This document shows, piece after piece, positions 1 through 64,000 of a stretch of 64,000 bases of DNA. The notes below the pieces were generated by a model that had not been told where the DNA came from, made no database searches, and was given only the letters and a program-made list of their open reading frames with translations. Position 1 is the first letter of the stretch; every line of letters starts with the position of its first letter. The position numbers and the translations under genes were made by a program. Source of the DNA: Amphiscolops sp. MND2022 (taxonomy: Eukaryota); NCBI GenBank assembly GCA_964187785.1, contig OZ076412.1, positions 23,126,001 through 23,190,000 on the forward strand, in the 5' to 3' direction.

Positions 1-102
1 CCGAGTTACTTGAAATGCATTCTACTTATTTGGCGTTAAAAGTTTTGAAACTTTTATCTGAGTTTTGATCTTTGTTGGACAGATGAAAGCTGGAATATTA
101 TT

Positions 103-679
103 AACAAGCTGGGAACGGCATAAGTGGGCGCCATATCTATGGCTCAAAAATAGCAAAAGGACTGTTGACCACTTACTCTGTTTGACTAGAATACGGTTCG
201 TTCTCGTTTTACGGAAAATACACTTTACACTTGATGATAAAATCCACTTTTGCGGCATATGTAGCGTAATGGACATGAAAGTGTCAAAAAACTCAAAGTA
301 TCAAACTCACGCAAAACCCAAACGACGGATTTTCCAAAAAAGTCTCAAAAAGCCCAAAAAAACTAAAAGGGGGACCCTTTTGGATTTTTCAACATCCATT
401 CTGTTGCAAAACCGAAAAATTGAAGGAGGGACCCTTTGGGGAAATTTTTTTTGAAAAAGTCTCAATGCCGAAAAAAACTGAAAGGGGGGACTCTTTAGTC
501 TCTCCCGGTATGGTGTTACGCGGAAAAAGAGGAAAAACCTTTTTGGTTCAGTTCGCTTGGCCAAATGATTCAATTTGGGACCATAAAATTTTGTAGAACT
601 ATTTTGGTCAGTTCGTTTGGATTGAAAAAAAGAGTCACTATAATAGTCGCGTTTCACTTCATGAAGCGCCGACTAAAAA
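103..679 (-). mobile_element. Non-autonomous Helentron/HINE-like element, terminal family A
   Basis: Reverse complement of the 5' end TTTTTAGTCGGCGCTTCATGAAGTGAAACGCGACT at 645-679, and of a degenerate 3' end (GGCGCCCACTTATGCCGTTCCCAGCTTGTT) at 103-132. Confidence 0.7.
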
Positions 680-1216
680 TCTGAGCAGTAGTTTTTGCTC
701 AGACAAGAATATCGTGACTGGTGTTCAGTCCTGCTCAAGAAAACGAGCGAAACTATTATTCTTATAATAAAAGGTGTCGATTAGTTACTTGACTCTAATC
801 GTTCGCTGAAAGTTTGGGCTGCATTTAAAAGGTCGTTGGCGCTATTTCATGTTCAGATGCAGATCTTTATTCTCTCCTATCCAGCAACAAAGCTGATGCT
901 CCAAAATTTGGATGCTTTCAGTGAAACTTAACAACAGCTAGCTCTGCTATATTTCGGAAATTGGGACTTTCGAGAAATCTGTCTGCACTTCGAAGGATTA
1001 CCTGTGGATATTGTCAGAAAGTTTTTATGATTTTATTTTCAAAAAATGAAGGAATATAAATAGAACGTTTCATAATAACTTCAATTGGTTGATAGATTTT
1101 TGAAAACCGGTTTTTGAAGAGTTTTAATTTGAAGACTTCCGGGCTCGTAAATGGAGGAGTCAACTGGACTCTGGATCTTCAATGTTGTGATTGTTTTCAG
1201 ACCTATTTGTTGCTCG

Positions 1217-1223
1217 CCTTTCC
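1217..1223 (+). promoter_or_regulatory. Putative TCT initiator / 5'TOP (CCTTTCC) of RPLP1
   Basis: CCTTTCC lies 34-40 nt upstream of the RPLP1 ATG. Ribosomal protein genes typically initiate at such a pyrimidine tract. The TSS has not been verified. Confidence 0.5.
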
Positions 1224-1256
1224 GCGACCTCTTGTTGAACACGCATCTAAATCACA

Positions 1257-2017
1257 ATGTCTGAAGTGTCTGAACTTGCCTGTGTGTACGCCTCTCTGAT
1301 CCTGCAAGACGAGGGTCTCGAGATCTCAGCCACCAACATTAACAAGCTTATCAAGGCGGCAGAGGTCAACGTCGAACCCATTTGGCCCACCCTCTTCGCC
1401 AAGAACATCTCGGGAGACACAATTGCTTCATTGCTGTCCAACGTCGGATCAGGTCAGTGGAATTGAAATGCGATTGGGCAGTAACATTGATAACAAATAC
1501 CTCAGATAATGTTTTTTCATAGAAATTAGACCATTTCAAAAATTTCAGAATACTTTTTGGGCTCCTGGGGACTTTATTTTAATTTATTTTCAATTCTTGG
1601 TTTCTCTAATCAAGGGACACCCAATAATGTCGCCTTTTTCGTGCTGAAGGGTTCATTTTCTTCGAAACAGCCTTGTCAGTCTACAAATCTTGAGAGCGCA
1701 GTTTTCCATTTTCAGATGACGAGGTGCAATGGCACTGCAATGTTTTGCTTTTTTTCGGCATTTTAAGTACCTAAAAACGATTTTTCGATCAATTCAATCA
1801 ATCATAAGTACGAATCAGAATGAAAAGATGAAAGCGGTGTTGAAATTTGAACTGTTTTTGTGTTGCAGGTGCGGCAGTAGCAGCCGGTGCAGCGGCCCCC
1901 GCAGCTGGAGGAGGAGCAGCCGCAGCTGCTGCCCCCGCGGAAGAGAAGAAAGAGGAAAAGAAGGAAGAGCCAGAAGAGGAATCCGACGACGACATGGGTT
2001 TCGGACTCTTCGACTAA
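1257..2017 (+). CDS. RPLP1: 60S acidic ribosomal protein P1, join(1257..1452,1869..2017), 114 aa
   Basis: Exon 1 reads [18 protein letters not shown]...[13 protein letters not shown]...NVGS. Phase-1 intron with donor G|GTCAGT and acceptor TTGCAG|GT. Exon 2 is an Ala/Gly hinge followed by [25 protein letters not shown], the conserved P-protein C-terminus. Confidence 0.97.
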
Positions 2018-2314
2018 AAACCGAATCACGTTGCTCGGAAGTTGTTCACACTTGGAAGTTATTTGTTCATGCTGTCATGGGCATACACTGAGAGTGGAAA
2101 GATTTGTTTCTTTACTTGAAAAAGAACTCATTTGTTATATCTTGTGATGAAAAGTTCTGGATCAATTAGAAATTGAAATCTTTCATATCAGGCTGCATTT
2201 TGCACGTCAGGTTCAGTTAGTAGACCAAGTGTTAGTAGGCCACGGTGTAAATAAATTAATAGGCTTCTTCGATATTATACAGTGCTGTGATAAAAGAATG
2301 GAACCCTTAATTGA

Positions 2315-3313
2315 TTACACTTGCGATAAGCAAGTGTTGTGGGTGAGTGCGGGTGCTTTTTTTCCGCACGACAACTCTCGTTTCAGCCTGCAAGTCGCGC
2401 ACAGTTCAGGCGCTCGTGTTCTAGTAGTAAGATGTTTTGCTTTTCAACCCAGAGTGTTCGTGTTCGAACTCGTGCGTATACGCTAATTTTTTTACAACTG
2501 TCGAAGCAGAAGGTTTTCACTTTATTCGGAACTATGAGACTCCCCCCCTTTCGGCTTTGTGAGACTTTTTTCGAAAATTTTTTAATGTCCCCAAAGGGTC
2601 CTCCCTTCAATTTTTTGATATTTTGCAACAGAACCAATATTAAAAAATCCCAAAGGGTTCCTTTCAGATTTTTCGGCACTGTGAGACTGTTAAACATTCT
2701 CATTTTTTCGAAAATTTTTCCAAGTCTTCAAAGGGTCCTCCTTCAAATTTTTTTGAAGTTTTGCAAAAGAATGCATGTTAAAAAATCTCAAAGATCCCCC
2801 TTTATAGTTTCAGGCATTGTAAGATTTTTCAAAATGAATAGTTTTTGTCTTAAAATTTGGTTTCCTCAGGCCCAGCACGCTATATCCGATTTTTGTTTGT
2901 TTTCAAAGACCGGCGTTTTTTATGCGACTTTTTTTCTAATTTGTTTTCATCGAAGCCCCCCTCATTTTACTGGAAACGAAACGTTTTGCGAGCATGAAGG
3001 ATTGCTCAAGGCTTTCGTGCACTATGCGACTTACCCGAGACCTTCTTCAAAAAAATCTGTCAATCAATTTTCTGGTTTTTTTTGAGTTTTCGGTTGAGAA
3101 AGATGGGTTTTCTGCTGTTTCCAGTTGGGGAAGAATGGTTCTCGAGACTTATGCGTATCCCTTCGGGTATTTTTTGACGCTGTAAAATTGATGAAATTTT
3201 AATGTCATTTTACCCTTGGTGCGCGTATGATAGATATTGCTTATTTGGTTTTCTTCAAAAGTTCGCAACTTTCTTCGCAAGTGTTTGCGAAGCACGGCTT
3301 CGCCTCTGTGTAT
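2315..3313 (+). mobile_element. Non-autonomous Helentron/HINE-like element, terminal family B
   Basis: 5' TT-ACACTTGCGATAAGCAAGTGT hairpin; 3' subterminal inverted copy CGCAAGTGT, then hairpin GCGAAGC-ACG-GCTTCGC and CTCTGTGT. Nearly colinear with 5076-5920 and 36564-37573. Confidence 0.72.
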
Positions 3314-4176
3314 TAATGTTTGGAACATTTCTTTTTCCTGCTAATTAATGACTAGCTTCTGTTCTTAATTTAGATTCTGAAAGTGGTTCTTCAATATGTT
3401 ACGAGTAGCAGTATTATATACAAACTTGTTTTAATGATGTTTTTTGAAGGTTGTCAGTTTTTGAAAACTTTGTAAATTTATCAGCTGTTCCAAACTTCAT
3501 TACCAAACAGTTGGTTCCATTCTTTCATCACAGGACTGGACTGTATTTGATACGGAAACTGTGAGAAGCGGGCAGTGAAAACGACATCATCGTCAGCCAA
3601 ATTTTCGGTAACATACCGAACTTCTTCGGGATGCCCCTCTAGTCGCCTATACACTTATTCAAATTCAGCTCAATGGTCTCTTCTAGTTCCAACACTGTTG
3701 GTTCAACATGAACCGCTCTCATTTCCCGACTGAACATAACTGATTGAAGGCGGAGACCGGCGGGACCGGATAGATCCCTCAACTATAAGCAATGGAAGAT
3801 TTTTTAATGACTGGGGAATGTTTTTGATTACTCAAAAGAATTATTTTGAGAACATTCTTGGACAAATACCGAACAACCAATGATGTACATAACTGTCGTA
3901 CAAGGAAGTAATGCTGATTGAAATTATCTGAATCCGCCAAACATACTTTTGGTATCGAGCAATAGCGCTATGAACCCTTCTGGTTCAAATCAGGCCAGCA
4001 ATATTTTACCGGCGCGCAACCAAAAGGTTCAAAAACCAAACACCAACCAAATAACACAATTTTTCTTATCTCCGTTTGCTCCGCTCTGCTGTTGATAATA
4101 AGCGATACATGCGGCTTGTTTTTTAAATGGACGTGCTAAAATTGTCATTTGGTGTTCAATTTTAAAAACAAACTTA

Positions 4177-4979
4177 CAGTAGAGTGCGGCTATAACGGAC
4201 CCCCTCGGGAAAACAAAAAAGTTCGTTATTCGCGCACTTCGTTATTGCCGCATTTCGTTATAGGGCAATTTCGGAGCAATCTAAAGCTCAAATGTTCGTT
4301 ATAAAAACATTTCGTTCGGGAATGCCTTAAATATATCGAAGATAACTTAACCGTACCAAAGTTAACCAAGAAAATCGTTACTAGATTACACAAGACATAG
4401 GCTTAATAATAGGTAAGACAATAAGCACAATGGTACATTAAATCCGACATTAGTTAAGTATCCATTAAACTGCAATTTTAACGAAAATAGTCTGTTATCT
4501 CGGTCTGCTTTTTCTCGATTCGTTCCATGTCCTCATCATATTCAGTACCCTCATAATGGAAATATGAGCGGAGTGTCACCAATGCCTCCAAACAATTGAT
4601 AAGTGACGGCTTAGGTACCGGCTCAGGGTCTTCAACTATAAACTCATCGTCGCTTACAACTTGATTTTCAGACTGGTTGTTTTTCTGCTGAATGGCCAAG
4701 TTACATTGTTGACACAAGGTCTTGCTACACTTGACGCTGAGCTAACGTATCACACGCTGACAATAACCATGAATGAAGAGACTCAATTTCGTTATATGCA
4801 CACATTTTTCTCGCTTGGGTGATTATCATTGGTTCGGTATACACACATTTCGTTATAGCTGCATTCGTTATAGCCGTGATTTTTTGCATGTAAAACATAG
4901 GAAAAAATTCGGGGAGTTAAAATTTGTTCGTTATAAGCACATTTCGTTATAGCCCGTTCGTTATACCCGCACTCTACGG
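4177..4979 (-). mobile_element. pogo/Tigger deletion derivative
   Basis: TIRs CAGTAGAGTGCGGCTATAACG / CGTTATACCCGCACTCTACGG, TA on both sides, many TTCGTTATA subterminal motifs. Internal minus-strand ORF (4478-4717) ends KKQTEITDYFR, a PIP-box-like pogo C-terminus. Confidence 0.85.
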
Positions 4980-5075
4980 TATCAGATATGGCAGGAAAAT
5001 AAACCCGTTTTGATAACTTCCCAAAGCAGGAACAAAAGCAATATTATCGCCAAACGTAGTTTTCCAGTTGAGATT

Positions 5076-5920
5076 TTACACTTGCGATAAGCAAGTGTTA
5101 TGGGAAAGTGCGGGTGCTTTTTTTCCGCGCGACAACTCTCGTTTCAGCCTGCAAGTCGCGCACAGTTCAGGCGCTCGTGGTCTAGTGGTAAGATGCTCGC
5201 TTTTCAACCCAGAGGTTTCGTGTTCGAACCCGTGGGTATGCGCTAATTTTTTTACAAGTATTCCGAAGCAGAAGGTTCTGACTTTTTTCGGCACTATAAG
5301 ACTTTTCGGCTTTGTGAGACTTTTTTTCGAAATTTTTTAATGTCCCCAAAGAGTCCTCCCTTCAATTTTTTGATATCTTGCAACAGAACGAATGTTATAA
5401 AATCCTAAAGGGTCCCTTTTTCACATTTTTCGGCACTATGCGACTTAGCGGAAACTTCAAAAAAATTCGAAAGAGTTCGGAAATTTTTTTCTCTATTTTT
5501 AGTTTTAAAAGACCGTTTTTTTAAAGACCGATCTTTTTTCTATGCGACTTTTTTAAAATTTGTTTTCACCGAAGCCCCTGCTCAATTTTTACAAGAAACG
5601 AAACGTTTTGCGAGAGGACTCCTCAAGGCTTTGCGACTTACCGGAGACCATCAAAAATGTTTTCGAAAATATTTGATTTTTTTTTCTTCTATTTTCTGTT
5701 TAAGGTTTTCCGCCGTTGAGAAAGAATGGGTTTTTTGCTGTTTTCAGTTGGGGAAGAATGGTTTTCGAGGCTTACGCGTATCCGTTCGGGTATTTTTTGG
5801 CGCTGTAAAATTGATGAAATTTTAATCTCCTTTTACCCTTGGTTTTCCGTATGATATTGCTTATTTGGTTTTCTTCAAAAGTTCGCAAGTGTTTGCGAAG
5901 CACGGCTTCGCCTCTGTGTT
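5076..5920 (+). mobile_element. HINE-like family B copy
   Basis: Same 5' ACACTTGCGATAAGCAAGTGT and 3' CGCAAGTGTTTGCGAAGCACGGCTTCGCCTCTGTGTT termini; tRNA-like segment at 5171-5243. Confidence 0.72.
5171..5243 (+). other. tRNA-Glu-like Pol III head inside HINE family B (second copy ~2410-2482)
   Basis: A-box-like TGGTCTAGTGG, D-stem GTCT/AGAT, TTTTCAACCCAG anticodon region, B-box-like TGTTCGAACCC; the acceptor stem does not pair. Confidence 0.6.
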
Positions 5921-6340
5921 GAATTAATGGCAAAATGGAGAAAAACGACCATTTGTTCAATGCTGATTGTTGCAATTGTTTCTATTGCCTATATGCAAAG
6001 AAAGAAACTGATATTTGCTCATTTGTTTGATGATATTTGTTTATTTTAAAAAGTTTTCGATTCGAAAATAGTTCTGCTGAAAAAATATTGATTAATGGGT
6101 ACAATGGGAACGCTTCTCATTCAGTTGAATGAATCGAACTGGCGCCAACTAAGCATGGCGACAGGCGCTGGAATGCTTTTCGTACAGAACTATTATAGCA
6201 GCAAACATCGGGAAAATTGTTCAAAACTTGCATAAAACTTCAAAAGTAGATAGCATTTTGACTTTTATCATTTTAGGTTTTCAGAATTTTTTTGCTCCTA
6301 AACTACTTTTTTGACGTTTGAAATGCATGGAAGGAACTAG

Positions 6341-6869
6341 TTTTTAGTCGGCGTTTTCGAAGAAAATCCCGACTCTTCCAGTGGCTAGCTTTTTCGTCAG
6401 TTCAACGCGAAACGTCCACTTTTTGTGCATTAATGCACATTTACCAACTTTTACCATATGTACTTAGTACTTCATTTTCAACGCATCCAAAGCCTCTAAC
6501 ATGAGATAAAAAGCCATTCCAAAGCAGAAGGGTCCACTTTTTTCGACACTATGAGACTTTCCTCCTTTTTTCGGCACTGTGAGACTGATTTTTGTCCGAA
6601 ATTTTTTTTATTGTTCCTCCCATCAATTTTTGATATTTTGCAACAGAATGGATGTTCAAAAAATCCCAAAGCGTCCCCCTTTTACATTTTTCGGCACTAT
6701 GCGACTTACCGGAAACTTCAAAAAGATTTCGAAAAAAAATTCGGAATTTTTTTTCTCAATTTTTAGTTTCTTGAGAGCTTTTGTCTCCAGTTGTAGAAAA
6801 AGTGGTTTTCGTTTTCAAGTCTTTTTGAGCCTTAGGTATGGCGCCGACTTGGGCCGTTCCCGGCTTGTT
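6341..6869 (+). mobile_element. HINE-like family A copy
   Basis: TTTTTAGTCGGCG... to ...GGCGCCGACTTGGGCCGTTCCCGGCTTGTT. Closely similar to 40384-40852. Confidence 0.72.
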
Positions 6870-7117
6870 GATTATAGCATCAGAGTATCATAATTAGTTT
6901 CAAAGGGGGGCTCCTTGAGACTCGTGAAACGCTTTTCTCTTACTGAAAACCCAATAGTTTTTCAATCGAAAACTGATTGATGGAATTTCAAAAAAATGAG
7001 AACTTGAGTTGAAATTTCAGTTTTACGTAAAAGGAAATTTTAAATGATAATTTGTACACTTTATAAGCATTTTATAGTGGTACGAAGTTGCATAACCAAG
7101 TTTTTCCGAATTGTTAA

Positions 7118-7618
7118 TTTTTAGTCGGCGCTTTTATAAATAAAAGAGCCCGACTATTACAGTCACTCGTTTTTTTTCTTTAAGACAGACTCGAAGCGAC
7201 GAACGTTAAAATTAACGTTCAACTACTAAATACAGTACTAAACTACTGGACCCTGGACCGGCAAAGGCAAACGGGGAGCGCATTTAGGATAGTGCAAAGG
7301 GTCCCCCCTTTCAGTTACTCCATTTTTATCGTAAGATACAAAACAGGACGAGACTATAGGGTTTGAGTTTTTTTCGGCACTGTGCGACTTTTTTTCGAAT
7401 TTTTTTGTCTCCAAAGGGTCCCTCATGTTTTTTGATATTTTACAGCAAATTGAAGTTTCAAAAAGCCCAAAGGGTCTCCCCTTTCAAGTTTTTTGGCACT
7501 GAGACTGGCTCAAAATTCTTATTTTTCGATTTTTCTTTTTTTTTCAAAAAACCCTTTTACAATTTCAAAAAGTTTGAGCCTTAGATATGGCGCCGACTTG
7601 AGACGTTCCCGTCTTGTT
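7118..7618 (+). mobile_element. HINE-like family A copy
   Basis: TTTTTAGTCGGCGC 5' end; GGCGCCGACTTGAGACGTTCCCGTCTTGTT 3' end, a hairpin variant (GACG-TTCC-CGTC). Confidence 0.7.
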
Positions 7619-8412
7619 TAATATTTCTGCTTTAGTAGGAATGTTATTGAAATCTCAAAATGTCTACTTTTTTTCAGTACAATTCTTGGCACGATACTGA
7701 ATAATTCAGATATTTTGTTTCGGCAGTGACTATAAACGTAAGAATTAAGTTTCTCAAGCTGCCGACGACAATTCAATTCTCGTGCGATGGAACGAGCGAG
7801 TGGTAATTATGCATTCGTATGCCGACGTCATTGAGATGAAGCGAATGAAGGTTAATCATTCGTTCGTTGAGAGCTTCGCCTGCATTCAAATGCGAATGCG
7901 AAACTTCGTCTTCGCTTAGTAGTTATACACATTTTCTTTAGTCCGAGAAGAATTAAAGGCGGTGTAAACTTGTACAGTGATTAATTGTGCGCTGAATAAT
8001 TATTAAACAGGAGTGTATTGGTATTCCAGATATGATTCTGTTAATTAATGAAAGATTAAAGCAGAAATAGTACCGAGCCCCGGAGGGGCTTATTTTCGAA
8101 ATGCAGGCATTATTTGAATGAAATTTGAGACTACATTTTAGGGAAAAATTCCCATAAAAACATGGGAAACTGGAAGGGACAGGTGTGAGACTTTCAATCA
8201 TCAGAATTTCGTGAAAAATGATTCAAATGTCATTAACCTGACTCATAGAAGCATATCTGAAAGTGAATCTGGTTAGAGGTTACTTCAATGTTCCATTTTC
8301 GGCCATAACATCGGATGCAGCTTCGCGAGGACTATTGAAAGTTTTTTGTTCCGAATTTTTTTGTAACGTTTAGCTGACAAATAAGTGAAAATGATTGTCA
8401 ATTTTCAGATTA

Positions 8413-8602
8413 ATGTCGTCGAACTTTCTTAGGAGCTGCATCCGATGGAACCAGAAGTGTGTTGGAAGTAGTCACTTTTCGTCCCTATCATCCTCCAGTT
8501 CACGACATGCTAAGGCCAACACATGCAGTGCCTCGTTAGCACTGCTCAGTCGTCGGCCATTTGCCACTGCCGACAGCGTGAAACCTGATCACTCTACGCT
8601 TG
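8413..8602 (+). CDS. AASS: AASS exon 1 (mitochondrial-presequence-like N-terminus)
   Basis: [12 protein letters not shown]...[23 protein letters not shown], rich in Ser/Arg with no acidic residue until after RRPF. Donor G|GTGAGT (phase 1) joins exon 2 to give TL-A-IRRED. Confidence 0.8.
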
Positions 8603-11600
8603 GTGAGTTTTAGGAATCATCATAGCATAAACCGTTCTCATATACAGTCAAACTCGGATAAAAGAAACTTATTGGGCGGTGAGAAAAGGGTTTCTTTTAT
8701 CCATAATTTCTTATATCAGTTGTCCTATTAACGTAGAAAGTTTGACTTGCATAAAATCAGAGGAGTGAAAACGTTTCTTATATACGAATGTTTCTTTTAT
8801 CGGTGTTTCTTTTATCCGTGTTTCTTTTATCCGAGTTCGACTGTATTCATACCAGTATAGAACTCTAGTGCGTGATTACAACCGGGGGTCAAAATTCGAA
8901 GGGCGTCTCTTGGCTGCACCGAATTTCTCAGAAGTCATCAAAGGGGGTGATCAGAAACAACTTAAACTCAGACGGAAAACAGAATCAGTTATTTGCTTTT
9001 TTTGTTTTATTGGAATGAAGATGTCTCGAACATCTGAATTTCTTGTCTTGAAGGCCTAACAATTATCTAATTTAAGGCATTACCATTCAATCCTTGGTTA
9101 GGTTTTTGAAAGTTGTGTCTGTTTTTCTATAGCTCGTGTGGATTTCGTAGTAGGCACTCCCGGTAATTCAGACATTCAGTGCGGTTTAAATAGTCACTAG
9201 AGATTTCCTTTTGGGCTACTTGGAGTTGAAACCATCGTAAAACGTCATGTAACCAAAGAGGGTAAATATTCCGTGGAAAAATGACGAGTAGGTAAACCAG
9301 TTTTCTTGCACTCGATGCTGAACCAAAATAATAGAGCGCAGTTTCGCTGAAGAGAAGGCAAGCGCCCACCATGAATCAGTATTACGTTGTAAATTTTTCG
9401 AAACAGGTGTTCGACAATTAACTATTGGAAATTCGTTAACCTTCACATTTGAACCATTTTCGACGCTAAATAGTTCTTCAGTAATAATCAACTTTTCAGC
9501 AGTATTCAAACGCTCAATAGCTTTGAAGGATTGGTCGGTAGATTCAATAAGAGGCGTTAACTTGGGTATCAACATGCTGAATGACAAGTTTTTGTGACCG
9601 AAGCTTCTTGAACATTTTCAAATGTGCATTTTAAAAATTGATGTTGGCCTCCTTTCGGGTTGAAACCATTCTTCCACTTTCACGCTGTTCAAAATTTGAG
9701 GAGTTTAACGATATGATTGTAGTTTACAAAATATTTAATCAAATCGTCGAAAAATTTGTTGAAAAGTTTATTGGGAAGCTGATATCTTTCAGCAATCAGA
9801 AGGGAGGATGGCATGCAGTGGGAAAGGAGAGCACCCTTGGCCCCCAAGCAGGTGCGACAACTGATCAGAGATGGGTACAACGTGCTCGTACAGCCTTCAA
9901 ACAGAAGAGCGTTCACTCACAGGGCTAGTCATTTCAGTTACACGTTGCTTGATTGACCATGTTATCCTTCATGTAACACGCTACAAAGCAGTGAAAACAT
10001 TGTATTGATCTTTCTTACGTAAAAAGTAGTGCACAGGTATTGGTTGAATGAAAATTGCAATTTTATTGCAATTTTCTCTTTTTAGTCGGCGTTTTTTGAC
10101 ATTTGACACCAACTTTGACAACTTTTTTTAATGTCACCAAAGGGTCCCCCTTCAAGTTTGTTGATATTTTGCAACTAACTGGATTTTCAATAAGTCTAAA
10201 GGGCCCCTCATTTTACAATTTTTGCCATTGTTGATTTTTCAAACTGAATATTTTCCGTCTTAAAATTTTGATAAAATTTTAACAGTAGTGTCCTTTTGCA
10301 TATTTAAAAGACTTAACTCTTTTGAATCTTGAACGGGGGCACCGACTTGGCCCGTTTCCGGTTTGTTATTTTCCGCCCACATTTAATGGGGGAGGAAAAT
10401 CATAATCTGTGTTGCGTTTTTTTCCAAATTCTGCAAAATGTCTAGCAGACACGAGGTCGTGGGTTCGAACCCGTGCTGATGCGTTACATTTTTGGCGGAA
10501 AATATCCCGGAGCTTAGCGGGTGTCTTGTTTAATAATAATACTCTTCTTTAAATCCAACTTCTCGAAACCCACGCGCTACGAAACGAAGTTTCTTAGCAA
10601 TGAGTGATGTTTGCCCAATATTTAACGAGAGGGCCAGTCTAAAAATTAGGGCTCGAAGTGTCGTCACGCTGCAGAGCCTCGTTGTAGTGTCAATAACGGT
10701 TGAGTAAACTTAAATGAGAAACAGCGAGTGGAGGACCTATTTAAAAAATGAAACACCGAAAAGCAATAAAATCACAACGGATTGATGGTCAAGATGAGCG
10801 CCAATATTGTTTGGCATAAATCACGACAGCCTTACCGCATGTACAGTAGCCGCAATAGATGTCGATTTCTATCTGACGATGAGTTTTTCGGCATCCTCTG
10901 AGGCACGGCACAAAGCATGGAATTAAAGCGAAGCTGGTTTTTGTCCTAATGTAGCTGGTAGTGTTGGGATAAATATCTTGTCCTTTCTCCGAGATGTTAA
11001 GTGCTAGCAGGTTCCCAGGTCACCAGTATAATCGACGACTAATGAGTTCGAAGTGCTGTGTACAAAATCAAGGATTTTCCACCAGGATTTTGATGGAACT
11101 TGTATACCTCTTTTATGACTCTGACATGAAGCTGCGCGTGGATTGAAATTTTTTTTATCGGAAAATGTCCTGCAATAGCGACATTCACACTGTCCACTGA
11201 CTTTGATGCCGAGACGAGCTTCGTCTTGAGCGCATGTTGTTTTGTGATGGAAGGACTGTGATCACCTTCCAATACTAAAGCTCTTGCCGACGATCTCTGC
11301 CTGCTTCTTGAAACGTTACTTAAAGTCAGGCTTTCTCAACTGTTGAAAGGTACTCTTTCGGAGTCCATGGAGTATGAATGAATTCCAAATGGAAAATCAA
11401 GTTTATACTACAAGCTTTCGGTGACATTGTGTTACTTTTGTGTTGTCTTCGGAATTACCTGCAGTATCATTCACGGCGCCCCATGTGTCACCTACCGCGT
11501 CGTATTCAGCGTATACCTAGAAAGCAGTAATACTCCACAAGATTCACGTTTTCAAGTTACAGTGTGTTGTAAAATGTTTACGCTCTGAAATTGATACATT

Positions 11601-14600
11601 GAAAAACAATAATGCGATAGCATTATATCAGATTTTTGCCTCTGTCAAAGCAACGATTTTATGCCGCACAGAAATATCGGCTTGTTTTCGCATGTTTCGA
11701 CATTAGAATGGAAGAATGTCTGAAAATTGGAATGGAAGGAAGTGTGAAAAAATTAATGAACAGATTTTCGTTTGAGAGTGGAAACATTTCACAACACACT
11801 GTAATTCAAAGCCCCTGTATAAACCAGGTGTATTGTCTACTGTGCAGTTTTTGGTGATTTCGCAAAAATCAAGAACGATTCCTCTTTATCACATTAATTT
11901 TCCCCAAATGAGCCGACTGCAATGCTTCATCTTCGATGATGATAATCACTTTTAATTGAATATTGATCTCGTTTGCAACCCCGAATTCCACCCAATCTCT
12001 TACTTTTCCTCGTTTTAGGAATACGAACTAGCTGGAGCCACTATTGAAGAAGATATCAGATCTGCGGCTCTCGTCGTGGGAGTGAAACAGGTGCCGATTG
12101 AGAAGCTGATCGCCAACAGAACTTACATTTTCTTCAGTCACACAATCAAGGCCCAGGAAGCTAATATGCCAATGTTGGACGAGATGCTACAGAAAGTTCG
12201 TTCTCACTATTTTTCTGCTGCAAAGCCTCAAATGGCGATTTTGAAACTTTTGAGTTGTCTCTGACACGTTTCCCAATGGTATCGGTGTCGTGATCGTTTT
12301 TTTGAAAAGGTTGAATATACAAAAATACTGCAGTCGTTTGTGTAAAAGTTGGGGCTTTGTATTTGACAGCAAGAATGGGTGACTTTGGCGATCCTGGCTC
12401 AAAGATTTACCGCAACTTTTTACTTGTTGTTACTTGAGGTTATCTAGAGTGAAAACCTATGAAAATTAGAACCTCAGTTTGCTGTTTAAATAAAAATTCC
12501 GCCAAATGTTGTTGAGAAGTTCTATCTATAATGTTGCATGTGTTTCAGAACATTCGCCTTGTAGACTACGAGTGTATGTCTTCCAATGGGAAACGAGTGA
12601 TCGCATTTGGCAAGTGGGCAGGTGTTGCTGGTATGATTGACGTTTTACATGGGGTGGGCCTGAGACTTCTTGCTCTAGGTCATCACACGCCTTTCCTGCA
12701 CATTGGGCTGGCCCATAGCTACAGAAATAGTGAATTTGCCAAACAGGTCAGCAGAAAAATTAGTGAACATTTATCATTTTGACACTTCTTGGGGGTTTGT
12801 GAAAGTTATTGATTGACAATACGCTTTCGTTAGAAAACGCAGACTATGGTTGTAGCCTTCTAAAGACCAGCGAACTGACGGATTTCGATAATGTTCTTTT
12901 ACTTCTTCATTTCGTTTCCATGTGTGCTGCTTTTTGCACATGACGAAGTCAATGTGCATTGCAGTCCAGCTAAGTAAGTTTTTTTCCACAATAGTCAACT
13001 TCATAATGAGCGCCTTTTAGAAAAGAGCCAAAACCCCAGAGAGATTCGAACCTGTAGCCTCCCGCTTGCACGGCATAAGTGTTGACCACTGTGCCATAAC
13101 CACGTTATTGAACAAAGTTGAACTGTTGAATATATACGCATGCGATTAAAATAATATAAATACGCATATTAAAATAATGTCTTCGTCATGTGTTGCGAAG
13201 CACCGCTTCGCCTCTGTGTTGATATTTTTCGTCCACTGGTGTCTCCTGTTGTTTTTTGGCACTATGCGACTTTTTCATACATCAAATATTTTCTGAGAAT
13301 TCTTTTCGAAATTTTGGGTTTGATGTTTCGAGTTTTGGAAAAGCTGTTTTCGGGTCTCAAGGGTCCCCTTCTGGTATTTTTCGGCTTTGTAAAATTGATT
13401 TAAAAAAGTTTCACAAAAGTTGTCTTTTCGCATAAATAAAGCACTTTGCTTTTTTTAAAACTTGCGCGGGACGCCGACTTGGGCCCTTCTCGGCTTTTAT
13501 TCAAGATGGCTGTTGCGAAAAAATTATGAATTGATAAATGAAAGTGTTTGTGGACCTTGAAAACCCCTGATGCTGCTGCGATGCATGTTTCAAACAGTAT
13601 TGAAGAAGTCTCCGTAGTTCTACAAAACTGAAAATTAAATAGGCTGCTTTTTCGTCAAATAATTGGATTCGGAATCAAAGAAAATGTAGCCCACAAAATT
13701 TTGGCTTTATATTTAAACATTGGTGCGATCTGATGGAAGAATAAACTTTTTTTGTAAAAACTCACAGTGCCAAAAATCCCCTGATCATACGGGATCCTTT
13801 TGGTCTCGTTCACCTTTGCGGTATTGAAAAAAAACTTTATCCATCCCGTGATTCTAACCCATGTCACCGCCACTACTTACAGTTTGCGTTTTTTCCTAAC
13901 GAAATCGGCGACTAAAAACAGCGACCAGCCTCATTATCGTTTGAAGTTGATTTTAACTCAATTTTCGTCGTAAAACTTTTTTTAAAAAAATTCAGCGCTT
14001 AGCTCATGGCTTGCGAAAAATACTCGTTTGACACCAAATAATCTGAGGACATAAATCATCTGCATCGCAACATAGTTCATTAAAAAACTCAATTGGCTAA
14101 AATCTCATTTGATCGATGATAGCTAGATAAAAGTAGTTCCACAAGAGGGCCACCACAAGTGCACCATGAAAAGTACTGTTTCATTATGCAAGTATATCGA
14201 ATAGTTTCGGAGATATTAATGGCCTTCTGACTGGAAATGGGAGTCTAAGCTCAGCCTACCTGAATTTTCACATAACAAAGAATATCATGGAGCTTGCTTT
14301 GGTTCAATGTTATGTTTAGCACTAGAACATGAACCTCTGCCTCAGACATCTTTCAGAAATTTTACTGCATCACAAATACTCTCGGAGACATAAGGCTTAG
14401 ATATCCAAATATGGTAAAATTTAGCATGTGAATGAACATTTTTGTCCTAAGTAACAACTTTAGCGAGATAAAAGTAGTTGAAAAGTAGGTGAAAGTAACC
14501 TACGAAAATGCTGAAAAAGTGCACTATAAAAGTGTTCACCTATTACGCCAGTACCTTGAATTATGTTGGACATATTAGTGGCCAATTGGTGGGAAATGCG

Positions 14601-17600
14601 ATTTCGCAAACTAACCAATCAGTCTCCTTTCTCACGAAATGAGACTGATGGAGCCTGCCCTGGATACTTGTGCACTAAAACATGACAATTGCCTCGGGCG
14701 TCTTTCAGAGGAAAAAGGTTTTACTGCCTTGCGAATACTCTCTATAGGCCTTAGAAAACCAAATAGACTATGTTGTCGCATTTGATCATTGAACAATTTT
14801 CGTCGAAAGTTGCCCTAAGGAGCATCGTTAGCGGGATAAACATAGTTTCACGAGTAGGCATCGGGAATGCATCATGAAAAAGTATAACCCATCATGCCGG
14901 TAGCTTGAATGGTTCCGAAGATATTAGTAGCCAACTGACTGGAAATGGGATTATAAACTCAATCCGCCAAATTCTCTAAAATGCCGGACTTTGATGAAGT
15001 CTGATCTGGTTGAACCCCCCAGCACTAGAACATGGACAATTGTCTCAAACATCTTTAAGAAGAAAAATCTTTGTATCTGATACTCTCGAAGATCAAGGCC
15101 TTAGAAAACCAAATATGCCTAATACCAATTTTTTTCAAATTCGGCGGCCATTGTGTTACGTTGAAATCGGCCATTTTGTGGTGCATCCCTATTTTCATTC
15201 CAAGTGAATCTTGGAATGATCTGATGAAAAATATTCTTGTTCTGTAGTTAATACTATTTTGGGTCGGCGCTTTTCTTGAAAAGAGCCGACTATAGTCATC
15301 GCTTTTCGTCAGTGTTTTTTTCGATACACCTGAAGTGACTAAAATAGTTCTACAAAGTTTCATGGCGTCAAAGTGAACCATTTGGCCCAGCGAACAGAAT
15401 CAAAAAAGTTTTTCCTTTTTTTCCACGTATCATACAATACCGGGCGAGACTAAGGGGTGACACCTTTGAGTTTTTTCGGCACTGTGGGACATTTTTTCCG
15501 AAAAAAAAGTATCCCCAAAGCGTCCCCCTTCATTTTTTTTGGAGTTTTGCGACAGAATGGATGTTGAAAAATTCCAAAGGGACCCCCTTTCAGTTTTTTC
15601 AGCATTGTGAGACTTTTTTTTCAAATTTTTCATAAAAGGGTCCCCAATTGACGAATACTTTGACATTTTGAAGGCCTTTTGCTATTTTTGAGCCTTAGAT
15701 ATGGCGCCGACTTGGGCCGGTCCCGGCTTGTTTCTATCATCAATGTTTAATGAAAATAGTATTACCTCTGTAGTGCTCGTTGTATGTATACTGTGATTTT
15801 TCACGTAGGCAGTGCGAGATGCAGGCTATGAGATAGCTCTGGGAATGATGCCTGACTCCCTGGGTCCCCTCACAGTTGTGTTCACCGGCAGTGGCAACGT
15901 GTCTCAGGGCGCCCAGGAGGTGTTCTACGAGCTGCCCTACGTCTTCGTGGATCCATCTGAACTGAAATACTGGGCTGAGAACGGAGGTGAAGCCAATTTC
16001 AAAACTATTGTCCTATCATTTCATGGAAAGGGCTGCAGAAAAGCTTTGTTCAATTGAAATGTTATTAAAATGCATCAACCATGTTTTAAACAAAAAATGA
16101 TTTCAAAATTCTCGCAATGAAGACCAGTTTTGCGTCCTCTACAATCACTGGAATCCATTTTGCATGTGGTAAATTCCCATGAGTTCCCATGCATGGCCAT
16201 CCACGCGCCATACATGGACAATTTTCGCGGTCTGAATAATCTTTCCACCTGCCTCAGAATACCCCACATCTTGTTATAATGCAAACCATTATCTGAAAAT
16301 GAGTTCGGAAGTCAAAGGCTGAATTAGGGCGCTCATTTCTTGTTCTTAGATCTTTTCAAATGGTGTTTCAAAGCTCTTCTTTTTTTAGATCGAGGTGCGT
16401 TAGACCTAAGAGGCTTAAGATTGACCAACAATCAAGAAACTATTGTAGTTTTCTCTTAGTATCATAATCCCCGAGGGAGGGATGTCATAACCTAGACATC
16501 TGCGGGCACAATTTATCATGTATGCAACCTGTTGTTGAACTATATGTGACCATCGATAAAATTTTGACATGGCATTGTAACGCTGCTTCTAGTGTATTAG
16601 GGGGTTACCAGACAAAAGTGCCGAAATACGCAGTGAAAAGCACCCCAATCAAAGACTAAAGAGGATTTTCTGACTTATTCTTGCAAAAGTAGATGGGAGA
16701 CCAAAGGGTCCCCTTTGGGTTTTCTTCAGGATTCACGCGATTTTTTTGCTTTTTTAAACCGAAACCCCTGCCTCGATTTTTAGCCGAAACAAAGCGTTTT
16801 GCGAGGATAAGGGCCACTTAAGGTTTTGTTTCGGTACTATGTGCGAGGTGTTCTGTAAAGGAAAATTTTCAAGTTTTTTCCGAGTCTTGAGGGTGACTTT
16901 TTTGATTATTTTATGATCCTGTGGAACTGATGATTTTGTCAATGATTGGGTAAAGGACCTACGGTTTTTTTTGGCACTGCAATTTTTTTCGATGATACCC
17001 CTTCACTTTAATAATTCTTTTCGGCCAACAAAAAGCGTTTGGCGAGGTTAAAGCACCTTTTTCGTCACCATGAGATAATTTCCCGCAGAAAAAAATTTTG
17101 AAAAAAAATTATTTTAAAAAATCAGATTTTTAATTTTAAAATTAAAAAAATAATAATTTTAAAAAATTGTCGACTACTTATGCAATCGTACCTTTCTTTT
17201 CATCCAAAATGTTGAAATTTCAACAAAAATATCCTTTGCATATTTTAAAAAACATTCAATTTTTTGAACCTCAGCAGGGCGCCGACTTGGGCCCAACCCG
17301 GCTTGTTTCTATATTTCAAATGAAATGGGAGTGTTTGTTCTGCACTGTTGATTAATCATCCCGGATACCCCCTTTGTATTAAAAATACCTACCCACACAA
17401 ACATTCAATGATGAAATCTTACAACAACGCTTCTTTTATTAGTATTTTGCTGTTCAAAGTTTTGAAGTTCAAATTTCGGAAAAAAATTGGACTACTTATG
17501 CAATCGTGTCGTTTTTTTTCTCCCGACCTTTCAATGAAAATTTGAAAATTTCTCAAAAACTGTCCATATGATTTTCATAAAGTTTTGCACAGTCATTCTA

Positions 17601-20600
17601 CCCCCAAAGGTGCTCCTGCTTGCGCAATGGCATCAAAATTGTATGAGTGGCATCTGAGAAACATAGCCAAAATTAGCCCAATAATGGCCAAAAAACTGGC
17701 TTTTTTGGACCTTTTTAGATTTCCTCAAAATCTATCCTATCCATACGATTCGAACGAAATTTCTATAGTCATTCTACACCATATTAGAATCCTATGTGTG
17801 CGATGGCATCAAAATCGTATGACTGGGATCTGAGAAACAAAGCCAAACTTAGTCCAAAAATTAACAAAAAAGGGTCATTGTTCCGAACCGATCTCCGTAA
17901 TGAGTCCTCTGGAGGTTTATGAATGCTTGCTGTATTTCATATTCTTGACTGCGGGAAAACCTTCGTTACTTATTCAGTCAATTACGAATCAAAATTATGT
18001 GAAAATCAATCATGTATGAATCATTCATTCAGAATATATACCACATCCCCTTCTTTGAATTCAAATCGTAGGAGGATTTCAAGGAATAACAGAGAAACGC
18101 ATGAATATATTAGGTTATACTTTAATAATTCATTGTCCCGCTTGAAATTTATTTTTGTTGTATTCCTGATAGGATACCGTCTCATTGGAACATCGGAGGA
18201 ATGATTTTCCGATCGCGTATTATCGGAAGAAGACAACTCCAGATCATCAAAATAGTTGAGATCTTCTATTCTTTTATTTGAGGCAGGAGCAACTTGGGAT
18301 AAACTCCAGGTTCGCCCATCATCAAGTGTAACAGTAGTTTTAGTTCGTTTAAGAATTTTCTGCGGCTTGAAGAACTTGTAGTGCAATTTCCCTTTTTGTC
18401 GAATTGGATCTTTCACTCGAACCCAACCACCGACTTCGAATTTTTTTAAATGATTTTGTTTCTGCGCCGATAGACCAGGGAAGACGTTTGTGTTGTTTAA
18501 ACTCTTGGATGGAAGTTTTGCTAAAAGCGCTGTACATTTCGTTCTCATTTTGTTCCCGAAAACCATTTCATAGGGAGATTTTCCCAATGCAGGATGAATT
18601 GTACTTCGATAAGTTTAACACAAATTTCAATGTATCATACCAGCTGCGTGAATCTTCAATATTGGTTTGCAATAAATTTCGTATGGTTTGATTGAATCGT
18701 TCAACGAGACCATTACTGCGAGGGCAGTACAATGGGCTATACTTCAGGGCAGCACCTTGATGAATGATAAAAGTTTTGAACTCCGCACTGGTAAACGAAG
18801 AACCTTCTTCACAGCGAATTAACTCAGGTACCCCAAAACGAGCAAAATAATCTTTTAAAGATATAACTATTTGTTTCGCGTGCGTGTTATCAAGCGCATA
18901 AACTTCAGGCCATCTCGAGTATTCATCAACAACAAGAAGCAAATACTTGAAGTTACTCGGCGCATCGTTGTAAGGACCACTAATATCTATATTGATCGTT
19001 GTAAACTTTTCATCTGCTGTTATGATTTTGCCATGCGGAACATCTCGAACAACTTGTGCTTTATCGGTCTCACAACAAGCTGAACAACTTTTAACCAGCT
19101 GTTCCAACATAGCTGAACACTTTGGCCACCAAGCAAAACTCCGCAACTGATGTTTGGAACGGACAATTCCAAAATGATCTTCATGAGCTAGTTGAAGAGC
19201 TTTCGAATAAAGACTTTCAGGCATTACAATGGCTGCACCGCGACCTACACTGTATTTAGACCAACAATAAGTTCATTCCGAACTGCAAAGTAAGGTAGTA
19301 ATTTTTCATCCATAACATTTCGTCTGGGCCAACCATTAATAATGAAATCGCGCACTTTGATCAAAACTTGATCCTGTTTGGAAGCATTGTCAACTTCATC
19401 AACAGTGAAAGCAGACAAGTTATCAAAAAGAGCATTTACAACATACGAATCATCATCAGTAAATGAACAATCAACTGGTAATCGTGAAAGCGCATCAGCC
19501 ACAGCATTACTTTTTCCAGGTTTGTGTACTACAGTAAAATCATAGCGTAGTAACCTGGCAGACCAACGTGCAAGTCTCAGTGGACGGACACCGTCCCCAA
19601 TTTCACCATTTATAAGTTGCAGTAAGGATTTATGGTCAGTCTTTAATGTGAAGTGTTTACCCCACAGGAATCTTTCGAATCTCTCGCAAGTACAAATACA
19701 AGCTAGTAGTTCCTATTCAGGAACACTATATATTTTTTTCAAATTCTTGTAATGAACGAGAGAAAAATGAAACTGTTTTGTATTCACCATTATCTTGCAA
19801 CTGTGATAATTCACCACCGATTCCAATTTTGGAAGCATCACATGTAACAATCGTTTCTGCCTGAGGATTATACATTGCCAATGGTTTAGCACGAAGAAAC
19901 ATTTTTTGAAGGCATTTGAACTGTTCGGTAAGACCCTCTGTCCACTTAAAGGCAACATTTTTATGAAGTAATTTATAGAAATCGGCAGCTTTTGAAGAAT
20001 AATCACTCGGTAAAAATTTTCGATAGTGACTGAATAAACCTAGAGCAGAAGCTAAGGATTGTTCATCGTAAGGAACTTTCATTTCAGCGATTGAAGTCAA
20101 ATTGTTCTCAAGAATAGCAAATTCGTTCAGACCCAGTTTGAGGCCTAGCCATTCAATGTTTGTTTTCTCAAACTCACATTTGTCAAAGTTAGCTACCAAT
20201 CCATTGGATTGCAATCTATTCAATACAGCATTTAATCTTTCATCATGTTCTTCCTTTGTAGAACCATAAACAATGATGTCGTCAAGAAAACTGAAACAAC
20301 CTTTCAAGTCAGCTAGGATTTTATCCATCATTTTTTGAAACTTCGGAGGAACGTCCCGTAACCCAAATGGAGCTCTCAGAAATTTGTATAGTCCACAGGG
20401 TAAAATAAAACCAAGCATACGTTGAGTTTTTGAATCGACTGGAAGTTGATGGTAAGCGTTAGATAAGTCTATTTTTGAATAAACTTTTGCATTAGTTATC
20501 GAATTTATAGTAGACTCAATGTTAGGTAAGGGGTAAGTATCTTTCTTTATCGCTTTGTTTACTTCTCGCAAGTCACAACAAAGCCGAATTTTTTCATTTT

Positions 20601-23600
20601 TTCTCCATAAAACAACATGAGGACTAGCCCAATCGATATCGGCATTGGTACAGGGTTCAAGAACACCCAGTGAACAAAGTTTTTTAACTTCCTTCTCGAC
20701 ATGGTCTTTCATTGCAAAAGGAAGAGGACGATCTTTCGAAATGACGGGAGGAATTGTTGCATCGATTGCTGAAGACAAAACAAAGTTCTTTGCATGACCT
20801 AGAGTGTCGGGGTCAAACAATTTTTGAAATTTCTGCTTGAGGATACTTCCTGGACTTGTTTCTGGTATGCAAGTATGTACACGATTCAATTGTGTATCGT
20901 TTATCGATATTGCAAAATGCAGTTTATCTAGAATGTCGGGGCCAATCAAAGAAATGCCATGAGCTACATAAAAGTCTTGTCTGAATGACAAAGAACCACT
21001 CATGATTTCGAAGTTAGAAATTCCATGAGCATCAATAGAAGAACCACCATAACCAGTTATTTTTGAATGGTTTTTGATGCACTTTTTGTTTGGGAATAAT
21101 TTGTCGAACGTATCTTTAGAAATAATTGGTGCCTTGGCACCACTGTCAACAACAAATACAACATTTTTGTTGTCCAACTGTAAGGAATATTTGAAGAATT
21201 CAGGAAGAATCGAATTGAAAGGACTATTTACAGTAAGGGTAACGGGTGTAAAAGAATTTTCTCCCAGAGTGTTTGTGACAACAACATTTGAACTCGCACT
21301 ACGGCACACTTTTGCAAAATGACCAGTTTTGTTGCAGTTTTTGTATTTCTTGTCCGCAGCCGGACAATCTTTACTGTTAGCGAAATGTAATTTGGATCCA
21401 CAACGAAAACAAGAATGGATAATTTTAGCAGTAGATTTCGATTTTTGTTGACTGATTTTCGAATTGAACCGCTGTACAGTGTGGGTATTACTATGAGCAG
21501 TGTCAGTGTAATTTGTATTTTTGAGTAAAACAGATGTAGCAATTCCCGCTTCGATTCGTTTAGCAATTTTTAGACATTCTTCCAGAGAAGGGTTATCTTG
21601 AAGTAAGCGATCTCTTATGCGAATTTCTCTAACTCCTTTGATTAACTGATCTCGCAGAGATGTATCCAGAAAAGCACCAAAATCGCATTTTTGAGCAAGT
21701 CGTCGTAAAGCAACAACAAATTCATCAATACTTTCACCTGATTTTTGAATACGACACCCAAATGAATAGCGCTCGGAAACTACGATGACTTTATCAGCAA
21801 AATGATTTTCAAGGCATTGTAAAACTTGTTCATAAGTATCATTAGCTATTTGCGTATCATCTCGTAAAGAATAATGAACGGTCTGACCTTCAAGTCCAAT
21901 TAAATGGAGCAAAATAGCTTTTTTTCTGTTACTAGCCCACTCTGCGTAGTTTGTAGCCGCCATGTAATTATTGAAGAGGCGAATCCAGTCCTTCCATGGA
22001 ACTCTTGGTTTCCCGGGATCAGGTAAAAAAGGTTGGGGCGCAGGTAGGTTGAAAGTTTCAGACATTGGTTTCACTAGTTTTAGTTTATCTCTGTCGCCAT
22101 TTCATATTCTTGACTGCGGGAAAACCTTCGTTACTTATTCAGTCAATTACGAATCAAAATTATGTGAAAATCAATCATGTATGAATCATTCATTCAGAAT
22201 ATATACCACACTGTAAAAGTGAAGTTGCTGAGGAATTATGGAAGATGTAAAATGATTGCTGTTTCAGAGAAGAATCGAGTGTACGCATGTGTGGTGAGCA
22301 GGAAAGACTACTTGGTCCATAAGCAGACGGGCCAATTCGACTTGGATCATTACACTGCTCACCCTGAGGAGTACGAGTCACTCTTCGCAGAAAAGGTTGT
22401 TTTACATAGTTACAAGACATTTTTACTCAGTCACTTGCTACTAGGGTCTATTTGCTACTAGGTAATTTGCTACTAATTCTTATTATGGGGGCTACGAGCT
22501 GCTAACTATGGGACTATGAATTTGAAGCTGAAAAGACAAGCAGATCCTCCTGTAGCAAGTTCACAACTCAATTACAGTGGAAGCCGCTTATATGGGACGC
22601 CTTGGGACCGGGTATTCTTGTCTACTATATCAGTTGTCTCTTATATCAGTAGTACAAAATATTTGCTTTATTTCAGCGGGGACCGAAATATGCGAGCCAA
22701 TTAAGCGTCGTCTCTTATACGCGTGTCCCATTTAAGCGGCTTCCACTGTAACCGGAAGTTTTGACAAATTTTGTGCCAAATTCCATGAAACTTGATTTTC
22801 TTAATTTACTAATTAGTCTCATTTCTCACTTCGTAGTAGCACGGCTAATTCATAGCATTTAGCGTAATAGCATCAGACACCGTTGTACATTTAGTTTTGG
22901 AAAATCCCAATTTCGCTGCAGTTTTTCGGGATCATGTTTTAAGCTTGAAACACTTAATGCTTCATGGAAATCCCCCGACTTTGTTTCATGGTTTTTTATG
23001 GCAGAGTATGAACACGGTTTTACTTATACACATAAAAGCTCAACTAGTTCTTCTCAGAAAAGCTTCTGTGCTTGAAACTATGAGACTATCCTGTGCCAAA
23101 AATCAAATACCTAATTTGTTCAAAAGTCTCCCACATTTGAATAAAACTGCTTACGATTGAGGTCAAAACAATCAACTTTTTAAGCGGCGAAATAGTTCTA
23201 CTGTCTCTTCAGAACTGTCTTGATCTAGCAAAGAATAATCATGAAATTATGATGGTGTTTGTGTTTCAGTTCGCACCGTACACGTCGATTTTGGTGAACG
23301 GCATCTTTTGGGCAGTGAACTCGCCCCGCCTAGTGAGAAGAGAAGACCTCTCGTCTCTGTTGACCAGTCCTGACTCAGACAGCAGCAAAGTGTTTGTGGA
23401 CGGATGTCCCCCCTTGCCTCACAGGGATTATCAATGACACTTTTTTTACTTTTAATAATACAACCATTGGACCATGTTTCCTTTTGCCCCAGGTGCACCT
23501 TGTTTCTACCCCACGAATACCTTTTTTTTTGCTGACAAAATTCTTGCACGAGTAAAAGAATATTTTATGGCTACATATACTTAGAGGATTGTCTTTACAG

Positions 23601-26600
23601 CTGTTTTAACACTTCCTGCAAAAGAAGGCTCTGATTTCTTCATATTAATGTCTTCATAAAATTCAGGTCTGAAACAACCAAAAATTGTATAGGAAGACCC
23701 CTAAGTTTTCTCCGCCCTAGAATATTAGCAACTTTTAACTGAATTAATGTAAAAGATAGGATTATGTCGGCATCAATTATTTTATTGGAACGAAATATCA
23801 GCGCATATTATTTCCCCCCGCGGCCGCCTGAGGGGCGGTTCAACAAGAAACATGGTCGCAATTATTTACTAATGAAAATTAGTAATTTCCTTCTGATGGT
23901 TCCGATTGTCTGTGTAAACCACTGTTCTTCTTACAAGGACAAGATGTTGTGCAGAAAATGGAAAAATTATACGTGAAATGAAAGTAACATCCAAATTGGA
24001 CAATTGTTTTGATGCGAGTCAGTAAAAAGTTGAAGTTTGGAAATTTTAAAAAGTAGCAAAGGGTTACTATCTGAATGAATTTTTGGTTAAAGCTCGATGT
24101 TCTGGGAGGTTTCAATAATAATTTTAGTGGCGTCATTTTAGGAGACGAAAAAATTTTCGACCACTTATGCACTCGCACCCAAAGGTGCACCTGCGTGCGC
24201 AATGACATTAAATCGTATGACTGGGATCTCAGAAAGATAGCCAAAATTAGTCCAAAAATGACCAAATGACAAAAAAGTACGTGATTTGTTTTTTCAATAG
24301 TTGAACCGTTTCCAACTCCTTTACCGCATACGCCGCTCTGATTACTATGTGTAACTTTGAACTACTTCCAAATTGTGAACTGAGGAAATACTTAGTTCAG
24401 TGAATTGTTTGTTCCAACTGAATTCGTTTATTTTATTCCAATGTTAACATAATTTCGATGATCCCTTCATTGCTGGTAGAATGATAGCAGTATGTGACAT
24501 TTCTGCTGACCCTAATGGCTCTGTGGAGTTTACAGATGTATGCACTACCATAGACCAGCCATTTGCTATGTACGACAGAAATGCTGATCGACACGACAAG
24601 TAAGGCACATGCAAATTTTGTTCATTCAAGTTTTTGAAAGATTCAAATATCTTCACTGATACATATACCATGAAACTAATTCTTCAGTAGTCAAAATCCG
24701 TGGAAAAACTTTGTTGTGAATTTGGTTTAAAAACGCAGCTGGGAGTATTTATTTCCTTTCAAATAAGTTTGTGCGATTTTTTAGTCGGTGTTTTGAGCGA
24801 AGACTAAATAAAATCGCCAGACAATTACTCACTTTTCCAAGACAGGCTTACACCCGATTTAATCGGATAGGGTGGCCACTCCAGTTTTTTCCACATTTAT
24901 TGAATGACACTGTACGAGACCGGAGAAGCCCCCGTTTAGGTTATTTTCTCGGCACTACGATTTTTTTCGAAAGCTTTATTCCCCCCAAGGGCGCCTTTTG
25001 TTTTTTTTACTTGTTTCTGGTTGTAAGCACAAAGGGTTCTCTTTAAATACTTTTCGGCAGTATTATTCGCCTAAATAACGCCCCTAGACTTACTTGAACA
25101 CTTTTTTGCGCTGTGTGAGCATTCGTTTTGGGCTGTTCTTGACTTGTTTCTTGAAGTGAATGAATGATGAAGTCACTGCAGTGAAATGGTAATAGTTTCT
25201 GTTTTTGTAATGATCATTGTTGTAATGCTTATTGTTTTGTTGGTAGCGTGGCTGGCGAAGGTGTGCTTGTGTGTTCCATCGACAACATGCCTGCACAGAT
25301 CCCCACAAAGGCCACTGAGTACTTCGGGGGACTGCTCGCACCCTACATCCCCGAACTCCTCACCTCAAACGCAGCCACACCCTTCAAAGATTGGAACCCC
25401 TCGCCAGTCATCAAAAACGTACGTACGTTCAATGGTCAACCTTGATTGCAATGATCAATTAGGTAGATTTTTAGCCGTGGCTTATGGCGAAGGTTGATAG
25501 GGAAAATTTGTGTTCCCGTCAGGGATGGTAAAATATCCGATATTTTAAAAAAATCAATAATATCCGATATTATTAATTTTGAGCCCGATATTTTTGATAT
25601 TAATGATATTTTTGATATTTTAAAAAAAACCGGTTGTTTCAAAAAAATGAATTATATTCATTTCTTACAAATGTTTCAATCAACATTTTTATTTAATATC
25701 TTGAAGTAAAACAAAAGTTTTGCAGCCTTTTCGTTGCCCAGGCGATTCCGTTGTTCATCGTGAATCCATCCGAAAGTCGAGAAAAGTCTTTCAAGAGGCG
25801 CAGTACTTGGTGAGCTGGATACTTTTCCCAAACATCGGCCGATTTACGACCAGGTGCCATGTCTATATCTAAAAAATATCAAAATCTGATATTAATTGAA
25901 ATAATATGATATAAATCATGATATAAATCAATGATACATCCCATGATATATCTCCCATCCCTGGTTCCCGCAAAGCAATGATTTGCTCGAATTTACTTTA
26001 TAATTGGTTTGATTTTTTTGCGCTTCCTCAAGATGAAGTTTTGAAAGTCATACGAGATTTTTGTTAATTTGGACTTCTGTAAAAAATTCACGTACGGGGA
26101 TAGAAAATGGCACAATCATATGGCGCTCTGATTGTACAGTTTTGCCGCATGCGATGTCGATCAAATTAAATAGTGGTAATGCGAAGAGCGAAGCCATGTA
26201 TGATCCTGCTATGTGCTCAATTCTTTTCAAGTCGCTCAAATGTATCCTTCTCAACATGCTCAATGTGTTCATTTTGATAGAAACTTTGAAAAGTTGAGCA
26301 TTTTTCTAGAGCGCTGGTGTTTGGGAGTTGAAAACTATCGAATGAACTAAACAGAACATCCTTCGGTTGTCATATATCATATCCCCCGTGCAAACAGAAG
26401 TTGAAAATGTCAAATTTGGAGAATTCAATTCAATTATGCTTTTTTCCCAAGGATGCTATTTGGTGTTTGTCTTGAACTGCTTTTCAAGACCAGGTCAACA
26501 CCATTGATAAATAAAATAGTGATAAAATCGACTTCAAACGTTTTGTTTCTCGCCGTTAACTCGGGGCGGAAAAATTGTAGAAGATCTTATGCAATAAGTT

Positions 26601-29600
26601 TTTCATTGCAGGCTTTGTGGTATGTATTCAGTCACCGTAACTGTCGACTGGTATCAATGTTCTGAAACATATATACTCAGTGTCTGTTGTCAATGTCTAA
26701 TTTTGTTGAACACACTACAAATATTGTCTGTCTCCATTCTCGCGGTTTCAGATTCAGTAGAAAAAAATGTAGCCCTCTCTTTTACATTTTACAAATTGAT
26801 ATGGTCAGTGCTTTAAGATTGACTTTACATTGACTAACAAATTTTCCTTGCCGTGGTAAAATTTAAGTATTCTGGTTGATGCCCCTATTTGCCGGAGGTG
26901 GGGTGTACTAATAGTAGAAGGCCTCATTGAGTAATTTGACATTTCGTTTTGATAAGAGGTAGATTTTAACTTGCAGGGGACGGCCCAAGTCGGCACCCCG
27001 CTAACGGTTCAAAAGAGTAAAGTTTTTCAAATGTACAAAAGGACAGTATTGTTGAATTTTTTTTACATTTTTACTGTGCCGAAAAATAACCGAAAGGATA
27101 CGCATAAGACTCGAAAACAACTTTTCCCCAACGAACCACAAAAGTCCGTCTTTCTGAAAATTATTTCCCTTCGAACATTTTTTTAAAAAGTCTCGTAGTG
27201 CCGATAATTGAACTGAAACTCGCAAAACGCTTTTTTCAAGCCGACAACATTCATGATTGTAAAGGGAGTACACTTTGACCAAGCAAAATTTTCGGAAAAA
27301 ATTCCCACAGTGCTGAAAAACACCGTAGGTATTTTTCAAAATTATTGAGAAAACTCTCATCAGTTCCGCAGCACCAAAACAATAATCAATAACGTCTCCC
27401 TTGGGACTCAGAAAACCTTAAACCTCAGAGCAGAAAACCTCAAAAAAAATTGAAAAATAAGTTCACAAAAATGTTTATATGAATAATCGATAAGTCGCAT
27501 TGTGCCGAAAAAAACCTAAGACGGCCCTCTATTTTCGCCGCTTTTTTCCTGCTAAAATCAGAAAGGGGCACTTCGTTTGAAAAAAAAACTGCTGTGAAAA
27601 AGTCACAGTACCGAAAAAGTCTAACGTTGGTTTCCCCTCTATTTTTGCAAATATAAAAAAAACTGGTTTAGTCCGAGACTCGCACCGTCGTAGTCCTGCT
27701 TTTCAGTCCCCGTCACAGGACCGGAAATCTGAGTTAATGTTTCTGTTCGCTGGTCTTGAAAGAGAAACGAAATTATATAACGCAACCTCCACCTCCTCCT
27801 TAGTAAAACGCAATATAGTTTGGATGTAACGTCAAAATTTGAATATAGCGCAATATTTTTGAACCTCTACCTCCTCTTTAGTGAATGCAAAGCACAAAAA
27901 GTTTCTGGCTGAAACAGGGACTCGAACCCGCGACCGCTTGGTTCCCAATAAACCGATTAATATCTACATCAAAAAGTGGTACATACAGAGTCTGACTAGT
28001 TTTCCTTCGTTTTAAACATACAATCCGGTCAAAGTTTCTGAAATGATCTACTTTCAGTCTATGTTCTAAACAGGACCAAAGTTTTTAAAGGTCGTTCCTT
28101 TCTTTTTTCTTCGGATTCCAATTAATTCTCTATATTTCTGGCATTGTTTTCGAAACTGGTAATGGTAATAACACTCGCTACGGATTTTTTATGTTTTTAT
28201 TTGGAAAAAAGGTCCTAAAAAAGGTTTTATAAAACTTTTTCGTCGTAAGACAACAGAATGTATGCGTAGTGGTCACTTTCTCAGCACTTCTAAACCACTG
28301 GACCGTCTAAGTTTACACAAAAAGTCTTCCCTCTTTTTTTCCATTTTAACGTAACATACAAAATCGAACGAGTCTATAGGGTCCCCTCTTTCGTTTTCGG
28401 CTCTGTGTGACTTTTTTGTCGAAAATTTAATAATGTCACCAAAGGGCCTTTTGAATTGTTTGATTTTGCAACAAATTGAATGGTAAAAAGCCTAAATGGT
28501 CCCTCTTTTACATTTACCGGCATTTTGAGACTTTTCAAAATGATCATTTTCGGCTTAAAATTAGGTTTTCTCAGTGGCCCAGCACGCTATATCCGAAGTT
28601 TTGACGTTATATTCGAAGTATATTGCGTTTAACTAAGGAGAAAGCGGAGGTTCGAAAATTTTGCGCTAGATCCGAATTTTGTTTTAAGACTCGTTTTTCG
28701 GTACTATGCTACTTTTTTGTAGTTGTTTTCATCGACGCCCCCCCTCGATTTTTACTAGGAAGAAAGCGTTTTGCGAGCATAGAGGACTCCTTAGGATTTT
28801 CGGCACTATGCGACTTACCGGAGACATTTTTGGAAAAAAAATTCGATTTTTTTGCAATCTTTTGTTTCTTTAGAGGTTTTCGGTTGAGCAAAACTTTTCC
28901 CAGTTTTAAGGGTAACCTGTGATTATTTTTAGTCCTGTCGGACTGATGAGTGTTTTCGCAACAATTGTGCAAAAGACCTTCGGCTTTTTTTCGGCACTTT
29001 GTGACTTTTCGAAACAGTTGTCTTTCGGTAAAATGGTGCCCTCATTCACTTTTTACAAAGTTTTTGGCTTGAAAAAAAACGTTTTGCGACTTCTCTGGAC
29101 TCCTCTGGGTTTTCGGTACTGCGAGACTTTTTCCGAAGAAAAAAATCTATTTTTTCCCAAAAAGTGGGTTTTTGTTGTTTCCAGTTTGAGAAAAAGCGGT
29201 TTTCGAGTCTTTTGCCTATCCCATCGGGTAGTTTTTGGCACTGTAAAATTGAATAAATTTAGCAATAATCCTGAGCATATCTCTAACTTGGCGCTTTTTG
29301 AACCTTACGTATAGCGCCTACTTTAGACGTTCCCGCTTGTTAGTTTCCATGAACCTATTGTTTTAGAAATTTGTGACTGATTTTCTCCAACTAGTTTTCT
29401 TATCAATACATAAATAAATTCTCCGATTTGTTTGTTATTAATTGATCTTTTGAGTGATGTTTCTTAGTATGAAATTTTAATCTGTAAATTGCCAAATTTT
29501 TCATTTCATGTGACCTTGAAGGCCCATCTGAGAACAATTAAATGTTTTCGCCCGACTAACAGCAGTTTTTTTGCATGTGTTTGCGAAGCTAGGCTTCGCC

Positions 29601-32600
29601 TCTGTGTCTAACTATCTTATCAGTTAAGTTACATACATTTCATTGATATGACTACATCGAATGCAAAATATCCCAAAAGTTTTCACTTTTGTTCTTATGT
29701 AGAAGATTAGTTCTTTCATCAAACAAATTATATCACGAGATTTGGATGCCCCCTGTGTAAACTGTTAACACTTCTTTTTTAGGATTCAAATTTTAGGACT
29801 GTTTCGAGAAATCTGCAGGAAATTGAAAATGTACCTCAGCAAATTTTCAGTGACTTTTTATCCCAAAAAATTATATGGAATTGACAGTTTTACATTTTGA
29901 ATTTTTGCCAATGTAGAGAAATATTAATGAGCCTCAAAGCGGCCGATTTTCTTTGTGACATCAAGGCAAGCGCTGATACGAGTATTAGTTTTCACCTTTT
30001 ACCGTCAGAAGCTACGCGAGACCGACCACCTTCGGCAAATAAGTCACCTTAGGTTATTGTCTGAGATCCTCGTGAAGTTTTGTCTCTGTATGAAATTGTT
30101 CCGTAGTCCACGGTGACTTGTTGTCTCACCTTAGACCGTCGCAACCTTAAGCTATGCCTTGTATAAACTCTGTGGGTTATAGTGACAAATAAAAACAAGA
30201 CAATGCTTCTCTCTCCGAGCGCCCTTTCTTTAATGTTGGCATTCCTTGATAGAACATTAACTTTTCCTCTGGAGGTGTTGGCGAGAAAAACTTCACGAAA
30301 ACAGTTTAGCTGAGGTTGGAAGAATTTTTATCAAGAGATTGTATTCAAAAACGCAACTTTTTTTCAGTTCTGCAACTGATACAGGTGAAGTAAGTAGGTA
30401 TATAATCTGTGTTTAATATCGGTGTATACTCTGGTTGAAGTTGAAGAATTATTGGTACTAAAATTTATGCTAATTGTCCCAAACATAGCTCATTGAAAAA
30501 TTGCTTTTGCATTTGCTTGAAAAAGTTGGTGCAATAATGTTTTGTTTCTGCGGAAATGAATGAAACTGAAGAAATATTAAAAACAATCTGTGCACCTTCA
30601 TTACACACAAATCGCAGTCCGCTCATAGTTGAATAAGAGTCGGGATTTTCTTCGAAAACGCCGACTAAAAATCGTTAAGTCCTTCAACATGCAGAAAAGC
30701 TGTTTTTGAGAAAATTCACAAGATCTCCTGTTACTGATTAAAAAATCCGAAGGCTTTTGGTAATAGAAAATATTGAGAAAGGTGAACCTCGTTTAGAAAA
30801 ATTGTTTTCAAAAAAGGCTGATGAAAACAAAATTACTAATTTTGCTGGTAGTCGCAATAAAAACGCTCATGATAAAATGTATATCACCGATGAAGCTTTT
30901 TCTGATTATTATTTTCACTTGATCAATCACCCAGTTCTTCACTTGATCAATCACCCAGTTCTTCACTTGATCAATCACACTTTCCCGAAAAGAAACCTCC
31001 TGTGTCTGAGAGAATCTGGGCACAAATCTTATCACATATCGAAAACTCTGGCAATATCTGGCATGAAGACTCCTATTTGGCTTTTGACGATGTGAAATGT
31101 TTTGTTTTCAGGCCGTGATTTGCTCGAATGGGAAGTTGACAAAGCCTTACGAGTATATAGCCACGCTTCGTCAACACAAACAGTGAGTTCACGCATACTT
31201 CGATACAACTAAAAAGATTACAGATTGTCCAGTTGAAAAAAGCCGGAGAAAAAGTTGCTTTTTTGCTATATCCTTCGATAATCTTCGCGGCATAGCATCG
31301 ACTGATTTCGCTTATTCAAAATCCATGCCCTCGTCATCTTTATATCATTTAATGGAATATCTTCAAGAAGCCTTTCAAGTTATAAACCGCATACGTAGTG
31401 GCTAAATGTACTTGGGTAACTTCTGAAATGATAATGCCCACATAGCTTGAAAGTCTAACTTCATTTGGCCCCAAAAAAGTTCAGAAAGTTACTAACCCAT
31501 GTTGTTCAATTATATGAACATTTCCCCATTTGAGGTGAATAAAAGCTCTGGAAAAAACGGGTTCTCAATTCAACATGTTTCAGAAATTTTTAAGTTGATT
31601 AGAGATGCAGTCCTAGTTTTTTGCTTTACTGCATTTATAACTAACAGGCCAACTTCAATTTATGGTATTTGTACAATTAACTTCTAGTTATATTCAACGG
31701 TTAATTATTCCACTTTAATGTTACAGATTGAAGCAGTTAGTAGCTATTCTTAAACTCCTCCCAAAGCGCACTTCTAAAATTACTTTCTGATTCCAATACC
31801 AAGTTTTTTTACTAAACGTCTTTCTCTAATACTACAGACACAGGTGATTCAGCGAGATACCAACAATCTCAAAACAATAAACTTTGACTCCAAAAATGCC
31901 ATAGACGTTTGAATACCCTGTGTATTCCACACCTTTCTGCTTTAATTAATATCCTTCTATGAAACTTTTCGTAGCGCAATTGTTTTGAAACTGCTAGTTA
32001 TCAAAAATTGAAATTACACTAAGGTACCAAAAACTAAAGACACTCGATTTTTATTATTTCTGCGATAGCAGGAATAATATTAACCCTCTTCTGCATTTTG
32101 TTACCTAAATGTAACAAAGCCGCGGATCTATTTTCAGCCACGCACACAACAATTCATCTTACAAACATTGCGTCATCATCACATGTGAATAAATTCCGAG
32201 CTGTGAAGCTGCAATCTGATTGGTTCCGAAATCCAAAAAATCAACAGAGTAGACATTTATGTGTATGTAGCCTAAATGTAACATTGTGCAAAGTTGCATA
32301 TTTCTTAATTCTACCGGCAGTGTGTACACAAAAAAAAACGAAAAAATGATACTTATCTCTGCTTGACATCCAGCAAAAACTGTTTTACGGACTTTCATAC
32401 GAAATAATTTGTAAACTCTCGTTTTCAGATGCGAAAAGTGCAAATTTTGGTCGAAATGAAATAAATGTGATTCACACTGTTTTCGTTTACCAGTATAGTG
32501 TTACATTTAGGTAACATACTGAAAATCTATATTGAGATTTCTAGTCTGAAAAAACTTCATAACCATATGAGAAAATGGTCTACCACCTGCTAGTTGAAAG

Positions 32601-35600
32601 GGTCAAATAATTTTTTTTCGATGGTTTTCAATATTCATGCAGAAGAGGGTTAAATCTCAACAATTCAACTTTTTTAGTTCAATTTTTGTCGTGATTTTGA
32701 GTACAGTACTGTGATTAAGAAAACGTCCCCCGGGCGATTTCAGGCTCGATTTTCTCAAAATCGGTCGAGAATTTTGAAAAACATCAGATATAAAACTTTC
32801 TTAGAATTTCATGTAGTTTACATTAGTGTTTTTTAAATTTTTCTGGGATTAAAATTGAGAAAGTCACAAATAGCTGATTTTGAGCAAATTTAGGACTTTT
32901 TGCCGTTTTTCCGATTTTTGACCGCTTTATCCACACTTGTTTTGGCAAGTTTTATGCTCAATTAACTTCCACAAATCTACTGAATTAATTGATGTATTTT
33001 GATTTCAAAATAGATCAACCGTTTCCAAATTATCAGGCTCAAAATGTAAAATTTCCTAAATTTACGTGAATTTCATTTGATGCGCCAATCAGAATTGAAA
33101 GTGAGACCAAATAAACAATTTTGATTGGTTGAGAACGTCATAGGAGGACGATTTCTTAATTACAGTACTGTACTTGCTGAAAAATTTATGCAATTTATTC
33201 GGCAGTGAGTGGTAAGCGTGAGATTTAAATTTAAAGCTTCCCGACAACAATTCGTTTCTTGTGCGATGGAACGAGCGAGTTGTAATTATGCATCCGTACG
33301 CCGAATTCATTGAGATAAAGCGGCGGTGTGAACTGGTAGATTGATTAACTGTGCGCTATATAAATGATTAAGATATGCTTCTATTATTGAACATGAAAGC
33401 CTAAAAGCAGAAATAATACTGTCACGGAGCGGCCTATTTTAGAAGATCAATATCTTTGAATTTATTATTTCACAAGAATAGTCTCAAGAATGAAAATCTT
33501 GCAAATTTCGATCAGAATTACAACAGTTTTTTTAAATTTCCTAGTCGGATCAAATTTTTATTAATGTAGCAGAAACTATTTTAAGGAGTTTTTAGAATTT
33601 TTCGAACTTTATTGGGCAATGCCTCAAAAACTGGTTAGAAAAAACCGTTTTCTATCTTTTTGTAGCCTTGGCACCGTCCTTAAATTTTCATATTTAACAC
33701 TTCTGAAAATTTTTTCTTGAAAAATGGATGTCGAAAAACCTATATTTTCTTTAAAACAATAATTCGGATTATGTGATCATTTTGCTGTGCAAATTCTTAA
33801 GGAGGTCATTTTCAGAAAACATCTCAATGTCAAAAGTTAGACATCCGAATCAAAGGTACAAAGTTTCTTTCAGGCATTTTTTTGCTCCGAACAGCAGTTC
33901 TCAAGATATTGCATGATAAATTTCACAAAAATGATAAAAGTTGAAAAGAAGCTAAGTGATGTAACTTTTGTAGTTTCTGTTCGATTTCAAAACAAATTAT
34001 ACCGCTGTAATTCTGATTGAAATGTTGTGGAAAACTTTTCACCTGGAACTTTTGTGTCAATTGAATATGTGATTTTTTATTGCTGTTTGATATTTTTTGT
34101 GAGTGAAGCTAAGTTTCACGAAGTTCATCTACGGATCTCATTACTTTTCAGCAAGGGCGGATTTGAAGGGGTTGCGGGAAGGGCTTGAGACCCCCCCCAT
34201 TCAAATGGAACTAATTTGAATAACAAGATGATGAAAAATAATGCCATGGCGAGGTTTTTCTCAGGAATTCATCTTGACACTTCGACTACTGAAGTCCTAT
34301 TTGAGAAGCAGGATGGGCCAAGAAAACCTTACAACTATGGCATTAATTGACGTGCATAAAAACGTTGAAATAGCTAGATTTGGCGTGAAAAATAGAAGAC
34401 TTGATTTCTGAATTCATGTTTCTAAAGTGTTGCCAAAGGACCCTGTAAAATTTTTTTGAGTCCGCCATTGGTTTTCAGGGTTGGCCAATATAAAACATGG
34501 GTGTTTTAAAACACGTTTTAAAAGTTTTTACACTTTTCTTTTGAATGAAATGCAATCCAATCAAAGATTATTTTTATTTCATGTAAATGAAATCAATGCA
34601 GACAGGCAAGTAAGTGTCAAAATGAGTAATTTTATAAAATATCAAGTGAATATGAAAGCCTATCCTGAATAATTGCTGGAATTGGTACTCGGAATGGTAA
34701 GAGGTATTAATACCAGAGGTCGAAAGACCAGAGGTCATAAAACCACAGAGTCAAATTACCAGACGGTCAAAATACCAGTTAGAATCGAACGATTGCTTAA
34801 TTTGAGGGCGATGTTTGAATACGCGTCTTGAAATTGACTAGCGTCTTGACTTCAATTAGATTTGCTTGCAAACTTTCTTTAAAGGTTGCCGCTTTTGAAA
34901 CAAAAGTACCAGTTGCATTAGTGATGTCAATTAGACTGTTGTTCGAAAGCGTCCTTTTACACACTAATCAACAATAATTAAGTGTAAACAATGATCTAAA
35001 ACTGAAGCTAAAAATTTAAGGTTGAACTGTCAATCAACCTTCTTTTAATTTGTGGAAATGATAATTGTTCAGCACTAAAATTCTGGTATTTTTGTTGCTT
35101 GTTATAAATTACATTTGAGTTGAATTAGTTCGAATTGATTTTAGCACTAAAATGATTTCAATGCTTTCAGAATCGAAAGTGTTGCAATAATTTTTTATGA
35201 CATGTGATGAAAGGGACCATTCACTAGTTTGTGCTTATCGAGTCGTTGACAATAGTTGCACTAATTAAATAATTAGAAATGAATAATCGATCTCCAAATG
35301 AGTCTTTTTTACGGTATTAGAAAGAAATACTTCGTGGTACATAACTTGGTTTCCTAATCCTCTGGTATTTTGACCGTCTGGTAATTTGACTCTGTGGTTT
35401 TATGATCTATGGTCTTTCGACCTCTGGTATTTTGACTTGCGGTATTTTGACCTGACACCACTCGAAATGGTATGTCTAATGCCTGGTACCGGAGAAATTA
35501 GAAAGATTTTCTCAACAATGGGATTCATCCACTCTGATCTTCGCAACAGCATTGGAGTTCAGAAAGTTAAAAAATATTTTAGTGATGCAATTTTTGAATG

Positions 35601-38600
35601 GTATTGAATAAATTCATTCTTTCAATTTTGTTTTTTTTTTCTCTTAAAACATCTAATTGCCAACGCTGTTAGTTTTGAGAATAAAATCGATTTTTAGTCG
35701 GCGCTTCATGAAGTGAAACGCGACTATTATAGTGACTCTTTTTTTTTCTATCCACACGAACTGACCAAAATAGTTCTTAAAAGTTCTACAAAATATTATG
35801 GTGTCAAATAGCACCATTTGGCCTAGCGAACTGGACCAAAATGGTTTTACCTGTTTTTCCGCGTAACATATCATACCGGGCGAGACCAAAGAGTCCCCCC
35901 TTTCAATTTTTTTCGGCACTGCGAGACATTTTTTTCGGATTTTTTTTCGAAATTTTTTTCCTCAGAGGGTCCCCCTGCATTTTTTTTGATGTTTTGCGAC
36001 AGAATGGATGTTGGAAAATCCCAAAAAGTTCCTTTCAGTTTTTTTCGGCATTGCGAGATTTTCTCCCGAAAAGAAAAAAATTTTTTTTTCTTCATTTTTT
36101 TCATGTTTTGCGACAGAATGGATGTTGAAAAACCTCAAAGGGTCCCCCTTTTCAGTTTTTCGGCATTGTGAGACTTTAGCGCGCCAGGGGCTCGCGCTAG
36201 CGGGCCCCGGCGCGCCATTCGGTCCATTTTTTAGTATGTAATTTTTTCAAAAAAAATTTTTCGAAAAATTTTCGATTTTCGACTACTGTAAACGAATACT
36301 TGACACTTGGAAGTCTTTTTGCTATTTTTGAGCCTTGGATATGGCGCCGACTTGGGCCGGTCCCGGCTTGTTAGAGTTTCTTTTTGGTATCCTGGTGTAT
36401 ATGGATTTTAATAGTTTCTTTTGGAGTGATCGATTTGTGCCTCGAGAAATGTGGAGGTCTCAAGTCGTAATGACCATCGAAGTTATTGCATAAGGTGGAA
36501 TATTTTTTGGAAAATTTCTGGGTAACCAGGATAATTATAGTAACGCCGCCAAATAAACTTTTATTACACTTGCGATAAGCAAGTGTTATGGGAAAGTGTG
36601 GGTGCTTTTTTTTTCTGCGCGACAACTCTCTCGTTTCAGACCGCAAGTCGCATAGTCTGATTTTGTGGCCGTGCAAGTCGCAACTTCTGGCACTTGACAT
36701 AGAGGTTAATTAGGATTTTTTGAGCTCTGCCAAGCAGAAGGACGTGGGTTCGAGTCTCGCCCTTGACCAAAATTTTTTGTGCATGTTATTTCGGGTTTTT
36801 GACTTTTTTTCGCAATTTTTTTTCATGTCACCAATGATTCCTCCCTTCATTTTTTTGGTATTTTGCAACAGAACGAATGTTAAAAAAACCCAAAGGGTCC
36901 CTTCTTTGAGATTTTTCAGCACTATGAGACTGTTGAAAATTCTCATTTTTTGTTTTGTCAAAATTTTTCGAGTCTCGCTTCAATTTTTTGAGATTTTGCA
37001 ACAGAATGGATGTTTAAAAAATCTCAAAGTGCCCCCCTTTTACAGTTTTCGGCATTGTGAGATTTTTTAATTCGAATAATTTTTGTCTTAAAATTAGGTT
37101 TTCTCAGGCCCAGCACGCTATATCCGGTTTTCGTGTTTTTTAAAGACAGGTGTTTCTTCTGTGCGACTTTTTAAAAATTTGTTTTCATCGAAGCCCCCCT
37201 CAATTTTTACTAGAAACGAAACGTTTTGCGAGCATAAATCACTGCTCAAGGTTTTTGGCACTATGCGACTTGCCGGAGACCTTCATCAAAAAAATTTTCG
37301 AAAAATTTCGTATTTTTTTTCTCAATTTTCTGTTTTTTTTATAAGGTTTACGGTTGAGAAAGATGGGTTTACTGTTGTTTCCAGTTGGAGAAGAATTGTT
37401 TTCGAGATTTATGGGTATCCCTTCGGGATTTTTTGGCGCTGTAAAATTGATGAAATTTTAACAATAATGTCCTTTTACCCTTGGATCTCCGTATGATATT
37501 GCTTATTTGGGTTTCTTCAAAAGTTCGCAACTTTCTTCGCAAGTGTTTGCGAAGCATGGCTTCACCTCTGTGTCAAAATATTGTTACCGGTTGCTCTACT
37601 CAACTAATTAATCGTTCGCTGAGAGCTTTTGAGGAGATGAATGCAATTGTTGATTCAACTTTTTCCAGTCCATATTCTATTGTCAATTAACACGATTACC
37701 AGAAATTTCGTCGTCAGAAATTTTGTCGTCGGTAATAACGTTCTATAAAACTCGCATTGTAGCGTATCTATTAGGAACCGTCTTTCATCATTGAGTCTAC
37801 TCATCTCAATAATTTTCGTCAATTGTGCAATAAGCGCTATCATTGACTACGTTTATGGTTTTGAGAGAAAAGTTTCCCAAACAAAATATAGCTACTGGAA
37901 AGGAAATGAGTTTTTTAACATAGGTTAACATTACTTCTACGTCCATTCAAATCTTTTGTGCAACCCCTAGTTGAAACTGCAGGAACTTTTTACATGCTGC
38001 AGGCCTGCATGCAGGGTAATGTTTTATAAAACTTGGAAAAATTCAGTGAACTTCGGGTGGTAAATCATGTACGAATACGCTACATTTTCCACTAGTGCAA
38101 TTAAATTTGAAAATAAATTCTTTCACATTATCGGCACGATCGCCTTGTGTTCACAATTTGTTTCCTCAACTACTCATCTGATATGATCACCGCTTCTCAA
38201 ATAGCGCGCTGAACATGACGCTAATTTGCAGTTTATTACGCGACTGAAGTTATTTTGCATTAAATTAGCGGTAAAATAGATAGCAACTTATTTGCTTTTA
38301 AAATTATAACTGCTGCTTGAAACCTGCAAAATTTCAAGGCTTTACATTGCCGCCAAAACTTTGATGAATCTTTCAAGCAGCTTGATAAAAGTTGAATACA
38401 ATAGGGAAATTTTTTCGCATTACGGTTTCCGTAAGAGCTTTAGAATATCATAAAAATTTCTGGCAGCATGCAAAAAGTTCAAGCAGTTTCAACAAGGGAG
38501 TTTTGAACATTTTTTTGGAACTTGGCTTGTAAAATAGTTCAGGTCTAAAAATATGCCGTTGCTCAATAAGCGTCGTGATGCGTTGAGTGAATGCATTTAA

Positions 38601-41600
38601 CTTTTTGACTTAATTTCTGTGCTTGCTCATAAGATCTCATTTGGATAAATAATCAATTGAATAATTAAAATGATACCTTTTCGTGAACGCTTTTAATTCT
38701 AATCAATGCGACGAAATTTTTGACGACAAAATTTCCGCTTCCCATGTAACACAATGTCCTAGTAGCAAGTGTCCAGGCACTCTGTATTTTAATGAGGATG
38801 GAAAAATTTTAGTTCTTTTTATTAAAAAATGCTTTTTTTAAAATTGAGTTACAAAGCTCATGATTCATGATTAGGATATTTTTAGACAAATTACTAAATT
38901 CGCAAAATTCGAAATTCGAAAATGTTGTTGAGGAATTTGTTTGGAATTAGCAGAATAGCTTCCAGAAATTTTAAAATTCGATTCTATTCGGAAAACTAAT
39001 GTGAAATACGTATATGAACTTTTTGAAACTTATTTGCCATTTTTTATAGTCGCATGAATATAAGTGAGCACCCAAGTTGCCCATTTTCATGAAAAAGGAA
39101 AACCCATCTAGGGAATTACGCAACTTTAAAGTGCCCCTGAAATTAGCGCCAAATTGTTGATGTAATCTGTGTTTGGTGTTAGGGCTGAAGCAATCAAGAG
39201 GTCATTTGTGCCCCCTGCCAAAGTTGTTAGCATGGAGTCCAAGAAAGTGCTGGTGTTGGGAGCTGGATACGTGGCCCCTTCCTGTGTTGAGTGTCTGGCC
39301 AGAGAAGACGGACTGGGTATGTTTTTCTGGACTCAACTTCACCGTACCTGCTCACTCGTCTTTGTTTTAACTGCGAAGATAACTGTTGTAACTAAATGGT
39401 GAATAGTGTAAATGTAAAAATTATGGTTGTTTTCTGCTTTTCAAAAACAGTAGTCTTTGCGATAGAACACATCGCTGTAGTTTTTCGTCCCTATTGTCTT
39501 TCGAATCTACGTTAATTTACCTTTTGACACTTTGCCGTTTGATGTTTTGTCCTGATACCTTCGTTGAAACCTCGTGTTGAAGCTGTGTCATTCGATATGA
39601 ATTTCTATTGCCCACAGGAGTGACTGTGGTGTCAGCAATCGAGCGAGAGGCGGAGGTGATTGCGAAAAAGTTCCCGCAATGTGTCGCTTACGAACTAGAC
39701 GTGGAAAAGTCTCCCGAGGAGTTGAACTCTCTGGTCAAAAACCACGATGTCGTCGTCAGGTACATAAAGCACTTCATATGTCTTCTTGTTCATATAACAC
39801 TATCCATCAATCACAAGCTCTGAATTTGACAACTTGAAAAACTTGGTCAGAAACTTTTTGAAAGCTAAGTCAAGCGAATGCAGACTTCATTTATTAATAA
39901 CTTTAATTGATTTTGAGTTCGAACAGAAATTCGAGAAGTGAATTTAGGGGGTGAAAAATTTCGGAGAGAGTTAAAAGTTGAGTAAAATTGAAAAATTTCA
40001 ATAAAAGTACTTTTAGAGACCGTATTTTGAGACTGTCTGTTCCGAATTCGGCACACCCCCTGAATATTTGCTCGTTCTAAGGTGAGCTCGTCACACCCCG
40101 ATTACAAAAGGTGATCTAATTTTGCTTGAGTTTCCAACGATCCTACCCGCTGCCTCATTTTCGAGGATCACTTTTACGGAATTTACCGTGAAAGTTATTG
40201 CGATCCAGAAATGTTCGTTACAATTGTATTTTGGCGTGTTTGTTCAATCCCATGCCTTGAAAAGTTATGGAAGTTTCGGGCAATGACCGATTTTTGCCCG
40301 AACGTTATTAATACTTTTGCGTAAGTTGAAACGTTTTTCATATTTTTGCGTAAGCTGAATATTATAAAAACCGTAACTGTTAGTTTCTAGTCGGCGTTTT
40401 CGAAGAGAGTGGCTAGTTTTTTTTCGTCAGTTCAACGCGATCGGTCCTTATTTTTGTGCATTATGCACTTTTACCATATGTACTTAGTACTTCATTTTCA
40501 ACGCATCCGAAGCCTCTAACATGAGATAAAAAGCCATTCCAAAACAGAAGAGTCCACTTTTTTCGACACTATGAGACTGTTCAAATTTCTGTTTTTTCCG
40601 TAATTTTTTTATTGCTCCCCCCATCAATTTTTTGATTTTTTTTTGCAACAGAATGGATGTTCAAAAAATCCCAAAGGGTCCCCCCTATTACATTTTTAGG
40701 CACTATGCGACTTACCGGAGACCAAAAAAATTCGTTTTTTTTCAATTTTTTTCCTCACGCGGGTACTGTAGAAGAGAATACTTGACACTGAAGTCCTTTT
40801 GCTATTTTTGAGCCTTATATATGGCGCCGACTTGGGCCGTTCCCGGCTTGTTACTTTTAAACGTAACCTACAAAACCGGACGGGACTAAAGGGTCCCCCC
40901 TTTCGAGTTTTTTTTGAAAATATTTCAATGTCCTCAAAAGATTCCCCCTTCGAGTTTTTTGTTTGCAACAGAATGAATGTTTATAAATCAAGAATGGTCC
41001 CCCATTTTACATTTTTCGGCACTATGCGACATTTTTTATTCTTTCTGGGATAGCAGGAATGTTATTGAAATCTAAGTAAGTTTTTCAAAAAAAATGTTTT
41101 GAGCCTTAGATATAGCGCCGACTTTAGACGTTCTCGTCTTGTTTTCCTTCAGACTACAATCCTCACACTGATCGGTCCACTTTTTAGGAACAATCCTGAA
41201 ACCACCTAAGGCCAAGTCCGGCCAAGGCAAACTTAGTCCAAAGGGTTTTTTCTCGCAGCAGGTAGAGCTTTTATTGAAATCAAGCAAAGGAGGGTTAATT
41301 ATTCGTACACCGACAGCTTCACCTGCATTCAAATACGAATGCGAAACACCATATACGCTTTGTTGTATTGTTCAAGTAACAAAGCTTGCAGTCCAAGATT
41401 TGTCCAACATTTTCATAAATAGGAGTTGGAAAAAAATTTCGACTACTTATGCAGTCGTATCTTTTTTCTCCCGACCTTTCAATGAAAATTTCAAATTTGT
41501 CAAAAACTGTCTATACGATTTCAATAAAATTTTGCAGTCATTCTACACCCAAAAGTGCTCCTGCGTGTGCAGTGGCATCAAAATCGTATGACTGGGATGT

Positions 41601-44600
41601 GAGAAACATAGCCAAAATTAATCCAAAAATGACCAAAAAGCGGCCATTTTGGACTTTTTCGATTTTCTCATACTCTTTACGGTTTAAAAGATTTTTATGG
41701 AGTCTTTCTTCACCATATAAGCGAGTCAGAAGGAAAAAGACCTAATCCGACTTCTTTGCCGCACATGCGGCTCTGGTTGTTAAATCACGTTTTTGGTTTG
41801 AGGAAAGAAATACTGCTCATTTTAATGTTAGCGTTTGCAATCAAAGGCGGTGTAAACTATTGTTCTTTTCTGTTCATTTTTGGATAATTTTTGCAAGCAT
41901 AGTAGAATGTTGGTTTTGTGCGAGACTCGTACCCACGTACTCCTCCTGCTTCTCAGACCTCGTCTTTACGAAATCCGATTTACCCTCTAGGCCAAGTGGC
42001 TGTAAGAAGTGACTAAGTTACATTTACACAAATGCTTATAGAAATCTGTCACTTCGCTGGTCCTTAAAAAGCCACTACCACAGTCGGCCTTTTCTATCGA
42101 AAACGCAGACTAAAGACCCGACCTTTCCACCAGATCTTAGAGGAGTTATCACTCAGTGTGCGGTATTATAGTTTGTTGCCCTGGACGCTGCACGGAAAAG
42201 TGGCCGAGTCGTGTGTGGCTAATGGGGCGCACATGGTTACTACCAGCTACATGAACCCCTCGCTCGAAGTGTACGACGAAAGGTTCAAGGCAGCCGGACT
42301 CAGTGCCGTCATGGAGGTCGGCCTGGATCCAGGCATCGACCATCTGCTGGCATTGGAAGCTATTGACCATATCAAGAGCCAGGGACACAAGGTGAGCTCC
42401 ACATTACTGTTTGCTTTTGTGTTCGTTTTTCATTTCATGAAATTTTTTGAAAGTTCAAGAATATTTTGTTAAATCTTTAAAAAACCCCGAATACCAACTG
42501 TTTGGAAAAACTTTATTGAATTAAGTTTTGTTTAAAGGGATATATATGTCGCAGTGTCTATTTGATGCAATTTCAAACTCATACAAAGGTGGAAAATAAT
42601 GGATTTTCAAATCCCATGTTCTTGTGCAAGAGGCTTAATGGCGATACGTGAAATTTTATTGGTGGATAAATTGAGGAATCATCTAAAACCATTATTTAGT
42701 TCAATGATGAATTTGTGCCATATTTTTTGCTCGTGTTTCCAATGAGGCTGAATTTCTATCCAGTGGTGAGGAAGTTTACATTGTGTTTTGTAGATAGTGT
42801 CGTTTACCTCTGTGTGTGGTGGTTTGCCTGCCCCTGAAGTCTCCAACAACCCCCTGAAATACAGATTCAGCTGGAGTCCCAAAGGAGTCTTCCTCGCAGC
42901 CAACAGCCCGGCCAAGTTCCTACAGGATGGACAAGTCATCGAGGTTAGCCCTTTTGTTGTTCACGACTGTGGATATCTGCTGGCAAAGTAGTGCCAAACT
43001 TTGTGCTTGGCCTCAGTCAATTCATATCGTCAATCTTAGTGCAAAACTTGGCATCTTCTGAATGAGTAACCTGATATCCTACCCCGATACTACAATGGGC
43101 AAAATTAGGAGGAACCACTCTATTTGAAAATTTAGCATGCTTTTTCGCTTTGATTAAATATCACTGGTGAAAGTGCGAATTACCTGCGCCTAATACTTCA
43201 CGATTACGTCATGATTTTGCGCAATAATCATGACATTGCGATTATGCAAGGATGTTAATTATAAATAACATGTTATTTAACAGGGTTATAAATAACACGT
43301 GTTATTTTTTTTTAAACATATTTAACAATAAATTTCTAACATTTCCATTGTTTTGTTGTTTTGTGTTCGTGTCCTATGTTCCGCATTCGTTTGTCTATAC
43401 TAACATATGTTTTCAGGTTTTGTTATGGGGCGCCGTAAGAATGAAGTTTGGGGTTCCTTCAATGAAGTGAGAGTTGATGTAAAAAATGCGAGGAAACTGT
43501 GGTGAACAATCCAGAAAGATTGAAATCTCACTTGACTAAATGCACTGCCGACGGCCAACCACAGGCAAAGAAAATGGTGCAATCTGTTTTATCCACTGTT
43601 AACCCAACAAAACAACACGAAGTTGATATGCAAGTTTTGCGCTATTTGATTGCATCAAATACCCCGTTTCTCCAAGTTTTTTTGTCCGATGTTGTACCCG
43701 CCGCCAATTTGCTAGATTCTCGATATTATGGCGAAAAACTGAACCCAGTTGAAACAAAACAAGCGATTGATTATGTCAAAACAGCGAAACCAGATTGCCT
43801 GCCTAGTTTGATGAAGTATGTTGCCAAAGAGCCGCCTTACAGTCTTTCGGGTGAAGAGTTTCTTGCATCCACTCCAACATCGTGGTGGGCTGCAGGAACG
43901 AAACTGGGCTTTTGCCCAATTTTGGCTGAAATCGCCCTATCCATCGTATCGTCTGTCCCTGCGAGTGCCGGCTTGGAGAGGCATTTTTCAACACTTGGGT
44001 TGACGTACGGGAAGTTAAGAACCCAACTCGGTGTTGAAAAAGCTGGAAAACTTGCTTTTCTATACAAACAATTGAATGCAAAATAGGAAAATTTGTGATT
44101 ATTTTTTGAAAAAAATAATTAACAATTTAACCTGTTATTTTCGTTTTTAACATGTTAGTTTGTTATTTATGATAAAGAACTTACAAATTAACAACCCTGC
44201 GATTATGTGAAGATCTTAAGATTGGTGTGCAGTTAAACGGTGTTCCATTAGGTTATCTCTTCATTAAACTCGAAGGTGTTATTTAGTGGTCTAAAGGTCA
44301 TTACACTCAACTCCGCTTATAACGATTGCCCTGGGACCGGTGTTTTTTAGTCGTTATATCCGAATATCGTTATAGGCGAAAATCGTTATATACTAGCATC
44401 GTGGCCGGGACTGTGAAACTCTATCGCTATAACCGGAATATCGTTATAAACGTAATCGTTATAAACGGAGGTCACTCTAATGAGTTTTCTTGTTTTGTTC
44501 TATTTTTAACCCCATTGTTTTTATGTAGACCTCGTCTCAAGGGGGAGTGTTCGACTACACTCGTCCAGTGGACATCTTCCCGGGTCTGCGACTAGAGATG

Positions 44601-47600
44601 TTCCCCAACAGAGACTCACTGCCGTACGTGGAGGAATACGGACTGGAAACATGCCACTCTTTCTACAGGGGCACTCTGAGGTAGAACTGACTTTCACTCT
44701 ACTGAGGCTTACATTTGAAGCAGTGATTTGACGTGTATAAAAATTTCCGGTACTCGTCATTTTAAGTATAACATTCAAATATTCGTGTATATAACGGTAG
44801 GTATTTGGAGATACTAGAGTACCGTAAACGGTATTTTTAAAAAACCTTTTTATATATATTTACTTAAAATATTCTTAATGAAGAAAAATGCAAGAGCAGA
44901 GATGCTTAAATTCAAAAAGCAATCTTGGCCAATTTTCCCAAAGTTTCGGGCTTTGTTTTATTACGGCTATTGGAAGTCCTCAAGCGACAAGCTAAATAGT
45001 CTTTCAATAGCAGCAGATGAAGCCGGGCAAATTAAAATTTCCAAAACTTTATGTATAAATTCAGGACATTCGGAAAAATAAGAAATATTTGCCCAATACA
45101 TTTACACGCTTTCCAATAATTTATAATACAGACAGAACTTGCACGGTATTGTAGAAAACAATCGTGTATGTATTCTCTTGTATTTTCAACTGAATACTCG
45201 AGTAACGGTGCAAGCTACGGTAATACACGTTAAATCACTGATTTGAAGTCTCCTGTACTTGATATGATCTGCGCTCTGGTTCTTTTTTCCTCCTTGAATT
45301 TTTAATAAGGACCGAGCGGTACGAAACCAGGTTTGTTAGCAATGAGTGATGTTTACCCATTTTTTAACGGGAAGGCCAATCTAAAATTAAGGATTAGAAG
45401 TAGTGTCGTCGCGCTACAAGCTACAGAGCCTTCATGCAGTGTCAATAACGGTCCATTAAAAATATATGGGAAAAACTTTAGCAAGTGGAGGACCAATTTT
45501 AAACTGAAACATCAAACCAGGATGAATCATGACAGTCTTCTCTCGAGCACAGGGTAGAAATACAATTTTTCAATCAATTGTGAAGTAAGCAGTTCCCTGG
45601 GTTGTTTGGAATGACATCTGCCTTTAGTTTATAAGTTCTAAAGTTGTAATAGGGATTGTCTGTCAGCCGTTCATCCAACACCAAATGCTGTTTTTTTTTC
45701 AATTTTGCTACTTTCTCTTCACATTTCTAAATACACCACATTTGCTGTACGTAATATTGTTCTGACATGATCGAAATTTGAATTCTAAGATCTGAAATGT
45801 TGAAGTAAAGAGCTGTGGATTTGATTTGTTTGTGTTTCAGGTACAAAGGATATAGCGAAGTCGTACAGGCCTTCTTCAAGCTAGGGTTGCTAAGTCTTGA
45901 CAATCAGAGTTTTCTGCACCCCGATTCCAAGCCCATCAGTTGGGTTAGTAGTTTTGTTCACACAATGTCAAAAATGATCTCCGAGATCTGTCTAAATCAC
46001 TTAAATGCTTTTTACTCATTTAAATGCTTTTTTTCAACTCTTATTTTTCAGTCAATTATCATTCACAAAGAGTCGTGGAACGTTATTTAAAATCAGTGTT
46101 TTGACATCACTAATGTTTTTGCTAATCGCTAATCCGCTAATTTCAAAATCGCTATTTCGTTTGTACTACGGTAGTTTTGAATTTGAACGTTCTATTAGTT
46201 ATCGCTTATTTGAATTGCTAATTAAAACGCTGAAAAGTTCCTGCTCCGTCGCGTATTCTCCCAGTCACTAATTAGCGGTGTAAAAACTGGCTAAAATGCG
46301 ATATATTTTTCAGTACTAGTGTATCCCATTTCAAAAGAAACGAGACTTCTGAACCTCTAATCACGACAGACATTTATTGTCAGAAAGGAGCCCTTAAAAT
46401 TGCAGGGAAATGTAAAGAAACCTTTGAGCAAAAACAACGCCTAGTACATGTACTTTTCTGACTAAATTATCTCAACTAGTGTGTGGAAATTTGAATGACG
46501 CGTTTGTTGGCAGCACGAAGTGATGTGCAACCTGCTGAAAGCCAATCTCTCCACTTCCGAAGAGGGACTGAAAGAGATCCTGAAGAAGTACGGCATCAGT
46601 GACTCCGTCTACTCTGCAATCAGAGACATGGGCCTGATCTCCAGAGACGACTTGGCTCCCCTTCTGGACACTCCGTGCGACTCTTTGTCTGCTGCCCTAG
46701 CCCAGAAATACACTTTCAGTTAGTCTGCAAATCGAATGTTTTTAGTAGTAGGCGAGTTCTGAAAGAATGCGAGTGTCGAACCGTGGCTAGTTGTTCTCCG
46801 GTTATGTGACACTTCGTCCTATGCAACTTCAACCGCTCACAACTTCACTGTATTCCATTTTCAACCTTCCACAATTTCGATCTTAAGTAATTTCGGCTAT
46901 TTAGTCCTAATTCGGTTGAATTATTTCAGTACACTAGTTAGCAATGAATCAAACAGCCTTAATAATGGTAATTAATCATCAGTAGGGCCAGGCAAAAGTC
47001 ACTAAAGTCAAAAGCGTCAAAATTTACATGTATTGGTTAATAAGTTCAAATTTGCATCGCTGCAGTCAGTTGACGCACGGTGTCTGGTTGAAATATTGAA
47101 AATAACACCAATTTAGAACGTTTTTATAATATTTCCAGTTTCTTTCTTATCACGAAGCTTGTATAAAACTAATTTATCACTGTTACAACTAACTTGTTCG
47201 ACTCAAGCTTTGAAATACATGCTTTAAATGCCTCGTATTGCCAATTCTCCTTCACAAAAAGCTAAAGCAAGTCACGAAAAATATCCATCTGAGTTTGGAT
47301 TTTTGTTAATCTCGAAAATGATGGTTGATATATTCTCTTTAAAGTTGGAATAAGGTTAAAAAATGTGTTTTAAGGTCAAAAACACACTGTGAAATGTCAA
47401 AACTTATTGCGCCATAACAATTTTTAAGATCAAAATTTGCCTGGCCCTAATGATCAGGAAGCCCCAACGTTTCAAAACTGGCGTAAAAATAAGCACATTT
47501 GAATTTAGAAAAGTCTGTAGATGGAAACCACCTAAAATAGTTATATGACTAATTATGATCCATTAGCCAAAATTAGTTTAGGTCAAAATTGCGGAAGGTT

Positions 47601-50600
47601 GAAAATGCAATAGGTTGAAATTGCATCGGATGAAATGTCCTGACTCCTTTTTCTCCACCTTATCATGAAAAGATAAAATAAATCGATTTGGAATAAATAG
47701 ATGGAAAACTGATGAAGGCTGCGATAATCTTGTGGTTAGAGCACTCCGTTTTATGTAAAAGGTAACTGCTTCAAATTTGGCGATTGCTAAATTGGAACGC
47801 CGAATTGTTTTGTTTCTGCTCAAATTGAATTATATTTATAGAACTATTTCTTTGGGAAAAGCTACTCTAGCAAATGGTCGATTTTTCTTTTTCGAGTGAT
47901 TGAATCTCCAGCGTTAGACATCTACAGCTATGATTTTGAAGAATTGCGTGCGCGACTTTTTAGCAAAGTTTACTTTTGTGATCTCCATTTTCCCCGCGAA
48001 ATCGAATGTTCAGGTCGAATCTTAGTGGTCCTGAAGGAACTTTCAAAACTTCCTGTCGGTTGCTTCGTCGGAAAAAGCTTCTTTTCGAGCATCGTAGACA
48101 CATGGGCTGTGAAATTGCACACCGGGTGTGTAGAAGCAATTAGAAAGCGGATATTCCACCAAGGTTTCGCGATGCAGGTTTTCAGAGATAATGATTTTTC
48201 TGAAGCTATTACGCGGTGTCATCCAGCCCCAGAATATTGCTTGAAGTCTGCTACAGTTACAAGACATTGAATTTTCCAACGATCATCAAATGTTCTGTAA
48301 GAATCGTTTTAAACTCTGATCTTGACTTCTTGAGGCACTTTGGTTGTCCAAATAAGAAACTTTTCAGGAAAAAAATTAGAAAAGCCTCATTTTGAGGCAA
48401 CTACCTTTAATTGCATCGGCTGGTTGTCATTTTTGGAAAATAATCAATTGTGTGAAGAAAGTACCCTCATTCGGGTGACGAAGCATTTCGCCTGTAGTTT
48501 TTTGTCTGTTTGTTTCTACAATAATCTGTCTCGGGATTTTTATTAACTATAACTATTTTTGTCGTACCAAGGAAAACAGTTTGTTCAATGTGTAATGTGT
48601 GACAAGTGTAACGGTTCCGAAAAAATATTCACGCTCTCATTCGACAAAAATCGAACTAGCAGGATCCTGCTAGCTCGATACCGGGATGTGTATCGTAATG
48701 TTGGTCCACCAAAACGTTAATGGATAGCCTTCGAAGTTGACTTTGGGTCAACGTGAAGGATTATCAATGCAATGGACGTTGATTATCGTCTTTTCGTATT
48801 CTTTTTCGTATCCTTTTTCGTTATCCTTCGATTATCCTTTTTCGTATCCTCTATCAAACTTCTTTTTAATCGGCGCTTTTTTGAATGAAACGCAACTATC
48901 CTAGTGGCTTTTAGTCGTTTTTCTTTCAATCTGCTCGAAACGACCATAAACGTGCCGAATACCAAAATCATTCAAATGATCTTTTATTTTTCAACATACG
49001 TATTCGAATTTCAAGCTATTTGTGGGTTCATTTTCGGTGCTGTTTCTTTTCACAAACGAGGACCCGCTTTTGTTTTTAAAATTTTATAGTTCCCGGCTTG
49101 TTTTGGTTTCTCTTTATCGTTTATGTTTTTTTTTCATGGAGATTTTTTATTGTTATTATTATTATCATCAAAATAATGATGATGATTATTATCATCATTA
49201 TTTTGTCTTTTCTTCCGAAATTACCCAATGCAACACATCTCTCGACAATCTTTCAGCAACCTATCGCAGCAAGATTTTGACAGACTTTTTCGACGTTATT
49301 GTTAGCTGCTTATCAATGGGTTTCCCTTTTTCCTTGTTTTTTTTTCGAAAAGTGTCATTTTCACTTATTCTGCAATCAGGCATATTATTGAGTTTGAACA
49401 GAGATGATTATGATTTCATAAATGGATCACGAAAAGTACGCTCTCTTCTCTTCAAAGTCAGAAACTCATTGTCAGCTTTCAATTTACTAAATAGTCGTCA
49501 ATAAAGAGTGCTTCACTAGTCTTTTGAGTGATTGGAACCCGGTTGTGTGTTTAGTAGGAAAACTATTTAACATCTGATGTTAGGCGCATTTTGATCAGCT
49601 AAAAATTGTGCCATCCAATTAGTTTGGTATTTGGTTTCCTCAAATGACCTTAAAATATTTATAATCAGCGACAATTGAACCATCGCGGTAACAGTTTTAA
49701 TTATTGACTTTATCATGCTTTATTAAAATGAATATATACGTTCCATTAAGGTTCCATTTTTTGTAATGGAAATGCTCTGATAATTTGTTTCATTGTTCCA
49801 TATTTGGATACTCATTGATGCCTTTTGAATTCGAATCCGGGTAATGAATGGTGCCATGTTTGCCTGAAAATTCCCTTTCACTGACGAGTTTTTTATTTTT
49901 CAGAAGTGGATCCCACAGGAAGTAATTGAAGCATTGCTTGTTCTTTTTTGCGCCTCACAATCATTTTCTTTATGCAAAGCTCCACCTATACAGTCTTCTT
50001 TCAAACTAATTTCTTCAATATATATAAGGACAAATTCGGATATAACGTACTTATTCTTGGTAAAGCTGGTTTTTTAATCGGCGTTTTCTTTAAGAAATAG
50101 TATCCGACACCGAGAAGTTTTTGAAGTTTTTTCTTCAGGCCACAGACCGCACAATGAATGTTCTACTTTTTCAACAAACGTTTGCGACAACGTCTGCCCA
50201 CTTGCCCGGGCTGGCAATCAATGGTACCGAGGTGGCATCTTCAGCTTTTGCGTTGGTCCACCGGTGAACAGGATTTTTTCACAACAATCAATTATAGGGG
50301 TTACCAATCAATTAATTGTAATTGCTAGTTTGTAACAATCAATTATTGCAATTAATTGGTGCATTTTGTTACGAGTTCTTGATCCCAGAGCTTATTTATC
50401 TCAAGAAAAATCTGCATCTCAAGATTCACCGGAAAATCGCCCTAAAATCGTCAAGTGCCATTCCGGTCGTGCTGAACAATCTTTCCACCAAATTTGAAGT
50501 TGGCAAAACAAACTTGGTAGACATATAACTGCTGTCAAAACAGTTTTTTTCAATGCGTTTTTTTCTTGAGAAAATCTACTGCAAAGGCGTTAGATGTGCT

Positions 50601-53600
50601 GGTTTAAACTAAGTGGATTTTGCGGGCCGGCGATATATTAATAAATTTAACAAGCTGTGAAATTATCGTTATAACTACAAAGTGTGTATTTTCGACTGGT
50701 TATAAGGGTGACTATTCAAATCGTAGAATATTCAAACCGTCGAAAAAATCAAAGCGTCGAAAGAATTCCATAGCAGCGATTATTATTTCGCTTCGCTCCC
50801 TTCGCCAAGTAGCAACATTGAGGCATGGTCATATGGCACGTCGCTTCGCTTCGCTCCTGCATTTAGGGCACTAGGAGTATGTGGACATAGCTGACTACGT
50901 TATCGTTATTAGTTCGTCGCTTGTGCTGTATTCATTTTACTGGATTTGATTGGTTCATTGAATGAAAGTTTGGTCACGTGACTATGACGCGCAGTATTTA
51001 CTGCGTGTAAACTGCTTTCGACGCTTTGAATATTCTACGATTTGAACCGTCCCCGGTTAGAAGTTATATAAGTTATGCAATTCAAAAGAAGCAAAGGCAA
51101 AATGTTCACAAAATGACAATCGAGACATTGATTGTGTAACTCCGAGAATTCCAGCTTTGTATTGAGTAAATTTCGTCATCGTTCGCTCATACGTAGCTGT
51201 GTTCAGCCAATAAAAAACGTTTAGACTGATTTAAAAGATCGTATCGAATAAAAAGCTTGCAGTGAATTCGTCAAATTTGTCGGCTGCAATCGATGTTACG
51301 TAATTTCCTGTTCGTAGGAATGGTGATTTCATCTCTGAAAAACAGCTCAGTGGCGTCGCAGTACATAGTTATTGCAGCACCAATTAATTGACAATTAATT
51401 GGTAATCTGAAATCAATTAATTGTAATTGTGAAATGGCTGAAATTACTTAATTGATTGCAATTAATTGCAATGTAATTGGAAGCAATTAATTTTTGACAG
51501 CCCCTGCCGGTGGACTGTCATTGATTGCCAACGCGGGCAAATGGGCGAGCGTTGCAAACGTGTTGAAAAAGTTGAACATTCATTATTGTTATCGGTCTGT
51601 TGTTTGAAGAAAAAACTTGTCAATTTCCCGTCACTTGCCCGCGATTCGAACCTGTATTCTGTTTGCTGACAATCGATCGTTCACCTTAGCCCTTATACTT
51701 TGATTGTTTTTACTGAGCTATATTTGGCCTGCAACATTGCCTACATCACGGCTTCGGGACTCGCGGTGCGGAAGCTGTCCTTAAAATGCTACAAAAGTGG
51801 TACTCCTAAGTGTGGTCCCTACAAAATTTATGCAGCCGGCCTGAAAACTCCTGACTAAGTGTGGTCCCTAGCAAATTTAGAATAGCCAACGTAAAGCAAA
51901 CATTACATGTAGTTCAAAACAGCAGAATTCAATTTACTAGCTTTTAGTGCTGTTACAGCCAATATGTATGGAACTTGATTTGAAGAGGTTAGCATATTTG
52001 TTGTATGGCTCGGTCGCTTCGCTCCCTTCGCCAAGTAGCAACATTGAGGCATGGCCATATGGGAAGTTGCTTCGGTCCTGCATTTAGGGCACTAAGGGTA
52101 TGTTAACATAGCTGACTACGTTATAATGAGTATTCCGACAAAATATGCAGGGACCACACTTACATTATAGGGACCAAACTTGGTAAGGAGAAATCGCTTG
52201 GGACCACACTTAGTCAGGAGTACTACAAAAGTAATTAAAGTAACCCCCGGACTCAATAATGAAACGATGACAGCCAAAAATTACATTTTAAGTATTTATC
52301 CGAATGTCATTGTGTATTTTCAAATAAAATATACACGGTGTCAATTGGTGGAGCACCAGTGGAAATAGTGGCTGATGATCCAAAATTGCCTCCACGGTTG
52401 TCCCATCGGTGGTTTGCGGCGAAGTTCCAGCACGAGTGGCCCAGTGGTTAAGATGCGTGCTTTAGAAGCAGAGGTCCGCGGGTTCGAATCTCGCTCACGA
52501 CCAATTCTTCATCTTTTCCATTGTAACCGTACTGATTGTATTTTCGTGTATGACCTTTATAGCGTAATACAAGTCGGATACAAGTACTCATTTTGGGTAT
52601 AGCGCATTTTCTTGGTCTTTCTTACATGGTGCCAGCAGTGGGCGATCTTTCGAATCTAAACGATGTCAGTTTTTTTCACCCAAGTTTCTCAGGGGAAAAA
52701 TTAATGGCTCTGTCGCGTTTTTCCCCAAATGGTCTCATTTTATACTCAAAAAAGATTCTTCTACCGAATTGAAAAACCAGAAAAAGTTTCGTAGAAAATG
52801 TAAAAATTCCGAAATTTGCCCGTGCTCTTGAATCGAACTATACTATACATTTTCTAACATAACCTAAAAGTTCAAATACAACTATCTTCATTTAGATTTT
52901 TTTGCACTTTCGAAATGCCCCCTGTCGCAGGCTGCCGCCTGTGACGGGATCAGATACACGATGTCAGCGGACAACCAAGAAATAGTACCAGGAACACTCG
53001 CTATTTATTAAACTGAAACTCTGTTCATTTAGCATCAAAATGCCTATTTTAATATCTTGCAAGTTGATATATTTATATGTTGAAGTTTAGAACATTAGTC
53101 TGTTAACGTCGTTGAATTGTTCAGATTGCTGTAAATGTATTAAAATTGATAAGGATGCGAAAGCGAAGAAGTTGACTGCAAAGCAATACGGAAACTAGTT
53201 CGAGTGCGTTTCTGTACTTTTTTGTTCGGCAACGTTGCTTAGTAGTACATTTCTGACCAATCACAAGCCTTCATTATAGTGGCGCAGTTTAATTATTTGC
53301 CGGTTACGGGCGTTTGACTGAGTGCTAATAATAAAGTTGTCTGTACTCAGGCAATTGACCGGTTCAGGCCAAATAGAGCGGCGTCTTCTTAAGTCGCTAT
53401 TATTTGGTAAGGAGGATGATTGGTGCCTGCTTTTGTAATGTAATGCCCACTATAAGATGAAAGGAGTTAATATTAGTGTTTGTAGTATTTACTGTTGACT
53501 TGTTTTGTTGCTAACAAATACCAGTTTCCGGACCTATTCCGGCTAATACTCGCAGTGTAAAAGTGTGCTCAATGGCCTTATTGGGCTTTATTAGTACATA

Positions 53601-56600
53601 ATCACCCAGTGCATGTAATATTAAAATAGCTTCACCTACGTGCCTTTTCAAGGTTCGCGTGCTAGCACGTGCCTCAGTGTGCAATCACATATTTTGAATA
53701 CCTTCACCCCAATGATGACATGAAGTATTTATAATCCATAGCAACACAAGACTCAACTCAAAAATGCCTTTAATGTACGGTACTGAATATGCTTTGTTCA
53801 AACCGATGCTTTGACATGTCCATTTGTTGATGCCTGAATGCCATTCCAGGAATGTGAACCCGGAAGGGTACATGACAATTTTCCTTAATTCTGTTGACAC
53901 ATTGATGCTTAAGGAATGTGATTATCACCGCCATGGGACTATATATACTAGCAACTCTCATACTGAGAACACAGTTTTGTAAACTCATTGCAGTGCACAG
54001 GCAAGCTATTTTGCTGCTTTTCGTGGAATCCGGGACACGAAAATTGAGAAGTCGTTGAATCCAGGACAAAATTTCTCTTTGATGTTAAGCGTGTCTTGGA
54101 TTCCACGACAGTGCTTGTCCTGGATTCCACGCCAATACTGCTGCTATAATGACACTTTTGCCGCTGCTCTCTGATTGGTCCGCTGATTTTGAGTAATAAT
54201 TTTTGGAAATGTAGAAAAATTTAAATTAATTCAATTTTATATCAATGGAACTTGTTTTGATTGACACGAAAATTCCCAAAGTACGAATTGAGATACTCAT
54301 GACTGGTACCAAAATTAAAGCATGTCATCAAATAATGGCAGATTGTGATGATCTGGCAGTTTGTTCAAAACTGGTACTAAACTTAAAAATACGAATGTTT
54401 GTGTAATATAATATTCATTTTGCATGATCATTATTAGAAAGGCAGAAGAACCTAAACTAAATCAATTTTACATCGAAGGAAAATGTTTTGATTGACACGA
54501 AAAGTCCCAAAGTACGAATAGAGATCCTCATGACTGGTACCAAAATTAAAGCATGTCATCAAATAATGGCAGATTGTGATGATCTGGCAGTTTGTTCAAA
54601 ACTGGTACTAAACTTGAAAATACGAATTTTTGTGTAATATAATATTCATTTTGCTTGATCATTATTAGAAAGGCAGAAGAACTTAAACTAAATCAATTTT
54701 ACATCGAAGGAAAATGTTTTGATTGACACGAAAAATCCAAAAAGTACGAATAGAGATACTCATGACTGGTACCAAAATTGAAGCATGTCATCAAATAATG
54801 GCAGATTGTGATGATCTGGCAGTTTGTTCAGAACTGGTACTAAACTTCGAAAAATACGAATATTTTGTGTGATATTGGTGTGTTTGTCTGTTTATCTGAA
54901 TCATTTTGAATTAATATACGAAAAGTAGTGCATAATATTATGTTTGTTCAGTCTTCCACTTGAATTTAATTAAAGAAGAGATGCCGCGTATCGCGTCAAG
55001 CATAAAGTCGTGGAATTTAGGAAATTTATGATTTCTGCAATCTGATTGGCTCATTTTGCAAAACATACGTTTTTGTGGAATCCGGGACACCGCTGCATGC
55101 CGACAGTGCGTACAGCTAAGCATTTGTTACTGGAATCCACGACGAAATCCGTGGAATCCGGGACAAATTACGCAATTTGCCAATTTTGCACGGTTAAAGG
55201 TATGGTCGTGGAATCCGAGGTATTGAAAGCACAATGTTGCGCTTTGAGCACATAAGGATTGCCTGTGCACTCTAATGCTGTTTTGCTGTTCAAACCGATC
55301 AAATACTACTTTTCCGATTAAACGATTAAAATAATTCAGCTATTTACAATCAGATATTCATCATGCCTATCACTAGAAAACAAAAGAAAGCTAGAAAATC
55401 TGGAGAAACAGAGATTTTATCAGATATAGAGAATCTAGATATGTTGCGAGGTAAACACCTAGAAAGGGCGAGAAGTGAGTTTAGTGACCTCATTAGGGGA
55501 CATGATAGTCCAAATTACAATGCACCAGTAAATGATGAAGAGGATAGTTACCCAAATTCTATGGAAAATAGATCAAGTAACAGTGCCAATTATGGCCATA
55601 ACTCAGCTGGCACAAACTCTAGTGCGGATTTCAATAGGTTATCAGGCGAGCTCAATTTGAGGATCTCGAGAGAGATGGTAGAAGTGATGAACAGTGTCAG
55701 TGTTCAAATCCAAAGGGCTATTTATGATGCAATAAGTAATCAAGTTTTGCCCCAAATTCAGATCGCCCTCAGGACCGGTTCAGGACAAATGACACAGAAA
55801 GGATGGAACGTCTCGGCCGAGAGACCAGAACGTAACTCCGAATATAATCCAGTCAGAAAATCAGGAGTAGTTCAAGGAGTGAGCCTTTCCGTAATCGTCT
55901 CAATGACGAAAATGCAGACAGTACTCACGACACCCTCTTTTGTTTTTTAAAATGTTTTCAGTGAGGGAAAAGCTTTTTTTGAGCCCAAAGTGTCTGTTAT
56001 AGCATTTTTCGGCATTAAGGTTTTTGAGAATTTTTCACCCCTGCGCATATCTAGAAGACTGCGCTTTTTGAGCCTTAAGCGGGCGTGGACGTTTCCGTGT
56101 TGTTGGTATATTAAAAGTATCAAAATCATCTGTATTTGTTGAAAAATTCAAGTTTAGTCAGCTTGTATTGGATGTCAGTCTGATTTCAATTATAGTGTTA
56201 GACACATGCAGCTGTTGGTGCCCTTTTCAATGTGCCACAAGAACTAACTGCAAGCTCCTAATCTTCGGATACTTTCTGTCGGTTGGCTTTTGCTTGATAT
56301 CAATGCTGTAGCTTTTATGAAAGTAATAACGCTGTTGCACTGAAATGGAGCAATTCAATGGATTTGATTCTCAATTAACGTCGAATTGGATAGATTGCAA
56401 ACTACACGTTTGTTTGTTAATTTTCAATAATCCGATTATTTTTGTGATTCGGAAGCTGTGAGGGTTTACTCGCTATTGGCGTCAAAAATCATCTTGAGAA
56501 TGTTATCAATGTCATTAATAATGTCAATGTCAATATCACGAGCTTCAAACACTCGTGTTCATTGTTCGTGTTGTAGGAGATCTGAAATAGAAAATATGCT

Positions 56601-58353
56601 AATCTTTCTGCCCAACACTTCAATAATAACCAAGATGAACAGTTTTCAGTTTTTGGGCTAATCCCAAGATTTCACTGGAATGTCTCAGCACCGATTATGA
56701 GCTAGTGCTTCCCCCTAACCAACTTTCATCCATTTTCAACTATAAGTACTCGATTTTTGGAACTTCCTAAATCTTCGCTGTTTCTGAGCTTTAAATGCGA
56801 TGCCGATCCTGGGTCATGTTTGTAGTTATATTTGAAGACGTTTCAGAAGGTACAGCGTTTTACATTCCCCTGATTTTCACGATGTATTTTTTTTGTATCT
56901 AACGTTCGATCTGTCTTTCGAGTTACGGCCATTTACAATTCAGCGATGACCCAGAGTGACTTGCGTTGGTCTTTCATCCGACACATTTTGGAGCTATTAC
57001 TGTATCATTCCGATGTTGTGTGCCTTTAATTCTTATCAAAAACTTTTGCTTTCTCGACCTATTTATTGCATTTTGTTTTGTTTGTTAGTTTTGCTCAGAC
57101 TGTTTCAACATGCAAATTAGCAGTGTTCTGTTTCCTCGATGTTTGTATGCGCTCCTCGTCATTTTAGAGACAGGTGAGCGGGACTTCCTGGTGATGCGTC
57201 ATTCATTGGAGGTGGAGAAAGTGGACGAGGTCAGTGGTAGGGAGGGAGTGGAGACAGTCAATGTGTGCATGGTGCAGTACGGGGACCCCTACGGATTCAG
57301 CGCCATGTCCAAGTGGGTCGGACTGCCTTGCGCGCTCGCCGCCAAGATGGTTCTCAGAGGTACCATTTATTAATATTTCTATATACAGTAGCTGCTGAAA
57401 AACTTGTATTATTGTATGCTGCAAACATGCGACTGTTGGCAGGCTGTTATTCAATTAATAGTACTCCTTTCTTTGAAAAATAAAAACAGTTGAGGCAAAT
57501 GTAAGTTATCTGTAAAATCTTTGTAAGAAAAACAATTTGATATACAAACAACTGAAAAGATCGAAAAAACGGAAGCAGCGGATATGGCTCTCTATGCTCG
57601 CAAAACGCTTTGTTTCTGCTAAATATTAAAAGGGGCCCATCGGTTTAAAAAACTTTCAGAAGAAAGTCGTCGCATAGTCCCAAAAAACTCCCAAATGAGC
57701 CATTTGGTCTTTCCTGTACATCTGCAAGCATAAATTTTCGTGTAGTACTGGCTTTGAACTCTCGTACACGCAGAGGAACTTACTCACCACGTAGAGAAGC
57801 TCAGGTTAACTCCAGATCAAGTGGGAAGTATTTTACAGCTTTCCACCAGCGCTTCTGGGAGCTATTGGTAGAAACTGTGGAGGAAAAGAATGAATTTTAA
57901 AAATCTTCGGCCAAAACTAGGGTTGTTTGTTTCTTAGGACTACCGGCATGTTTTTCCTTGATGATTGAAGAGTTTGGCTGGCCCCCTCCTCTAATTATTT
58001 CCGCACTCCTGATAAGAACGGCAGAGTAGGTCCAGAATTGTGTTGAAACGGCTATTGCTTCGCGAAAGTTCATTTCCAGAGATTTTATTTGCTAATTTCA
58101 ATCTAGTACTTAAGTGTGTACGTTTAAGCAACTGTTTTTTCCATGGAATTCATACAAAATATTATCTGTAATGGATTTTCATTATCATAATTTTTTCAAA
58201 TGCTATGTTTTAAAACAAGTCTGCTTTTCAGGTGAGATTAAAGACCATGGTTTCATTCGCCCAGTGTATAAAGATTTCTACGAACCCCTTCTGCAGAAAC
58301 TGCGCGAAGAGAAACTGGGAGACTACAAAGAGACTTATTTTACCCCAAAATAA
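8413..58353 (+). CDS. AASS: Alpha-aminoadipic semialdehyde synthase (LKR/SDH), 19 coding exons, 979 aa; whole-gene span
   Basis: Exon lengths sum to 2940 nt with consistent phases. LKR motifs: [55 protein letters not shown] motifs: [27 protein letters not shown]...[30 protein letters not shown]. Confidence 0.96.
8645..8843. mobile_element. Tigger-like MITE
   Basis: TA|CAGTCAAACTCGGATAAAAGAAAC ... GTTTCTTTTATCCGAGTTCGACTG|TA. Confidence 0.85.
9127..9587 (-). pseudogene. Possible degenerate hAT transposase C-terminus
   Basis: DSWW in one frame followed by [11 protein letters not shown] in another, resembling hAT WW...YLxxPASSA; weak. Confidence 0.3.
9793..9923 (+). CDS. AASS: AASS exon 2
   Basis: TTTCAG| acceptor; [44 protein letters not shown]; GC donor (AGG|GCTAGT). 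Confidence 0.92.
10079..10367 (+). mobile_element. Short HINE-like family A copy
   Basis: TTTTTAGTCGGCG 5' end; GCACCGACTTGGCCCGTTTCCGGTTTGTT 3' end. Confidence 0.65.
12019..12195 (+). CDS. AASS: AASS exon 3
   Basis: TTTTAG|; [59 protein letters not shown]; |GTTCGT. Confidence 0.95.
12549..12746 (+). CDS. AASS: AASS exon 4
   Basis: TTTCAG|; [10 protein letters not shown]...[48 protein letters not shown]; |GTCAGC. Confidence 0.96.
14000..15130 (+). repeat. Degenerate tandem array, ~350-bp unit, about 3 copies
   Basis: CTTAGA(T/A)A(T/A)CCAAAT at 14396, 14750 and 15100; GACTGGAAATGGGA at 14229 and 14937; GCACTAGAACATG at 14319 and 15022. Confidence 0.65.
15257..15732 (+). mobile_element. HINE-like family A copy
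   Basis: TTTTGGGTCGGCGC 5' end; GGCGCCGACTTGGGCCGGTCCCGGCTTGTT 3' end, 77 nt upstream of AASS exon 5. Confidence 0.72.
15809..15986 (+). CDS. AASS: AASS exon 5
   Basis: ACGTAG|; [43 protein letters not shown]...AENG; G|GTGAAG. Confidence 0.96.
18021..19720 (-). pseudogene. Frameshifted RNase H-integrase remainder of gypsy pol
   Basis: YSVPE*ELLA...[21 protein letters not shown]...[37 protein letters not shown]. One stop (~19713) and frameshifts near 19730, 19245 and 18615. Confidence 0.92.
19726..22074 (-). pseudogene. Gag-protease-RT-partial RNase H ORF of the gypsy element (782 aa)
   Basis: [16 protein letters not shown] and (Y)[13 protein letters not shown] knuckles, [50 protein letters not shown]. 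Ends at a frameshift inside RNase H. Confidence 0.93.
22268..22395 (+). CDS. AASS: AASS exon 6
   Basis: TTTCAG|; [43 protein letters not shown]; |GTTGTT. Confidence 0.93.
22575..22748. mobile_element. Tigger-like MITE
   Basis: TA|CAGTGGAAGCCGCTTA ... TAAGCGGCTTCCACTG|TA. Confidence 0.88.
23270..23424 (+). CDS. AASS: AASS exon 7
   Basis: TTTCAG|; [26 protein letters not shown]...DGCPPLPHR. The frame hits TGA at 23435-23437, and the only homology-preserving join uses the donor CAG|GGATTA. Confidence 0.9.
24480..24599 (+). CDS. AASS: AASS exon 8
   Basis: TGGTAG|A; [39 protein letters not shown]; AA|GTAAGG. Confidence 0.94.
25247..25418 (+). CDS. AASS: AASS exon 9
   Basis: TGGTAG|C; [38 protein letters not shown]...SPVIKN; |GTACGT. 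Confidence 0.95.
25520..25963. mobile_element. hAT-type MITE
   Basis: TIR CAGGGATGG / CCATCCCTG; 8-bp TSD GTTCCCGT / GTTCCCGC; GATAT-rich subterminal repeats. Confidence 0.85.
28370..29341 (+). mobile_element. HINE-like chimeric copy (family-B-type interior, family-A 3' end)
   Basis: Interior blocks GGCCCAGCACGCTATATCCG and GGCACTATGCGACTTACCGGAGAC; ends TATAGCGCCTACTTTAGACGTTCCCGCTTGTT. The 5' boundary is approximate. Confidence 0.6.
30914..30978 (+). repeat. 24-bp minisatellite, about 2.7 copies
   Basis: TTCACTTGATCAATCACCCAGTTC at 30914, 30938 and 30962. Confidence 0.9.
31112..31182 (+). CDS. AASS: AASS exon 10
   Basis: TTTCAG|; [23 protein letters not shown] (matches the AVITSNGxLxxKYxYI end of LKR); CA|GTGAGT. 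Confidence 0.92.
32084..32649. mobile_element. piggyBac-like MITE
   Basis: TTAA|CCCTCTTCTGCAT ... ATGCAGAAGAGGG|TTAA: perfect 13-bp TIR with TTAA TSD. Confidence 0.88.
34152..34470. mobile_element. hAT-like MITE
   Basis: CAAGGGCGGA ... TCCGCCATTG; 8-bp TSD CTTTTCAG / GTTTTCAG. Confidence 0.7.
34696..35459. mobile_element. Mutator/foldback-like MITE
   Basis: ~75-bp near-perfect inverted arms (ATACCAGAGGTCGAAAGACC...GACGGTCAAAATACCAG) built from short repeats; 9-bp TSD ACTCGGAAT / ACTCGAAAT. Confidence 0.75.
35691..36372 (+). mobile_element. HINE-like family A copy (best preserved)
   Basis: Subterminal inverted repeats AGTCGGCGC / GCGCCGACT, 3' hairpin GCCGG-TC-CCGGC, terminal TT. Confidence 0.75.
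36564..37573 (+). mobile_element. HINE-like family B copy
   Basis: ACACTTGCGATAAGCAAGTGT 5' end; CGCAAGTGTTTGCGAAGCATGGCTTCACCTCTGTGT 3' end. Confidence 0.72.
37963..38500. mobile_element. Unclassified TIR element
   Basis: ~38-bp imperfect TIR CCCCTAGTTGAAACTGCAGGAACTTTTTACATGCTGC / GCAGCATGCAAAAAGTTCAAGCAGTTTCAACAAGGG; no clear TSD. Confidence 0.6.
39183..39316 (+). CDS. AASS: AASS exon 11 (linker and start of SDH)
   Basis: TGTTAG|G; [44 protein letters not shown]; G|GTATGT. Confidence 0.92.
39618..39759 (+). CDS. AASS: AASS exon 12
   Basis: CCACAG|; [47 protein letters not shown]; AG|GTACAT. Confidence 0.93.
40384..41143 (+). mobile_element. Two adjacent HINE-like family A units (3' ends at 40852 and ~41143)
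   Basis: TTCTAGTCGGCG start, two family A 3' termini, shared AAGGGTCCCCCC core. Confidence 0.65.
42172..42391 (+). CDS. AASS: AASS exon 13
   Basis: TTATAG|T; [15 protein letters not shown]...TTSYMNP...[26 protein letters not shown]; |GTGAGC. Confidence 0.96.
42794..42943 (+). CDS. AASS: AASS exon 14
   Basis: TTGTAG|; [50 protein letters not shown]; |GTTAGC. Confidence 0.95.
43247..44199 (+). mobile_element. hAT deletion derivative with BED-finger and hAT dimerization-domain remnants
   Basis: TIRs CAAGGATGTTAATT / AATTAACAACCCTG and perfect 8-bp TSD CGATTATG. Coding remnants: [12 protein letters not shown] (43425), CKKC...RLKSHLTKC, and WW...[14 protein letters not shown]...[12 protein letters not shown]. 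Confidence 0.9.
44304..44477. mobile_element. Degenerate Tigger-like MITE
   Basis: TA|CACTCAACTCCGCTTATAACG ... CGTTATAAACGGAGGTCACTC|TA. Confidence 0.7.
44529..44680 (+). CDS. AASS: AASS exon 15
   Basis: ATGTAG|; [50 protein letters not shown]; AG|GTAGAA. Confidence 0.95.
45841..45943 (+). CDS. AASS: AASS exon 16
   Basis: TTTCAG|G; [35 protein letters not shown]; |GTTAGT. Confidence 0.95.
46514..46718 (+). CDS. AASS: AASS exon 17
   Basis: TGGCAG|; [27 protein letters not shown]...[15 protein letters not shown]; A|GTTAGT. Confidence 0.9.
46983..47449. mobile_element. hAT-type MITE
   Basis: TAGGGCCAGGCAAA / TTTGCCTGGCCCTA; 8-bp TSD ATCATCAG / ATGATCAG. Confidence 0.85.
50125..51622. repeat. 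Outer ~105-bp inverted repeat pair (50125-50230 / 51519-51622) with AATTAATTG subterminal arrays
   Basis: AAGTTTTTTCTTCA...CAGACCG...AATGAATGTTC...TGGCAATCAATG recurs as a reverse complement. Confidence 0.65.
50706..51054. mobile_element. TIR MITE with GGG...CCC ends, nested in a larger inverted-repeat element
   Basis: GGGTGACTATTCAAATCGTAGAATATTCAAA / TTTGAATATTCTACGATTTGAACCGTCCCC; flanks GGTTATAA / GGTTAGAA. Confidence 0.7.
51798..52225. mobile_element. TIR MITE with GTGGTCCC subterminal repeats
   Basis: TGGTACTCC..TAAGTGTGGTCCC / GGGACCACACTTAGTCAGGAGTACTA; flanked by TACAAAAG direct repeats (51790, 52224). Confidence 0.65.
52430..52503 (+). repeat. tRNA-derived SINE-like head
   Basis: TGGCCCAGTGG A box, GGTTCGAATC B box, T-arm GCGGG/CTCGC; acceptor and anticodon stems are broken. 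Confidence 0.55.
53991..55272. mobile_element. Unclassified TIR element carrying a 231-bp tandem array
   Basis: CAGTGCACAGGCAA / TTGCCTGTGCACTC; GTGGAATCC motif arrays near both ends. Confidence 0.55.
54253..54870 (+). repeat. Tandem repeat, 231-bp unit, about 2.7 copies
   Basis: TGTTTTGATTGACACGAAA starts at 54253, 54484 and 54715; copies are highly similar. Confidence 0.92.
55363..55950 (+). other. Orphan intronless 195-aa ORF, probably a 5' fragment of a transposable-element ORF
   Basis: ATG start, basic N-terminus [14 protein letters not shown]-rich linker, amphipathic helical segment. No splice link to AASS, and it runs into a HINE-like 3' fragment at ~55930-56102. Confidence 0.4.
57168..57359 (+). 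CDS. AASS: AASS exon 18
   Basis: TTTTAG|; [12 protein letters not shown]...[28 protein letters not shown]; G|GTACCA. Confidence 0.95.
58232..58353 (+). CDS. AASS: AASS exon 19 (terminal)
   Basis: TTTCAG|; [40 protein letters not shown]. Confidence 0.93.
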
Positions 58354-58790
58354 TAGACTTCAAAAGCTTTACTCACAATTAATAACTGCTGTCCGCCTGA
58401 TGTGACCTGGGGTCAATCGCAGCTGTCTACTTAACAAAACTACAGTCACAAACCAGAACTCAAACATCTTTGATATTATTTTGTATGGGATGGTCAATTG
58501 GCTTTATTGGAATTTTTGGTACTGAATTGAGCTCAAAGATGCACTTTAGATGCAGCCATGTCAGTCCACTAGCGCTCTCTATTCATAGTCAAGATTATCA
58601 ACAATGCTTCTGTTTCGAGTGAGCAAACTGGTGTTCTGGTGTTACTACACTACCAGTGCTCTCTTGAAATGTGGAGATACGGTGACCAGATTGGACCAAA
58701 CCGGTGGAAAATTTTAACAAGTGATTGGAATTTTGATTTGAACGAAACTTTTACCCAGTTGCCTCCCTTTCGCATTGTGAAGCAAAAAAA

Positions 58791-58878
58791 TGGTCCAGTG
58801 CATGACTCGAACCCACGTTTCCCTGCTTGTGAGGCCCTGTCACTGGACATAACAACCCGCGTTAACCGCTGAACTACA
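58791..58878 (-). repeat. tRNA-derived SINE-like head
   Basis: Minus strand TATGTCCAGTGACAGGGCCTCACAAGCAGGGAAACGTGGGTTCGAGTCATGCACTGGACCA followed by T7. Similar to the minus-strand segment at ~13040-13105. Confidence 0.5.
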
Positions 58879-59992
58879 TAACGATACACATCCCGGTAAA
58901 ATGTGTATTTCAGTCACGCAGCGTAATCTGTTCAATACATAAAATGGTCATTCAGCGTAAGTCAGTCACGATGGTCTACTGTTAGGTGTAGCTGTGTAAT
59001 GGAAAATAGTGTCAAATAGTCAAGGCGCGTAGTTAGTGAAAAGTGGAAGTTGGTTTGAAAATGCACTTTTCCGTAATTCAGTCAAACTTTGATCAAATTC
59101 CACTTATTAAAAGTATAGCGGTCGACAGTTTGGAATAAGTGGAATGTCAACGTTTGACGAACTTACTATGTTTGTATACATTCAAAGATGAGTAAGCATT
59201 CAATATTAGTAAGTGAAAAGCATTCCACCTGCGATTCTAGTAGTTGTTGCCGGAATCTGGAGAAAAAAGTTCATGGAAAAGCGAGGAAAAAGTGGAGTTC
59301 CGTTCAGCAACCAATAGTGGTTTCAGCTGTATTCAAAAAGACTGCGAAAACAACTGGTAACTCAAGATTTTCAAGACCGTGAAAAATGTTTTCAAAGGAC
59401 TATTAGATATGAATTGTTTCCTTGATTTTTTTTTTCATTTTTCTTGCTTCCCACCGAGGTTTTACCGAAAGAAAATGTTTATAAAACGTTTCTGACCAGA
59501 TTGCTTTATTTGTCAAAAACTGATTTCAGAGACTGTCAAAAATAGCATAAAACGATTTCTGAAAGCATCACTTCTACTCACAATCTCTGAGACTTGTCCC
59601 GTATAAAAGATAGGTTTTGTTAGATTTTCAGAAATCGAAAAAAAACATCGAGAGTAAAGACACGCTTTCGCTGACAAAAAATGACGGCAAATTTTTTAAT
59701 TCAGTTCACTGAAAATCACAGGAGCACAACCGCCTGCATTTTGTATTAGAATTAAAACAATTTGTTTTCAAACAAGCAAAATTTATAAAAGTTCTTACAC
59801 TCAGCCTCTATTTGACGTTTGGCATTTTCTAGTTCTTCATGCATTGTCTCGGGAAATTTTTGTTTGGAAACAAAAACCTGAAACAAAACTTTGCTCAAAA
59901 GAATTTTTAAGTGAGAACAATGATCGATACGCGGTGCTAAGACCGAATTAGCGTATCTGTTTTTCTGGAAAAGCGCCTTTTTTGGATACGTA

Positions 59993-60747
59993 CAGTGCAT
60001 GACCAAAAATTTACGGTTTGCTAGTTAAGTGTATAAAAATTCGAGGAAGCGTGAAAAAAACTTACTTCCGCTTACTGCTAAAACATTATTACGTTTAAAA
60101 TGGTTTAAAAAACGTCTCAAGAACGCCTTAAGGTCGTTATTCCTCGACATAGGGCCTTTCGTGGGAGAAAATTCGAGAGATGCGTTTTTCAAACAAATCA
60201 ACGGCTCAAACAATCTATAAAACTACCTGAAAAAAGACAGTGTAGATGACGCAAAAAGGAGTGGTAGACCTCCGAAATTGACATAAAAAGACCCCAAAAA
60301 GTATTGTTGAAGACCCAAAAAGATGCAAGAGTGCAGACTATATTAATCTGCTGAAGACGACCGGAATCGACACATTGGGCGGGAACCAGTTTTTCATGGA
60401 TGACAACTGTCCCATCCATCGATCGAGGGAACTTAAGCAGTGGCTTCATGACAATAGCATTGCGGAAGAGTTCTGGCCCCCATACAGCCCAGATTTCAAT
60501 CCCATAGAAAATTTTTGGGCCCAAATGAAAAGAGAACTCAACGCAATGCACCTCACCCCAGACACCCTCGAAGAAACAGTTTATTCTGTTTGGAATATTG
60601 TTAAGGACTCTTTCATCGAAAAACTTTATTCTTCTATGCCCAATCGTATTTCACAATGTATTAGAAACTCTTGTTTTTCAATAAAATACTAGATATGCGT
60701 CTTTTTGAAAATTCAAGAGGGGGCCGTGAACTTTTGTCCATGCACTG
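59993..60747 (+). mobile_element. Tc1/mariner (DD34E) deletion derivative
   Basis: TA|CAGTGCATGACCAAAAATTTACGG ... CCGTGAACTTTTGTCCATGCACTG|TA. ORF 60375-60692 has FMDDNCPIHR...WPPYSPDFNPIEN with 34 residues between the D and the E. Confidence 0.92.
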
Positions 60748-62223
60748 TATATTGCACACTACGGTAATAATTTACAGCCAAACGGTTAAAACTGCCTTCA
60801 AAATGAGTTTTTCAAAGCCATAAGAGTCGAATTGATTTGTCCTTGGTCTTTTCATTTAGGTTTTCTGTCAGGTGAGTTTTTTAATGACCATACTATTGAG
60901 CTTAGGAGTAAAGAAACTGCCCGAGAGTCGACGACTGAGTTGAAGAAAATCTAAAGCTGTTGGTGTGCTCAGATTAAAAGTTGGGAGATACTTTTTTGAG
61001 AATGATGAATCATAGACTGAACTAATTTCTATGTCATAAAAATTATTGAGATTTTAGAAAAGTTTAAATGAAGTTCATGCTTTGCTCGCAATACGTCAAG
61101 TATGACTCATTTCTAATTTGGTTACCCAGCATTCTAACCCCGTTGATTTCATCAATATATTTGATCGCGATAGCGGATCTTGAAAACCAGTTCATTAAAA
61201 TCTTGGAGAGAAACTGTTCAATGAAGCCAGTGTCCAGAGTTTATCAGTTGAATTAAGAATCTCCAGTTGTTATCCAAAACCCAATTTTACAGCACAGTCG
61301 TTGGTCGATGCAAGATTGTGTAATCCAGTCACGATACTCCAAAGAGCTGTCCAATGAAACTGACTGTGAAAATATAAATTCAATTGATCTATTTTTAAAA
61401 CATACACCGCGCTTTGCCTTGTTATATACATAATGTGCTTGGGAAGACGGCGTTGAACCAATAGTTTTTGTGTCGAAAATAAATCCCGTTTTGAGATGAG
61501 CGAGTTCATGATCCTTTAGTAATGGCCTCCGAGGGATTTGCATGGACATCGTTCCACTTTGACGGCTATGAAGTTGAAGCTGCCTATGCCGTCTTTTCTA
61601 AATTGTTGAGAGTTCAAGAGCTCTGGTGGGTTTCAAAGAATTGGAAAGATGGTGTTTGGTGGTGTCGCAATGTTATCTCCGCTTCTGAGAAGTTATTAGA
61701 GCTGCAAACATAGAAGGATATTTCGTCGACTCGTTGATGAGTTCAAGAACCTGGAGAACTCAATTTTTCTGCCCTTTGGATTTAGCCACCAGGTCGTTAC
61801 TTTTGATCCAAAGTGGATTGAACTTCAAACGTGGGAAGTTGTTCCTAAGGATCCAATGGAGGAAACAAGAAAGGAAGTCATGTTGAAGAATTGTCTTACG
61901 CAATGGGGTATTCGTGTGGGGAGTGTAAAGAAGCTCAAGATGCCTTCTGCGTTGGGTCGTCACCGGGATCAGCGTAATACAGACAAAAATCATCAAAAAG
62001 TGAGCAAACATTACAAACTTTGTCAAAACTTTCATATTTAACAGTGCCCACTGAACAAATGAGATAACCATAAAAATCGAATGGGTAATTCGACAGTCAT
62101 AGTTGATGAGCGTGTTCTGACGAAGCAATAACTCGATAAATATGGTTATAACTAAGAAAATTTTTCAATGTAACAACATCAACGACATCATATAAATTGC
62201 TGTATGTTTTAAGATATGTATAT

Positions 62224-63280
62224 TTACACTTCTCGTAATTTCGTCGTTACCACAGTATATTTTTGTTTTCGTCCAAGTTTCCAGTCAAGTGGTGCGAAGT
62301 TTTTTTCTGCTAATAAAACCTGATCATTGATCTTGAATGCAGCATCACTTTTCACATTTTCGCGAGTTTGGAGTGTGACAAGATAGTCTCTGCTCCAAGA
62401 CTTGCAAAAATATGATTTAATTTTCCGGAAGAGGTTATATCTTTGACTCATTGAAACACGATTAGATGCCTCACATCGCCCAGATGGAATACTCCTTCTA
62501 GGTCTGTCAATCAAAAAGTGTCGAAAGTGTTGAAATCTTCATAAGTTCCCACTTGTTTCCCCACTACTCTTTTCAAATGATGCTTCACTGCAGCTACATA
62601 TAGGCCTCCGAAATGAGGTGCTCGCGGGGGTATAGTGACCCTATCAATTCCTTCTTACGAAACAAAGTTGAAAATGAGTCTTTCGTTTGTTCACGATACA
62701 TGGTTGCTTGTACTTTTATTAAGCCTGATCGCGCTCCAGCAAGTTTGATCCATTGTAACTGAAGAATCGTTTCGGCAATCTGCGTCGAGCAACAAATCGT
62801 TTCAATGCAGAGAGTATTTCCAGGTGCACTGTCTCAGTACAAATTCAAATGAAAACAGCAATGTAAGTTTTCAAGTCTGGTTTGTAATTAAGGGTCCTGC
62901 AAAATCAAGACTAATAATTGTGAGTGGTTTTGCTGGAGTTGTTCTCTCTTGGGGCAGATCAGCCATGATTTGTACAGGTGGCTTTGAAGTAAAACGAGAA
63001 CGTTTTACACAGTTTTTCAAAATATTTCGCGCTAATTCTCGTACATTATTCAATATTCTCGACTTGTGTTTAGTGTCAGCAGGCTCCACCCATGAATCGT
63101 TGACAGATGGATATGCTTTAGTTCTAGATGAGCCAGTGATGATTTCTTTGCAACAAGAGGAGGAAACTTTTTGTTTTCAGAAAGACTGCTTTGAGAGGAG
63201 CACCTCCAACAGGATTTATTGAATGTTCAGCGCCGCACAATGGTGAAAGATTGAGAATTTTGTTCATCATTGACAGTTCT
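62224..63280 (-). pseudogene. BEL/Pao LTR retrotransposon integrase relic
   Basis: QIMADLPQERTTPAKP...LDFAGP (62871-63089), HFGGLY..AVK, and WSRDYLVTLQ...DQVLLAEKNFAPLDWKLGR (62224-62514). Multiple stops and frameshifts. Confidence 0.8.
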
Positions 63281-63287
63281 CCTCCGC

Positions 63288-63725
63288 TTTTTAGTCGGCG
63301 CTTCATGAAGTGAAACGCGACTGTTGTAGTTTTTTTTCAATCCGCACAATTTGACCAAAATAGTTACTAAAAGTTCTACGAAACTTCATGGTGCCAAATC
63401 AAATCAATTGACCTAGCGAACTGAACCAAAAAGCTTTGACCCTCTCTCCGCGTAACATACAATACCGTTAGAAACTGAATGGTCTTCCCTTTCAGTTTTT
63501 TGGTATTGTTAGACTTTGTTCGAAAAAGTTTTCCCCAAGAGTCTCCCCTTCAATTTTTTTGGTGTTTTGTAACAATGGATGTTAAAAAATGCGGAAGGGT
63601 CCAATCTGGGTCCGACTTTTTGGGTTTTTCAGTTACTGTAGAAGAGAATACTTTAACACTTTCAAGTTCTTTTGCTCAAACTGAGCCCTATGTATGGTGC
63701 CGACTTGTTCCGGTCCCGGCTTTTT
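63288..63725 (+). mobile_element. HINE-like family A copy abutting the BEL/Pao relic
   Basis: TTTTTAGTCGGCGCTTCATGAAGTGAAACGCGACT start; GGTGCCGACTTGTTCCGGTCCCGGCTTTTT end. Confidence 0.72.
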
Positions 63726-64000
63726 AACCGATTATAATACTTTTTTTCTTGTTGATATTGTTGGATAATAAGTAATTGAGTTTCTTTATAATTGTTTGCA
63801 TTAATTGCTTTGTGCCTTGGCCCGTGTTTGCAGTATGCTCACTACTCTCATAACCAGGGCTGCTACGCGTAGTAATTTGCGCAATGACGAGAATCGGTTC
63901 GTATCGAAAATGATTTGAATTTTAAGTTGTAACATATTCTAGTGCTTCTTTTTTCTTTCGATCATCCAGAGGTGGTTTGTCAAACTGAGGTTGTTCAGGC

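Follow-up and report, generated by a model that had tools for sequence, protein, structure and literature searches.

How could one interior come to lie between two unrelated pairs of termini? The question is raised by the window analysed here, a stretch of 64,000 nucleotides from Amphiscolops sp. MND2022 (contig OZ076412.1), in which elements with two different sets of ends, A and B, share internal blocks. All of them appear to be HINEs, members of the DINE-1-like class that encode no protein and travel as passengers of rolling-circle transposons of the Helentron/Helitron2 type, and the original prediction held that an interior had been passed between the two end systems to give a combinatorial element family.

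Family B is an abundant non-coding element

Three copies of family B and their termini are located in the window as follows:

2315..3313, plus strand: family B copy 1, full length, 999 bp, 87% identity to the 1,032-bp B consensus
5076..5920, plus strand: family B copy 2, internally deleted, 845 bp
36564..37573, plus strand: family B copy 3, 1,010 bp
2317..2337, 5078-5098 and 36566-36586, plus strand: B 5' terminal hairpin, motif ACACTTGCGATAAGCAAGTGT
3276..3311, 5884-5919 and 37538-37573, plus strand: B 3' end

The subterminal inverted repeat of the 5' side, ACACTTGCG(A), lies within the terminal hairpin, and the 3' end runs from the subterminal repeat CGCAAGTGT through the hairpin GCGAAGC-N3-GCTTCGC to the tail CTCTGTGT. 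The B subterminal inverted repeats (ACACTTGCGA / TCGCAAGTGT) are complementary over 10 bp. The 3' motif, consisting of the hairpin and CTCTGTGT, starts at 3287, 5895 and 37549 in the three copies and also at 13195 and 29583, always on the plus strand.

Genome-wide, the B 5' 21-mer with at most one mismatch was found at 2,057 sites, compared with 0 for the reversed-pattern control, which bears out the three predicted copies, and the 3' hairpin with its tail at 4,401 sites, again compared with 0 in the control. At least 40 full-length copies are 88-93% identical to the copy at 36564, and the median identity of B copies to their own consensus, built from 19 copies, is 93.7%. B is a real family of 1-kb, non-coding elements with roughly 2,000 copies. 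No open frame is common to the copies, and blastx against the RepHel ORFs produced zero matches; a 248-aa frame in copy 1 was dismissed as a low-complexity reading of T-rich DNA, being absent from copies 2 and 3.

The B 5' motif is preceded by TT in all 35 cases, with A at position -3 in 23 of the 35, and no target-site duplication was seen around B in the 22 flank pairs compared. Neither ARAGORN nor Rfam (gathering level) matched a tRNA or RNA family in the window. A relaxed RNA-family threshold yielded a sub-threshold tRNA match (23.5 bits) at 5171-5238, a decayed tRNA-like piece within copy 2, whereas the subfamily of copy 3 has another tRNA-derived piece, at approximately positions 90-225.

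The 3' end of B also serves a shorter family

Two further features carry the B-type 3' end:

12928..13221, plus strand: family D, complete element, 294 bp, subterminal repeats ACATGACGAAG / CTTCGTCATGT
29567..29607, plus strand: orphan B/D-type 3' end, ~45 bp, the preceding 225 bp being essentially single-copy

Both 3' ends had been predicted to be orphans. The one at 29578-29607 is indeed an orphan, whereas that at 13193-13221 is the 3' terminus of the complete 294-bp D element. The subterminal inverted repeats of D are complementary over 11 bp; its 3' hairpin and tail are identical to those of B, the hairpin being located 8 nt from the terminus in both families. The A-like interior is absent from D, and the relaxed-threshold RNA-family scan of D gave no match. 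System 2, that is, the hairpin GCGAAGC-N3-GCTTCGC followed by the tail CTCTGTGT, serves both D (0.3 kb) and B (1 kb). Between B and D, the hairpin and tail are fixed and the subterminal repeats changeable, provided that they remain complementary, a division that hints at what the transposase reads.

At 58.2 Mb on C3, a unit that opens with a B 5' end and closes with a D 3' end is arranged head to tail, which speaks for read-through in this genome. At four loci, D is followed by 456 bp and then by B. This arrangement was considered as a read-through product and rejected: it belongs to a repeat of more than 3 kb, with 98-99% identity at all four loci, and is thus uninformative on read-through.

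System A includes ordinary carriers of the shared blocks and an autonomous element

The A-ended elements of the window are listed below:

6341..6869, plus strand: member of the young and abundant A-ended 6341 family, its first 370 bp collinear with the A-ended autonomous element
28236..29341, plus strand: member of the old A-ended family X, with an A 5' core lacking the first ~50 bp, B-shared modules and a decayed A 3' end
13222..13499, plus strand: 5'-truncated A-ended element, TGTAAAATTGA module adjoining the A 3' end, directly abutting the D element
35691..36372, plus strand: canonical A-ended element with 5' TTTTTAGTCGGCG, 3' GCGCCGACTT-hairpin-TTGTT and three repeat units
40384..41143, plus strand: A-ended pair, a 6341-family element (40384-40852) followed directly by a 5'-truncated A-ended element (40853-41143)
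7118..7618, plus strand: A-ended element with hairpin variant GAGACG/CGTCT
10079-10367, 63288-63725 and 103-680 (the last on the minus strand): additional A-ended copies
15732 and 17307: A 3' ends

System A is the dominant repeat of the genome, in which A 3' ends occupy 36,119 sites. Its subterminal repeats (AGTCGGCG / CGCCGACT) are complementary, and its 3' hairpin is of the GGCCGG-TCC-CGGCC type, with covarying variants such as GAGACG/CGTCT. The elements at 6341-6869 and 28370-29341 had been read as B interiors with A ends, but proved to belong to ordinary A-system families, one young and one old. The 6341 family consists of at least 40 copies with the same bounds and 95-97% identity, and copies of family X are 72-80% identical to each other, their recurring bounds running into the A 3' end. 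The true start of the X element in the window is 28236 rather than 28370, with ~50 bp of the 5' end missing. Among the loci read, one intact example (L007:2248-2903) has the TGTAAAATTGA module together with A termini on both sides; approximately 350 kb of genome sequence was read, and the A-ended carriers of B-like modules are known mostly as coordinates and pattern matches.

Of the two autonomous Helentrons predicted, one per end set, the A-ended one exists. It is ~11 kb long and present at two loci (L039 and L041), which are 98.4% identical across 11.4 kb. Its 2,304-aa ORF contains Helitron_like_N, PIF1 and DUF6570 along with a weak Exo_endo_phos match (20.6 bits, under the Pfam cut-off of 24.5); a PDB sequence match for this endonuclease domain was sought and not obtained. 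The A-ended autonomous element has also been copied along with a second 3' end downstream, an instance of read-through in this genome. A B-ended counterpart was not found: the ten RepHel regions examined contained no B ends, and neither a Rep hit nor any of the 42 DUF6570 loci lay near the 25 B 5' sites that continue into non-HINE sequence. B copies without a nearby 3' end (L013, L025, L026 and L007) were considered as drivers and set aside as decayed or interrupted copies. A periodic set of B-type 3' ends on C12, with 10.8-kb spacing, showed no DUF6570 match.

The interior of B is collinear with A-ended elements between sharp breakpoints

Stretches of B that correspond to A-ended elements are the following, with approximate breakpoints:

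2503..3226, plus strand: B copy 1, interior stretch collinear with A-ended elements (consensus ~181-955)
~5265-5849 in B copy 2 and 36732-37485 in B copy 3: matching interior stretches

In copy 1, collinearity extends from a AAGCAGAAGG remnant to ~45 nt beyond TGTAAAATTGA, the marker motif M6. Over approximately 770 bp, the B interior follows the A-ended elements collinearly, with 75-83% identity, and the consensus blocks 231-394, 399-592, 576-762 and 820-920 occur in the same order in X (76-83% identity). The shared blocks represent a repeat unit of 115-150 bp with the boxes TTCGGCAC, TTTTGCAACAGAATGGATGTT and AAAGGGTCCCC, which is present in 2-3 copies per element, is 65-87% identical between families, and is also found in the non-coding 5' and 3' parts of the A driver. 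Tandem Repeats Finder did not report these units within elements because they are too diverged.

Local alignment with shuffled controls divided the B consensus into three parts. Positions 1-180 resembled neither D nor any A part (z ≤2.4); positions 181-955 matched 6516-6772 (z 59) and 28370-29261 (z 78); and positions 956-1032 matched D (z 17) but no A part (z ≤3.1). In global alignments of the terminal 60 bp, B against A gave z scores from -1.6 to 1.1, compared with 7-11 for A against A and 6.8 for the B and D 3' ends. With the ends of B and A at the shuffled level and the interior 75-83% identical, the predicted picture of unrelated ends around one shared interior holds. B is a three-part chimera, in which positions 1-180 are unique to B, 181-955 are from A and 956-1032 match D only. 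Since the shared blocks are native to system A, it is B that is the chimera.

Could the interior have been inherited by sister Helentron lineages, the termini of which diverged while co-evolving with their transposases? Such vertical descent would account for the repeat units in the autonomous element's own non-coding ends, for the end grammar common to both systems and for the fact that the driver, most A HINEs and B all have their first unit ~200-260 nt from the 5' end; the second unit is near 350-360 nt in the A driver, most A passengers and B. Several Helentron-clade lineages do coexist in the genome, with 42 DUF6570 loci and with proteins that are 25-63% identical. However, similarity falls from 75-83% to the shuffled level at sharp breakpoints, whereas A-ended families of equal interior divergence still have recognisable ends (z 7-11). 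Furthermore, the 3' part of B is common to D, which is devoid of the interior. The B units fall inside the HINE-A cloud (70-80% identity to HINE-A units, which are 65-87% identical among families) and are more distant from the driver unit (67-68%), and B modules 545-955 are missing from the A driver. We therefore regard vertical descent as rather unlikely; discrete exchange fits better than slow divergence. A B driver carrying the same interior by descent is conceivable, given that no B- or D-ended autonomous element was found.

The same collinearity bears on a separate acquisition of one host satellite or tandem repeat by both end systems. Satellite-like central repeats are known in HINEs, including unrelated repeats on related flanks (PMC7492417). 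Nevertheless, the ~770 bp shared by B and the A-ended elements extends over modules that are not repeated and over a tRNA-derived remnant, with order and orientation preserved. The units sit within the autonomous A element, and in the window Tandem Repeats Finder detected the unit in no free-standing array. Such parallel captures are very improbable.

Termini occur as matched pairs and not as nested insertions

We analysed 30 loci chosen by the B 5' end alone. In 26 delimited elements, the next terminus downstream of the B 5' end was a B 3' end, at a distance of 0.65-1.5 kb, and in 13 elements an A 5' end was followed by an A 3' end. No A 5' end led to a B 3' end, and the single case of a B 5' end leading to an A 3' end was a nested fragment. 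The ends thus occur as matched pairs (26 B-B and 13 A-A), contrary to the proposed combinatorial family, and one capture event is enough without free combination of ends.

Nested and abutting insertions are frequent (for instance, L023, L007, 13221/13222 and 40852/40853), so that one complete family inserted inside the other might mimic a shared interior. However, B, the 6341 family and X are all without inner termini, dozens of copies share the same outer bounds, and the junctions recur: TGTAAAATTGA followed by the A subterminal repeat was found 185 times, in many sequence variants, and TGTAAAATTGA followed by the B 3' end 1,103 times, in few near-identical variants, with 0 occurrences in either control. 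The absence of inner termini from the 6341 family and X, together with their repeated outer bounds, shows that the two supposed hybrids are not nested insertions. Nesting is extremely improbable as the general explanation, and for the families examined it is refuted.

A-system interior probably captured between system-2 termini

Taken together, we consider it likely that family B arose by capture, when ~770 bp of an A-HINE interior was placed between system-2 termini. We infer both the direction, from an A interior to system-2 ends, and a single origin; the direction is based on age, diversity and abundance and not on a rooted tree. A-ended carriers are 72-80% identical between copies, whereas B copies have the median of 93.7% to their consensus given above. 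Thus, the exchange that had been predicted is retained, but its direction is reversed, with the A interior having moved into B.

The opposite course, suggested earlier, has the interior originally in B and taken from it by the A-ended elements at 6341-6869 and 28236-29341. It would fit the 6341 family being younger than B (95-97% identity) and possessing a block of B 713-799 that is absent from the A driver. Against this, the A-ended module carriers are older and much more varied than B, the 6341 family follows the A driver collinearly over its first 370 bp, and the junction of B to its 3' end is uniform, as one origin predicts. We find this course decidedly unlikely.

Under the capture scenario, a passenger mobilised in trans would need its termini only, namely a 5' subterminal repeat, its complement at the 3' side, and a 3' hairpin with a short tail, whereas its interior would be cargo. 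The genome contains at least two end systems, A and system 2, and the repeat unit belongs to the non-coding ends of the A autonomous element itself. A segment of ~770 bp from inside an A-system HINE, without either A terminus, could then have come to lie between system-2 termini, and the resulting chimera would have been amplified to ~2,000 copies. The chimera might have formed by end bypass or composite transposition spanning adjacent insertions on one strand, by one element inserting into another and later losing the internal termini, or by template switching or the capture of filler DNA. Arrangements that would permit the first of these routes, with A and B next to each other on one strand, are present in the window at 35691-37573, where 190 bp separate the A-ended element from B copy 3, which follows it in like orientation, and at 5076-6869.

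The three conserved boxes of the repeat unit and its kept position, despite the unrelated first 180 bp of B, raise the possibility that the unit is a cis-acting module favouring mobilisation, for example, by providing binding sites for Helentron proteins or host factors. This role is unlikely. If it were real, gaining the unit would have made B successful, and B might use the A machinery despite its foreign termini, which would explain the missing B driver.

Comparison with known systems

Capture between system-2 termini would make B a clean and countable case in which a non-autonomous Helentron-type family became successful with the interior of another family and a different pair of termini. 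It also carries a warning for annotation, because clustering by interior similarity merges families that are moved by different enzymes.

The elements resemble the HINEs and DINE-1-like elements described by Thomas, Vadnagara & Pritham (2014, PMC4067079) in their subterminal inverted repeats of 10-13 bp, the 3' hairpin within a few bases of the terminus, the repeats at the centre, the lack of coding capacity and, apparently, T-rich insertion sites without visible target duplication. The palindromic 5' subterminal repeat of B and D is shared with mite HINEs, and the short inverted repeat after the 5' subterminal repeat of A with DINE-1 (PMC4067079). HINEs have autonomous partners with the same ends (PMC4067079), as found here for A. 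In that study, families are defined by subterminal repeats and interiors are deletion derivatives of the partner, whereas the interior of B comes from passengers of the other end system; B and D also depart from those HINEs in having a common hairpin and tail but complementary differences between their subterminal repeat pairs.

The Cg_HINE elements of the Pacific oyster (Vojvoda Zeljko et al. 2020, PMC7492417) have the same organisation of left flank, central repeats and right flank. There, a family is a combination of modules: related flanks may bear unrelated repeats, and each repeat cluster is tied to one flank pair, 'but not vice-versa' (PMC7492417). The elements described here represent the converse case, with related repeats and extra interior modules between two unrelated end pairs.

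In chimeric and composite Helitrons (Feschotte & Wessler 2001; Tempel et al. 2007; PMC4224331; Helraiser, PMC4778049), the 3' hairpin terminator can be bypassed, and the family/subfamily/exemplar classification already separates ends from interiors. These are Helitron1-type elements with TC...CTRR ends, usually with host gene fragments, whereas in B the captured DNA comes from within a second rolling-circle passenger, and the two termini changed together as complementary partners. End bypass and composite and chimeric Helitrons are covered in PMC4224331, and PMC4067079 proposes end bypass and chimera formation for Helentrons and HINEs too. With end bypass, composite transposition and modular HINEs already described, this is not a new system; B clearly illustrates a type of module exchange that has already been documented in this class of transposons.

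Two unlike end sets in the window and the genome

Motif scans of the window (G+C 36-41%, N absent) located the termini of two families of rolling-circle elements of the Helentron/Helitron2 type, A and B.

End motifs located by motif scan of the window
2317, 5078, 36566 (+): B 5' motif, ACACTTGCGATAAGCAAGTGT
3287, 5895, 37549, 13195, 29583 (+): B 3' motif, GCGAAGC-N3-GCTTCGC then CTCTGTGT
About ten places (nearly all +): A termini, 5' TTTTTAGTCGGCG; 3' GCGCCGACTT, a 14-nt hairpin and TTGTT

Across the 1.07-Gb genome of this animal (1,929 contigs), the B 5' 21-mer occurs at 2,057 sites with at most one mismatch, the B-type 3' hairpin and tail at 4,401 and the A 3' end at 36,119, each against 0 for the reversed pattern used as control. 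The A and B terminal motifs are not chance matches, and A ends outnumber B ends by about 18:1. Strand bias in the window is strong: the + strand carries all B ends, all ends of a short family, D, and eight of the nine A 3' ends; gene orientation, selection in introns or insertion bias would be candidate causes. On the - strand, at 30650-30667, an A-type 5' end of the kind seen in the 6341-6869 family stands alone, with no recognisable element body beyond it. Contig 1 opens with A-type 3' ends spaced ~484 bp apart (C1:7576-10986); from coordinates only, these suggest A passengers arrayed head to tail at a chromosome end.

The B copies form a coherent family. The copy at 36564-37573 has at least 40 full-length relatives at 88-93% identity; a 1,032-bp consensus was built from 19 full-length copies (median copy identity to consensus 93.7%), and among loci selected by the B 5' end alone, 26 delimited elements run from B 5' end to B 3' end. 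Both the A and the B end sets match the plan of non-autonomous Helentrons (HINE/DINE-1-like): a subterminal repeat at the 5' end and its complement towards the 3' end, a hairpin that stops a few bases short of the 3' terminus, central repeats and no genes (PMC4067079). All 35 B 5' motifs examined are preceded by TT, no target duplication was found in 22 flank pairs, and no reading frame is conserved across B copies. The blocks shared with A correspond to conserved boxes in a 115-150 bp unit, of which each element has two or three copies. Within B, at 5171-5238 and at the matching place in 2315-3313, is a decayed tRNA-like piece (full-model Rfam tRNA score 23.5 bits, short of the 29-bit cut-off); in copy 36564-37573 the same position is taken by a different tRNA-derived remnant, common to A-type elements.

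Three-part structure of family B

Alignment of consensus parts shows that B is a three-part chimera. The A families compared include the autonomous, Rep/helicase-encoding element (driver) described below.

Local alignment of B consensus parts, z scores against shuffled controls
B 1-180 with every A 5' or 3' part, the driver ends and D: z ≤2.4
B 181-955 with 6516-6772: z 59
B 181-955 with 28370-29261: z 78
B 956-1032 with family D: z 17
B 956-1032 with A parts: z ≤3.1

In global alignments of the terminal 60 bp, B against A gave z of -1.6 to 1.1, comparisons between A families gave 7-11, and that of the B and D 3' ends 6.8. Together with the motif counts, these scores confirm the original observation that unlike ends enclose a common interior. 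Consensus blocks 231-394, 399-592, 576-762 and 820-920 keep their order, at 76-83% identity, in the A-ended element at 28236-29341. The B/A homology is limited on the 5' side by the AAGCAGAAGG remnant of a tRNA-derived piece, also found in A-type elements adjoining the driver, and on the 3' side ~45 nt beyond the motif TGTAAAATTGA.

Two elements originally taken for hybrids, 6341-6869 and 28370-29341, proved to belong to ordinary A families. The former is a recently active family of at least 40 copies with identical bounds and 95-97% identity; the latter (28236-29341) belongs to an old one, with copies 72-80% identical and alignments that repeatedly cross from the interior into the A 3' terminus. 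The 5' part of 28236-29341 matches the A 5' core, the first ~50 bp being absent. Neither element contains inner termini, so that nested insertion is excluded for both and does not explain the sharing.

Of two supposed orphan 3' ends, 29567-29607 (~45 bp) is genuine, whereas 13193-13221 closes a complete 294-bp D element (12928-13221). D is a very young passenger, with many copies genome-wide at 95-96% identity. D has ACATGACGAAG and CTTCGTCATGT as subterminal repeats; this pair and the B pair differ in a complementary way, while hairpin and tail are constant. This suggests that the enzyme may read the hairpin and tail (system 2, common to B and D), the subterminal repeats needing only to pair with each other. 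The D interior resembles an antisense tRNA-derived piece, without an Rfam match. A repeat of >3 kb, 98-99% identical on four contigs (L012, L014, L015, L016), contains single D and B copies as passengers. It probably represents either a segmental duplication or a young mobile element of larger size.

The system A driver and the probable direction of exchange

The original check was to look for one autonomous Helentron per end set. An A-ended autonomous element was found, at two loci 98.4% identical across 11.4 kb; no B ends were found in ten Rep/helicase regions spanning seven protein lineages.

Autonomous A-ended element
L039/L040, C1:34.70 Mb: locus 1
L041/L042, C10:45.14 Mb: locus 2

Its ORFs encode 376 aa and 2,304 aa, the latter with DUF6570, Helitron_like_N and PIF1 helicase domains. 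Because the C-terminal Exo_endo_phos match is weak (20.6 bits, Pfam cut-off 24.5) and this part has no PDB sequence match, we call the element Helentron/Helitron2-type, not a proven Helentron. Repeat units lie in its non-coding parts 226 and 352 nt from the 5' end and ~130 nt before the 3' end, and its first 370 bp are collinear with the young 6341-6869 family; thus, the 115-150 bp unit is native to system A. Just upstream of the driver (L039:3321-3380, L041:3623-3790) are two or three tandem copies of a 30-55 bp 5' terminal segment, and downstream is a series of passengers without the first ~60 bp, each closing with an A 3' end.

TGTAAAATTGA is followed 50-80 nt on by the A subterminal repeat at 185 sites, in many sequence variants, and 75-105 nt on by the B 3' end at 1,103 sites, with few near-identical variants among the matches listed (controls 0). 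A-ended module carriers are old and varied, and B young and uniform. B units show 70-80% identity to units of A passengers, inside the spread among those families (65-87%), and are more distant from the driver unit (67-68%). The modules at B 545-955 are missing from the driver and present in A passengers; they are common to the passengers, not to any shared autonomous ancestor seen here. Given the excess of A ends, A interior was the most available DNA for capture. The sequence comparisons and end counts indirectly favour a single event in which system-2 termini captured the interior of an A passenger. The proposed exchange of interiors between end systems is partly supported: the exchange of modules stands and its direction is probably reversed, from A into B, the unit being native to A and its A carriers older and more varied; the proposed combinatorial family reduces to this one putative event.

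Possible routes of capture and the search for a B driver

B could have arisen by terminator bypass across neighbours, by nested insertion and loss of inner termini, or by template switching. In canonical Helitrons, the 3' hairpin is a terminator open to bypass, and composite transposition, from one copy's 5' end to another's 3' end, yields chimeric elements (PMC4224331, PMC4778049); both have been proposed for Helentrons too (PMC4067079). Signs of such behaviour here are the duplication of the A driver along with a 5'-truncated passenger downstream of it, which supplies a second 3' end; a head-to-tail unit (L028-L030, C3:58204950-58211163; period 1,481 bp) that begins at a B 5' end and closes at a D 3' end; and the common same-strand A/B neighbours in the window (35691-36372 with 36564-37573; 5076-5920 with 6341-6869). 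The C3:58.2 Mb unit comprises B 1-172, ~690 bp of other DNA, B 170-501 and a D element closing with its own 3' end.

At just 25 of the 2,057 B 5' sites is the continuation unlike the passenger, and none of the 25 is near any Rep match or any of 42 DUF6570 loci. Four B-type 3' ends on one strand, 10.7-10.8 kb apart, mark a large tandem unit at C12:15952629-15984901 (coordinates only), without a DUF6570 match. A third, Helentron-clade end system, C, was found at C5:69427000-69446999 (L049/L050), where L049 (C5:69.43 Mb) has a 2,047-aa ORF with Rep and PIF1. Its 3' end, a GCGCAA...TTGCGC hairpin then CTATGT(GT), is weakly like that of B/D (z about 4; A gives 1.3), which makes L049 relatives the best candidates for a B/D driver. 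Next to L049 are abundant passengers of 1.3-1.5 kb that contain internal ~190-bp repeats. Loci L035-L038 and L043-L046 form a separate clade with very long Rep/helicase ORFs (2,376-2,603 aa, ~30% mutual identity) and flanking repeated blocks of 0.7-1 kb; neither A nor B ends occur there.

Comparison with known systems

The process behind B is standard for rolling-circle elements. In one open-access library we found no HINE report of related interiors between unrelated end pairs, which is not proof of absence. Oyster HINEs are modular, in that unrelated repeats can lie within related flanks, each repeat cluster being tied to one flank pair (PMC7492417). Here, in contrast, two unrelated end pairs enclose related repeats together with further modules.

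Follow-up and report, generated by a model that had tools for sequence, protein, structure and literature searches.

The AASS gene and its GG donor

The U at intron position +2 is among the most conserved positions of eukaryotic genes, and the known exceptions among animals are confined to a few lineages. In the 64,000-nt stretch of acoel DNA analysed here (the window), intron 7 of AASS, a bifunctional gene of lysine breakdown, appears to begin with GG. Is this an error in the sequence, a sign of a decaying gene, or the start of an intron that the worm removes?

Of the AASS (LKR/SDH) gene, 17 exons were mapped (9792..57361, on the + strand like all features below). Joined in the present gene model, they give 2,631 nt or 877 codons without stop or frameshift. 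In tblastn, residues 34-909 of a 944-aa AASS query (P0013) were found in order, the LKR and SDH domains being colinear in one gene. AASS is single-copy in the genome, and exon 7 has no second copy. The 16 introns of the mapped model are of three kinds: 14 GT-AG, one GC-AG and one GG-AG.

Exon 7 (E6 of the mapped model, 23270..23424) encodes FAPYTS...VDGCPPLPH and, with its final AG, the opening two bases of an Arg codon. It ends ...CCT CAC AG|GGATTATCAATGA, the last base being 23424; sequence and junction scan confirmed the non-canonical 5' splice site CAG|GGATTA (23422..23430), with GG at 23425-23426. When exon 7 is read through, an in-frame TGA (23435..23437) lies four codons past CAC, and intron retention would truncate the protein. 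Intron 7 has 1,055 nt (23425..24479), inserted between CACAG and AATG in this lineage. It closes with a canonical AG acceptor, ..TTGCTGGTAG|A (24478..24479), which was found by the same means and is the same in haplotype B; the acceptor region reads ...CTGGTAG|A ATG ATA GCA GTA TGT GAC. Exon 8 (24480..24599, with a GTAAGG donor next to it) provides the final base of the Arg codon, then a 14-residue stretch (letters not shown) and ...RHD. In the mapped model the neighbouring junctions are 22395^23270 and 24599^25247.

When exons 7 and 8 were compared with PDB by phmmer, the matches were human AASS. Exon 7 aligned with residues 282-329, the last part being ..GCPALPH329, and exon 8 with residues 331-365, the first part being L331-VAICDISAD. 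Since one match ends at 329 and the other begins at 331, the codon split by intron 7 corresponds to human K330 without a gap, and the phase-2 join proposed earlier is colinear with the human protein.

Junctions compatible with a normal enzyme

The junction scan was exhaustive over donor/acceptor pairs of the exon 7-8 region. Because AG is present at both ends of intron 7, the placements AG..GT, GG..TA and GG..AG are equivalent, and only placements equivalent to 23424^24480 kept the segment. The joined sequence predicted for this junction is ...CCTCACAG|AATGATAGC..., and the full segment across it would read ...CCTCACAGAATGATAGC....

That no GT or GC donor saves the segment had been stated before and was found again, the alternatives deleting invariant residues. 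Of the two best canonical pairs, GC at 23416 (CTT|GCCTCA) with the same acceptor AG at 24479 would give GCPPL-MIAV, from which PHR is deleted, and the loss of CPPLPHRMIA would follow from joining GT at 23406 to AG at 24487. Both pairs preserve the frame, and GC donors do occur in the gene, but use of such a weak canonical site is very unlikely. Either pair would remove residues conserved throughout a set of 98 homologs and alter their fixed spacing (P in 98/98, H in 96/98, R/K in 98/98), the full segment is encoded in relatives, and GC at 23416 is almost without surrounding consensus. GT at 23406, the only in-frame GT alternative, is abolished in haplotype B by a synonymous T>C change. It is strongly supported that the gene can encode a normal AASS enzyme only through removal of a GG-AG intron at 23424^24480.

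Absence of intron 7 from relatives

Intron 7 is absent from three related acoel-like genomes (L010, L011/P0151 and P0152) and from the snail Physella, in which a single exon spans the site; the Capitella locus, which gave no clean alignment, was omitted from the comparison. All of these encode ...GCPPLPH[R/Q]M[I/L]AVCDISAD... on uninterrupted DNA, and L010 is contiguous across the intron site (..CCACACAGAATGTTG..). The intron-less relatives thus carry exactly the joined sequence predicted here. Their uninterrupted DNA marks the 1,055-nt segment 23425-24479 as an insertion and fixes the join exactly at 23424^24480. Judged by this comparison, intron 7 is a recent, lineage-specific gain.

Composition of the inserted sequence

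The recent gain is a point that the sequence-only reading had missed. Searching the genome with its own DNA revealed a dispersed repeat in intron 7 (23513..23805, intron positions 89-381) with a 75% identical copy; peaks of k-mer depth lie within 23570-23837. A high-copy repeat of about 170 nt (24176..24344, intron positions 752-920) has at least 40 scored copies at 83-88% identity and a read-contig depth of up to ~200,000. Repetition is limited to such internal pieces, whereas 42 nt at the start and at least 106 nt at the end of the intron are unique. An origin as Introner or transposon was rejected, as the ends are unique and full-length copies were not found elsewhere. At the intron ends there is no target-site duplication of more than 2 bp (AG only) and no terminal inverted repeat. 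In these respects intron 7 differs from the Introners described by Gozashti et al. 2022 (PMC9860276), with which it shares the recent gain.

A possible 10-bp helix between the two ends, with arms at 23423..23432 and 24457..24466 according to RNAduplex, would cover the donor with its 5' arm. The helix was not significant against shuffled sequences (dG -15.5, z = -1.4, p ~0.09), and both arms are invariant between haplotypes. An Rfam search of intron 7 revealed no known RNA family.

The GG donor on two haplotypes

Assembled short-read contigs from three runs (X1, X3 and X4) bridge position 23426 at a depth of 19-58 with zero differences: all have GG and none has T. Four runs were listed, all from one sample, of unrecorded kind and none as RNA; they were taken as DNA because intron 7 is present in them. 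Haplotype B (locus L013), which was assembled separately and is clearly diverged, has the identical donor CACAG|GGATTATCAATGAC. Its contig changes to a window-like haplotype past ~29.9 kb, and the two haplotypes may derive from one individual. A single-base consensus or assembly error, which had been entertained earlier, is ruled out for the sampled genomes by the bridging contigs and the independent assembly of haplotype B; that the true base at 23426 is T has next to no probability. The GG is flanked by haplotype-specific SNPs at 23407 and 23439 and therefore predates the haplotype split.

Maintenance of the AASS gene

Compared with L010, pN is 0.11-0.15 and pS about 0.8, upstream and downstream of intron 7 alike. 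Between the haplotypes, 11 of the 12 exonic differences are synonymous, including all four in exon 7, and exon 8 is identical. With two exonic differences downstream of intron 7, one synonymous and one not, this polymorphism test rests mainly on the upstream exons. Signs of a unitary pseudogene, such as further lesions or relaxed constraint, were not seen over the 17 exons and 2,631 nt. By these measures, AASS is otherwise intact and under selection.

These data bear directly on the possibility of an early-stage loss of function, in which the donor was once GT, or the intron was never spliceable, and AASS is a very young unitary pseudogene. A GG copy would then give only a truncated protein ending in ...PLPHRDYQ and a stop. 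GG donors are normally dead ends. Since AASS deficiency takes a mild clinical course in humans, such a loss might also be tolerated here. Against this stand the zero other lesions, the predominance of synonymous exonic changes since the haplotype split, and the lack of a second AASS copy able to replace the function. As GG is present on both diverged haplotypes, between SNPs specific to each, a private loss-of-function allele, as considered in the sequence-only reading, is improbable, and loss of function as a whole appears unlikely.

Could AASS instead have become two separate genes? The message of the first would end in the presumed intron, and spliced leader (SL) trans-splicing at 24479 would allow the ATG at 24481, one base past the acceptor, to start the downstream part. 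About 30% of Symsagittifera roscoffensis genes are SL trans-spliced (PMC9911081), and the published SL of that species has ~2,100 copies in this genome, by which the host was identified as S. roscoffensis or a very close relative. The Met in question, however, is shared by both relatives and by 48/98 homologs, which makes it ancestral and not created for initiation. Moreover, the break would fall inside the LKR domain, and the two chains would have to reassemble; no such case is known for AASS. A split gene is thus highly improbable.

Protein databases were searched with a relative's fused exon, the exon-7 reading frame and full-length ascidian AASS, and no transcript-derived AASS of this species was found. 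With GG real on both copies and AASS otherwise intact and under selection, we infer that the worm very probably splices intron 7.

Features of the splicing machinery

In intron 7 the donor context consists of exonic AG at -2/-1, G at +1, a purine at +2 and A at +3. The bases past +3 are UUA (+4 to +6), a poor match to U1 and U6. Near the other end, TGTTAAC (24442..24448) is a candidate U2-type branch site that fits yUnAy; its putative branch A at 24447 lies 32 nt upstream of the acceptor.

Inspection of U1 and U6 for variants, as the sequence-only reading had advised, found both to be canonical. A pattern scan for U1 revealed eight canonical genes and zero C7 variants; six of the eight fetched copies begin ATACTTACCTG, and A-C-C-U-G is kept in 8/8. 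The ACAGAGA box of U6 is intact. A compensatory snRNA change was rejected in view of this intact box and the absence of C at U1 position 7.

On a U12-type (minor spliceosome) reading, the intron ends would be unusual. A two-base shift to AT-AA, for instance, would still give a plausible protein, with HRV for HRM, and CCCTTCAT lies 10 nt ahead of the acceptor as the best branch candidate. This interpretation was rejected as extremely unlikely. Neither GGATTATC nor the shifted donor ATTATCAA resembles /RTATCCTT, the latter matching ATATCCTT at 3/8 positions, and CCCTTCAT agrees with the U12 branch motif TCCTTAAC, expected 10-26 nt from the 3' end, at only 5/8. For U12 and U6atac (RF00007, RF00619) no match was obtained among the ~45 scored of tens of thousands of candidates, which is a weak negative. 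For the larvacean Oikopleura dioica, the genome paper reportedly describes non-canonical introns and loss of the minor spliceosome.

A second non-GT donor is present in the first mapped AASS intron (AGG|GCTAGT, GC at 9924..9925). It is identical in haplotype B; in the sister species the corresponding donor reads AGG|GTAAGG. One GG and one GC among 16 donors compare with 0/16 non-GT donors in two relatives. The earlier suggestion that +2 recognition is relaxed in this lineage is plausible in view of these numbers and of a donor context like that in Eurytemora affinis; this support for it is indirect.

Proposed recognition of the GG donor and comparison with other animals

Intron 7 is likely to be a true spliceosomal intron of the U2 type, with GG-AG ends, that the single-copy acoel AASS gene gained recently; this explains the data best. 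Its exact removal at 23424^24480 would restore the codon AG|A (Arg) and an invariant motif of 18 residues (letters not shown). Recognition would most likely rest on pairing of the canonical 5' end of U1 with the exonic CAG, which matches it perfectly, and with G at +1 and A at +3. The identity of the +2 base would then no longer matter to the spliceosome, as in E. affinis and larvacean tunicates.

In the copepod E. affinis, GA-AG and GG-AG introns are known whose junctions are backed by RNA-seq, GA and GG together amounting to ~12% (Robertson 2017, PMC5714493). The obligate exonic AG, G at +1, A at +3 and a normal AG acceptor are shared with AASS intron 7, as are a young, lineage-specific intron whose gene has acquired further new introns, its requirement for the full-length protein, and a canonical 5' end of U1. 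The differences are that E. affinis is an arthropod and not an acoel, that its ~12% contrast with one GG in the 16 introns of one gene here, and that the AASS junction is predicted from DNA.

The larvacean Fritillaria borealis (Soo et al. 2026, PMC13326754) has high intron turnover and a major spliceosome that accepts non-GT starts, features that the acoel lineage would share. Fritillaria introns also violate the 3' AG rule, which has been linked to duplication of U2AF and changed m6A on snRNAs, whereas the acceptor of AASS intron 7 is canonical. In humans, GA donors (FGFR1-3) and rare GG donors account for 0.006-0.014% of introns, according to Brackenridge 2003 and Parada 2014 as cited in PMC5714493. 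As far as they are summarised there, these sites share U2-type splicing at a G-purine donor, but they are very rare, mostly alternative and in need of nearby auxiliary elements, whereas splicing of AASS intron 7 would have to be constitutive.

Implications for acoel genomes

There is perhaps an even chance that Symsagittifera-type acoels join a copepod and the larvacean tunicates as a third, independent case of animals whose major spliceosome is satisfied with G at +1, given exonic AG and A at +3. If so, this permissiveness would accompany an ongoing burst of intron gain, GG, GA and GC donors would be expected genome-wide at the percent level, some of them segregating with GT alleles, and U1 and U6 would be canonical; a minor spliceosome might be lacking. 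Intron 7 occurs in one species but not in its sister, and both haplotypes carry it. As a dated, single-copy example it offers a clean natural substrate for the question of how canonical U1/U6 machinery can accept GG, and for whether relaxed donor recognition aids the survival of new introns. Acoel genomes serve to reconstruct early bilaterian gene content, and gene predictors restricted to GT and GC donors will cut short or wrongly model genes like AASS there.

Splice sites of AASS intron 7

In AASS, the bifunctional LKR/SDH lysine-breakdown gene, the sequence-only reading had placed GG after exon 7, a frame stop at 23435 and a phase-2 join to exon 8, all of which were confirmed from the sequence. 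On the plus strand, exon 7 ends with GGA TGT CCC CCC TTG CCT CAC AG/GGATTATCAATGA (slashes mark splice sites), its last base being 23424, with GG at 23425-23426 and the TGA closing the unspliced reading frame at 23435-23437. The acceptor side reads TTGCTGGTAG/A ATG ATA GCA GTA TGT GAC, and exon 8 (24480-24599) is directly followed by a normal GTAAGG donor. In phmmer comparisons with solved structures, exon 7 corresponded to residues 282-329 of human AASS, ending in GCPALPH, and exon 8 to residues 331-365, starting with LVAICDISAD. The split codon is therefore that of human K330, without a gap.

All donor/acceptor pairs around both exons were enumerated, and the products were scored against the protein of a relative and a 944-aa ascidian AASS. 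The segment was kept only by placements equivalent to 23424^24480, the join of the last exon 7 base to the first exon 8 base. Because AG is repeated at both intron ends, AG..GT, GG..TA, and GG..AG specify one and the same mRNA; of the three, GG..AG alone ends in a normal acceptor. The earlier claim that no GT or GC donor preserves the segment was also borne out, the best canonical pairs deleting PHR (GC donor at 23416) or CPPLPHRMIA (GT at 23406 with AG at 24487). Spacing is fixed within the motif G-[AC]-P-x-L-P-H-[RK]-[MLF]-x-A-x-CDISAD across 98 full-length homologs, with P and R/K present in 98/98 and H in 96/98, so that canonical alternative sites would remove invariant residues.

Reads and a second haplotype

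K-mer contigs from four sequencing runs of one sample were compared with the window over 22900-24900. Those of three runs (X1, X3, X4) bridged the donor at a depth of 19-58. Relative to the window, they carried an additional T after 23440 and differed at 23287, 23291, 23389, 23407, and 23439; 23425 and 23426 were unchanged. Through a protein search, a contig from another, separate public assembly (ENA ERZ25074608) was identified. It represents the same species and a different haplotype (haplotype B, loci L012-L014), and its identity to the window varies by stretch, being about 99% or 92-97%. In its donor region, CACAG/GGATTATCAATGAC, it does not differ from the window. The haplotype B variants are those of the read contigs, and therefore the sample holds both haplotypes, at about equal read-contig depth where contigs separate. 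The sequence-only reading had left room for a T at 23426; GG was found there in the read contigs of three runs and in haplotype B, and their agreement with the window excludes a sequencing or assembly error. Differences that distinguish the haplotypes flank GG at 18 nt on its upstream side and at 13 nt on its downstream side, so that GG is most probably older than the split of the two haplotypes. Both may come from a single animal, and the evidence concerns two chromosomes, not a population.

Haplotype divergence within intron 7 was very uneven (window 23439-24640 against L013 11643-12850). It amounted to ~9% over 23439-23960, where indels were numerous, and to ~0.4% between 23960 and the end of exon 8, which suggests an old recombination breakpoint. 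About 4.3 kb of AASS intron 4 (17935-22210), probably a segregating transposon insertion, are missing from haplotype B, where L012 passes directly from window position 17934 to 22211. The ENA contig ctg181681 holds the window region 25573-29889 twice, at 96% and 99.3% identity (L014, reverse complement, 5487-9982 and 10877-17378), either by a haplotype-switch false duplication or by a real tandem duplication.

Integrity of the gene

Exon 7 has one match in the 1.07-Gb assembly. The AASS model consists of 17 exons (2,631 nt) without stops, separated by 14 GT-AG introns, one GC-AG intron (GCTAGT after 9923), and the GG-AG intron 7. Between the haplotypes, exons E1-E8 (1,260 nt) showed 12 differences, 11 of them synonymous. 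Assuming roughly 70% of random changes to be non-synonymous, the chance of this outcome is near 1e-5, so that selection has acted from the common, GG-bearing ancestor of the haplotypes onwards, a test weakened by only two of the 12 differences lying downstream of intron 7. The synonymous haplotype difference 23407 T>C abolishes the only in-frame GT alternative. In the comparison with the related locus L010, synonymous sites have reached saturation (pS about 0.8), and pN is far lower, 0.11 upstream and 0.15 downstream of intron 7. The gene thus looks functional, as had been proposed, and a null (loss-of-function) allele is unlikely, since both haplotypes carry GG and the exonic differences between them are synonymous in 11 of 12 cases.

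Age and origin of intron 7

Searching the whole library with exon 3 yielded fragments from related genomes, three of which were informative. L010 (ENA ERZ25878734; 65-94% amino-acid identity per exon to the window) reads GGATGTCCCCCGTTACCACACAGAATGTTGGCT across the site on unbroken DNA encoding the 18-residue segment. The site is likewise contiguous in the sister species, the closest relative found (L011/P0151, ENA ERZ26859043; 86-100% amino-acid and about 80% nucleotide identity in exons), and in P0152, a 925-bp contig with 55% identity. In the snail outgroup Physella acuta (NCBI assembly GCA_028476545.3), residues 319-409 form one exon, whose ends are close to the exon 7 start and the exon 8 end of the window. 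Intron 7, the 1,055 bases from 23425 to 24479, is therefore an insertion specific to the window's lineage, and the predicted spliced sequence is the one encoded by the relatives. By these comparisons, intron 7 is a recent gain. Four more AASS introns, after 12746, 39316, 39759, and 44680, all with GT donors, are missing from L010. In P0025, a 63-aa protein of a further relative from another public assembly, exon 3 is broken right after ..RLLALG, a place unbroken in the window, L010, and L011. Turnover of AASS intron positions among these worms seems to be fast.

Intron 7 is a mosaic. Its positions 89-381 and 752-920 lie in dispersed repeats, the latter extremely abundant, while the first 42 nt and at least the last 106 nt are unique. 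An origin from a transposon was unsupported: the genome contains no full-length copy elsewhere, the intron lacks terminal inverted repeats, and AG is the only duplication at its insertion site. Closure by a 10-bp helix, possible between 23423-23432 and 24457-24466, was also unsupported, its energy being within the range of shuffled ends (p about 0.09). No Rfam family matched intron 7.

A repeat of about 170 nt at 24176-24344 reached read-contig depths up to about 200,000; many genomic copies with 83-88% identity share a short open frame (..SKSYDWDLR..), and similar pieces occur near 17788-17919 and 41419-41742. The C-terminal portion of a Tc1/mariner-type transposase (..NCPIHRS...WPPYSPDFNPIENFW..) is encoded by an open frame at 60282-60689.

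Donor recognition

In the context CAG/GGA, U1 would pair at -3, -2, -1, +1, and +3, with mismatches at +4 to +6 (UUA). U1 genes are numerous, and six of eight copies fetched have the canonical start ATACTTACCTG. When U1 and U6 were checked for variants, as had been proposed, a pattern scan gave eight canonical U1 copies and none with C at position 7, which could pair with G at +2; the ACAGAGA box of U6 is intact. The 5' end is changed in two U1 copies (L007 1501-1515 and a minus-strand copy in L008), which read ATATTTAAACCTG and ATTCTTACCTG. Both retain C-C-U-G, the stretch that pairs with +1 and the end of the exon, and may be pseudogenes or variant U1s. Whole-genome searches with Rfam models gave no match for U12 or U6atac snRNA genes, a weak negative on the minor spliceosome with about 45 candidates scored per search. 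TGTTAAC, 32 nt before the acceptor on the plus strand, is a plausible candidate branch site.

The published 32-nt spliced leader of Symsagittifera roscoffensis (PMC9911081) had 2,107 matches in the genome at up to 2 mismatches, at least 100 of them exact, and its reversed control none. The leader thus assigns the genome to S. roscoffensis or to a species very close to it. These copies are spread over every chromosome-scale contig (e.g. L015, L016) and not confined to a few tandem arrays.

All AASS introns mapped in the relatives are GT-AG (L010, 11/11; L011, 5/5). The first mapped AASS intron of the window has a weak-context GC donor, AGG/GCTAGT (within 9921-9931), identical in haplotype B; at the orthologous site the sister species has AGG/GTAAGG, and the +2 T>C change is thus derived in the window's lineage. 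Non-GT donors number 2/16 in this lineage versus 0/16 in the two relatives, a suggestive excess that is not significant.

Full-text literature searches found no paper reporting GG or GA donors in acoels. In the copepod Eurytemora affinis (Robertson, PMC5714493), exonic AG is obligate, A is almost always present at +3, the introns are lineage-unique, and U1 is canonical. Intron 7 has the same profile. A real GG-AG intron is, with good probability, the best explanation of the data, and from the match to this profile we infer that the major spliceosome would remove intron 7 with a relaxed requirement at +2.
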